In this document: positions 1 through 46,640 of the stretch, one piece after another | Layout of the letters: the number at the start of each line of letters is the position of its first letter | Numbering within the stretch: position 1 is the stretch's first letter | From: Simkaniaceae bacterium | GTDB lineage: Bacteria; Chlamydiota; Chlamydiia; Chlamydiales; Simkaniaceae | DNA length: 46,640 bases | Reading direction: 5' to 3' | NCBI GenBank assembly: GCA_050248615.1 | Contig: JBFWSA010000018.1 | Location: 1 to 46,640 of the forward strand | Translations under genes and position numbers: made by a program | Notes under the pieces: generated by a model | Seen by the model: the letters and a program-made list of their open reading frames with translations, nothing else | Database searches by the model: none | Told to the model about the DNA's origin: nothing

Positions 1-91
1 TGTGTTTAGTGTGCTGCTGGGGATCTAAATTTTTAATCCTTAAAAATTTGTGGGTTTTGTGTGATGAATTGGTTAAATCTGGACTGGAATC

Positions 92-874
92 TTATAAATG
101 TTGAACATTCGCATTTTTTTTTTCACATAAATCGAGGTGGGAAACAATCTGACATGCAAGATGACGCAATCCTGCACGTTTAGATCCTAAAAGCTCTGTG
201 AACTCTTTGTCATCAATATCTTCATAAATGGTCACTAGCGATGCAATGGCTGCAGCTTTTTCTTCAGCAGTACTCCGCGCATGACAGATGATTTTTGCTA
301 GAGGCTCTTTGATATCTTTAACTTCCATGGCTCCGAGGGCTTGAATCACCTCTAATCGGACAAACCAGATTTTCTCTTCCTTGAGAAGGCGTTTGAGCTC
401 TTCAATCAACGTGACATCTCGATAGTGGGGGGAAAGTTGCGCTGCCATCGCTCGCATGATGGCATTTGTCGAGTTCAATTGACTCAGTAACATCCGTACA
501 GCACGCACATCATCGGTAAAAAAAGCGCTCATCAAAGAGGCCATGTTTACGACAAACTGGGAGGAATTTTCTGAACGTGTTAACACTCCCCATGCCAAGG
601 TCTCTAGGAGTTCCGGATCCTCTAGATCCCCCTTAAGCCCCGATTTTTTCCAAAACTGGATCGCTTCTTCATCTTTTCCATTTTGCGCAAGGGCTTGCAC
701 ATACACTTTTTTGACCCCTTTAGATTCAGGATAGAGTGTGAGCGCCTCTTCACATGCGTTTTGGGCTGCATAGTAATCTTTAACAAGGAGATGGGCATGA
801 ATGCGTTTGATCACCCCCTCTTCGCTTCCAAAAGCTGCAACAAAAAAAATAAGGAAGAAACAAATCAACTTCAT
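92..874 (-). CDS. HEAT-repeat protein with N-terminal signal/TPR-like region; probably truncated, frame continues to the window edge
   Basis: Signal-peptide-like N-terminus; HEAT-like repeats (IMRAMAAQL, FVRLEVIQALG, LRHLACQIV). The frame stays open after the TAA at 94-92. Confidence 0.7.
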   Translation of the reverse strand: MKLICFFLIFFVAAFGSEEGVIKRIHAHLLVKDYYAAQNACEEALTLYPESKGVKKVYVQALAQNGKDEEAIQFWKKSGLKGDLEDPELLETLAWGVLTRSENSSQFVVNMASLMSAFFTDDVRAVRMLLSQLNSTNAIMRAMAAQLSPHYRDVTLIEELKRLLKEEKIWFVRLEVIQALGAMEVKDIKEPLAKIICHARSTAEEKAAAIASLVTIYEDIDDKEFTELLGSKRAGLRHLACQIVSHLDLCEKKNANVQHL

Positions 875-933
875 GAATCTATCCTTAAAAGATCCTGTTT
901 TTGATTTCCAGTAAATTTAAGATGGTAAGTTCA

Positions 934-1269
934 TTATGCCATCGAGCCTAAAGGCTTGCCACCAATCAGATGAAAGTGGAGGTGAAAAACCGACTGCCCC
1001 GCCTGGGTTCCTATATTTGTAAGTAAGCGATAATTGTCGGCTACACCAAATTTTTCGGCAAGGTTTTGGGCAACTTCGATAATCTCTAACATGATGGAAA
1101 GATCTTCTTTAGGGAGTTTTTGGAGAGAAGGATACTCTTTTTTGGGAATCAGAAGAAGGTGAACAGGTGCTTTGGGACTGATGTCTTTGATGACTAATAA
1201 CTGCTCACTTTCATACACTCTATCTGCAGGAAGATCCCCTTTGATAATTTTCCCAAAAATCGTACTCAT
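934..1269 (-). CDS. hinT: Histidine triad (HIT) nucleotide-binding protein
   Basis: TIFGKII N-terminus, DISPKAPVH, GQSVFHLHFHLIGG HIT motif. Confidence 0.95.
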   Translation of the reverse strand: MSTIFGKIIKGDLPADRVYESEQLLVIKDISPKAPVHLLLIPKKEYPSLQKLPKEDLSIMLEIIEVAQNLAEKFGVADNYRLLTNIGTQAGQSVFHLHFHLIGGKPLGSMA

Positions 1270-2156
1270 CGTTTTTTCCTCTTTTTCAGCACATATTCAA
1301 GCGCTTTGATTGCATCTTCTTTGGTCTCCCAAACAGAGATAAAACGTCCTTTATGACAAAAAATTGCCCCGGGGATTTGGGTTTTTTCTTTCAATTCCTC
1401 GTCAATGAGTCCTGCCCATTCTTTAGGAAGGGGAAGACGTACCTGCATCCGTTTTTCATAGGTGGGAGGAATCCCCCGCAGTTTCCACTGGGAAGCTGTG
1501 GGCATAATGACAAACAGGGCTGGATGCTTCGTTCCACCGAGCTCAAAAAAGGTCTCGAGCCAGGGCATCGATTTATCGAAATACATCACCTGTTGGTTTT
1601 TATCCATCTCCGCTTTAATTGCTGTGCGACATTCTTGAATATAGTGATATTTTGCAATGAGTCTTTTAAGATGTCCTATACAAAAATCGAGTGCTTGTAA
1701 AAAAGCCCCTTGAACGACTTGAGGATCTGCATCATGACGCACAGGAACAAAGTTAGCAATGACAGAAGAAAAAGAGCTATGTCCCACCATCGGTGTAGCT
1801 TTCCCATTGTCAATCGCATCCACTCCCATGATGAGAGAGCGATTTAGGTAGCGATAGAGCTTTTCATCAATCACTTTTTCCTCTTTTAGATACTTGAGAA
1901 CCATCCCAGCGCTGCTATAACTTCCTTGATAGTTAGATTGATGATGATCAAACCGCTTGATTTTGGGATCATAGATCCCTCCCACATCACAGACATATTC
2001 ACAGGTGCTTAGTTTTTGCATCTCTCGGGTCCGCACCACTTTTTCAAGATCAATGCGATCAAAGATAATGAGAAGAGCACATGCAGTCACTTCATCTGCA
2101 TGAAAGCTCCCATCATGGGTCCCAAAACTACGTGGTTCAATCATTTCCCGAGTCAT
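1266..2156 (-). CDS. MYG1 family (UPF0160) protein
   Basis: THDGSFHADE, DVGG, FDHHQ, FCHKGRFI motifs. Confidence 0.93.
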   Translation of the reverse strand: MTREMIEPRSFGTHDGSFHADEVTACALLIIFDRIDLEKVVRTREMQKLSTCEYVCDVGGIYDPKIKRFDHHQSNYQGSYSSAGMVLKYLKEEKVIDEKLYRYLNRSLIMGVDAIDNGKATPMVGHSSFSSVIANFVPVRHDADPQVVQGAFLQALDFCIGHLKRLIAKYHYIQECRTAIKAEMDKNQQVMYFDKSMPWLETFFELGGTKHPALFVIMPTASQWKLRGIPPTYEKRMQVRLPLPKEWAGLIDEELKEKTQIPGAIFCHKGRFISVWETKEDAIKALEYVLKKRKKR

Positions 2157-2346
2157 AAACCTATCGAATCTACATTCATGAAATTAATATTGCAAGCTGA
2201 AACTATTTCTTGTAAGCGCAAGGCTTTGGACAACAAATCTATGAGAATAGAGTTGTCGAAGATAAAACAGTGCTATCAAAAAGCTTGCGATCTCGTCTCC
2301 AAAGAAAAGAAGGGGAAATCTATAATTCTTTTTTGTAATAGATAAA

Positions 2347-3339
2347 CTAAGCAGCTTTTGTAATGGCTATATTCTGCTTTGCACTCAAAGCTTGCTGTAA
2401 ATGAGTCACTGCAAGGGTAAGAGCACTTTGAGCAGCAGGAGTATGAGCCAAAGCGTTGATCATTAGGAAATCATGTATTGTCCCTAAAAACCGTGTTGCT
2501 GTTACTCTAACACCAGCTTGCATAAGTTTGAGAGCATAGGCTTCTCCTTCATCACGCAAGACATCATTTTCTGCTGTAATAATCAAAGCTGAAGGTAATC
2601 CTTTAAGTTGATCTGTATTAGCTTGAAGAGGAGACATAAGAGGATTTTTTCTGGTAGAAGTTTTAGGTTCATAAGCATTCCAAAACCACTCCATAGCAGC
2701 CTTTGTAAGCCAAGGACCATCAGCATATTGCTTATAAGAAGAGGAGTTGAACTGAGCATTAGTGACCGGATAGAATAGGAGTTGAAAGAGGATATTAGGA
2801 CCTTTTCGTTCTTTTGCAAGGAGAGAAACAGCAATTGCCATGTTTCCACCAACGCTATCTCCACCGATAGCCATTCGTGAGGAATCAAGGTTAAGTTTTT
2901 TGCCCTGTTCAGAGATATATTTGGTTGCAGCATAAGCTTCTTCAATTGCTGTAGGAAATCGAGCTTCTGGAGATAGAGAATAATTCACAAAGACAACGGC
3001 TATGTGTGCTCTGACAGTTAGTTCTCTTACAAGATGCTCAAAGGTATTAAAGCTCCCCATCACCCAACCAGCTCCATGGAAATAGAGAATAACAGGTAAA
3101 GCTTCTTTGCAACCTTTAGGGCGCAAGATACGAAGTGAAACTTGACCATTAGGGCCACCAGGAATCATTTTATCTTCAATATCAACTTGAGGCTTCCCAA
3201 TAGAACCAGATTGCATTTTTTCTAAGAATGCTCGTGCTTCTTCTGGCCTCATTTTATAGATAGGCTTTCCTTTTTCAGAGGTTAGCTCATCGATAAAAGA
3301 TTGTGTGTCTTTTTCTAAAATAATATTGTGTGATTTCAT
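2347..3339 (-). CDS. Alpha/beta hydrolase, HSL-family esterase/lipase
   Basis: HGAGW oxyanion motif, GDSVGG nucleophile, D(VLRDEG) and H(DF) catalytic residues. Confidence 0.92.
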   Translation of the reverse strand: MKSHNIILEKDTQSFIDELTSEKGKPIYKMRPEEARAFLEKMQSGSIGKPQVDIEDKMIPGGPNGQVSLRILRPKGCKEALPVILYFHGAGWVMGSFNTFEHLVRELTVRAHIAVVFVNYSLSPEARFPTAIEEAYAATKYISEQGKKLNLDSSRMAIGGDSVGGNMAIAVSLLAKERKGPNILFQLLFYPVTNAQFNSSSYKQYADGPWLTKAAMEWFWNAYEPKTSTRKNPLMSPLQANTDQLKGLPSALIITAENDVLRDEGEAYALKLMQAGVRVTATRFLGTIHDFLMINALAHTPAAQSALTLAVTHLQQALSAKQNIAITKAA

Positions 3340-3408
3340 AAACCGCTCCTTAATAATAGGTTAATCAAATTATCTTTAGAAAACGGCAGATTCTTTTCTT
3401 AGAGGATG

Positions 3409-3572
3409 TATACCCAAACAACTTCAAAAATTTTATTTTTGGCTGCACCAAGGCAACGCAATTTGCCGATCATAAATGACCTCATATTTTTAATATTAGG
3501 TCATTTATGATCGATAAATTTCGATAGCTTTCGTGCTCATACCAATCCCAATTTTGAAATTGTTTGGATATA
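3409..3572. repeat. Palindromic element family A, full length (164 bp), diverged
   Basis: TATACCCAAACAACTTCAAAA...TTTTGAAATTGTTTGGATATA termini; central hairpin AAATGACC..GGTCATTT; aligns with 9309-9472. Confidence 0.9.
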
Positions 3573-3666
3573 GATGAATTAATTAGAATATAGAATAAGT
3601 TCATATTAAGCCGATTCTGATTAAGCTCTCCCTTAAAAATGATTATATTTTTTTTTATTTTTTGAG

Positions 3667-3830
3667 TATACTAAAATAACTGCAAAAGTTGGTTTTGGAC
3701 AAGCGCGAAAGCTTTCGGAATTCGTCGACCTTAAGTGACCTAATATTAGAAATATGAGATCACTTAAGATCGGCAAATTATGGTGCTTTGGCGCAGTCGA
3801 AAATCCAACTTTTGCAGTTATTTTAGTATA
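3667..3830. repeat. Palindromic element family A, full length (164 bp), opposite orientation
   Basis: TATACTAAAATAACTGCAAAAGTTGG...CCAACTTTTGCAGTTATTTTAGTATA; reverse complement aligns with 9309-9472. Confidence 0.9.
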
Positions 3831-3979
3831 CATTATCCTTTTGACACAGGTTGAAAAAAGAGTGGTAAAGATGCAAAAGAGACTGAAATTAAAAAACATC
3901 TTTAATATGAGATGGATTCATAGGATGATTTTTTGGAAAAGGCTGAATCTGAGAAAGATAAACGGACGATCCTTAATAA

Positions 3980-4140
3980 AAACCTATCCTAATAAATCAT
4001 TTCTAATCTTTTTTGTGTTTTCACGATCTTTAGAACCTTCATTTTTCGGTCTTATCATCCGATAATGCCCTCAAATGCAGTTCCTAAATCTCCAAGAAAA
4101 CACATAAAAATCCCCAGAATTGATTTATTAGGATAGCTTC
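3980..4140. repeat. Palindromic element family C variant (161 bp)
   Basis: Terminal inverted repeats AAACCTATCCTAATAAATCA / TGATTTATTAGGATAGCTTC, flanked by AA on both sides. Confidence 0.7.
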
Positions 4141-4300
4141 AACTTTGAAAATTAGAACTAAACATTAGAATATTCAAGGATATTGGAATCTCGCGCCATA
4201 TTAATCACAAGAGATTTTTTCTTCATAAGTGAAATGGTTGCAGCATTTAGAAAAAACTTAAGCAACAAATTTTAATGCATTAGCTCTGCTTTCTATGCTA

Positions 4301-4335
4301 TATACTCAAACAACTTCAAAAGTTGTTTGAGTATA
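4301..4335. repeat. Family A minimal 35-bp derivative
   Basis: TATACTCAAACAACTTCAAAAGTTGTTTGAGTATA, termini only, 1 nt before the ATG at 4337. Confidence 0.9.
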
Positions 4336-4336
4336 G

Positions 4337-6454
4337 ATGGAATTTATGGGCAACGAACTTTCATTTTTACATCACGACCTCGTCACGCCTGATGGAAAAG
4401 CGATTTCACTCAAAAAGATTGAGGAGAGGCGCTATGAAGCGGTGATTAGTATCGAAAATATCTCCCCTACATTCTTGGGATTTTCCATTGATAAAGAGAG
4501 GGTCTTTTTTAACATTAAGAGTACCCTCGCCCAATTAGGGGTGAATGGAAAAGGAAAAGTCTATGATCTTTCTTTCCCCAAGAGAAAGGCGGAAATTCTC
4601 GTTGAATTAGAAGCAATTGATCCGATGGGGGCGTTAGTACTCTCTCTTTTGGAAACTGATACCTATCTTGGGAAGCTCTTTGCTGCCGATGAGCGGAGAC
4701 GGGTGCGGGACCCTATCTACCTTTCACGTATGTTTGGGCGCACTGACCGGGATGGAAAGCCCCTCCTTTCTTTAGGAGAGCACGAAGGAAAATCCCATTG
4801 GACTCTAGAAAAAATTCAGGGACGTATGGTTGCGTTTCTCCCTCTCAAAAAAGGGATCCAAACCTATAATTCCATGGCGGAAGGACTCATTCCCACTTTG
4901 GTTCAAGCTCTCAAGCACCCTCACATCAAGATCCGGGAATTGATCGGTCTCACACAACAGTGGAAAGAGGAAAAAAAAGTGATCGGGGACAATCTCCTAC
5001 TAGTAAATACCCTGCCCCTCCATATTCGTACTGTTTTTGGGCATGTAGTCGATGAGCTTTTACCTGAGGGAGTCGAGCACACCACAGCTTCGGTATTACA
5101 ACCTGATACCTATGCCTCTGGAGATATCTATGAACTCTTTGGCAATAGTAGGGAAGAACTCACAAAGATCCCTTTAGAATTTTACACATTGGATCCTTAC
5201 CGAGAACATGTTTTCTTTTCCGATAGAGATCAGTTACAAGCTTCCATCGAAGACCCGGAAGTCTTATTCTCTGCAATGGACACAGCCCCCACGCCTATGC
5301 ATCACAAATGTGCGACTTTTATTGTCAAAGGAGAACAGCTTCTCAATCTCAAACCTTCTGATTGGATGCAATCAGAATCGACCTATCAAGTTCTCCCCGG
5401 ATTCTTCCATCCTACTGAACAAGCAGAAAAAGTCGAAGCCTACATGCATGCGCAACCCTCGTATGCTTATCTAGAAGCTATTGAGAAAGGGTTCATTACG
5501 AGTCAGGGAATTTTGCTGAGCCGCTTCTTCCCTTCCCCCATTATGAAACGGATGCTTCTCAGTGAACAGGTTTATGGGTGTTTAAAAGGCATTTACTTTC
5601 AGTACCCCTCTCGCTCCCATGGCGAGTATTTTTCGCACGAAGACCGCTCTCTCTTGCTCGACTTAGCGAAGTTTGGTGTCTCTATTTTTTGGCTCGATAA
5701 GCGCTCCCATCAGATTCTTCGCTATGTTCCCAAAATTGAAAAAGATTCAGGAATGTTTGTCCCCCTCTCAAAAGTAGAAGCTTTTATGAAAGCGACGATG
5801 ATCGGGATCTACGGCTCTAATCTCATTGAAGGAAAATTCGGCCCTTCCATTAAAGAACTTCTAGAAGGGCTGTTGGAGCTCAAACAGGAGTGCTCTCACC
5901 CCCTTTTAAATCCCGACACACCTCTTGCCCTTGTCACAGGAGGGGGACCAGGGACGATGAGTATTGGGAATCAAACAGCTCAGAGTCTAGGCATTCTCTC
6001 CTGCGCCAATATTTTGGATTTTCGTAGTGACCTTAAACTGGTGAATGAACAAGAACAAAATCCTTATATCGAAGCCAAAATGACCTATCGATTAGATCGC
6101 TTAGTCGAACGTCAAGCAGAGTTTCATCTCGACCTCCCCATCTTCCTGATGGGAGGGATTGGGACCGATTTTGAATATGCGTTAGAAGAGGTACGCCGCA
6201 AAACAGGAGTGAAATCCCCTACCCCCATTCTCCTCGTCGGAGATCCTGCCTACTGGAAAGAAAAAATTTCTCACCGTTTTTCTTGCAATCTAGAAACAGG
6301 AACCATTGCCGGATCTGAATGGGTTAGTAATTGTTTTTTTTGCATTCAAAATGCAAAGCAGGGGCTCCAAGTCTATGCTAATTTTTTTAGCGGGAAACTC
6401 CCCATCGGCCCTAAAGGGCCAATTTTCCCAGATGGATTTAGTACTTTAGACTGA
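4337..6454 (+). CDS. Large chlamydial LOG-family (Rossmann-fold, putative nucleotide phosphoribohydrolase) protein
   Basis: C-terminal GIYGS, VTGGGPGTM, RQAEF and GGIGTDFE motifs; long N-terminal region not recognised. Confidence 0.8.
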   Translation: MEFMGNELSFLHHDLVTPDGKAISLKKIEERRYEAVISIENISPTFLGFSIDKERVFFNIKSTLAQLGVNGKGKVYDLSFPKRKAEILVELEAIDPMGALVLSLLETDTYLGKLFAADERRRVRDPIYLSRMFGRTDRDGKPLLSLGEHEGKSHWTLEKIQGRMVAFLPLKKGIQTYNSMAEGLIPTLVQALKHPHIKIRELIGLTQQWKEEKKVIGDNLLLVNTLPLHIRTVFGHVVDELLPEGVEHTTASVLQPDTYASGDIYELFGNSREELTKIPLEFYTLDPYREHVFFSDRDQLQASIEDPEVLFSAMDTAPTPMHHKCATFIVKGEQLLNLKPSDWMQSESTYQVLPGFFHPTEQAEKVEAYMHAQPSYAYLEAIEKGFITSQGILLSRFFPSPIMKRMLLSEQVYGCLKGIYFQYPSRSHGEYFSHEDRSLLLDLAKFGVSIFWLDKRSHQILRYVPKIEKDSGMFVPLSKVEAFMKATMIGIYGSNLIEGKFGPSIKELLEGLLELKQECSHPLLNPDTPLALVTGGGPGTMSIGNQTAQSLGILSCANILDFRSDLKLVNEQEQNPYIEAKMTYRLDRLVERQAEFHLDLPIFLMGGIGTDFEYALEEVRRKTGVKSPTPILLVGDPAYWKEKISHRFSCNLETGTIAGSEWVSNCFFCIQNAKQGLQVYANFFSGKLPIGPKGPIFPDGFSTLD

Positions 6455-6630
6455 TCAGGGAAGCAAAATAGAAGGTCAGAAAGAAAAGAATCAATAGGGC
6501 AAAAAGTAAAACGACAACTCTTTTATTCACTTTTCTAGGTTTCATGAAATACTGGATAGGTTCATCTATTGCCTTTTTCTAGAGTTACTTGATAAAATAT
6601 CATCGCTTCAAAATTAAATGAAGGGCTTTT

Positions 6631-7974
6631 ATGGCAGTTCTTGAAAGACCAAGGCAAGATAATGTTTGGAATCATTTTCGCCCTGTTGCAGGGTTTCATT
6701 ACCTTGTTCGGGCGGGAAAACGTTTTAAGGATAGACGTCAGTACACGATTCTCATTATTGATGCTCCTCAAAAAGCTTTAGAGATGGGGATCAAGTATGC
6801 CTATCGAGAGGGATCTAACGCCTTTCGGCAATCTCAATATTACGAGCCCTTCCTGCAGTCGGCTTTCTATCAAACACCTGTTTGGGTTTGGGATCAGACC
6901 CTTTCTAAAACGTGCGACGTGATCCTTGCTTACCCTCAATTTTCGGAAAGCGCTATCTTACGGTTCGATCAAAAACTCCAAAGCTACCCCGATAACCGCG
7001 TCTGCCAGTGGTCTCATCGCCAAATTGAAAGGTATCAAAGGTGTGGAGATTTAGAGTTTGTGGATGGGGTTGCTAAAACCGTTGAATCGCTCAGTCGCAA
7101 AGTAGCCCAAGTGGATCCTTCCGAATTTTCCTCTACTCTGATCCTTATCATGCAGGATGTGCAAGATATCATCGTTCCCGCTCAATTTGCTATTCAGAAA
7201 CGGCAAAAACTTTATCAAAAAATCGAAGAGGCTCCTCAAAAAATCACTTATGTGACTCATGGAACTCCCGAAAAAAAATTGACAGCTACTTTTATGAACC
7301 GTCATAGCCGCGCTATCGTTCATAAAACATCTGAAAAAATCATCCCAGAAGAGGCATGGAGAAGAAAATTAACCCAAGGGAAAGAGACTCTACGCTTGAT
7401 TTGCATTTCGACTGAAGCCTCCACTGTCCACACTCTTTTTCCTGCAGCCGTGAACCACGCGGCTCCCAAAGTAGGTTGGTTCGTGGGGCGCCATGCTATT
7501 CGGTGGTATTTATGTAACTTGACGGGATTAGTCATTGCAGGAGCTGTTCAGTATGGGCAACAGCTCGCTGGGTATGAAGAGGACGAACTTTTTTCTCATG
7601 AAGCAATTGTTGCCACTCACTGGTATGCTAAATGGATGCTTTGGACATTGATGCTCAATCTAGAGCTCCGACAGTGGAAGGAAGATCGAGCCCGTGTTCA
7701 GGAATCCTTGGGCGATGCAACTGCAGGTTCTATTCATACTGTTTTAGCAGGAATGAGAGGTGAAGTTGTCCAGGAAGCCGAAAGAAGAGAGGAGAATGGT
7801 TTCTTAAAGAAAGTCGTTGCTCACGTCCTTCCTTCTGTTCTTGAAGGTGTTCCTCGCTCAGAGATCGTTCATGAACCTCCTCCAGAAACTATCTGGCGCC
7901 GGGGATGGAATGCTGTCGTCGAAGCTGTGAAAAGCTGCTGGAGAGGGCGCCTTAACCACCCGCACCAAGACTAG
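6631..7974 (+). CDS. Hypothetical protein (447 aa)
   Basis: Long ORF with no recognised motif; 3' end overlaps the convergent permease by 23 bp. Confidence 0.7.
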   Translation: MAVLERPRQDNVWNHFRPVAGFHYLVRAGKRFKDRRQYTILIIDAPQKALEMGIKYAYREGSNAFRQSQYYEPFLQSAFYQTPVWVWDQTLSKTCDVILAYPQFSESAILRFDQKLQSYPDNRVCQWSHRQIERYQRCGDLEFVDGVAKTVESLSRKVAQVDPSEFSSTLILIMQDVQDIIVPAQFAIQKRQKLYQKIEEAPQKITYVTHGTPEKKLTATFMNRHSRAIVHKTSEKIIPEEAWRRKLTQGKETLRLICISTEASTVHTLFPAAVNHAAPKVGWFVGRHAIRWYLCNLTGLVIAGAVQYGQQLAGYEEDELFSHEAIVATHWYAKWMLWTLMLNLELRQWKEDRARVQESLGDATAGSIHTVLAGMRGEVVQEAERREENGFLKKVVAHVLPSVLEGVPRSEIVHEPPPETIWRRGWNAVVEAVKSCWRGRLNHPHQD

Positions 7975-9190
7975 GAAGCCATCCTTGAGTAGCGGCTATT
8001 TGAAAGAAAATAATCGCTAGTGATCCCACAAACATGGCAAGTAGAAGGGGTTTTCCTCCCACGACACGGAAGCGTTCCTTTTTCTTTTCGATATACCTTC
8101 CATGCCACACCATGAGGACAGGTAAAATGCCATAAAGAACGGCCACAAAAACTCCCGCATATCCTAGAGCAACCACAAAGCCGCTGGGATAAAAGAGGGC
8201 AAAAAGTAAAGGGGGAAGAAACATCAAAACAAGAAGGGAGGTTTTCCCTTTCATGGTCTTCTTAATGCGAAATCCATCTGCAAGAAAATCATAGAGACTC
8301 AAAGCGACCCCAAAGAATGAGGTGACCAAAGCAAAAAACGAGAATAGCCCCACGATAAGAGCAATCCAAGGGACTCCTAACATATTATTGAGAGCATCTG
8401 TCAGCCCTGCAACGGGATGAGGGGCTCCTCCAATGGATTCTAAGCCGTTGGGCCCTGTCAAGGGAAGCATCCCGATAATCAAAAACTCCCAAACAAGATA
8501 GAATACTAATGGAATAAGACTCCCATAGAATAGGGCTTTCTTTAACTTACTCACATCTCCATGCAAATAGCTGCGTAGACTCGGAACAATGATATGAGAT
8601 GTAAAGGAGAGAACAACGACAGGAACAGCCACCCACAAATACTCGGGTTTTCCTCCTGTATAGTGGCTCGCTTCCACATGGGGGGTCACAAAAAGAAGGA
8701 GAAACAAGAAGGAAAGGATGAGTCCTGTCATACAAATGCGGTTAATCGCATCTACAGCTTTTGTTTCAAAAACAACAATGAATCCAAATACCGCAAGAAA
8801 AATAAAGATCCCAATATTGGCAGATATAGAGACCCCAAAGATCGAACTGATCACATCTGCAATCAGAGATCCCCCCCCAGAAAGATAGGCTGCAGCAACG
8901 GAATAGAGAAGCATTAAAAAGGAAAGCCAAGCCGTAAACTCCCCTGCAGGTCCTAGACGCTCCTTACAAATCGTGATTAAATTGGCACTCGCTCTTTCTG
9001 TCATGAGCGTTGCTTCTAGCAAATAGAAAAGGCTGGTCAGCATGAAGAGAAACGCGATAAAGAAAAGGATTGTTGAATAGAAAAACCCTCCCACTCCTGT
9101 CGTTAGAGGTAGGGCTAGCATTCCTGCTCCAATCGCTGTTCCCCCGACTAGCAGCGCGCTCCCAAAAGTTTTATTCTTATAAAATTGCAT
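7952..9190 (-). CDS. tyrP: Aromatic amino acid permease (TyrP/Mtr, HAAAP family)
   Basis: GTAIGAGMLALP motif, about 11 hydrophobic segments, TSFFGVALSLYDFLADG. Confidence 0.9.
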   Translation of the reverse strand: MQFYKNKTFGSALLVGGTAIGAGMLALPLTTGVGGFFYSTILFFIAFLFMLTSLFYLLEATLMTERASANLITICKERLGPAGEFTAWLSFLMLLYSVAAAYLSGGGSLIADVISSIFGVSISANIGIFIFLAVFGFIVVFETKAVDAINRICMTGLILSFLFLLLFVTPHVEASHYTGGKPEYLWVAVPVVVLSFTSHIIVPSLRSYLHGDVSKLKKALFYGSLIPLVFYLVWEFLIIGMLPLTGPNGLESIGGAPHPVAGLTDALNNMLGVPWIALIVGLFSFFALVTSFFGVALSLYDFLADGFRIKKTMKGKTSLLVLMFLPPLLFALFYPSGFVVALGYAGVFVAVLYGILPVLMVWHGRYIEKKKERFRVVGGKPLLLAMFVGSLAIIFFQIAATQGWLPSLGAGG

Positions 9191-9237
9191 AACAGGAATC
9201 CATTATGGACAGATGTGATAAAAAAAACAAGCACTTA

Positions 9238-9566
9238 AGAGGGTGTTTAAAAATTCATTCCAGCATTAATGAAAAGGATCTTTTCCCCTAGGAAATCCGT
9301 TTTCGACCTATACTCAAACAACTTCAAAAGTTGGATTTTCGGCTGTGCCAAAGCACCGTAATTCGTCGATCTTAAATGACCTCATATTTCTAATATTAGG
9401 TCATTTAAGATCGACGAATTCCGAAAGCTTTCGCGCTAGCCCAAAACCAACTTTTGAAGTTGTTTGAGTATACACAAACTTTCCTAAGTTTGCTCCGGTC
9501 TCCAAACAGATCCTCTAGGAAAAAATCTCACTTTTCAATGCTGAAAGCAATATTTAAACACCCTCT
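9238..9566. mobile_element. Palindromic element family B (MITE-like) carrying a nested family A copy
   Basis: Perfect 14-bp terminal inverted repeat AGAGGGTGTTTAAA / TTTAAACACCCTCT plus symmetric inner arms (CAGCATT..CTAGG). Confidence 0.8.
9309..9472. repeat. Palindromic element family A, full length (164 bp), best-conserved copy
   Basis: 26-bp perfect terminal inverted repeat TATACTCAAACAACTTCAAAAGTTGG; inner stem AATTCGTCGATCTTAAATGACCT / AGGTCATTTAAGATCGACGAATT. Confidence 0.95.
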
Positions 9567-10749
9567 AAAAACCCCAAGAGAGTCCAAAACCTGTATAAGA
9601 GGTGCGATCTTTGAAGAACTGTCCTTCGGAGTATCCTCTATGGTAATCGACAAAAAGACGCATTTTGCGTCCCACCCCTTGGAGTTTACTCCACTCATAT
9701 CCTGCCATATAGGTTCCATCTAGGTTCCAGTGATTGACTTGCCAGTTCCTGATGTAGATAGCTAAGAAAGCTGTCCCATAGAGCTTATGGTAAAAACTCT
9801 TGTATCCTAAGAGGCGGACTTCTCCTCCCCATTCGATGTAGAGAGGAGGGGTGATGGGGTAGGTCTTATCACTATGAAAAACCCAGCCCGGCCCTACATA
9901 AAGACGAAGGGCGCTATTCACCTGATAAGAGATAAAAAAGTCGATGGCTTCCATGCTGGGATTCACCCGTTCGACTCCCGGATTATGCACAAGATATTCA
10001 TCTCCTAAGTGGGAGGAAACATGGTAAACCCTTAACCGAAAAGCCCATTTATCAACAGCATAGCTGAGGGGAAAACCAACCAAATAGTCGGTATTGATCA
10101 ACTCGGAAATCTCTCCATTATAATGGACCCCCATCTTAAATACTGACCAGATCCCCGCTTGAATATCGATCTGAAGATCTCCCCGCCAAGGGAAAACATT
10201 ACGCCATCGAAAAATGGGAAAGTCATCTCCTAGGGATACTGCTATCGACTTGGTACCCATGATATGATCCCCAATATGGTAAGCAGCTGAATAGATCGTT
10301 TCACGGGGATTCGCAACCATCGGAGCATATAAAACCGTTTGCTGCGGAAACCAGATCCCTTTGATTTGGGGCTTCACCTCGCGTTTTTCAATCTTTTCTA
10401 ACTTTTTCTCAGGGAATTTTTCAACTGGAGTAACCGATTTGACCTCAGGAACATCCTTCACAAAGCGAATAATACTGTTGCGAATAAGGGCATTTTTGGG
10501 GAGGTTGTAAAGATAGACATCCCCATTTTCAACATAAACAAGAACATCAAACTCATAGTAATGGGAATTCACCAAGGCTTGGATATATCCCTCAAGATAA
10601 GCATCTTCTTCTTGAGATAAGTGCTCTTTTGGAATACTATCTGTTCGCGTGGGAGGTGCAGCAGCAATTTCCCCATCCTCTTGAGCAGAAAGGGATAGGA
10701 GCCAAACCAAGCATAAGGAAATGATGAGTGTAAATTTCTTTATATTCAT
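9565..10749 (-). CDS. DUF1207 family exported, probable outer-membrane protein
   Basis: Signal peptide, YHVSSHLGDEYL motif, aromatic-rich strands, C-terminal Phe (GFGLSWGF). Confidence 0.85.
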   Translation of the reverse strand: MNIKKFTLIISLCLVWLLSLSAQEDGEIAAAPPTRTDSIPKEHLSQEEDAYLEGYIQALVNSHYYEFDVLVYVENGDVYLYNLPKNALIRNSIIRFVKDVPEVKSVTPVEKFPEKKLEKIEKREVKPQIKGIWFPQQTVLYAPMVANPRETIYSAAYHIGDHIMGTKSIAVSLGDDFPIFRWRNVFPWRGDLQIDIQAGIWSVFKMGVHYNGEISELINTDYLVGFPLSYAVDKWAFRLRVYHVSSHLGDEYLVHNPGVERVNPSMEAIDFFISYQVNSALRLYVGPGWVFHSDKTYPITPPLYIEWGGEVRLLGYKSFYHKLYGTAFLAIYIRNWQVNHWNLDGTYMAGYEWSKLQGVGRKMRLFVDYHRGYSEGQFFKDRTSYTGFGLSWGF

Positions 10750-10896
10750 TCTCAGTAATTTATGACATATTGCTATCCATGATCCTCTAGAAAAAGGACC
10801 TAACCTCTATATACAGACGCGATTGTTTATGAGCAAAAAAAATCCTGATATGCTAGTCTCAAGATAGACCAAAAGGGTGTAGAAAGGGGGGCGTTT

Positions 10897-11256
10897 ATGC
10901 CACTTAGTCCAGAAGAAGATTTAAGCTATCAACTCAGAAAGCAAGAGCAAGAAATCCACGGCAACTTGTTTATGCTCAATCAACTTTTCAACCTTTGCTG
11001 CAGTGCTGCACTGACAGTCGAGGAAATACGGAAAAAAGCAGAGCCTATTTTAGTCAAACTCCAAAAATCTAATCCCCTTGTTGCAAAAGAGATTCGTGAA
11101 ATTTTAGGATGTGGAGACCAAACCAAGGTGCAGGCGTATTTTGAACAGGAAAAAGAGCAACTCATCCACACCCTTTCTACCGAAATTCAGCAGCATAAAG
11201 GGATCAATAGGAGTATCAACAAAGAGAAGACAAACCAACAACCGACCGATTCTTGA
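10897..11256 (+). CDS. Hypothetical protein (119 aa)
   Basis: ORF with upstream AGGGGG RBS-like sequence; its stop overlaps a repeat terminus. Confidence 0.65.
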   Translation: MPLSPEEDLSYQLRKQEQEIHGNLFMLNQLFNLCCSAALTVEEIRKKAEPILVKLQKSNPLVAKEIREILGCGDQTKVQAYFEQEKEQLIHTLSTEIQQHKGINRSINKEKTNQQPTDS

Positions 11257-11403
11257 ACCTATCCCGAATTAAAATCATTTTTTTATTTCAGTCTTTTTGA
11301 GATCTGTCCTTCTTCTATACTCAAACAACTTCAAAAGTTGGATTTTCGACTGTGCCAAAAATCCAACTTTTGAAGTTGTTTGAGTATAATTCGGGATAGG
11401 TTC
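11255..11403. repeat. Palindromic element family C (partly deleted) carrying a nested family A copy
   Basis: Terminal inverted repeat GAACCTATCCCGAATT / AATTCGGGATAGGTTC flanked by TT on both sides. Confidence 0.85.
11316..11388. repeat. Family A internally deleted copy (73 bp)
   Basis: Both termini intact, centre missing, junction at GCCAAAA. Confidence 0.92.
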
Positions 11404-11492
11404 TTGAATCTTTCTACATTTTGAGGTTGTAATAATAATTTTATTTTCGGTAAACACTGAAAAATATGATCATTTATTACAGCTCTTAATGT

Positions 11493-12773
11493 ATGGAAGC
11501 ATTCAAATACCATCCCCATCCTAGACCTTACTACCCCTGGGTCATTTGGATCTTATGTATCCTTTTCATTTTTTATAATTACATCATTCAATTTGCCGCT
11601 CTATTCATCAATATTCCTCTGCACACAAAGACTGTCGCTAATGTGGTTAATATCGCTCATCTTTTTGACCCTTATGCACTCACAGCCTTTCTTCTCCAAA
11701 TTCCTGTCGCTTTGCTCATTGACAAATATGGGCCCAGAAAAACCACCTCTTTAGCGATTGTCATCACAGGTTTGGGTGCTATTCTTTTTGGGTTTAGTAC
11801 CTCAATGGTAGAAATAGGGATCGCTGTAGCCATTTTTGGCGTAGGAAGTACCGTAACAATTGTAAATGCTCTTAAACTTGCCTCCAATTGGTTTCTCCCC
11901 TCCCGTTTTGCTGTCCTTGTCGGACTAACCATGACAGCCGCAGCTCTTGGAGCTGCTGTTGGGCAACCTCTAGCTCACACGATTATTCAAACCCTGGGTT
12001 GGCGTCAGTTAATGGTTAACTTAGGGATCATCGGAATCGTCTATGCCCTTCTTTTCTTTAGTATCGTTAGAGAAAATGCCCTAGGGGCCCGTTATTCCGT
12101 CTATCCCTCAAAATTATTGATTCCCTATCGGGTAGCCTTAAAAAAAGTATTCAAAAATCCCCAAAATTATCTCGTAGCCCTCTTTTTTGGTCTAGCCATG
12201 AGCCCTTGGGTCTCTTATTTTGGCGTGTGGCATATCCCCTTCTTTCAAACGACCTATCATGTTTCTCATCAGGAAGCCTTCATCGTAAATGTGATCAATG
12301 TTATCGCTTTTGGAGTGGGTGCTCCCTTTTTTGGTTGGATCTCAACCCGTCATAAAAGCCGCAAACGGTTTATGTTCTTAGGCATTATCATCGCTCTTAT
12401 TCTCAATGGTTGCACGATTTATGTTCCCTCTATTCCTTTCCCTGTTGTCGGAATTTTGACCTCTCTTTCTGGGTTCTTTATCAGTGCCTCTACCCTCAGT
12501 TATGCAATGAGTGCCGAAAAAAATAATCCGACTGCTTATGCAAGTGTCTTTGCCCTTCTTTATGTTTCAGCCCTTTTCTTTAGAATGATTCTGGATCGGG
12601 TCATTGGATACATTTTCACCTCTGCTCTTCAGTCGAGAAATGTGCAAAATTTTGAAGACATCACGATCAATGATTACCAAACGTCTCTTGTCATCGTTCC
12701 TATTGTTTTAATTTTGTCCTTATTAGTTCTTTTCTTCATCAAAGAGACGCATGCGGAGCCATCCTATGAATAG
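11493..12773 (+). CDS. MFS transporter, Pht-like (paralog 1)
   Basis: 12-TM pattern, QIPVALLIDKYGPRK (MFS motif A), SNWF, shared PHPRPYYPWVIW and FFIKETHA ends. Confidence 0.9.
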   Translation: MEAFKYHPHPRPYYPWVIWILCILFIFYNYIIQFAALFINIPLHTKTVANVVNIAHLFDPYALTAFLLQIPVALLIDKYGPRKTTSLAIVITGLGAILFGFSTSMVEIGIAVAIFGVGSTVTIVNALKLASNWFLPSRFAVLVGLTMTAAALGAAVGQPLAHTIIQTLGWRQLMVNLGIIGIVYALLFFSIVRENALGARYSVYPSKLLIPYRVALKKVFKNPQNYLVALFFGLAMSPWVSYFGVWHIPFFQTTYHVSHQEAFIVNVINVIAFGVGAPFFGWISTRHKSRKRFMFLGIIIALILNGCTIYVPSIPFPVVGILTSLSGFFISASTLSYAMSAEKNNPTAYASVFALLYVSALFFRMILDRVIGYIFTSALQSRNVQNFEDITINDYQTSLVIVPIVLILSLLVLFFIKETHAEPSYE

Positions 12774-14049
12774 TCCAAAACCTACTTTTGACCCCCATCC
12801 TCGTCCCTATTATCCTTGGGTCATTTGGTTACTCAGTGTGATTTTAATCTTTTACAAATTCATTTTGAAAGCGGGGACCTATACCATTGTAAAAGCTCTC
12901 GTTCAAGAACACATTCTTCACCTTGAAAACACTTCGACTTTTGTGGACTCTTCCTTTTATGCTGTGATTATTTTCCAGCTTCCCATTGCTTTTCTTGTCG
13001 ACCGCTTTGGTCCCCGAAGGATGACAAGCTTAGGCCTACTCATCGCAGCTGTTGGCGCTATTATCATGGGTGTAGGTTACTTTCCTGCTTTTCGCGTAAT
13101 CGCCCTCATTTTGATGGGAGCTGGAGGAAGCATTGCAATGATCAATGCTTTAAAACTGATCTCAAATTGGTTTCATCCCAAAGAGTTTGCCTTTATGACA
13201 GGCCTCACCGTCATGGTAGGGATCTTAGGAGCTAGCATAGGCTACCCTGCCACTCTTAAATTAGTGGAAGCCTTCGGGTGGCGACAAAGCATGATTGACT
13301 ATGGAATCATCGGGATCCTTTATGCACTCCTTTTCTTTCTCGTCATCCGTGATTCTGAACCCGGTGCCCGCTACAATATCAACCCTCCCACAGAAACCCC
13401 TTTATGGGATGCCATCAAAAAAGCCCTATCGAAATGGGACAATTGGGTGATCGCCCTTTATTTTGCGTTTATTGCCACCCCTTGGTCTACTTTTCTAGGG
13501 ATCTGGCAAGTCCCCTTTCTAGAAGCCACCCATCAAATAAGTAAAAAGAGTGCGGTAATCATCAACACATTGAGTATCGTCGGGTTTGCCATTGGTGCCC
13601 CCCTTCTAGGATGGCTCTCAACCCGCTTGAGACGGAGAAAGCCCTTTCTTTTTATTGGACCTCTTGCAGGACTCGTCTTAATCTTGATTAAGATTTATTG
13701 CCCAGGACTTCCCCCTTCCTTTCTCATGATCATCAGCATTCTTTCCTCCTTTTTCATGGGTGTCTATATCTTAGCCTATGTTGTCATCCATGAAAAAAAC
13801 TTACCTCTGATCACCGCTACCGTCATCGGCATGATTTTAGTTGTGGCTGCTATTGTCCATATTATCAATGATCATCTCATCAACGCTGCCATTACCTCTT
13901 CTAATGGATCTTTTGAAAGTGCAGATACAATTTCTTATGCAACCTATGCAAAGGCATTTATTTTCATCCCTCTCTCGCTTGCTTTATCGATCGTATGCGC
14001 TTTCTTTATCAAAGAAACCCATGCCAAGCAAACGTTCGAGGAAACCTAA
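12766..14049 (+). CDS. MFS transporter, Pht-like (paralog 2)
   Basis: QLPIAFLVDRFGPRR, same terminal motifs; ATG at 12766 overlaps the upstream gene end (ORF track start 12751). Confidence 0.9.
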   Translation: MNSPKPTFDPHPRPYYPWVIWLLSVILIFYKFILKAGTYTIVKALVQEHILHLENTSTFVDSSFYAVIIFQLPIAFLVDRFGPRRMTSLGLLIAAVGAIIMGVGYFPAFRVIALILMGAGGSIAMINALKLISNWFHPKEFAFMTGLTVMVGILGASIGYPATLKLVEAFGWRQSMIDYGIIGILYALLFFLVIRDSEPGARYNINPPTETPLWDAIKKALSKWDNWVIALYFAFIATPWSTFLGIWQVPFLEATHQISKKSAVIINTLSIVGFAIGAPLLGWLSTRLRRRKPFLFIGPLAGLVLILIKIYCPGLPPSFLMIISILSSFFMGVYILAYVVIHEKNLPLITATVIGMILVVAAIVHIINDHLINAAITSSNGSFESADTISYATYAKAFIFIPLSLALSIVCAFFIKETHAKQTFEET

Positions 14050-14052
14050 AAA

Positions 14053-15360
14053 ATGGCTGTCCGTAAGCCTGAGCCATTAAAACCTTTTCTCCCTCATCCG
14101 AGACCTTACTACCCTTGGGTCATTTGGTTTATGGGCGTCTTGTTTCAATTTTATCAAACCTCACTCCTCTACACGCCAGGTATTTTAACGCTGCAACTCC
14201 TTAAAACATTTGACATCACTTCCGCGCAATTGGGACTATTAGCAGCGCTCGGTGTCTACCCCTTTCTGTTTTTTCAATTTCCCATTGGCATCTTAATCGA
14301 CAAATACGGCACAAGGCTGATCACAACAATCGGCATTACAACCGTTGCTTTTGGAGCGTTCTTATTTGGAGGAAGTCCTACCATCATCTATGCCTATATG
14401 GGACAGATTTTGATTGGGATTGGAGCGAGTGTTTCTCTCGTTAATATTGTCAAAATTCTCTCCAACTTCTTTCATCCGAAACGATTCGCCTTCATGCTGG
14501 GACTAACCTTTGCTCTTGGCATGCTGGGAGTCTTTTTTGGAGAAATTTTTATCTCTTATTTCGTGGAAAGACTCAGTTGGCGCATGACCATTATCGACTT
14601 AGGTATTCTTGGAATCATTTTTGCCCTTTTCTTTTTTGCCGTTATGAGAGATGACATTCCGGGCGCTAAATACAATATGAATCCTCAAACCCGAGAGCCC
14701 CTCAGTTTATGCTTAAAAAGATTTCTCAAAAAGAAACAAACCTGGGTCCTTTGCCTTTTCTGCGCCTTTTGCTTAGCTCCTTTCCCTGTCTTCAGTGGAA
14801 CCTGGGGCGTTTCCTTTTTGCGTAGCACGTATCACATCTCTTTAGAAACAGCAATTTATGTGCACTCCTCCGCATTTTTTAGTGGGGCCCTTTTTGCCCC
14901 CCTTTTTGGCTATCTCTCAACCCGCTTTAAATGCAGAAAACACTACTTAGTTTTAGGGACCTTTTTTGCCGCCTCATTCATCTCAGTCATCCTGTTCCAC
15001 CATCACAGCTCGATCACCTGGCTGACTCTTTTTTATATCGGTTATGGAATCACCATTGCGACCTTCCCTATTGTTTATACAGTCATTCATGAACAAAATG
15101 TTCCCCGCATTACAGCTAGCTCGATTGCCCTCATTAACAGTTTTTTTGCCCTTTTTGGTGCAACAGGAGATCAGTTGATTGGATTCTTCTTAAACTTTAA
15201 TTGGTACAGTATTGTCGCAAAAGGGGTTCAGGCCATCCCTCCTGATTCTTTCAAAGCAGCTCTGACACGTGTACCCATCTGGCTAAGCCTTGCCTTTATC
15301 ACAGCCTTTTTTATAAAAGAAACTCATGCAAAACAAAAGATCACCGAGCCCAAAATATGA
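14053..15360 (+). CDS. MFS transporter, Pht-like (paralog 3)
   Basis: QFPIGILIDKYGTR, same terminal motifs. Confidence 0.9.
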   Translation: MAVRKPEPLKPFLPHPRPYYPWVIWFMGVLFQFYQTSLLYTPGILTLQLLKTFDITSAQLGLLAALGVYPFLFFQFPIGILIDKYGTRLITTIGITTVAFGAFLFGGSPTIIYAYMGQILIGIGASVSLVNIVKILSNFFHPKRFAFMLGLTFALGMLGVFFGEIFISYFVERLSWRMTIIDLGILGIIFALFFFAVMRDDIPGAKYNMNPQTREPLSLCLKRFLKKKQTWVLCLFCAFCLAPFPVFSGTWGVSFLRSTYHISLETAIYVHSSAFFSGALFAPLFGYLSTRFKCRKHYLVLGTFFAASFISVILFHHHSSITWLTLFYIGYGITIATFPIVYTVIHEQNVPRITASSIALINSFFALFGATGDQLIGFFLNFNWYSIVAKGVQAIPPDSFKAALTRVPIWLSLAFITAFFIKETHAKQKITEPKI

Positions 15361-16632
15361 GTATAGAAAGCCAGCCTAAACCCTTTATGCTCCACCCCCG
15401 CAAGCTTTATGCCTCATTAATTGGGATTCTAGGGGGACTCTTCGTTTTTACCAAACCATCCTGTTAGTCTCGTCTCGGGCGCTCTTCCCAGACTTAGCTG
15501 AAGCCTTTCACGTCTCTATGTCTGATCTCCAACTAATCTCTACAGGCTATTTTTATGCCTGCCTCCTATCCTTTATTCCAACCGGCATTCTCATCGATAA
15601 ATATGGGATCCGCCATCCCAATTCCCTGGAGATCATCATCTGCGCAATAGGGGCCCTTATCTTTGGATTAAGCCCCAATGTGACAGTCCCCTTTTACAGT
15701 CGTATCCTGATAGGAATTGGGGGATGCTTTTCTGTCTTGACCGTATTAAAGCTTTCATTAGAATAGTTCTCCCTTTTGTATTTTGCCTCTTTAAACGGCC
15801 TTGTGATGAGCTTTGGAATGGCTGGAGCCCTTTTCGGAGAAACCCCTTTCAATTCCCTTTTTAATCTTTTCAATTGGCGCATTACCTTTCTGGATCTTGC
15901 TCTCTTTGGGTTTATCTTAGCTCTTATTTATTGGACCTTTGTACGCGATAGAGCCTCCATCATGGCCTACCAAGTGCAGCCAACAACCCCTACCATCCCC
16001 TTCAAAAAAGCCCTTGTAAGTCTCTTTAAAAATAAGCAAAACTGGTTTCTCTTTTTCTACAGGGGCCTAGCCTGGACGACGATCACCGTTTTTGCCGGCT
16101 TTTGGGGCACTCCTTTCTTGAAAATCAAATAATACTACTTAGGAGATCAGCCCGCCCCCTTTGTGAATTCCATGATCTTTTTCGGCTTTGGCCTTAGTGG
16201 TCCTTTTTTTGGGTGGCTCTCCAATCATATTGGTAAACGCAAACCCCTTCTCTTCTGGGGAACTTTTGTCACCCTGATCCTCTTTTAATCGTCTACCTCC
16301 CAACAGTCCCCGATCCCTTGCTTGCGTTCTTTTTCTTTCTCCTTGGCTTTTCCGCAAGCACCTATGCCCTCTCCTTTGCCATGATTTACAAAATCAATCC
16401 CCCCATCATCGCAATAACCGCCTTAGGCTTTCTCAATGCAGGAAATGCCCTCTTTGGAGCTTTAGCCGATCCTCTTGTGGAGCTCTTTTTAGATATCAGC
16501 CCCGATTCCCCTGATCTCTTTAGCAGCGAAAACTTTCAACTAGCGCTTATGCGCCTCCCTATTTACCTCCTTTTGGCCCTCCTCTCTCTCTTTTTCATCA
16601 AAGAAACCCATTGCAAACACAACTATAAATAG
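15357..16632 (+). pseudogene. MFS transporter paralog 4, disrupted
   Basis: ATG overlapping the previous stop (MSIESQPKPFMLHPR); fragments IPTGILIDKYG, FAGFWGTPFL, FFIKETH; stops at 15764-66 and 16130-32 plus frameshifts. Confidence 0.88.
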
Positions 16633-16639
16633 GTATGAT
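16611..16639 (+). promoter_or_regulatory. Sigma66/70-type promoter of the tRNA
   Basis: TTGCAA-17 bp-TATGAT, 11 nt upstream of the tRNA; -35 box lies in the pseudogene 3' end. Confidence 0.65.
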
Positions 16640-16650
16640 CATTGCCCGAT

Positions 16651-16723
16651 GGGGCAATAGCTCAGTGGTTAGAGCAGCGGACTCATAATCCGTCGGTCCC
16701 TGGTTCAAGCCCAGGTTGCCCCA
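16651..16723 (+). tRNA. tRNA with CAU anticodon, most likely tRNA-Ile2 (lysidine)
   Basis: Full cloverleaf GGGGCAA/TTGCCCC-A; anticodon loop CTCATAA; G1-C72 pair excludes initiator; D and T arms resemble known Ile2 tRNAs; no encoded CCA. Confidence 0.93.
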
Positions 16724-16724
16724 C
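16677..16724 (+). repeat. attL: 48-bp tRNA 3' portion
   Basis: 47/48 identical to 20620-20667. Confidence 0.92.
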
Positions 16725-16922
16725 ATTTCTTCCGGAGTTTATCGCACTAAAAATGAGCAACTTGCGCAACATCTGCCAAATTGCCTAAAAGTGCGATTCC
16801 TCTCCGTGGAACATTTGTGGACCACTCGCTTACAACAATTGGCGATAAGCCCAAACGATCGAATTCTATTGCAAACTGTTGCAACGAAAAATGGCGTCAG
16901 TGTAAAATTTCACTTTTTCCCT

Positions 16923-17878
16923 ATGGAATCAGTGATGGAATTGATTTATTTTGATAATCCTGTAGTTAGATCGCTAATGGAGATTCCGCAAACTTGAAAT
17001 GATCTACATGATCCGTTTATAAAAATATTCAGACGAAGATCCCGACCGATTCAATCCTGTTATCTCTTCTTCGAATACATTGGGTTTACAAAGAAGAAAT
17101 TGAAAATTCCGACGGAACTGAAAAAACCAACTTTCGATCACCACGCAAAACTGGCAAAAGTGGATCCCGATATCTCAACGACAATCAATACCGAAGCGAT
17201 AGCCTTAATAGACGCAGATCTCGGTAGTATTGCCAGTGCGATCGATACCCACATAGCTGCGCAAATGCATACCTTGCAGACGACCTTCGAAGACTTGGTG
17301 ACTAGCCAAGAAAAGCGAGCCTCCTCTTTTAGGGCGCGCAAGAGCTACAAAAAGTCTTATTCGGCAACATTATCGACTATATGAAGACAGATTTTGCCGG
17401 CTTTGTAAAATACGCAACCCGATATTTGTCATGGAATATATTTTGCGGCGTTAACCCAATAGGACTTTCTCTCAAGCTGATTAGACAAAGACAACTGGGT
17501 TTCTGGCTCCAATTTTGGCAAGAGGGCATAGAGCTCCCGATAGGGAAAATCGTTGACGATCAGGTTGGCTACTATGACTTGGAATTCTGTTCGCATTTTA
17601 AAGAGTTTGAGGACATGGTTGATACTGAGATGCATACCCATTTGATTATGGGAAGGAAAGTAGATAGAGAGCTATGCCCTATTTCCGCGGTGGCTTATCC
17701 GCCTCATGATCAACAGGCTTTCGAAAAGCGTAATGCATTGATTCTAGGCTCGATTACAAATATCGAGACAAGTTTACAGAAGACGATTGCAAAACGCCCT
17801 GGAAAACTCTACCAACTAGATCCTAAAACACATCTCTTTCAAGAGGTCTTTGAGCCGATCTTCAAAATCGAACTATAG
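16923..17878 (+). pseudogene. Disrupted hypothetical gene (~318 codons)
   Basis: Frame from ATG 16923 reads through TGA 16995-97 into ORF 17100-17384; a 1-nt shift near 17331 joins it to ORF 17381-17878. Confidence 0.6.
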
Positions 17879-17983
17879 ATTTTGGTAGCGATGATCATGC
17901 CTACAGGCTCCTGAATGCTTGCGCTTCTTACATTGTAGAAGCTATCATCATAGCGCCGCCTAATATAAACCATTCGGTACTTC

Positions 17984-18709
17984 ATGAACATAATGAGAAA
18001 CGGCTTCAAGAAAATAGCAGAAAATAATGCTAAATCCATCGAAACAGATTTGGGAGATCTTCTGAATAAAATATGGGAAGTCGTTAGAGTGAGTTCTCAA
18101 GTAATCGATAATTGCTTGAAGGTTCAAGCTATTCTAAATAACAAAAAGCTACTAGACCTGCTTTTAATGAGCAGAAATTTATTATCTGACTGCTGCTGTT
18201 GTTTAGACTCTTTAGAACGGGGACATGAGCGCACTATTTTCAATAATCTTCGCATGATCTTGGAAGATTTAAGTGCTGTTATGAATGCTTCAGAAAATGA
18301 GAAAGCATATAACGCTCTTCAAGATGGCAAGCATCAAGCTTCTCAATCCGTTACTTTTGCCACCAAACGTTACCCTACCCATGAACTTGGACATACTTAC
18401 GGCTGGCTGTCAAAAATATCGCATCATATGGAGCAAGGACTAATAGTGCGGCAATGGATAAATCAAGATGGGTTAATGGCTCATATCAAACCTTATGATT
18501 CCAACCGACGTCAAGCACAATTAAATGCTCTGCTGACAATTATGCATTTTGCCCGTCTTACAGGAGAGATAGCCGAAGAACTTTGTCTAGATGAATTAGA
18601 GACCCCTTACTTCTGGACCAAAGAAAAGAAACGTCACCCATCTCCTAATATCAATATACTTGTGTCTGAAGTTGCAGAAAAAATCGATCAAATGATGTAC
18701 CCTTCCTAA
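17984..18709 (+). CDS. Hypothetical helical protein, DUF5677/HEPN-like signature
   Basis: LRMILE...YGWLSKISHH pattern; island location. Confidence 0.6.
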   Translation: MNIMRNGFKKIAENNAKSIETDLGDLLNKIWEVVRVSSQVIDNCLKVQAILNNKKLLDLLLMSRNLLSDCCCCLDSLERGHERTIFNNLRMILEDLSAVMNASENEKAYNALQDGKHQASQSVTFATKRYPTHELGHTYGWLSKISHHMEQGLIVRQWINQDGLMAHIKPYDSNRRQAQLNALLTIMHFARLTGEIAEELCLDELETPYFWTKEKKRHPSPNINILVSEVAEKIDQMMYPS

Positions 18710-18773
18710 TTGGGTACTCTCAAATGACCTTGAGAAGAATGGTTTATAAAGGGATAAGCCTCTAATCAGAATT

Positions 18774-19568
18774 CTAATGCTCTTTTCTACCGCTTGTAAC
18801 AAGTATCTTCAAAGATCGTTCAAAGCCGAGCTTTTTCAACTTACCAGATGGATCTTGAGACTCTAACTTAGACCATTCAGCAGGAGAAGCTTGATTCATC
18901 CAATTGGACAATTGCTTTTGAAATGTCTGCAGCCATTTTGGGTGCTGCTGAGAGAGGAAAGTAAATTCAGCAAGCGCTTGTTCGGAAAAATCCTCTAATT
19001 GCGTAGCTACATACCAGATCCCATAGAGATCCTTGAGCATCTTTGATGCACTCTTTCGCCTGGTAAAAGTAAGCCCTTTATGGAAGATCCATGCGCCAGG
19101 AGAAACAACCTTTCCCTCCTCTTCTGAATAGGTTTGAAATTCCATCGTCGTTTGCAGACTCAGTGTCAAGTAGCTCAATGGCTGAGCAACAATGCCCGCG
19201 ATCACGACATTTTTATTCTTATCATCTCGGGTAGCCGAATCAGTCAAAAACTCGATCTCTACTTCTACGCCATCGATCTCCTTCACAAAACTTTCGGTTG
19301 CAGGAATATCGACATCTTTGAAGACATGAGTAAATCCTGCTTCATTGAGATATTTGGCGATGTTCTTTTTAGAGATTTCAGGAACTCTTCTGGGAATCAA
19401 CGAATCAATATCACGCGTTCCAACAGGGAGATTCTCAAGCTTGGGATCGGCGAGGTAAAGCTTGTAAATGAAAAGAGCAAAACCACCTCCAATAACAACA
19501 AACTCTCGCCAGGGTCCCAGTGATTTTAAAAATTCTGAAATGATTTTATCTTCTTGAATTTGTTTCAT
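18774..19568 (-). CDS. Nucleotidyltransferase-fold toxin (GSU2403/AbiEii-like)
   Basis: VVIGGGFAL, TRDIDSL, IEFL, HK...KDLY motifs; translationally coupled to the upstream HTH gene. Confidence 0.82.
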   Translation of the reverse strand: MKQIQEDKIISEFLKSLGPWREFVVIGGGFALFIYKLYLADPKLENLPVGTRDIDSLIPRRVPEISKKNIAKYLNEAGFTHVFKDVDIPATESFVKEIDGVEVEIEFLTDSATRDDKNKNVVIAGIVAQPLSYLTLSLQTTMEFQTYSEEEGKVVSPGAWIFHKGLTFTRRKSASKMLKDLYGIWYVATQLEDFSEQALAEFTFLSQQHPKWLQTFQKQLSNWMNQASPAEWSKLESQDPSGKLKKLGFERSLKILVTSGRKEH

Positions 19569-20296
19569 TTGTTCTTAAAGCTTTTGTAGATGCGTTTCAG
19601 TTCAGGTACTCGCTGGGCTATAAATTCTGCTTGTTCTTGTCCTCGTAGAGGAAAGTGATAAAGATCTAAAAACACAAGAAGGAACGGACAAATGCCAATT
19701 TCTTTACCATCCTTCATATTTTGCTTGAGAAGCATTTTATAGTAAGGTTCGATCAACAAGACTTCATACCCTCTTTCTTGCGGTTCCAATTGCAGAGCGC
19801 TTTCCAATTTCGGTCTAATCGAAGGATCAAGGACATACAATTCTAATCCTTCCAGATTGGTGTTCTTAAGCTCAAATGCTTCAGCTGCTGAATGAAGGGC
19901 CAAGATTACGTTTTGCTCGAGTCCAGATTTCTTTAAAGCCTTGAACCACTCTGACTTTCCAGAAAGAGCGGAACGATATGTTCTGATTTTGCATTTTTTC
20001 ACGATGCTGTAGTGCTCTAACCAGCTTTCTAGAAGCTCTTTTGGTTTGTTAAAGGAAAACCTCTTGGAAGTTCTTACTCCTTCAACTTGCAGAAGTCCTT
20101 TCAATACCAGAATATTGAAAACACGTTGAACCAGACCCAGGCTTACTCCCGCTTCTTTAGCAACTTCTCTCAATGAAAAGCTTTCTTTGGAAAGTCCTTC
20201 TCGAAGCAGCCAATCAAGCACGAGAGAAGACTTATCAGCATAGACATTACCTTCTGCCGGATCTTCATTGGAACTTACTAGGAAACGACCTTTCAT
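19565..20296 (-). CDS. Winged-HTH antitoxin, type IV TA (AbiEi-like)
   Basis: SLREVAKEAGVSLGLVQRV HTH; LLESW; FLDLY..RGQEQAE C-terminal motif; GGAGGG RBS before ATG 20296. Confidence 0.8.
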   Translation of the reverse strand: MKGRFLVSSNEDPAEGNVYADKSSLVLDWLLREGLSKESFSLREVAKEAGVSLGLVQRVFNILVLKGLLQVEGVRTSKRFSFNKPKELLESWLEHYSIVKKCKIRTYRSALSGKSEWFKALKKSGLEQNVILALHSAAEAFELKNTNLEGLELYVLDPSIRPKLESALQLEPQERGYEVLLIEPYYKMLLKQNMKDGKEIGICPFLLVFLDLYHFPLRGQEQAEFIAQRVPELKRIYKSFKNK

Positions 20297-20309
20297 TTTA
20301 GCCCTCCAT

Positions 20310-20365
20310 CTGTTCATTATAATACACTGTTCAATATATATTGAACAGACAGAAATATTGAACAG
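20310..20365. promoter_or_regulatory. Probable autoregulatory operator of the TA operon
   Basis: Perfect 22-bp palindrome CTGTTCAATATATATTGAACAG (20327-20348) with extra half-sites 17 bp out on each side. Confidence 0.7.
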
Positions 20366-20619
20366 TTGAGTCGAAAATGGAAATGCCTCTCAAAAATTTG
20401 TTAACAATCTTATTTTTAACTGTTTAGATCCAATTAAACCATTCAGAATTTCCGAAAGGTTCAAAAGTCGCGACAGTGTGGCGACAATTTCCGTGGACCA
20501 TTTGTGGACTTCTGGCATGCAAAAAAGTGCGATAAATGACGATAGATCGCAATAGCTTGAAAGGGGCGCTTTCCTCTATGATTTCGGGGAGTTAGCTGCT
20601 AGGAAGTGGCGCGGGTGCT

Positions 20620-20669
20620 GCGGACTCATAATTCGTCGGTCCCTGGTTCAAGCCCAGGTTGCCCCACCA
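20620..20669 (+). repeat. attR: displaced tRNA 3' half ending in CCA
   Basis: GCGGACTCATAATTCGTCGGTCCCTGGTTCAAGCCCAGGTTGCCCCACCA; no 5' half upstream. Confidence 0.92.
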
Positions 20670-20688
20670 TTTCCCTGCGCGGTATTAA

Positions 20689-20994
20689 CTAGAACTTGGG
20701 TTTTTCTCGTGGCGGGCTAAACGTTTCAATTGTGAAAGTCTCTTCAAGAGCTTCTAACCCATGAGGAAAGTGGGAAGGAATCAAGATCGCCTCTCCTGCC
20801 TTTAAGAGATACTCTCTTTCTTAAACCCTAATTTTAAGTGTTCCCTTGAGAACATAAACACTCTGTTCACTCAAATGATGTTGCTTGGAAACTTTGCATC
20901 CCTTTTCGAACCGACATTGAATCAAGCTCAAATGCTTCCCCGAAACCATACGCAAGTGGAGTTTATCCCCCCCTTTTTTCAAAAGGGGTCTCAT
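20689..20994 (-). pseudogene. Cupin-domain protein with one in-frame stop
   Basis: HHLSEQSVYVLKG...LKAGEAILIPSHFPHG...ETFSPPRE; TAA at 20823-20821; absent from the ORF track. Confidence 0.8.
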
Positions 20995-21085
20995 CAAATT
21001 TAATCTGCTTTTATTGCACGAATCATTGCCTCAAATTAGGATAGTTTCCTATGTTTTTTTTCCCTTTTGCCATATTTGTATATAT

Positions 21086-22036
21086 ATGAAAGCTCTTTAC
21101 CTAAAAAAGCATTTTTCAACCGTAGATCAGATCCAGATGGAGATAGCAGAGATTCCTGTACCTCCAATAAAAAAAGACCATTGTCTAATCAAAGTTCGCT
21201 CTTCAGGAGTAAACTCTAGTGATGCTTTAGGAACCCTCGGCTATTTTTCACACGCAAAACTTCCCAGGATTCCTGGACGAGACTTTGCTGGAGAAATCGT
21301 AGAAGGTCCCTCTTCACTTATGGGAAAAAAAGTGTGGGGAACGGGAGGGGCTGTTGGACTAGATGAAAATGGTTGCCATGCAGAATTTCTACTTCTCCCT
21401 CTCACAGCAATAGCTGAAATCCCCCACAATCAATCGATCGATACAGCTGGTGCTCAAGTCCTTCCTTATATAACCGCTTACTATAGCCTTGTACGAAGAG
21501 CCCGCATCCAAAAGGGAGAAAAAATTCTTATCATTGGAGGGTTGGGCCAGGTGGGTCGAGCAGCACTATCTATTTGTAAGTGGAAAGGTTGTCACCCCAT
21601 CGCGCTTGTGAGAAAAACAGAGGATATTGAGAAAGCCAACCAACTCGGATGGGAAACAACCTCGGAGTTTACGGGTCAGTTTGATGTGATTTTAAATACG
21701 ATTGGAAATAGTGCCTGGGAACAACAACTTTCCTTACTAAATTCCTATGGAAGACTCGTTGTGATTGCTGCACCAGAAGGAAAACGCGAAGCCACTTTCA
21801 ACCTCTTTGATTTTTATCGTGCCAACCAAGAATTTTGTGGCATCAACACCGTCTCACTAGATTTTACCCAAAATGCATGCCTTCTGAAGGAGTTAAAAGA
21901 GGGGTTTGAATCAGGAGCATTATCTCCCCTTCCTATTGACGAATCTATGATTTTTTCTCTCGATCAAGCAACCCATGCTTACCAAACTGTTTTGAAAAAA
22001 AGTCACGGGAAAAGAATTGTTTTACAAATCTCTTAA
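21086..22036 (+). CDS. Zinc-independent MDR / NADPH:quinone oxidoreductase-like protein
   Basis: GVNSSD, PGRDFAG, GGLGQVG motifs; ATG 21086 preferred over TTG 21014. Confidence 0.88.
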   Translation: MKALYLKKHFSTVDQIQMEIAEIPVPPIKKDHCLIKVRSSGVNSSDALGTLGYFSHAKLPRIPGRDFAGEIVEGPSSLMGKKVWGTGGAVGLDENGCHAEFLLLPLTAIAEIPHNQSIDTAGAQVLPYITAYYSLVRRARIQKGEKILIIGGLGQVGRAALSICKWKGCHPIALVRKTEDIEKANQLGWETTSEFTGQFDVILNTIGNSAWEQQLSLLNSYGRLVVIAAPEGKREATFNLFDFYRANQEFCGINTVSLDFTQNACLLKELKEGFESGALSPLPIDESMIFSLDQATHAYQTVLKKSHGKRIVLQIS

Positions 22037-22081
22037 TCGCCCGCCTATTGGGGATTCAATCTCTATGAAAAGGAGTTTCTC

Positions 22082-22107
22082 AAATGATTTTAATTCGGGA
22101 TAGGTTC
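22082..22107. repeat. Family C solo right terminus
   Basis: Exact 26-bp reverse complement of 11255-11280. Confidence 0.85.
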
Positions 22108-22213
22108 AGAGATTGAATCCAGAATTCGCATTTTTATCGATTTTCTTGTAGATTTTTGCTTTTCATTAGAAGACATTATCCAAGAGAAAAGATAAAAAAG
22201 GCCTAGCAATAAG

Positions 22214-23974
22214 ATGACTTCCCATAGAAACTTTATTGGTTTTATCTGGCAGTTCCTGCGCAAGCAAAAAAGACTCTTTTGCTCAGTTTTAATTCAAGAT
22301 GTCTTCAACTCCCTAGACCTCCTTGTGTGGCCTTTTCTTTTGCGGTGGGTGATTGACATCTTTACCCAGCATGAAAGTCATCGCATGGAAGCCTGGGAAG
22401 CCCTAAAAATCCCTCTCATCGCCGCTGTCTGCTTCATTCTATTGATTGAAGTCAACTCTCGAACGATGGGGTTTCTTCTTGCCAAAGGCATTCCCAAGCT
22501 CCAAGCCGCTATTCGCATCCACATGTTTGATCATATTCAGAGGCACTCTCCCCACTATTTTAATGAACGGTTTGCTGGCAATCTTGCGAATAAAATCTCT
22601 GACATGACAGCAGCTGTTGAGACCCTACTAACACAACTCTGGTGGCCCCTTATTCCCGCTGTCGCTCTTGCCCTTTTCGGTACCCTTTTTCTGGGGTTTA
22701 TCAGCCCCTTCCTAGCTCTCATCTTAATCGTCTGGATGGGACTGCATTTGGGAGTCTGTTGGTTTTTTAGCAAATCTTGCGCCATTTACGAATACCGGCA
22801 TGGGGAGTCTCGTAGCACCTTGCTGGGAAAAATTGTGGATAGCTTAACCAACAATTTTGCAGTGAATTTGTTTTACCGTTTCACCTACGAAAAAAAAGCC
22901 TTGAACCCTTTCCAGAAGGAAGAGCAAGAAACAAGCATTTTTGCCAAAAGGTATGTGGAAAAAATGCGCAGCGTGACCTCCCTTTTTTATGCGACTGTTT
23001 GTTTCATGGGAATCAATGGATGGATGATCTACTTATGGTTCCATCATCAAATCACTACAGGGGAAGTCGCCCAAGTCTTTGGAACCATGTGGAACATCGC
23101 CAACACGATGTGGTATGTGGGAGGAACGCTCCCCCTCTTTTTCCAATCATTGGGTATCGCCAAACAGGCCTATACGGTCATGCAAGACCCTCAAGATATT
23201 CAAGATAAACCACAAGCTAAAGAATTACAGATAAAAAGGGGAGAAATCCTCTTTGAAAATGTCTCTTTCGATTACGGAGAGAAAAAATTATTTACGAATA
23301 AACACGCTCATATACAAGGGGGAGAAAAGGTCGGTCTCGTCGGTTTTACGGGCGCCGGAAAATCTACTTTTATCAACTTGATCCTTCGGTTTTTCCCTCT
23401 CCATCAAGGCCGCATCCTGATCGATGGTCAGGAAATAGCAGAGGTAACCCTAGAATCTCTCCGACGCCAAATTGCCCTCATTCCACAAGATCCTATTCTC
23501 TTCCACAGAACCTTACGAGAGAATATCTCTTATGGAAAACCCGAAGCAACAGAACATGCGATCCTCTTAGCTGCAAAGCTGGCCCACTGTGATGAGTTCA
23601 TCCGCAACATTCCTGGGGGGTATGAGGCAAAAGTTGGAGAAAGAGGAACTAAGCTTTCAGGAGGGGAAAAACAAAGAATTGCTATTGCCAGAGCCCTTTT
23701 AGTCGATGCGCCGATTCTCATTTTAGACGAAGCCACTTCCTCCCTCGACTCCATAACAGAAAATTACATCCAAGATAGCCTCGAAACGCTCATGCAAAAC
23801 CGCACAACCCTTGTCATCGCGCACCGCTTATCCACACTCTCTCGAATGGATCGCATCTTAGTATTTGACGAAGGAAAAATTGTGGAAGAAGGTTCTCATA
23901 AGATGTTGATGGATAAAAAGGGGCTTTATTTCAAAATGTGGAGTATGCAAGTCGGCGGCTTTCTTCCCATTTGA
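22214..23974 (+). CDS. ABC exporter, fused permease/ATPase (MsbA/Atm1-like)
   Basis: N-terminal TM domain; GFTGAGKS, LSGGEKQR, ILDEATS, IAHRLST. Confidence 0.95.
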   Translation: MTSHRNFIGFIWQFLRKQKRLFCSVLIQDVFNSLDLLVWPFLLRWVIDIFTQHESHRMEAWEALKIPLIAAVCFILLIEVNSRTMGFLLAKGIPKLQAAIRIHMFDHIQRHSPHYFNERFAGNLANKISDMTAAVETLLTQLWWPLIPAVALALFGTLFLGFISPFLALILIVWMGLHLGVCWFFSKSCAIYEYRHGESRSTLLGKIVDSLTNNFAVNLFYRFTYEKKALNPFQKEEQETSIFAKRYVEKMRSVTSLFYATVCFMGINGWMIYLWFHHQITTGEVAQVFGTMWNIANTMWYVGGTLPLFFQSLGIAKQAYTVMQDPQDIQDKPQAKELQIKRGEILFENVSFDYGEKKLFTNKHAHIQGGEKVGLVGFTGAGKSTFINLILRFFPLHQGRILIDGQEIAEVTLESLRRQIALIPQDPILFHRTLRENISYGKPEATEHAILLAAKLAHCDEFIRNIPGGYEAKVGERGTKLSGGEKQRIAIARALLVDAPILILDEATSSLDSITENYIQDSLETLMQNRTTLVIAHRLSTLSRMDRILVFDEGKIVEEGSHKMLMDKKGLYFKMWSMQVGGFLPI

Positions 23975-23984
23975 GACTAAATCC

Positions 23985-24024
23985 ATACTCAAACAACTTA
24001 TAATGAATATATTAGTTGTTTAGT
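23985..24024. repeat. Degenerate family A remnant
   Basis: ATACTCAAACAACTT...AGTTGTTTAGTA. Confidence 0.65.
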
Positions 24025-24095
24025 AGAAACTTAAATAAAAAACCCACTTGATATTATTGGGTGTTTGTATTAAGTTAAAGAATCAAGAGATCTCT

Positions 24096-24695
24096 ATGAA
24101 AAAACCAAAAGCCCTCAAGGCCATTCACCAACTTTTGACCCGCCCTTCCTTCACTGCAGATGAGGCTAGTGAGCTAGGAGTTTCTACAGCTGTTCTGGGA
24201 TATTATGTTAAAACTGGACGCATTCGACGTCTGGGTAGGGGCATTTATCAAGGAATTGACTATCGAAGCTCACCGGAAAATTTTAGGTGGGAGGATCTTA
24301 TCGATGCTGTAAATTCAGTTCCAGGTGGGGTAGTCTGCCTCGTTTCCGCACTGGCTATTTACGAAATTACAGATGAAATTCCTAGACAATATTGGATTGC
24401 TATATCCCATAGTACTTCAGTTAACAGGGGAGCTAGCGTTAAAATAGTTCGATTCCGAAATATGAGCCTTGGTAAGACAACGGTTGATCTTGGAGGAATT
24501 CAAGTACCCATATTTGATCGCGAACGTACAATCATCGATGCTTTTCGGCTTTTAAGCCAAGAAACGGCCATCAAATCTTTAAAAATGGCCTTATCGTCTA
24601 AAAGTAAAGTGCGCTTAGATTTACGGAAATTACAAACTTATGCTAAAAGCCTTAGATTTAATATTTCACCCTATCTTCTTTCAGCAACAACATGA
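24096..24695 (+). CDS. abiEi: AbiEi family antitoxin (type IV TA)
   Basis: RLGRGIY, CLVSALAIYEITDEIP, FDRERTIID motifs. Confidence 0.9.
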   Translation: MKKPKALKAIHQLLTRPSFTADEASELGVSTAVLGYYVKTGRIRRLGRGIYQGIDYRSSPENFRWEDLIDAVNSVPGGVVCLVSALAIYEITDEIPRQYWIAISHSTSVNRGASVKIVRFRNMSLGKTTVDLGGIQVPIFDRERTIIDAFRLLSQETAIKSLKMALSSKSKVRLDLRKLQTYAKSLRFNISPYLLSATT

Positions 24696-25552
24696 ATGAG
24701 CAAGCATTAAAAGACAGAATTAAGGCCATTGCAGGTGAAAAAGGAATTCACTTTAATGAATGTTGGAAAAAACTTCTCCTAGAGAGATTCTTATTGCGCT
24801 TATCTCGCTCCGCTCATCACAAGAAATTTATTTTCAAAGGAGGTTTTCTCTTAGCCTATTTGATGGAAATAGGACGAGAAACAGTTGATCTCGACTTTCT
24901 ACTCACTCGCATGAACGCTAGTGAAAATGAGATAAAAAAAACCATGATAGACATTGTCAATACTGAATCAATGGATGGTTTTTTCTTCCATTATGAGGAC
25001 ATAACACCCTTAGAGCAACCCCATATGAAATATCCTGGCTACCGGATCAACTTCGAAGTAAAATTTGGTCGTATGAAGGATAGAGTTCATATTGATGTGG
25101 GAACAGGTGATATTGTAAGTCCTACTACTCATAATCTGCATCTCATTCAATATCGTAATAAACCTCTATTTGAAAGCCAAATTTCATTGCAAGTGTATCC
25201 ACCTGAAACCATTTTCGCAGAAAAACTTGAGTCTGTGATCTCCAAAGGCACGATCAATAGTCGCATGAAGGATTATCACGATTTGCTTCTACTCATACGT
25301 GACTCTCAATTAATTAATTTTAATAAACTGCATGAAGCAATAAAACAGACATTTTATCATCGAGGAACACCTTTTGAACTCATTGATTTTAGCAAACAAG
25401 GACTAAAACCCTTGGATAAGTTATGGCAGGCTCACCTTAAGAATTTGGGAAATGTGGCAGAAGGATTGAACCTCCCTCGAAATATTCAAGACGCCATTAT
25501 TGAGATCAATCAAGCTCTTTCCAAATTAACACTCGAATATTCTCTCTCTTAG
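24692..25552 (+). CDS. abiEii: AbiEii family nucleotidyltransferase toxin
   Basis: ERFLLRLS, FKGG, RETVDLD, AEKL, SRMKDYHD; ATGA overlap with abiEi. Confidence 0.92.
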   Translation: MNEQALKDRIKAIAGEKGIHFNECWKKLLLERFLLRLSRSAHHKKFIFKGGFLLAYLMEIGRETVDLDFLLTRMNASENEIKKTMIDIVNTESMDGFFFHYEDITPLEQPHMKYPGYRINFEVKFGRMKDRVHIDVGTGDIVSPTTHNLHLIQYRNKPLFESQISLQVYPPETIFAEKLESVISKGTINSRMKDYHDLLLLIRDSQLINFNKLHEAIKQTFYHRGTPFELIDFSKQGLKPLDKLWQAHLKNLGNVAEGLNLPRNIQDAIIEINQALSKLTLEYSLS

Positions 25553-25606
25553 ATTTGGGATGATTCATACGAATCTTTCTGTTTTCCTTCGACAAGTACT
25601 ATTATT

Positions 25607-26620
25607 TTATAATAACTTACCCATTGGGGTATCGCGAGGATCTCCTGCATACCCGTCAGGATCCTTAAAGGGCATAGCGCGATAGCCCACACGTTTGTAA
25701 AATCCTACGGAATCAGGAGAAGCTTCTGTATGAAGGCTCGTGTATCTCTTAGATTGCAGCCAGGTCTCTATCCACTTAAGAAACTGCGTAGCAAACCCTT
25801 GATTCCGGAAGGCCTTTTCAATCACAAGGATTCTTAAAGCAGCTCTTGACTCAGGCCAAAGCTGAATATGGGCATACCCAACAATTTCCACCCCTTTGTA
25901 CAAGATAAAATGGGTATGGTCAGAATGCTTAAAGGTCCATTCATAGGGGTCAGTCGTAGAGATTTTATCAAAAAAATAACGCTTTCTTAAAGCTTTGGCA
26001 GCTTCCCATTCATTGAAATGCGTGCAAATGACAAACCGTAAACGGTTAAAGCCCGCTCGCTCGAGAACGCTTCTAATAAAAGCATCTTTTCCCAGATTAT
26101 ACCCGGTGAAAAGAGAACCCTTCTTTTCAAAAGACGATTTCTTTTTAAGTAATTCCAGCTTTAATGCCCCATAAGCATCCCGCACTTCAGGGTGACTTCT
26201 AAGATAATCCCGAAAAGTGAGGTTGAGATCGATTTCAGGATTCCCTTCCTCATAAACATGAAGATTGACCTCCCTCTCCCCGCGCTTACTAAAGCCATAG
26301 TGAAGAGGAATGTTATACTCCCCTCGATACTTAAATCCGATAGCTTCTAACTTTTGAATGCACGCTTCTGGATTTTTAGTAACGACAATACTATCAATTT
26401 TTGGCTTCGCTGCAAGACCTGGAACAGAGGTAGATCCCACATGATGAATAGCGATGCATTGATCCCCTAACGCCTCTTTTATTTGGCTTGCCTCAGAGGC
26501 AAAATACTCGGGCCACCTAGGATCATAAGGAACAACTTCGATATTTCTTATCTCTTTTTCTGAAGGCATACTGTTTATTTCACCAAAACCTAAAAAAACC
26601 AGAATGATTAGTAATTTCAT
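25607..26620 (-). CDS. GrpB (UPF0157) domain fused to a GNAT acetyltransferase
   Basis: YDPRW, HVGSTSVPGLAAKPKID, FRDYL; C-terminal FRNQGFA and FYKRVGY; alternative start 26569. Confidence 0.9.
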   Translation of the reverse strand: MKLLIILVFLGFGEINSMPSEKEIRNIEVVPYDPRWPEYFASEASQIKEALGDQCIAIHHVGSTSVPGLAAKPKIDSIVVTKNPEACIQKLEAIGFKYRGEYNIPLHYGFSKRGEREVNLHVYEEGNPEIDLNLTFRDYLRSHPEVRDAYGALKLELLKKKSSFEKKGSLFTGYNLGKDAFIRSVLERAGFNRLRFVICTHFNEWEAAKALRKRYFFDKISTTDPYEWTFKHSDHTHFILYKGVEIVGYAHIQLWPESRAALRILVIEKAFRNQGFATQFLKWIETWLQSKRYTSLHTEASPDSVGFYKRVGYRAMPFKDPDGYAGDPRDTPMGKLL

Positions 26621-26642
26621 TTTTTTGAAGTTTTTGAGTATA
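26621..26642. repeat. Family A solo right terminus (degenerate)
   Basis: TTTTGAAGTTTTTGAGTATA directly adjacent to the start codon at 26620. Confidence 0.6.
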
Positions 26643-26772
26643 GATTCTACCCCCCTCTTCTTTTTCTTTCACGATTTTCTGTATCTAATACAAAATAGAT
26701 ATCATGCGTTACGTTTTGACTTCTCCATAAAAACTTGCTAAACTCATGCTCACCTAATTTAAATGAGTCTCT

Positions 26773-27570
26773 ATGGATGAAAGTGCTGTTATTGTAATTC
26801 CTGCGCGGATGGCTTCCACGCGATTTCCTGATAAACCTCTGGCTTTGATTAAGGGCAAGACAATGATTGAACGGGTCTGGCACCTTGCTAAGAGGGTTAA
26901 GGGGGCAAACGAGGTCCTGATTGCAACCGATAGTCAAGATCTTAAAGCATTCGCAGAAGACTTTGGAGCCACCGTGATGCTGACGAGTCCCGAATGCTTG
27001 ACGGGTACAGATCGTGTAGCAGAAGTCTCCCGTTTATTGGATCAAAAACATACCATATTTTTTAGTTTTCAAGGGGACGCGGTACTGACCCCTCCATGGG
27101 TGATTGAGGGTGTTCTTCAAGCGATGCTCTCTGACCCCACTGTTCAAATAGCAACTCCTGCAGTCCATTTAACAGGGAAAGCTCTGACAGATTTTGTTAC
27201 CAGTAAACGTGGGGGAAGCTCAAGTGGCACAACGGTCACCTTTGATAAGAAGGGAAAAGCTCTCTATTTTTCCAAAGCCCTTATCCCCTACAATCGAGAC
27301 GAAATGCAGACAGATCGTATCATCTATCGTCATATTGGCCTCTATGGCTACAGAGCAGAAACGCTTCAACAACTAAGTCTTCTTCCTGAAGGGGTATTTG
27401 AAAAATCTGAAAAACTTGAACAACTGCGCGCTTTAGAAAACGGCATTTCGATTCAAGTCGTTCCTGTAGACTATAGAGGGAGAACGCATGGCTCTGTAGA
27501 TCGCCCCGAAGATATTTCCTTTGTTGAAAAGATCATCGAACTAGAAGGGGAACTCTTAGAGGGTGTTTAA
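26773..27570 (+). CDS. kdsB: 3-deoxy-manno-octulosonate cytidylyltransferase
   Basis: IPARMASTRFPDKPL, GTDR, QGD, HIGLYGY, LEQLRALENG. Confidence 0.95.
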   Translation: MDESAVIVIPARMASTRFPDKPLALIKGKTMIERVWHLAKRVKGANEVLIATDSQDLKAFAEDFGATVMLTSPECLTGTDRVAEVSRLLDQKHTIFFSFQGDAVLTPPWVIEGVLQAMLSDPTVQIATPAVHLTGKALTDFVTSKRGGSSSGTTVTFDKKGKALYFSKALIPYNRDEMQTDRIIYRHIGLYGYRAETLQQLSLLPEGVFEKSEKLEQLRALENGISIQVVPVDYRGRTHGSVDRPEDISFVEKIIELEGELLEGV

Positions 27571-27575
27571 AAGCC

Positions 27576-28112
27576 TTATTCACAGCGGCTTTCAGCAATT
27601 TTTAAGTAAGCATAGAGGGCTAGATCGTATTCCTCTTCAGCAAGAGACTCGATCATCAGTTTGTGGTAGTTGATATATCCCTTGGGAAGGCGCTCTTCAA
27701 GTTTTGCTTCGATTTGGGCAATCTGCTTCTGAAGGTCTTCTCTGTGAAGCATGTAAGCAGTATCGATCCGGTAGTACTCATCATCAACAGAACACTTTAA
27801 GAGACGTCCCAGTGCGGAAACTGCATCTGCAAGAGCCTCTTTAGTATCAGCGCCTTCTTTAAAAGAGAGGATAAACTTCTCTGCCATTTCAGCAATTTCA
27901 GGATTAGGGTCTTTTTCATATTGCTTTAAGCGCTCAATGAAAGAGAGATAAGCGTTTTCGAGTTTTTCTTCATCGATCAGACGGGATTCATCTTGCAAAA
28001 TGCCAAAAACACTTTCGGTGAATTGGCAAAGGTCTTGGCCACGCTTTTCCTTTTCATTGGCAAAGGTTAAAGAGGCAAAAGCAAGAAGGGCTATTGTGAG
28101 ATATTTTTTCAT
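27576..28112 (-). CDS. Hypothetical exported protein
   Basis: AGGAGA RBS and MKKYLTIALLAFASLTFA signal peptide. Confidence 0.75.
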   Translation of the reverse strand: MKKYLTIALLAFASLTFANEKEKRGQDLCQFTESVFGILQDESRLIDEEKLENAYLSFIERLKQYEKDPNPEIAEMAEKFILSFKEGADTKEALADAVSALGRLLKCSVDDEYYRIDTAYMLHREDLQKQIAQIEAKLEERLPKGYINYHKLMIESLAEEEYDLALYAYLKIAESRCE

Positions 28113-28253
28113 GTTCTCCTCATTGTTTGAACCTATTATACGAGATCCCTGAAAGGCACGCAAGAGCGTTTAAATTTTTTATTGATGGTTAATGAATTCT
28201 TAACATAGAATGCACTCAAAATTTTTGTATAACAACCTCAAAGGAGGTATAAA

Positions 28254-28826
28254 ATGGCAAGTGAAGTTCCAAAAGTCAGTAGTAGCGCCTTTCATCGCTC
28301 AACATGGAAAGAGCTTAACACGCAAGAGGGATTTAATAAATTGGAAACCTGGCTGCGGCTGGGCAATCCCACACAAGACCTCCTTCAAGGGATCTATAAC
28401 TTTGTGGCGCGGTTTGGACTGAAAGGGAATGAGTCTCTTCTTGGTAATTTAAGTGTTCACGCGACGGGGAATCAGAAACAAGCTGTCGAGCAAGACTTAA
28501 TTCAGATCGCTAACCTTCAACTCTCTGTTTATCATTGCACCGTTGCGGGGATCATGCGATCTACCTGTGAAGCCATGGTGCAAGAGGGAGAACTGACTCT
28601 TGTTCAAAAGGGAGAGCTTCAAACAATGGCGCAATTTTTACTCAGTGACCTTTTCAAAGGGAGTGAGGATATTCAAACAGAAGCGAAAGCCTTAAATGCT
28701 GCCCTTGTGGAAGAGAATAAGCAAGAAATCCAAGATAGCCTCCAAAAACTGATTGCCCGCTTTAAAGAAGGATGGGTAGGGGCTACTCTCAAGCATGTTC
28801 CTGTTCTTAACTGGTGGTACTATTGA
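28254..28826 (+). CDS. Hypothetical protein (190 aa)
   Basis: Strong AGGAGGT RBS; no recognised motif. Confidence 0.75.
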   Translation: MASEVPKVSSSAFHRSTWKELNTQEGFNKLETWLRLGNPTQDLLQGIYNFVARFGLKGNESLLGNLSVHATGNQKQAVEQDLIQIANLQLSVYHCTVAGIMRSTCEAMVQEGELTLVQKGELQTMAQFLLSDLFKGSEDIQTEAKALNAALVEENKQEIQDSLQKLIARFKEGWVGATLKHVPVLNWWYY

Positions 28827-28861
28827 TTTTGAAAAGAGATAGGGCTATATAATGGTCCTAT

Positions 28862-29025
28862 GAACCGATCCGGAATTAATGATATTTTTTCATTTCAGCT
28901 TCTTTGGCATCTTTACCACCCTTTTTTAAAGTCCTTGTCAATAGGACAATGTCCTCTAAAAAAAGGTGGCAAATCTGCTCAAACCTACAAGAAATCCAAT
29001 AAATCCTTTAATTCCGGATAGATTC
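28862..29025. repeat. Palindromic element family C, full length (164 bp)
   Basis: Terminal inverted repeats GAACCGATCCGGAATTAA / TTAATTCCGGATAGATTC, flanked by AT on both sides; inner stem CCACC..TTTT / AAAAGGTGG; left arm aligns with 11255-11310. Confidence 0.8.
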
Positions 29026-30408
29026 ATGACAAAACATTATGACGTGATTGTTATTGGGTCTGGAGGGGGGACAAAGCTTGTAACACCCGTTGCAAAGCTG
29101 GGGAAAAAGGTTGCCATCATTGAAAAAGGCCCTCTGGGAGGAACGTGTCTCAATCGGGGATGCATTCCCTCTAAAATGCTTATTCATACAGCGCAACTCG
29201 CCTCCTTGATCCGCGATGCCCACCGCTTCGAAATAGAGGTCAAAGGAGACCTTAAGGTCTCTTTTGAAAAGCTTGTTAACCGCGTCAATAAAACCATCGA
29301 TGAAGAATCGGCAAGCATTGCCCCTTTTTATGAGAAAACACCCAACGTCGATTATTACCCCTATGAGGGAAAGTTCATCGATAAGATGACGCTTCAAGTG
29401 GGGAAGGACCAGCTGACTGCTGACAAGATCTTCATCGCTGTGGGAGCGCGTGCTGCAGTCCCCAAAATTCCGGGTCTGGATCAAGTCCCCTACATGACCT
29501 ATCAGGAAGCTTTGCGTAATACCAAGCTCCCTAAAAAAATGATCGTCATTGGGGGAGGTTTTATTGCGGTTGAGTTGGGGTATTTCTATTCAGCAGTAGG
29601 GGTCGAAGTGGAGTTTTTAGTCCGGAGCATCCTCTTACGCCCTGAAGATGATGACATCCGCGAAGAATTTCAAAAAGCCTTTGAAAAACAGGTGAACCTC
29701 CATCTCCACTGTGATTTCCAAGAGGTGACCTATAAAAAAGGCACTTACACAGTCACCTATAAAGATAGCACTGGGAAGCTTCACAAAGCTGAAGCCGATC
29801 ATTTGCTCATCGCAACAGGGATCCAACCTTGGACCGACACATTAGGACTTGAGCATACGGATATTGAGCTCACAGATACTGGGTTTGTCAAAGTAGACGA
29901 TCACTTGAGAACCACACAAAAAAATGTTTGGGCCCTCGGAGATTGTGTAGGGAATTATCTCTTCCGCCACTCGGCAAATTTTGAAGGAGAATATCTCTTC
30001 CGCACCCTGTTTGGGAACCCCTCAGATGAGCCCATCGTCTATAAGGCTGTCCCCCACGCAGTCTTTTCCTCTCCCGAAATTGCGGGGGTGGGGAAAACGG
30101 AGCGCGAACTGAAAGAGGCACAAATCCCCTACATTCTCGGGAAAAACACGTATGCCTCGAGTGCGCGTGGAATGGCCCTTCTTCCTGAGTTTGGGTTCGC
30201 TAAATTGCTCTTCGAAAAACATTCTCTAAAACTCCTGGGTGCACATATTATTGGAGAGGAAGCCTCGAACATGATCCACATGCTGATTGGGATGATGACA
30301 TTAGGCTGCACTCTCGATGATTTATTAAATATGATCTATATCCACCCCGCGCTTCCGGAAATTGTCCGGAATGCAGCGCGTGATGCAAAGAAACAACTAC
30401 CCTCTTAG
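29026..30408 (+). CDS. Class I pyridine nucleotide-disulfide oxidoreductase (dihydrolipoyl dehydrogenase / mycothione reductase-like)
   Basis: GSGGG, GGTCLNRGCIPSK, GGGFIAVE, IHPALPE; the ORF-track start (28966) lies inside a repeat. Confidence 0.9.
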   Translation: MTKHYDVIVIGSGGGTKLVTPVAKLGKKVAIIEKGPLGGTCLNRGCIPSKMLIHTAQLASLIRDAHRFEIEVKGDLKVSFEKLVNRVNKTIDEESASIAPFYEKTPNVDYYPYEGKFIDKMTLQVGKDQLTADKIFIAVGARAAVPKIPGLDQVPYMTYQEALRNTKLPKKMIVIGGGFIAVELGYFYSAVGVEVEFLVRSILLRPEDDDIREEFQKAFEKQVNLHLHCDFQEVTYKKGTYTVTYKDSTGKLHKAEADHLLIATGIQPWTDTLGLEHTDIELTDTGFVKVDDHLRTTQKNVWALGDCVGNYLFRHSANFEGEYLFRTLFGNPSDEPIVYKAVPHAVFSSPEIAGVGKTERELKEAQIPYILGKNTYASSARGMALLPEFGFAKLLFEKHSLKLLGAHIIGEEASNMIHMLIGMMTLGCTLDDLLNMIYIHPALPEIVRNAARDAKKQLPS

Positions 30409-30699
30409 TTTCTCTAAGGCAAGTCTACTGAGTTCTTGACCTAATTCACGACGTGCCGCCGAAAAAACATTAGAAAGACGTTTTTGGGCTTGAGGATTGT
30501 CTTGCAGCCCTGCTTTATAAATACTTGTGAGATTTTTAGAAACTTCGATCACCTCGCCTGGAGCTTTGGCATCTACAGCCTTTTCTACCTCTAGTTTCAT
30601 GCGCTCCTCGTAGTGACTCACGGGGGCATTTGCAAGATAGACTTCTGTCATTTGGTTCCTCCTTCTATGAGGCCTGAAAGGTGGCCTTATGCCTTCCAT
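30397..30699 (-). CDS. Hypothetical protein (100 aa)
   Basis: ORF filling the gap between two genes; no motif. Confidence 0.55.
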   Translation of the reverse strand: MEGIRPPFRPHRRRNQMTEVYLANAPVSHYEERMKLEVEKAVDAKAPGEVIEVSKNLTSIYKAGLQDNPQAQKRLSNVFSAARRELGQELSRLALEKLRG

Positions 30700-30774
30700 G
30701 ATAAGTCAAAACTTATTAATTATTAAGACCTAAAGATTATTTTAATCACATAGAAGGAGTTAAAAACTAACTAA

Positions 30775-31968
30775 TTAATTATCAATAAGATGGTAAGCCT
30801 CTAATCCAACAACAAAGAGAGCATAAAGAATTAAAAACGTCAGAACAGTTTTATTCTCCAGCCACTTCAGGTCGGCTTTGAGCTTCCAGGTATATTTCCC
30901 CACCCAGAGGAGGCCTATCGGAAGGAGGCCATTGAGGAAAGCTTCTCCAAAGCCTCCAGCCACTCCTAGTGCTGTGGTAAAAACCCCTGGATTGAGCCCT
31001 GCTAATAGACAGGGAGGGACAAAAGTAAGGAGAGTGAGCCCCACCCGTTTCCAGCCTGTCCGCTTCACAATACGAAATCCATCCCCCAAAAAATCGACCA
31101 TAGAAAAAGAGACCCCAAGGGTGGAAGTCACAATTGCAAAGAAAGCAAAAAAGCGTCCGATCATGGCAAAGTACTTCTCTCCAGTCACCGATTGAAAAGC
31201 TGCAGTCACAGGAGTTCCCTCCTCTAACGTCTTTACAATCACCTCATGAGGAATTGCTCCAATAATCAGCCACTGCCAGACACAATAAACCAGTAATGGG
31301 ATCACTGAGCCCCAGAAAATCGCTATCCGCAAAGACCGTTTATCTCGTTTGAGATAGGTGCATAGAGAAGGGATCACATTATGGAACCCAAAAGCACTGA
31401 AAAGAACAGGCATCGCAAAGATCATTGCGGACCATTTCGTATAGGTGAGACGGGGTAATTCCACTTTATCTCCTCCTCCCCCAATCAAAATAAACCAGGC
31501 CGCAATCATCGCGATGCTTAGCATGATATTTGTCCGATCAATCGACTTCGGCCCGATCGCAACAATGGTAGCAAAAACCACTCCAAACAGGGAAAAGCTC
31601 CCCCAACTGGTGGGAGAAATCCCTAAGGCTTCTGCCAAAAGAGGGGCCCCTGCAGCAAAATAAGCGATCATGAGACAGTAATAGAGAAAGACAAACATCC
31701 CTCCTGATAGAAGTCGTCCTCCCTTTCCAAAGAACCTTCCTGAAATGGATAAGACATTACTCCCATCGGGCATCCACAGGGTCACCTCCAGAAAAAGGAG
31801 CCCCGTGCAATACATAAAAAACCAGACAATGAGTGTAATGAGTAGACCAGGGAAAAAACCTGCCACACCCGTCACTAAGGGAAGTCCCAGCATCCCCGCA
31901 CCAATCATGGTGCCTGCGATTAAAAATGTGCCACTAATGACACGTAAAATATTCGTTTTGGATTTCAT
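30775..31968 (-). CDS. tyrP: Aromatic amino acid permease (TyrP/Mtr, HAAAP family), second paralog
   Basis: GTMIGAGMLGLP, FGFHNVIPSL, TSTLGVSFSMVDFLGDG; AGGAAGGA RBS. Confidence 0.9.
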   Translation of the reverse strand: MKSKTNILRVISGTFLIAGTMIGAGMLGLPLVTGVAGFFPGLLITLIVWFFMYCTGLLFLEVTLWMPDGSNVLSISGRFFGKGGRLLSGGMFVFLYYCLMIAYFAAGAPLLAEALGISPTSWGSFSLFGVVFATIVAIGPKSIDRTNIMLSIAMIAAWFILIGGGGDKVELPRLTYTKWSAMIFAMPVLFSAFGFHNVIPSLCTYLKRDKRSLRIAIFWGSVIPLLVYCVWQWLIIGAIPHEVIVKTLEEGTPVTAAFQSVTGEKYFAMIGRFFAFFAIVTSTLGVSFSMVDFLGDGFRIVKRTGWKRVGLTLLTFVPPCLLAGLNPGVFTTALGVAGGFGEAFLNGLLPIGLLWVGKYTWKLKADLKWLENKTVLTFLILYALFVVGLEAYHLIDN

Positions 31969-32033
31969 AATTCCTTCCTAAATTTTAAAGACTGACACAA
32001 AAAAAATGAATAATAAAGAATGAACCATTGCCC

Positions 32034-32090
32034 TTAGAGGGCATGGTGGAAGGAAAAATGAAGGAGTGATACAAGAATTTGTTTCTTCAT
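32034..32090 (-). CDS. Putative leader peptide MKKQILVSLLHFSFHHAL
   Basis: 18-codon uORF with 3 His and 2 Phe in six codons; stop codon at the apex of a hairpin that is followed by a U-rich tract. Confidence 0.55.
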   Translation of the reverse strand: MKKQILVSLLHFSFHHAL

Positions 32091-32096
32091 GCTACC

Positions 32097-32126
32097 ATAT
32101 TACTAAAATCATAAAGGACCTGTCAA
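32097..32126 (-). promoter_or_regulatory. Sigma66/70-type promoter for the leader and permease
   Basis: TTGACA-18 bp-TAATAT; the ATG begins 7 nt after the -10 box. Confidence 0.6.
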
Positions 32127-32128
32127 TA

Positions 32129-32350
32129 TTGAAAATTGCAGTCAAAGTGATTCCTAAAGCATCCAGAAACGAGGTCGTTGGCTGGGAAGGAGAGGTTCTT
32201 AAAGTGCGCCTGACTGCAGCTCCTGAAAAAGGGAAAGCGAACGAATCCCTTATTACAATCCTTAGCAAACATTTTAAGATCCCCAAGTCGGCCATCACCA
32301 TCCTCAAAGGGGAAACGAGTCGCCATAAAGTGGTTCAATTAGATTTTTGA
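32129..32350 (+). CDS. yggU: DUF167 / UPF0235 (YggU) protein
   Basis: VKVIPKAS, APEKGKAN, GETSRHK; TTG 32129 likely start. Confidence 0.9.
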   Translation: MKIAVKVIPKASRNEVVGWEGEVLKVRLTAAPEKGKANESLITILSKHFKIPKSAITILKGETSRHKVVQLDF

Positions 32351-33702
32351 CGCTTTAATAATAGGCTCGCTATGCATCCCAAAATGCTGATAAAAATCAA
32401 CCCCACGCCCCCTTTTTGAAATCCTACAGATAAGGGAGAGTAGAGGCGCACGGTTGTCACCACTAGGGCAAGTCCGAGAGTCCCCCCAATTTCTTGAAAT
32501 GTGACATAGGTCCCTGATGCAATGCCCGCTTTGTAAGGAGGAACAACTGAAATCGCAGCCGTAGCCGTGGGACCATAAATCAAGCCATATCCCACTCCAA
32601 AAAACAGCGTAGTGATCACAATAAAAACAACCGAAGACGCTTCTCCAAATCCCCCTTGCAAGATAGAGGAAATCAATAAAAAGATAAAACCGATCAGGCT
32701 AAATAACCACGCTTTATGAGGGTGGTATCTCCGTCCTACAATCGGAGAAAGAATGATGACAGGAACCGTAATGGCAAGCATGATCAAACCCGAGCTCAAA
32801 GGAGAAAGGTAGCGCACATTTTGCAAATAAATCGGGAGTAAAAAAAAGGTAGCCCAGATGTAAAAGATTAAGCAGGCACTCGCAACAGATGCAGCAATAA
32901 ACACCCTTTTACGCACCAGTTCTGGTAATAAAATCGGATAAGGAAAGCGCCGGCTATTTCTCCAAAGAGCGATAAAAGCACCCATAGTGAGAAGAAAAAG
33001 AATGCCATTAGTGAGCCTAGAAAAGCGATTAAACTCCGTTGTAAGAAGAACAAAAGCGGTGAGACCCACTCCCAGAAAGGTCATTCCCCAATAATCTCCA
33101 ATAGGGGGATCGACAGTGTTTTTACTCTCCTTAGAAAAAAGGGCAATGAGGAAAAAACTAATGATAAAGAACGGAATCATCGACCAAAAAATCCATCGCC
33201 ACCCCCATTCTTTAGAAATCACTCCCCCCACAATGGGCCCCAAAGCCATTGCATAGGCTATCGCAGTTGCCCACAAGGCAATCGCGCGACTCTTAAGCGT
33301 TTCTGGAAACTCTGAAACAAGCATTGCTTGAGAAACCGGAAGCAAAATAGCATTCCCTAAACCAGCCAAGCTCATACTTACAATTAGTCCAACGCCTCCT
33401 TGACTAAATCCCCCTAAAAGCATCCCCAAACCCGAAGAACTTAATCCAAATAAATAGATCTTTTTTCTTCCAAACATATCGGCGAGTCGACCACTCGTCA
33501 CTAACAAAGCGCAGTTAATAATGCCAAAAGCCATCATCATCCATTGCATCAGATGGAGGGGAACAGCGAGTGCCTGTTGTATGACGGGGATGCTTGCATT
33601 GACCATCGCGAATACAAGCCCCATCACAATACAACCCGAGCAAATACCAACCAGGCTTAAAACGTTAATGGGATGAGGATTTTCTTTTATTTCGTGTTTC
33701 AT
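32335..33702 (-). CDS. MFS transporter, DHA2 (14-TM) family
   Basis: GRLADMFGRKK, LGPIVGG, WRWIFW. Confidence 0.9.
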   Translation of the reverse strand: MKHEIKENPHPINVLSLVGICSGCIVMGLVFAMVNASIPVIQQALAVPLHLMQWMMMAFGIINCALLVTSGRLADMFGRKKIYLFGLSSSGLGMLLGGFSQGGVGLIVSMSLAGLGNAILLPVSQAMLVSEFPETLKSRAIALWATAIAYAMALGPIVGGVISKEWGWRWIFWSMIPFFIISFFLIALFSKESKNTVDPPIGDYWGMTFLGVGLTAFVLLTTEFNRFSRLTNGILFLLTMGAFIALWRNSRRFPYPILLPELVRKRVFIAASVASACLIFYIWATFFLLPIYLQNVRYLSPLSSGLIMLAITVPVIILSPIVGRRYHPHKAWLFSLIGFIFLLISSILQGGFGEASSVVFIVITTLFFGVGYGLIYGPTATAAISVVPPYKAGIASGTYVTFQEIGGTLGLALVVTTVRLYSPLSVGFQKGGVGLIFISILGCIASLLLKRQKSN

Positions 33703-33740
33703 AGTGACTAGGGAGAAAGATAATTTCAGAATACCAGTTC

Positions 33741-34340
33741 TTACAAATCTGCAGAAGAGATAATGTTTGCCCCCGCTTCTTTCATTCTTTTGAGGGCCTT
33801 TTCTCCGTCTCCAATCGCCCGACAGGCATCTTTTATAACCGAGATGGGATAGCCCAATTTACGGGCATCTAAAACACTATAAAGGACACAGAAATCGGTA
33901 GCCAAACCGGCAATATAAAGCTCTGTGACCCCCTTTTGCTTGAGAAGGGTATCAAGCCCTGTCGACTTGATTCCCCCATTATCGAAAAAGGCACTATAGC
34001 TATCAATCATCCGATCGGTTCCTTTATAGATGTAATGGTGGATCCCATCACGCTCTAACTCTTTGACAATGTTCGAACCTGGAGTACGCTCCACGCAATG
34101 GTCGGGCCAAAGTTCTTGCTCCCTTCCATTGACTTCCACTGTCTCTCCCACTTTTTTTTGATGGGTACTTGCAAAGCTCACATGCCTTTGGGGATGCCAA
34201 TCCTGTGTTGCAATCACGACAGGGAATTTCTCCATGAACGTATTGATCAAGGGGGCCAAACCATCTCCCCCTTTAACCCCTAGGGGGCCTCCAGGCATAA
34301 AGTCATTTTGCAAATCGACAATCAGTAAGGCTCTAGTCAT
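33741..34340 (-). CDS. pncA: Nicotinamidase/pyrazinamidase
   Basis: VDLQNDF, QDWHP, WPDHCV, GLATDFCV. Confidence 0.95.
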   Translation of the reverse strand: MTRALLIVDLQNDFMPGGPLGVKGGDGLAPLINTFMEKFPVVIATQDWHPQRHVSFASTHQKKVGETVEVNGREQELWPDHCVERTPGSNIVKELERDGIHHYIYKGTDRMIDSYSAFFDNGGIKSTGLDTLLKQKGVTELYIAGLATDFCVLYSVLDARKLGYPISVIKDACRAIGDGEKALKRMKEAGANIISSADL

Positions 34341-35781
34341 TTTTTATCTCTTCAATAAGGCGCATTTTTAAATGATAGAGATTTTTCTCTAATCCCACAA
34401 AATAAGGCTGAGGATAAAGAAAGCGGCGCATCGGTTCAGAAAGCTTTTTCAGCTGTGCGAGCGTGTTTTCACGTATCTGCGTAAGAGAGGGAGAGGTATA
34501 AACCCGCTTTCCCCTCTTAAATATAGGAACTAATAACTCTTCACTTTGCATCTCTTTTTTTACTTTTTTTCGCATGGTTGGATCGATCGGGTCAATCAAC
34601 TCAAAACTCTCTGGAAGTCCCATTTCTACATCGTACATCATATCAGAACGCGCCATCCCCTCTTCATCAAAAAAGCGCCGCACTTGTAAAATCCCGGGGT
34701 TTGTTGTTTTGGCAAGTTGCTCTGAAATTTTGATCTTATAACACCACTCCCCCTTCTCATCTTGCAGGGCAGCCAACTTATAAACTCCATCTAAAGCAGG
34801 CTGATCTTTTGCCGTAATGAGATTGGTCCCGACCCCCCAGAGATTGATTTTGGCCCCTTGTTTTTTCAGATCGCGAATAATCATCTCATCGAGTTCATTG
34901 CTGGCCATAATTTTCGCATCGGTAAAGCCGGCCTCATCGAGCATTTTTCGAATGTGAATACTTAAATGAGCTAAATCTCCGGAATCTAACCGCACCCCTT
35001 GCATTTTTATATTTTTTTCCTTTTGTGCTGTAGCAATGGCATGCTTCACCCCTTCGATAGAATTGTAGGTGTCCACTAAAAAAATGCAATTATTCGGCAT
35101 CACCTTGGAATAAGCATCAAAGGCCTCTTCTTCGCTGTCAAAAGCCATGATCCAACTATGGGCATGCGTCCCCTTAACAGGTATCCCAAAAAATTTTCCC
35201 GCAATCACATTCGAAGTGGAGTGGCATCCTCCTACAAAGGAAGCACGAGTTCCCGACAAGGCTCCATCTATCCCCTGAGCGCGTCTCAGTCCAAATTCGA
35301 TCACTTCGTCCCCTTCTGCCGCTGCACAAACGCGCGCAGCCTTGGTGGCAATCAGGGTTTGAAAATTGATGATATTGAGAAGAGAGCTCTCCAAAAGTTG
35401 CGCTTCCAAAATAGGGCCACGGACCCGAATGAGGGGTTCATAGGGAAATACCGGTGTCCCCTCGACCATCGCATCGACATCGCAAGAGAATTTAAACGTG
35501 CTGAGATAATCTAAAAACTCCCTTTCAAAAAGAGGTTTTCCATTATAAGCTTTTAGACTTTCTAAATACCCTAAATCCGAATCTTCGAATTTGAAATTTT
35601 CTATAAACTGGATCGCCGATTCGAGTCCTGCAGTAATGGCAAAACTCCCCTGAAAAGGGCGCCTTCTAAAAAAGAGATTAAAGACCGCCTCGCGGTCCAT
35701 CATTTTGAGCTTCCAGTACCCATATGCCATCGTCAGTTCATAGAGGTCTGTAAGGAGTGCTAATGAGGATTGATATATCAT
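34333..35781 (-). CDS. pncB: Nicotinate phosphoribosyltransferase
   Basis: TDLYELTM, EFGLRRAQG, GTHAHSW, LVDTY, RLDSGDL. Confidence 0.96.
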   Translation of the reverse strand: MIYQSSLALLTDLYELTMAYGYWKLKMMDREAVFNLFFRRRPFQGSFAITAGLESAIQFIENFKFEDSDLGYLESLKAYNGKPLFEREFLDYLSTFKFSCDVDAMVEGTPVFPYEPLIRVRGPILEAQLLESSLLNIINFQTLIATKAARVCAAAEGDEVIEFGLRRAQGIDGALSGTRASFVGGCHSTSNVIAGKFFGIPVKGTHAHSWIMAFDSEEEAFDAYSKVMPNNCIFLVDTYNSIEGVKHAIATAQKEKNIKMQGVRLDSGDLAHLSIHIRKMLDEAGFTDAKIMASNELDEMIIRDLKKQGAKINLWGVGTNLITAKDQPALDGVYKLAALQDEKGEWCYKIKISEQLAKTTNPGILQVRRFFDEEGMARSDMMYDVEMGLPESFELIDPIDPTMRKKVKKEMQSEELLVPIFKRGKRVYTSPSLTQIRENTLAQLKKLSEPMRRFLYPQPYFVGLEKNLYHLKMRLIEEIKND

Positions 35782-36134
35782 GAGCTAGGAGTATAAGACT
35801 GTCCATGCGCTTCAAGCAATACTTTCCTGCGGGCTTCAAGCTTGTCGATTTCTTCTTGATAGCGGGCCGCAATTTCACGACTGGTATCTGCTTCATTCCA
35901 ATAGCGCCGTGCATCGATAAGATTTTGAGACTGAAACTGGAGACGGTCCCCTTGGTTTTGTGCCCATGCTGCATTGGCTAGCTCTTTATTCCGCAGGTCT
36001 GTGAGCTTAATGACCGCTTCATCGATATTGGCGACTTCCTGCTGCCATTGGCTAGGAGGGAGTTCCTTCACAAGGGCTATCCCACTCCCATAACATAAGA
36101 GCATCCCCAATAAAATCCACTTCAGTCTGCGCAT
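35778..36134 (-). CDS. Hypothetical exported coiled-coil protein
   Basis: Signal-like N-terminus; ATGA overlap with the pncB start. Confidence 0.7.
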   Translation of the reverse strand: MRRLKWILLGMLLCYGSGIALVKELPPSQWQQEVANIDEAVIKLTDLRNKELANAAWAQNQGDRLQFQSQNLIDARRYWNEADTSREIAARYQEEIDKLEARRKVLLEAHGQSYTPSS

Positions 36135-36209
36135 TGATTCTCCATTCTCAGATCCCTTTCCTCAATATTTACCCCATTTTCCTTTTGAAGAAAATTGAAA
36201 ACTGACTTA

Positions 36210-36300
36210 TAGACTCAAACAACTTCAAAAATGCGTTGTAGATGATGGTCAAAGGGCTCCCATTTGCCGCTCTTAAAGAAAATTTAGATCTTTTAATATC
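36210..36300. repeat. Degenerate family A left half
   Basis: TAGACTCAAACAACTTCAAAA followed by decayed ATTTGCCG.TCTTAAA...TTTTAATAT. Confidence 0.6.
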
Positions 36301-36390
36301 AAAACATTACGAAAGATTTCCTCCACATAACAAAACATTCCAAGAGGAGTTCGAAGCACAATATTCCTTCGATGTGTTAAACTCATCCCC

Positions 36391-37389
36391 ATGAAATATT
36401 GGATCTTTTTCTTACTTTTCACGCACTCTCTGTTTGCTTTTACCTTAAAAGAAAAGTTTAAAGAAGCAGAAGCAGGAACCTATGTGGTGACAGAACAAAA
36501 CCAGCTCACCTCACTCCTCCATCTCCATACGGTTTCTGAGGATAAGCTTCTTTTCGAGGAGATTAGTATCCCCTCTCATCAAATCCACCATGCAGACTGG
36601 AAAAAATGGGCAGAAAATGGGGCTCCAGGACATACCTCTTGGATTCTCTATGAGCTCGATCTCAACCAAAGCTTGATCACAGAGTGTTACTCGCTCACCC
36701 GTAAAGCTTGGGTTTCTACCCATGAAATGGATGCCTTTCTCCTCCCCCTTCTTACCCTCAATTTAAACCTCCTTTCCGAGGAGGAGCGGATTCAAAGGGG
36801 GGCAACCCCTGCACCGGGACAGGTGGGAAGGGGCCCTTGGGCTCCCCCACAAATCATCGAAGGAAAAAAGATCGATTCCCCTCAATATGATGTTTACACA
36901 GCCCTTTGGCCCTATGATGAGACCGATCTTTCCGGCAAATCTATTGTTCTCTATTTTGATAAACTGCATCCTCAATTCCCCTTTCCTTACTGGATGCAAG
37001 CACGAGATGGGGGGCTAAAATTTAAAATGCGAGCCGTAGATTCAGGAACCGGCATGTTTTCTCCGATCTCTGATATCCCTCGACGCGCCCCCTCATTTAC
37101 TGGAGGCATTAGACATGAGGAGGGGCAAGTCTCCCTCTTCCTCACGATTCCTACCTACTATAGCCAGTTAAAACTCTATGCTATTGACTTAACAGAAAAC
37201 CCCCGTTTGACCCATGCTATCCCCTTTGAAATAGAGCGTCATAAAGAAAGCGTCACCCTGTCGATTGCAGAAGAAAAACTTGCACCCATCTTTTCTAATG
37301 ACCATGAATATCTTTGGATTGTGGCATCAGAAAGCTCAGATGTTTTTGTAGAATCTCCCCATCTTTTTAAATGGACTTTAGAGAATTAA
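36391..37389 (+). CDS. Conserved chlamydial exported hypothetical protein
   Basis: Signal peptide; GAPGHTSW and FPFPYW motifs; position next to lepB. Confidence 0.75.
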   Translation: MKYWIFFLLFTHSLFAFTLKEKFKEAEAGTYVVTEQNQLTSLLHLHTVSEDKLLFEEISIPSHQIHHADWKKWAENGAPGHTSWILYELDLNQSLITECYSLTRKAWVSTHEMDAFLLPLLTLNLNLLSEEERIQRGATPAPGQVGRGPWAPPQIIEGKKIDSPQYDVYTALWPYDETDLSGKSIVLYFDKLHPQFPFPYWMQARDGGLKFKMRAVDSGTGMFSPISDIPRRAPSFTGGIRHEEGQVSLFLTIPTYYSQLKLYAIDLTENPRLTHAIPFEIERHKESVTLSIAEEKLAPIFSNDHEYLWIVASESSDVFVESPHLFKWTLEN

Positions 37390-37705
37390 TCTCCGAAGTA
37401 ACGAACGCCACTTGTGCAAAGTATTCGTGAGCCGTGCGCTCCGATTGGTTAGGAGGAGCCTCACTATCCAAATCATCCACATGAACCTCGCCCCGACGCA
37501 CTACCTCTACGACAAGATCTTCCAGCCGATTGTAAGCCAACTCAGATACCTCTTTAATCTGGTCCATCACATGGGAGATGTTATCCCTCCAATCCGCTAA
37601 ATCCAGGATAGTTGGAGGATCATTCAAGATCTCACTTAGCTGAAAAAGGAGTAATTGCAACTTAGCTTTAGCTGCTTCATCCTTAGGAGTTTCAGTCATA
37701 TTCAT
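37367..37705 (-). CDS. Hypothetical protein
   Basis: Acidic helical ORF; ATG at 37705 or 37699. Confidence 0.65.
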   Translation of the reverse strand: MNMTETPKDEAAKAKLQLLLFQLSEILNDPPTILDLADWRDNISHVMDQIKEVSELAYNRLEDLVVEVVRRGEVHVDDLDSEAPPNQSERTAHEYFAQVAFVTSEINSLKSI

Positions 37706-37902
37706 CCTTAATGCGCTGGCTATCAATAGGTGTAACAAAGTTCTCTATTCTCTGCAACTTAACCTATGAATCTATCCCGATAATCAATTTGTTGGGACTT
37801 TTAGAGATTTTATGTTGCTAAGATCACCAGCAATTCGAATCAAGTTGCCATGATCGAGCTGCCTTCTTTTCAAATTTATGACTTTATTTTTTATGAATGG
37901 TG

Positions 37903-38067
37903 TTAGAGCGTGTCACCAATTACACTGCGTTGCTTTAGCTCTCACCATGAAGAATTTCGTCGTTGCCCTGCTTCGACAACCCGCAAGGGGTTGCCTGCAT
38001 CGGACGCCTAGAACTTCTCTCATAGAGAGACCTCTTTCAACTTATTTTAATTGATGACACGCCCTAA
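37903..38067. mobile_element. Palindromic element family D (MITE-like, 165 bp)
   Basis: Terminal inverted repeats TTAGAGCGTGTCACCAATTA / TAATTGATGACACGCCCTAA (18/20); central hairpin CAACCC-GCAA-GGGGTTG. Confidence 0.8.
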
Positions 38068-38401
38068 TCAAAAAAGACAAAAAAATTTTAATTCAGAAAC
38101 AGTCTCTAACACCTACCCTCTCTTTATAAAGAGGGGGGAAAAGGCAATTTTATGAACAACTATTTTGGGTTTAATATTATTAAGCTTAATCGAAGATAAT
38201 AGAAACCTTGCTCTCCCTTGATAAAATCACTCAAACAACTTTAAATGAATGTGTTAAAGAAAACCCAACACTTCTTTATAAAAATTTTACTTTACTTCAA
38301 TTTATAAACTGCGATCCTGTTGCTTCAAAAGTTATCAACAAGTTTTCCACATATCCACTTTGCGCTAGCGTGAATAGAACAATTTTCATAGAATATTTCC
38401 A

Positions 38402-40270
38402 ATGAAACAGTATCGACTCAAAAAGTCCTTAGGTGTCTTTAGACATGTTTTGAAGCTTTATCGTAGAAAGCAAAAACACCTAGAGGAAATGCACAAGCAA
38501 GAGATTGTAACTACTCTCAATCACTTGCAAGAAGAGATCCTTAATCGGGATCGCGAGCGCGCTCATGAGTATGCAAAACAAGCAGAAACTCAATGTCTCA
38601 CCCATCTCAAAAAAACTCCTTTTGAAAAGGGGCGCGACTTTGTAGTTGGCTTGGTGTTTGCTCTCCTAGTCGCTGTAGTCATTCGGACGGTCTGGTTTGA
38701 ATTTTATGAAATTCCGACGGGTTCTATGCGCCCCACTTTTGAAGAGCAAGACCGATTAGTCGTCTCCAAAACAGCTTTTGGAATTAACATCCCCTTACGG
38801 CGAGGGCACCTCTACTTCAACCCAGATTTGATCCTCCGTAACGGAATTGTGATTTTTACAGGAGCGGGAATGGATATCAACGATGTCAACACGCTCTATT
38901 TTTACCTCTTCCCAGGGAAAAAACAGTACATTAAAAGACTCATGGGAAAACCGGGAGATATCCTCTATTTCTATGGAGGGGAGATCTACGGAATCGATGA
39001 GAATGGAAACGATATCCGGAAAAATTTGCAACCCCAAGAGCTTAGCCACATCGATCATGTTCCCTATATTCACTTAAATGGGAAGGTGATCCTCCCTTCA
39101 AAACCTGTAAACGGAATCTATGCTCCCGTCACTCTCAAACAGATGAATTTACCCGTAGCAAAACTCTCTCTTACTCCTCTTAATAAAGTTACAGGAGAAC
39201 TTCTCCCCCCTTTTAATGCCGGTATTGACGATTATTATGACCTTTGGGGATTTAAAAATTATGGCGTTGCAAGACTCCTTACCCGAGGAGAAGTGGACAA
39301 ATATACAGACACCCCTCTTACTCAACTCGTGGAAGCGCCTCTCTACATGGAAATCTTCCACCATCCGAGTGTCCGTTACCCAAAAATTGCCAGAGATCCC
39401 CTAGGAAAATTGCAACCCAGTGTCGGCACCTCTTCTTCAGTCATCCCCTTAACAGAAGAGCACCTGAAAACCCTTTTTTCAAATCTTTATACCGCACGCT
39501 TTATCGTGAAAGAGGGGAAAGCCTCCCGTTATGGTTCCTCAATGAAAGCGGGGAAAGAGTGTCGTTATTGCCCCGATCTTTCAGGAGTTCCTAATGGTAC
39601 GTATGAGTTTTACTATGGAAAAGCCTATCAAGTCTTTTTCTCAGGGATCACAAAAGAGCTTCCCCAAGACCACCCGATTTATCAATTTAACCCAGAGCGG
39701 ATGCAAACCCTCTACAACTTAGGAATTGAGTTTGCCACTTTCTATGCTCCTATGATTAAAGATCAGTACCTTCTCCCCTCACGGTATGTGTACTACCGTC
39801 ATGGGGATCTCTACGCAATGGGAGCTCCACTCCTAAAAAAAGATGACCCTGTTTTAGTGAATTTTATTGAGCAGGAATACCTAAAACAGCAAAATGCCCC
39901 CTCTTATCGCCCCCATTTTCCCTTCGATGATCACGGTGCTCCTCCCCTCGATGAAAAGGGAAAAATCCAGAAAGACTTTCTTGTTCAGTATGGGCTTACG
40001 ATTCCTCCCAACTACTATCTCGCATTGGGTGATAATTATGCCATGAGCGCAGATAGTCGTGACTTTGGCTTTGTGCCCCAAGAAAATATCCGGGGAGCTC
40101 CCACTTTTATCTTTTGGCCTCCCGGCAAGCGCTTTGGACTTCCCCCTCAAGCGCCTTACCCCTTCCTCAATTCTCCCCGCTCCCTGATCTGGTGTTTAGC
40201 CCTTATTGCCCTCATCGCCTGGTACGCTCACTACCGCAAACATCATAAACTTCCCCTCAAGATCGAATAA
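38402..40270 (+). CDS. lepB: Signal peptidase I, long chlamydial form
   Basis: IPTGSMRPT (Ser), YIKRLMGKPGD (Lys), LGDNYAMSADSRDFG; large central insertion. Confidence 0.95.
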   Translation: MKQYRLKKSLGVFRHVLKLYRRKQKHLEEMHKQEIVTTLNHLQEEILNRDRERAHEYAKQAETQCLTHLKKTPFEKGRDFVVGLVFALLVAVVIRTVWFEFYEIPTGSMRPTFEEQDRLVVSKTAFGINIPLRRGHLYFNPDLILRNGIVIFTGAGMDINDVNTLYFYLFPGKKQYIKRLMGKPGDILYFYGGEIYGIDENGNDIRKNLQPQELSHIDHVPYIHLNGKVILPSKPVNGIYAPVTLKQMNLPVAKLSLTPLNKVTGELLPPFNAGIDDYYDLWGFKNYGVARLLTRGEVDKYTDTPLTQLVEAPLYMEIFHHPSVRYPKIARDPLGKLQPSVGTSSSVIPLTEEHLKTLFSNLYTARFIVKEGKASRYGSSMKAGKECRYCPDLSGVPNGTYEFYYGKAYQVFFSGITKELPQDHPIYQFNPERMQTLYNLGIEFATFYAPMIKDQYLLPSRYVYYRHGDLYAMGAPLLKKDDPVLVNFIEQEYLKQQNAPSYRPHFPFDDHGAPPLDEKGKIQKDFLVQYGLTIPPNYYLALGDNYAMSADSRDFGFVPQENIRGAPTFIFWPPGKRFGLPPQAPYPFLNSPRSLIWCLALIALIAWYAHYRKHHKLPLKIE

Positions 40271-41517
40271 TGCATTCCCCAGTAAAGCGCTCCTTTTCCA
40301 CACGCTTAGCCCTCGTCTGGATGCATCTTGCGAATGAGCCTTTTATTGCCCTCTACACCCTCCTCCTCTTCATTTTAAGAAAAGATTTAAATGCCACCAT
40401 CTTCCAAATTTCTGTCTTTGCCACTTTGCGCCCTGTTATTTCGGTTTTTTCCTTTTATTGGAGCTCCAATCTTCTCAGACAACGTAATAAACTTCTTTCC
40501 AATCTGATGGGGGCCTGGGTCTTAGCCCGGATTCCCTTTCTGTGTCTCCCCTTCATTAGCAATGTTTGGTATTTGATTTTTGCTGCAGGGATTTACCAGC
40601 TATTTTCCCGGGCTAGCATTCCCTCAATGATGGAAATCTTAAAGCTCAACTTAGAGAAGAAGCCCCGCGAAAAACTTTTTTCTCGTCTTTACGTCATCAG
40701 TTTTATTGAAAGTATCGTCCTCGGGCTTTTTGTAGGAAAACTCCTCGATATGCATGAAGGAGCTTGGATGGTACTCTTTTTTGTAGCAGCGATCCTCTCC
40801 CTGACAAGTATCTTTATCCAGATGCGTATTCCCCTTCCTCCCCTCAAAGCCGATGAAAATGCCTTACCTGTTACCACCAACCGTCTCTTGCAGCCCCTTA
40901 AAGATTGCATCCATCTCATGCGCTCACGTCCCGACTTTGCCCGCTTTCAATGGGGATTTATGGTCGGAGGCTTTGGATTGATGTTTATCACCCCTGCGGT
41001 CAATATCTATTACGCTGACATCTTAAATCTCACTCATGATGATCTAGCCATTGCTCGCTACATCTGGATGGGAATCGGAGTCGTTCTCTCTTCCTTTTTA
41101 TGGAGGAGAGGACTTGATAAAATCCCCCTGAACCGCATGACTGCTTTTATCATTTTAGGATTCAGCCTATTTCCCTTTGCCCTCCTTTTTGCAGGGATCA
41201 GCCTATTTTGGGTGAATGTTGCTTTCCTTTTTTATGGAATCGCACAAGCAGGAAGTCATCTGATTTGGAACCTTTCAGGGACCCTTTTTGCCAAAAATGA
41301 GGACAGCTCAAAATTTTCAGGAGTCAACATCTTAATGGTAGGTCTCCGAGGCATCGTTGCCCCCGTTTTAGGAGCCTTTTTCTGTGATCTATTTAACCCC
41401 TTTCCGACTCTAGTGACAGGGATGTTGATCTGCCTTTTGGGAGCCTTTCTAATGCTACGGCCGGCTCCAAAAGAGTTACCCGCTTTGCATCCGCATCGAG
41501 CTCCACTAGGGAATTAA
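40270..41517 (+). CDS. MFS transporter
   Basis: Two six-TM halves with a central hydrophilic loop; coupled to the lepB stop. Confidence 0.85.
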   Translation: MHSPVKRSFSTRLALVWMHLANEPFIALYTLLLFILRKDLNATIFQISVFATLRPVISVFSFYWSSNLLRQRNKLLSNLMGAWVLARIPFLCLPFISNVWYLIFAAGIYQLFSRASIPSMMEILKLNLEKKPREKLFSRLYVISFIESIVLGLFVGKLLDMHEGAWMVLFFVAAILSLTSIFIQMRIPLPPLKADENALPVTTNRLLQPLKDCIHLMRSRPDFARFQWGFMVGGFGLMFITPAVNIYYADILNLTHDDLAIARYIWMGIGVVLSSFLWRRGLDKIPLNRMTAFIILGFSLFPFALLFAGISLFWVNVAFLFYGIAQAGSHLIWNLSGTLFAKNEDSSKFSGVNILMVGLRGIVAPVLGAFFCDLFNPFPTLVTGMLICLLGAFLMLRPAPKELPALHPHRAPLGN

Positions 41518-42355
41518 GAGGAAGGGTGACTTGATCGGCAATATGCCCTGTAGGAAAGTCCCTTAGAACAGGAAAAGGGGCCCCTTTAAAGAAATGGTGT
41601 AAAACCGCATCTATTTCCCAGTCCCCTTCCTTACCCGGCTTGCATTTTTCCCAAGATCCCAGAATCACCCCTGCAACCTCATCAAAAAGGGCGGCTTGCT
41701 CCATCTGCACTAAAAAACGATCGATCCGATATGCATACTCATCCACATCTTCCAAAACCAAGATTTTTCCCTGTGTTTCCACCTCCCAAGGAGTTCCCAC
41801 ATGAGAGGCTAATAAGGCTAAATTCCCTCCCGTAAGACCCCCTTTTGCCTGTCCCGATACTAAAGTCTCTCCATAAGCCCACTCTTTTTCCATCCCACTC
41901 AGCGTTTCCCAGAGTTCTTTTTCTGCAAAGGGGCTCCTATTTTTTTCCGTGAGAAAAGATGCAACCGGACCTAAAAAAGTCGTTAAACCGGCAAGTTGCG
42001 TGAAAGCGACATGCAAAGCAGTGATATCACTCATCCCAATAAAAATCTTAGGGTTTTGGCGTATCACTTCATAATCGAGAAGGTTCAAGATCCGACCACA
42101 CCCATACCCTCCCCGCATACACCACACACCCTTCACCTCGGGATCAACAAATGCTTCCATCAGGGATCGGGAGCGCTCTTCATCTGTTCCCGCAAAATTA
42201 CTGAGCTTGCTAAAGGCATTGGCAGCGACTGTGACACCAAACCCCCGCTCTTCAAGAGCTGCGACTATTTGATCTACCCCTGTTACCCAAGAAGCGGGTG
42301 CAACAAGGGCTATGGTATCTCCTGGACATAAGGGGCTAGGCTTTGTCGTGTTCAT
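41393..42355 (-). CDS. ldcA: LD-carboxypeptidase (peptidase S66)
   Basis: VAPAS, RGGYG, GMSDIT (Ser), GGNL, LEDVDE (Glu), GH (His). Confidence 0.92.
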   Translation of the reverse strand: MNTTKPSPLCPGDTIALVAPASWVTGVDQIVAALEERGFGVTVAANAFSKLSNFAGTDEERSRSLMEAFVDPEVKGVWCMRGGYGCGRILNLLDYEVIRQNPKIFIGMSDITALHVAFTQLAGLTTFLGPVASFLTEKNRSPFAEKELWETLSGMEKEWAYGETLVSGQAKGGLTGGNLALLASHVGTPWEVETQGKILVLEDVDEYAYRIDRFLVQMEQAALFDEVAGVILGSWEKCKPGKEGDWEIDAVLHHFFKGAPFPVLRDFPTGHIADQVTLPLNSLVELDADAKRVTLLEPAVALERLPKGRSTSLSLESERG

Positions 42356-42436
42356 GTGAAAAGAACCAAATTTCTATTAATTCGGCCACCAAAGTAGCTG
42401 AATTTATCAAAATTCTGCTACTTTTTGTTAGCAGGT

Positions 42437-45400
42437 TTAAGCTTTTTTTAGAGAGATAATGGCCTTTTCTCCGTTGAGATCCCACTCGGTTCCTTCCGTT
42501 TTCTGAAAAAGAACCTCTTTGGCCAGTACTTCACCCACGATGTACATTTCATGCTCTTGAAAACATTTTTTAACACGCGGGGTGGTATCTAATCGTAAAA
42601 TAATGCGATCGGTGACTTCAAACCCTTCATTTCTACGCTGTGTATTCACCTTGTTCACAATCTCGCGCGCTAAACCTTCCATCAAAAGTTCATCATTCAG
42701 CGTGGTATCAAGAGCAATTGTAATCGCCCCTTCTGTTGAAGCCACAGTCCCCTCTTTGACCGTCCGCTCAATTAAGACATCTTCTTCTGTGATAGGAAAT
42801 TTTTCCCCATCAAGGTCGAGCTCAATGGGCCCGTGATCGAGAGCATGAGGAGAAAGATTAAGAAAGGCGGCTTGGACTTTTTTCATGAGAGGCCCTGCCC
42901 GTCTTCCGAGTGTACGGAAATTTGGTTTGATGGAGACTTCGACAAACCCTTTCTCTTCTCGATGATATTCAATGGCTTTAACATTGAGTTCCTCTAAAAT
43001 CAATGATTCTTGCCCTTTAAGGAGTTTGATCACACTCTCATCGGAAGAGATCAGATGGGCTTTCGCTAGAGGTTGACGTACTTTTAGTTTATGTTCTTTG
43101 CGCAAGGCATGCCCCATACTGACTGCAGTTTGGACGAAAGCCATCTCTTTTTCTAAGATCTCATCCCGAAGGGTCCCATTATAGGTAGGGAAATCACACA
43201 AATGGACAGAGAGGGGATCACTCCCTTTCCTTAAATCTTGGTAGATCGCATCGCTGATAAAGGGGACAAACGGAGCGGCCACTTTGGAAAGCTCTATAAG
43301 AACCGTGTAGAGCGTTTGAAATGCCTCTTTCCGATCCTCTGTATCTTCGTCAGCCCAAAAGCGACTGCGACACCGACGGATATACCAATTGGTGAGTTGT
43401 TCGATAAAGCTCACAAAGGGGTCAACAGCCTCACTGAGGACATAGCCATCCATCCCCCTCTCGACATCCTGAACGAGCTTCTGCAGCAGAGATAAAATCC
43501 ACCGGTCAATGTCCGTTTGAGGTTTCGCTCCATCGGGTTTCCATTGATAAATGGTCGCATAGGTCGATAAAAAGACGTAGGAATTCCATAAGGGAATCAG
43601 AAACTGGCGTAAAACAAGCTCTACCCCTTTTTCACAGAATCTCAAATCATCTGCTTGCACTGCGGGGCTATGGAGTAAATAGAGACGAATCGCATCGGCC
43701 CCATACTTGTTGATCACCACTTCGGGTTCAGGATAGTTTTTGAGACGTTTGGACATCTTTGTCCCATCTTCCGCCAAGATGATTCCATTCACAATCACAT
43801 TCTTGAAGGCGGGTTTTTCAAACAGGGCTGTCGATAAAATGTTGAGTGTATAAAACCAACACCGCGTCTGATCGAGTCCTTCTGCGATGAAATCTGCCGG
43901 AAAGGCTTCTTGGGTCTCTTTTTCGTTCTCAAAAGGAAAATGGTTTTGGGCATAGGGCATGGACCCCGATTCAAACCAGCAGTCAAAAACCTCAGGAACA
44001 CGCATGTAGACCTTCCCCTTTTCTTCAAAAGTCAAGGAGTCAATAAAATGGCGGTGAAGATCTTTAACCTTTTTCCCCGTTCGCTTTTCCAACTCTTTTA
44101 CGCTATCGATGACAATCAGATCTCCCTCTTGACTCCGCCAAATGGGAATGGGTGTTCCCCAGTAACGATTGCGACTGATAGCCCAATCGCGTGCATTTTC
44201 TAACCATTTTCCAAAGCGCCCATATTTTAAATGTCCCGGTACCCAATGAATATGTTCATTCGATGCAATAATTTTATCTTTGATTTTCTCAACGGCTACA
44301 AACCACGTATGAACAGCTTTATAAATCAGTGGAGTATCTGATCTCCAACAGAAGGGATAACGGTGGCGAATCGTCGCTTGATGGAAGAGGCGTCCCATTT
44401 CTTTGATGCGCTTGATCAGAGATTTATCGGCATCTTTAACATACACCCCTTCTAAGTCAGGAACTTCTGCGGTAAATTTTCCATTTTGATCCACAGGACA
44501 CACCAACTCAATCTCGGCATTGGCACACGCAAAAAAGTCCACTTCTCCAAAAGCGGGAGCGCAGTGTACAAGCCCCGTTCCTTCATCTTCCCCTACTGAA
44601 TCTTCGAGGATAATCGTGAACGCTTTGGGGCTGGCTTTTTCAACAAAATAGTTAAATAGGGGCTTATACCGTTTCCCCTGGAGCTTTTTTCCTTTAAACG
44701 TTTCAAGAATTTCGACCTCTTCCTTGAAATAGGCCTCGAGACGCGCTTTGCCTAGTACATAGAGCTTTCCTTCTTTGTCTCTCACTTTGACATAGTCAAG
44801 CTCTCCCCCTACCATCACGGCTAAGTTTGAAGGGAGAGTCCACGGCGTTGTCGTCCACACGAGCAAAGAGGTTTGAGGATCTTCTTCAAGAGGAAACATG
44901 ACGATAATCGACGGATCATCGACATCTCGGTAGTTCAGATTGGCTTCAAAATTGGATAGAGGCGTTCCCAGCTCAGCGGAAAAGGGCATCACCTTGAACC
45001 CTTCATAAACAAGCCCCTGCTTCCAAAGCTGCCCAAAGACCCACCAAACCGATTCCATAAAAGTGGGATCCATCGTCTTATAGGTACGATCAAAATCTAC
45101 CCAGCGCCCCATCCGGTTGACTGTCGACTTCCACTGCTCAGTATAACGCAAGACAATGCTCCGACACTCTTCATTAAAGGCAGCAATGCCGAATTGCTCG
45201 ATCTCAGCGGCACCAGAAAGTTCGTGTGTCTGAACGATTTCATTTTCTACTGGAAGCCCATGACAGTCCCATCCAAAACGTCTAGGGACATAGTACCCTT
45301 TCATCGTCTTATAGCGGGGAACAACGTCCTTGATGGTTCCGGCCAGCAAGTGTCCATAATGGGGCAACCCTGTCGCAAAAGGGGGCCCATCATAGGTGGC

Positions 45401-45517
45401 AAACAGAGGAGCGTTCTCCCGCTCTTTAACCGATTTTAGAAAAACTTTTTCCTTTTCCCAAAGCGCCTGAATTCTTTCTTCGCGCTCCGGAAAACTTTCT
45501 TTTCTATTTTCAAACAT
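42437..45517 (-). CDS. ileS: Isoleucine--tRNA ligase, type 2 (IleRS2)
   Basis: DGPPFATGLPHYGH, GWDCHGLP, WTTTPWTLPSN, KMSKRLKNY; ATG 45517 (TTG 45538 alternative). Confidence 0.97.
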   Translation of the reverse strand: MFENRKESFPEREERIQALWEKEKVFLKSVKERENAPLFATYDGPPFATGLPHYGHLLAGTIKDVVPRYKTMKGYYVPRRFGWDCHGLPVENEIVQTHELSGAAEIEQFGIAAFNEECRSIVLRYTEQWKSTVNRMGRWVDFDRTYKTMDPTFMESVWWVFGQLWKQGLVYEGFKVMPFSAELGTPLSNFEANLNYRDVDDPSIIVMFPLEEDPQTSLLVWTTTPWTLPSNLAVMVGGELDYVKVRDKEGKLYVLGKARLEAYFKEEVEILETFKGKKLQGKRYKPLFNYFVEKASPKAFTIILEDSVGEDEGTGLVHCAPAFGEVDFFACANAEIELVCPVDQNGKFTAEVPDLEGVYVKDADKSLIKRIKEMGRLFHQATIRHRYPFCWRSDTPLIYKAVHTWFVAVEKIKDKIIASNEHIHWVPGHLKYGRFGKWLENARDWAISRNRYWGTPIPIWRSQEGDLIVIDSVKELEKRTGKKVKDLHRHFIDSLTFEEKGKVYMRVPEVFDCWFESGSMPYAQNHFPFENEKETQEAFPADFIAEGLDQTRCWFYTLNILSTALFEKPAFKNVIVNGIILAEDGTKMSKRLKNYPEPEVVINKYGADAIRLYLLHSPAVQADDLRFCEKGVELVLRQFLIPLWNSYVFLSTYATIYQWKPDGAKPQTDIDRWILSLLQKLVQDVERGMDGYVLSEAVDPFVSFIEQLTNWYIRRCRSRFWADEDTEDRKEAFQTLYTVLIELSKVAAPFVPFISDAIYQDLRKGSDPLSVHLCDFPTYNGTLRDEILEKEMAFVQTAVSMGHALRKEHKLKVRQPLAKAHLISSDESVIKLLKGQESLILEELNVKAIEYHREEKGFVEVSIKPNFRTLGRRAGPLMKKVQAAFLNLSPHALDHGPIELDLDGEKFPITEEDVLIERTVKEGTVASTEGAITIALDTTLNDELLMEGLAREIVNKVNTQRRNEGFEVTDRIILRLDTTPRVKKCFQEHEMYIVGEVLAKEVLFQKTEGTEWDLNGEKAIISLKKA

Positions 45518-45627
45518 AAGATAATATCTTATCTCCAAAGGCGTTATAAATCAAATCCCTTTACTCTAAAATGGACAAGAAGTTACCATTAGAGGAGTGA
45601 TTTCACAATCTGCTTAAGATCAGGATT

Positions 45628-45657
45628 TTGTGAAATAACCCCAAAATATGCTATACT
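45628..45657 (+). promoter_or_regulatory. ssrA promoter
   Basis: TTGTGA-18 bp-TATACT with extended TG, ending 7 nt before the tmRNA 5' end. Confidence 0.65.
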
Positions 45658-45663
45658 ATAGAT

Positions 45664-46065
45664 GGGGGTGTACTGGCTTCGACTTGGAAATGAAGTACCA
45701 GTGGCATGCAGAGGGTCGGCAGGCCTCTTTAAAAAGCCGAAAAGCCTTAACTGGCAAAACGAAAAAAGCCGAGATCATTTCTCTCTTCGGAGAAGATCTT
45801 GATCTCCAAGCTGCTGCTTAAGACCTAACCCGTCTGTGCGGCCGGTAGTCTGAAATTGGACCAGGGATTTTGGAACTACTGTCATAGATCTTGGTATGAG
45901 CACTTGATCTTGATTTCCAGAGCTTGTGTTTCGAGATGAAAGGAAGTGTGTGAGTCCCGAGTGGGGTGTCTTACAACAAGGTTCACACTATAAAATAAGA
46001 CACTAAGCATGTAGTCATTGTTATGGAGTTTGCTAAGGACGAGAGTTCGATTCTCTCCACCTCCA
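45664..46065 (+). ncRNA. ssrA: tmRNA
   Basis: 5' GGGGGTGTACTGGCTTCGAC; 3' GAGAGTTCGATTCTCTCCACCTCCA; tag frame 45753-45821 encodes (A)GKTKKAEIISLFGEDLDLQAAA*. Confidence 0.95.
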
Positions 46066-46261
46066 ATACATTGGACACTTTTTTGTAGTCCACCATCATT
46101 TTAAAGGGTTCATATACTTGTACTGAGAGACTTAGATCTCTCAGTTGCAAGTTCTGAAATACTAAATTCAGAAGTTGAGGCTTTTCCTCTACTTCAGAAC
46201 TCTCAAACAATTCTCTCGTTCTCGCTGCAAGCTTAAGGACTATTTTCGCAGTAAATTGATT
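45983..46261 (-). pseudogene. Probable C-terminal remnant of a large serine recombinase reading into the ssrA 3' end
   Basis: FTAKIVLKLAARTRELFESSEVEEKPQLLNLVFQNLQL...EPFKMM resembles C-termini of tRNA/tmRNA-targeting serine integrases; no catalytic domain seen. Confidence 0.6.
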
Positions 46262-46640
46262 CTAAAGTCTTGTACAAGCTTGTCTATTTACTCTTGCATC
46301 AAGTTGGTCGGCCATTTTGCCATCTACATAGAGCACTTTCACCGGTGCTATACTCTTCCATCGAAGAAAAAAAATACCGGCAGCAATCACATAACCGATG
46401 GCAAGTAACAAAAACGTTTTTCCTATCCTTCGTTTGCTATACAAAAGCTATCACTTGATTTTTCAAAAATAGGCTGCACGTGAAGAAATTTGAAAATTCA
46501 CATCATACTCTCAAAGAGAAAGAAATAAACTGAAATTTAAATTAAATAATCATTGCACAATCTCCTTGCTAAATAGACAATAAGAGAAAAATAGGTTATA
46601 TTGTAACCTTTATTAAGGTTAGTTATGAATAGTTCCAAAA

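Follow-up and report, generated by a model that had tools for sequence, protein, structure and literature searches.

Short folded repeats of one predominant length, with ends resembling four transposase families, in a Simkaniaceae bacterium

Why should palindromic elements whose ends are unrelated have nearly the same length? The question is raised by a 46,640-nt stretch of a Simkaniaceae contig (the window, meaning the whole stretch analysed), in which a sequence-only reading had picked out four families, with three copies of A at 164 bp, B at ~167 bp, C at 164 and 161 bp, and D at 165 bp. These coordinates and lengths were correct, and the copies are given here together with fragments of the same and other families (strand where one was assigned).

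3409-3572: older full copy of family A, 164 bp, IS630-type ends, TA duplication, 83% to the family representative
3667-3830: full copy of family A, 164 bp, inverted relative to the copy at 3409
3818-3930: fragment of a C-type element
3980-4140, minus strand: full copy of family C, 161 bp, whose minus strand folds stably
4245-4288: single end of F7, an ISAs1-ended family
4301-4335: collapsed A element, 35 bp, with the next start codon two bases on
6547-6565: lone C-type end
9238-9566: family B, IS5-type ends, TAA duplication, split by A at a TA hot spot
9309-9472: young full copy of family A within B, 164 bp (net insert 162 bp plus TA)
11255-11403: core-deleted C element containing a 73-bp fold-back A (11316-11388)
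22082-22191: C-type end plus C-type core fragment
25549-25593: fragment of F1, a family with IS630-type ends
27558-27571, plus strand: solitary B end, sharing bases with the kdsB stop
28862-29025, minus strand: full copy of family C, 164 bp, 2-bp duplication
36210-36230, plus strand: lone A end
37768-37811: lone C end, without partner
37799-38106: decayed element of a fifth family, host of D (match at 37799-37862, right end read at 38068-38106)
37903-38067, minus strand: full copy of family D, 165 bp, IS5-type ends, TA duplication

Structurally, the A, B, C and D copies of the window each fold as a single rod (fold versus shuffle, z −6.8 for C and −9.0 for D). Counting from the apex, the family representative of the C copy at 3980-4140 has tandem G.A loops at 12 and 30 nt, and the copy at 28862-29025 has one at 32 nt on its minus strand. 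With A removed and one TA retained, B measures 167 bp, and a search for an empty site in a relative succeeded, the orthologous site in a sister species (G001) being without this B element. The stretch is present in DNA sequencing runs from four of four studies, so it is not an assembly artefact, and the junction of A in B (9311-9474) is supported by runs X2 and X5. At 37768-38106, D is not nested in C: only a lone C end was found there, and the host of D is the decayed fifth-family element; "family C" itself proved to be several families, albeit with related cores. The B-plus-A block contains no promoter- or terminator-like site. A MITE-flanked cassette around the lipase gene was rejected, the left end being absent at 2200-2340.

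Across the genome, 350 inverted-repeat pairs were found, of which 141 have spans of 160-179 bp; lesser groups at 320-349 and 490-509 bp correspond to two and three units, whereas a codon-block shuffle yielded no pairs in any of these bins. The repertoire comprises ~30 families and 185 full copies (158 of them spanning 158-170 bp), which together make up 2% of the genome and 17% of its intergenic DNA. The shared size of ~161-167 bp read from the window is real as a genome-wide peak but too narrow as a rule: families range from 158 to 179 bp, and among 97 pairs of A ends only 40 lie 162-165 bp apart, with 33 at 35-36 bp and 12 at 70-73 bp, short derivatives of 35 and 70-73 bp being common. The intergenic placement holds for 184 of the 185 copies, which lie outside ORFs of at least 120 aa, with one copy inside an ORF; in the window, though, the terminal bases of B overlap the stop codon at 9565-9567. 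Nesting likewise occurs, but enriched nesting was rejected, since the 10 nested copies are no more than intergenic space predicts (34 of the 185 touch another element). The same length peak recurs elsewhere, with counts of 15 in 400 kb of G022, 13 in 231 kb of G045, 13 in 800 kb of G109 and 28 across 80 metagenome loci, in regions chosen partly for their matches to A. As to a repeat already catalogued, the elements have no match in Rfam, A and D have none in the plasmid collection at E 1, and the exact A end was found at two chlamydial loci only in the species collection; 14 viral matches to the A end were rejected as not element-like.

Short, non-coding and multicopy, with terminal inverted repeats, the elements have the features of prokaryotic MITEs. 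That they are non-autonomous, as first proposed, is supported; they carry no genes, and a search for IS elements with the same termini found counterparts to their ends and target duplications among the IS630, IS5, IS982 and ISAs1 elements of Chlamydiales. In pairs picked by eye, with transposase families assigned by Pfam, the number of the 20 terminal bases identical to those of transposase-bearing elements was 17 for A, B, C (R14), F7 and F12, 18 for D, 19 for F6, and 15 for F4 and F29. Poorer matches were seen for R4-type C (9 of 20 with L310), for the CTAG families (9-14) and for F1/F8, whose agreement with L110 is limited to the first ~12 bases (an offset failure). A single IS630 at L152 is matched by A at its right end only (17 versus 10) and by F21 at its left end (16 versus 12). 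The target marks differ by family, with TA in 40 of 41 for A, TWA in 4 of 5 for B, a 2-bp duplication in 26 of 30 for C, 6-7 bp in 8 of 12 for the AC-ended F4, and 7-10 matches of 10 in 5 of 6 for F7.

Beyond the ends, 18 IS interiors have nothing in common with the elements, and the similarity of A, B, C and D to autonomous IS elements is confined to the ends (17-18 of 20), as in type II MITEs. Family A combines a TA duplication with IS630 ends, as IS630-derived MITEs do; B, C and D have ends and 2-3-bp duplications like those of PF13340-bearing IS5 elements, and are presumably IS5-derived, judging by the signatures of the IS5 subgroups. By their sequences, then, the elements are type II MITEs, and IS630, IS5, IS982 and ISAs1 transposases likely move them in trans. 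Most transposases in the assembly are broken, no ~1-kb pair of A ends was found in G109 or this genome, and IS1595 was not found in this genome. It is highly improbable that the elements owe their mobility to a small nuclease encoded within the loop of some longer, autonomous version and not to DDE transposases, an idea largely refuted for this genome: target duplications vary by end type and agree with those of the matching IS, and the long spans are accounted for by nested copies and chance pairing of ends, with no rod carrying a loop gene.

Inside the ends, the cores of A, B, C and D are mutually unrelated at the level of detection (z −1.8 to 1.9), and a common interior is not supported among these four. 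One body plan with ends exchanged among different transposases is supported, each of their core lineages recurring under other ends. The D core is found under both IS5 and ISAs1 ends (z 24-30), being common to D, F6 and the ISAs1-ended F7, and the A core under both TA and CTAG ends (z 26), while in G109 A ends are borne by two unrelated cores. Altogether, the MITEs carry 14-18 core lineages. A motif common to their apices was weak (leave-one-lineage-out positive in 10 of 14, mean z 1.15) and was rejected, with the A lineage negative and ERIC not significant. The covariance model that had been proposed scores the elements, but so it does any hairpin (40 bits for the 73-bp A), and was therefore dropped as a homology test.

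We posit that these MITEs probably consist of a fixed folded rod between exchanged IS ends, with transposases acting in trans and length set by the rod module. Each element would be a rod of about 112-125 bases (~118) plus two ends of 20-26 bases, and the shared length of 158-170 bases likely follows from this fixed ~118-nt rod and its two borrowed ends, by which the size is better explained than by a free-standing size rule. Alternatively, independent origins could have converged on a physical optimum of ~165 bp for end pairing in the transpososome, which would suit both the equal length of unrelated cores (A versus C) and a Yersinia element of ~168 bp (PMC2229807). We regard this as very doubtful, with other bacterial MITEs at 103-157 bp (PMC2229807, PMC3184786), five target types that would need one optimum, the 35- and 70-73-bp forms being common, and the strand asymmetry described below left unexplained.

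Evolutionarily, rods of 117-124 nt also lie directly inside both ends of 10 IS982 elements from seven sources, all in one 100/100 clade, with the rods lost in a nested subclade; the outer end pair was present in 9 of 21 further model matches (spans 146-161). Broken IS982 copies in this genome match the local families R47 (78-81%) and R62 (93%), which match IS982 over ~140 bases and are type I, and two local families are built from a single IS982 end and its inverted copy. By sequence, cores homologous to IS982 rods were confined to R47/R54/R39 and R51/R62 (z 28-37); with best values of z 0.7 for A, 2.7 for B and 5.7 for D, these cores are not clearly related to the IS982 rods. No terminal rods turned up among 29 IS630 or 30 IS5 loci, and for A and D the search yielded no parent IS rod.

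Folding of the rods favours one of the two strands. Purine-purine mismatches fall on one strand in 84% (null, 62%), and G.T outnumbers A.C by 41:11 in consensuses as against 60:53 in private changes (p 0.002). Tandem GA/GA accounts for 43% of 2x2 loops and is never on mixed strands (26 families), with a best spacing period of ~10.5 nt in a test that treats sites as independent and does not separate 10.5 from 11. Of 18 IS982 rods, 13 have a paired AGAT at about ±30; among 52 families, 10 have one at ±26-37 (null mean 1.3). The full rod signature (112-125 nt, stable strand, paired AGAT ~30 nt from the apex) is present in both window C families, its length and strand in B and D, and its length in A, which has little strand bias; tandem GA loops are absent from the representatives of A and D. 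Compensated two-sided changes stand at 99:21 against uncompensated ones, 48 of 71 A core pairs are changed on both sides, and the 70-73-mers derive from either arm.

With respect to the genome, the stable strand shows no orientation bias against transcription of flanking genes (31:32), which lends no support to the earlier suggestion of selection as host RNA hairpins. Relative to replication, it falls on the C-rich strand in 75 cases against 43 (p 0.004), a bias that other genomes did not bear out. The corresponding count there was 19:12 (p 0.28), with 10:3 in G109, where one element is counted twice, and 6:7 in G022; partial copies are not biased oppositely on the replication strand (37:28).

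These asymmetries could also reflect RNA. The rod might act as RNA for IS982 only, inward transcripts from both sides folding to a 55-bp rod, a substrate for RNase III or a cause of transcriptional stalling, with MITE cores inheriting relics whose length and asymmetry are kept by arm-to-arm copying. RNA characteristically contains G.U and tandem G.A pairs, and the more stable strand is the inward-reading one in 18 of 18 IS982 rods. RNase III is also reported to cleave Correia transcripts (PMC10969869). We nonetheless consider this account unlikely, because MITE copies are unoriented relative to host transcription, GA loops are kept and shifted by one turn across divergent MITE families, and unrelated cores such as A are equal in length.

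A rather unlikely alternative reverses the direction of descent, with hairpin MITE cores being older, an ancestral IS982 having acquired a pair of them within its ends, and length deriving from an ancient ERIC/RPE-like rod family. The MITE core lineages are indeed more diverse than the IS982 rods, the left and right rods of L208 and of L263 are unrelated, and a single tandem GA loop sits close to the apex of E. coli ERIC; however, rods are ancestral to the deep IS982 clade, and ERIC, at 127 bp, has an apical profile of z 0.8 and no model score. In all but direction, this account fits the fixed rod between exchanged ends.

Returning to the fixed rod, new families would originate by fold-back: a single strand would fold, and its completion would copy the adjacent end to the opposite arm, leaving both ends alike and the length kept; arm-to-arm copying would then allow the ends to change in step. 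Least certain are the reasons for retention: one DNA strand may fold during replication or transposition, the folded rod may expose its tandem G.A loops along one face, where a host or transposase protein could dock, and this might favour amplification. Only tentatively do we suggest that a ~118-nt single-strand rod with helically phased G.A loops could be an IS982-native cis-element of transposition, serving as a signal at the replication fork or for protein docking and carried between transposase families by fold-back end capture. The MITEs would then be modular parasites, a bacterial analogue of SINEs, which conserve their cores and swap their ends.

Among known systems, those of Streptococcus pneumoniae, RUP with IS630-Spn1 and the BOX/RUP/SPRITE clusters, likewise offer a short AT-rich hairpin MITE with a TA target and IS630-like ends, and intergenic elements inserted in one another (PMC2229807, PMC3049150). 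RUP, however, is described as one 107-bp family per partner (PMC2229807), as against ~30 families, four transposase families, a single length class and cores common to several end types here. Rickettsia palindromic elements also form several palindromic families, of 105-150 bp, in an intracellular bacterium (PMC10969869, PMC2229807). By the descriptions in these reviews they are set apart, often lying in frame inside genes (here 1 of 185) and being less uniform in length, and the passages cited name no IS partners or target signatures. ERIC/IRU (127 bp) and Correia/NEMIS (107/155 bp) share the whole-length rod, TA ends, and long and internally deleted forms, with end swapping absent from the cited description (PMC2229807); neither the 127-bp ERIC/IRU consensus nor Correia/NEMIS matches the elements in sequence. 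Integron attC sites are likewise imperfect hairpins whose strands differ, with folding favoured on the lagging-strand template (PMC5371416), but they serve a tyrosine recombinase and have no IS ends or target duplication, and are an analogy for strand bias only. The IS982 family shares AC ends, variable duplications and a length of ~1 kb, its mechanism being stated as unresolved in a review whose cited passages mention no MITEs or terminal rods (PMC7335449); the chlamydial clade reaches ~1,150 bp because of its two 117-124-nt rods.

A MITE repertoire with exchange of transposase ends was not found in the literature searched, and ISfinder, supplements and subscription papers may contain some of the elements. 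The origin of hairpin MITEs such as ERIC and RPE, and the retention of long folds, are treated as open in reviews (PMC2229807, PMC3184786). With transposase partners named, a source for the rod on an IS, the length arithmetic and a one-strand signature, that origin and the switching of ends become testable, as does, directly, the mechanism of IS982, and a rarely studied kind of selfish DNA would become testable with them. Even if the rod were only a relic, there would still be a large undescribed MITE repertoire occupying 17% of this chlamydia's intergenic DNA.

The palindromic intergenic elements are real: every copy that the sequence-only reading had named in families A, B, C and D was recovered at its position and length, and each folds as the proposed palindrome, a single rod. 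The window is one complete contig (G000:C18) of the chlamydial assembly, with DUF1207 and CT021 families among its proteins. A genome-wide scan returned 350 inverted-repeat pairs grouping as 37 clusters, with 141 of the 350 spanning 160–179 bp and echoes of this peak at two-unit and three-unit spans, and a shuffled genome gave zero pairs in any of these ranges. With 32 representatives, 185 full copies were retrieved (158 spanning 158–170 bp), and these copies, counted with fragments, make up 2.1% of the genome sequence and fill 17% of the intergenic DNA. The shared size of about 161–167 bp claimed from the window holds as a genome-wide peak, but family lengths range from 158 to 179 bp. Collapsed forms are frequent: among 97 A end pairs, 33 lie at 35–36 bp, 12 at 70–73 bp and 40 at 162–165 bp. 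The peak also occurs in three other genomes (G022, G045, G109) and in metagenome loci, in regions partly selected for A matches, and is weak in the examined stretches of G001, G024 and G053.

Stacking was genuine, with 10 of the 185 copies nested and 34 touching, but both counts equal the expectation from the occupied intergenic share, and D at 37903 lies not inside C but inside a decayed fifth family. Two B copies (G000:C1:12649-13144 and C2:27979-28472) each carry two inserts at the identical two sites from different families, F1 or A at the TA site and F6 or F5 at the CTAG site, so that B offers target hot spots. A 199-bp F7/F6 chimera (G000:C28:23452-23650) looks like the product of recombination between nested elements whose cores are homologous, and in genome G026 concentric 235/320/550-bp inverted repeats surround a partial A element in several copies (L020:2760-3308, L022:2797-3347).

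These are mobile elements. An empty site is present in G001, a genome of the same genus, with 33 bases against the window's 356-base gap holding B (9238..9566) interrupted by A (9309..9472), and contigs of two runs, possibly derived from other B copies, skip 162 bases at A's TA. Target marks segregate by end type, and the search for insertion sequences with the same termini yielded transposase-bearing elements in this genome and in relatives.

Target marks and probable partner transposase families of the element families
A: TA target mark (40/41); partner IS630 (locus L152)
F21: partner IS630 (locus L152)
B: TWA target mark (4/5); partner IS5
C: 2 bp target mark (26/30); partner IS5
D and F6: partner IS5
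F4: 6–7 bp target mark beside AC ends (8/12); partner IS982
F12 and F29: partner IS982
F7: target mark of about 10 bp; partner ISAs1

End identity was 15–19 over 20 terminal bases for element/IS pairs chosen by eye, and poor for R4-type C against locus L310 and for the CTAG families; IS interiors had nothing in common with A–D. Signatures for IS982 and for IS630 with TA follow PMC7335449 and PMC2229807, respectively; those for IS5 and ISAs1 are general background. It is highly probable that the elements are moved by IS transposases supplied in trans, which would work on their ends. Separately, G000:C9:40858-41925 holds an intact 296-aa IS5-type transposase (PF13737) with a 9-bp duplication, and no MITE could be paired with it; at L110:1073-2433 (G020) an IS630 lies within 67-bp inverted arms, a 125-bp hairpin overlapping one end; and one rod-bearing IS982 has its transposase interrupted by a family A copy (L208:1415-1577). 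The orthologous place in G001 lacks both the lipase gene and the entire run of elements that the window has at 2196-4331. Also within the window, an island (15776-20667) flanked by a tRNA (16651-16723) and a partial copy of that tRNA (20586-20666) carries an AbiEi-type regulator and nucleotidyltransferase pair (18777-20317), and three MFS transporter paralogues stand in tandem (11493-15360).

On sequence comparison, cores and ends combine freely across families. After 25 bases had been cut off at either end, and against a hairpin-preserving null, the A, B, C and D cores proved mutually unrelated (z −1.8 to 1.9), but the suggested swapping of ends stands, individual cores recurring under other ends: the D core under F6 and ISAs1 ends (z 24–30), the A core under CTAG ends (z 26) and the F1 core under three end types (z 14–18). 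We count 14–18 core lineages among 52 representatives from 11 genomes, and genome G109 has two unrelated cores inside A ends, each 164 bp. In the IS630 of L152, the right end alone is matched by the two A ends, and the left end alone by the two F21 ends, a pattern that simple internal deletion would not produce. At G000:C4:64812-64974 (R49), a single rod, the outer 12–13 bases on one side are a tRNA-Leu 3' end and on the other its inverted copy; R49 may be a fold-back with flanking DNA captured as ends.

In ten IS982 elements from seven sources, 117–124-nt rods begin about 20 bases inside the ends. All rod-bearing IS982 fall in one 100/100 clade, with a rod-less subclade nested within (21-protein tree, omitting three short translations), and this genome holds broken copies of them. 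Local R47 and R62 consist of a left or right IS982 end, the rod and an inverted copy of that end (78–81% and 93%), and the arithmetic gives the length: 117–120 plus twice 21–25 is 159–170, while A–D minus IS-matching ends leave an estimated 112–125. For A–D the same origin is an inference: A, B and D cores had no clear homology to any IS982 rod compared, and no such terminal rods were seen at the IS630 and IS5 loci examined; C is tied to IS982 rods by a paired AGAT loop at equal distance from the apex. It is reasonably likely that new families arise by fold-back completion beside an IS end and arm-to-arm copying, which would keep length constant.

Mismatch patterns indicate that the fold is one-stranded. 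Purine-purine mismatches concentrate on one strand (84% vs 62% in the null), with which G.T mismatches side 194:105. G.T far exceeds A.C in consensuses (41:11) but only slightly in private changes (60:53; p 0.002, 12 non-A families), which indicates selection, not mutation; purine-purine private changes are nonetheless skewed (43:22). Tandem GA/GA makes up 43% of 2x2 loops, strands never being mixed within any of 26 families. The loops recur at distances of about 12, 32, 44 and 53 nt from the rod's centre, and a period of 10.5 fits best in an anti-conservative test. The A core shows covariation at 48/71 pairs, yet lacks tandem GA loops. At 18/18 IS982 rods, which are not independent, the more stable strand is the one that runs from the element's end towards its interior.

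The earlier alternative, selection as RNA hairpins, gains no support from stable-strand orientation, which is random relative to flanking genes (31:32). Of 118 copies in this genome, 75 have their stable strand on the C-rich strand, inferred to be the lagging one (p 0.004). The bias is independent of gene direction, appears in 19/26 families and is stronger among older copies (14:40 against 24:29; p 0.044). Loss of copies whose fold sits on the lagging-strand template would fit, as for attC (PMC5371416). In other genomes the bias is unconfirmed (19:12, p 0.28), and no opposite bias was shown in partial copies. Tentatively, the rod may be kept by a DNA-level fold that would promote amplification; the rivals to this are an RNA role of the rod for IS982, inherited passively by the MITEs, and capture in the reverse direction.

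Earlier work already describes hairpin MITEs, genomes with several families of them and elements inserted into one another (PMC2229807, PMC10969869, PMC3049150, PMC3184786 and PMC4853749), and the available portion of PMC3971601 reports no IS982 orientation bias. A search reaching few subscription papers found none on such elements in Chlamydiota, on IS982 terminal rods or on cores common to several transposase families. This analysis adds the span across four transposase families, the arithmetic behind the length, the phasing of the GA loops, and the comparison of strand orientation with transcription and with replication.
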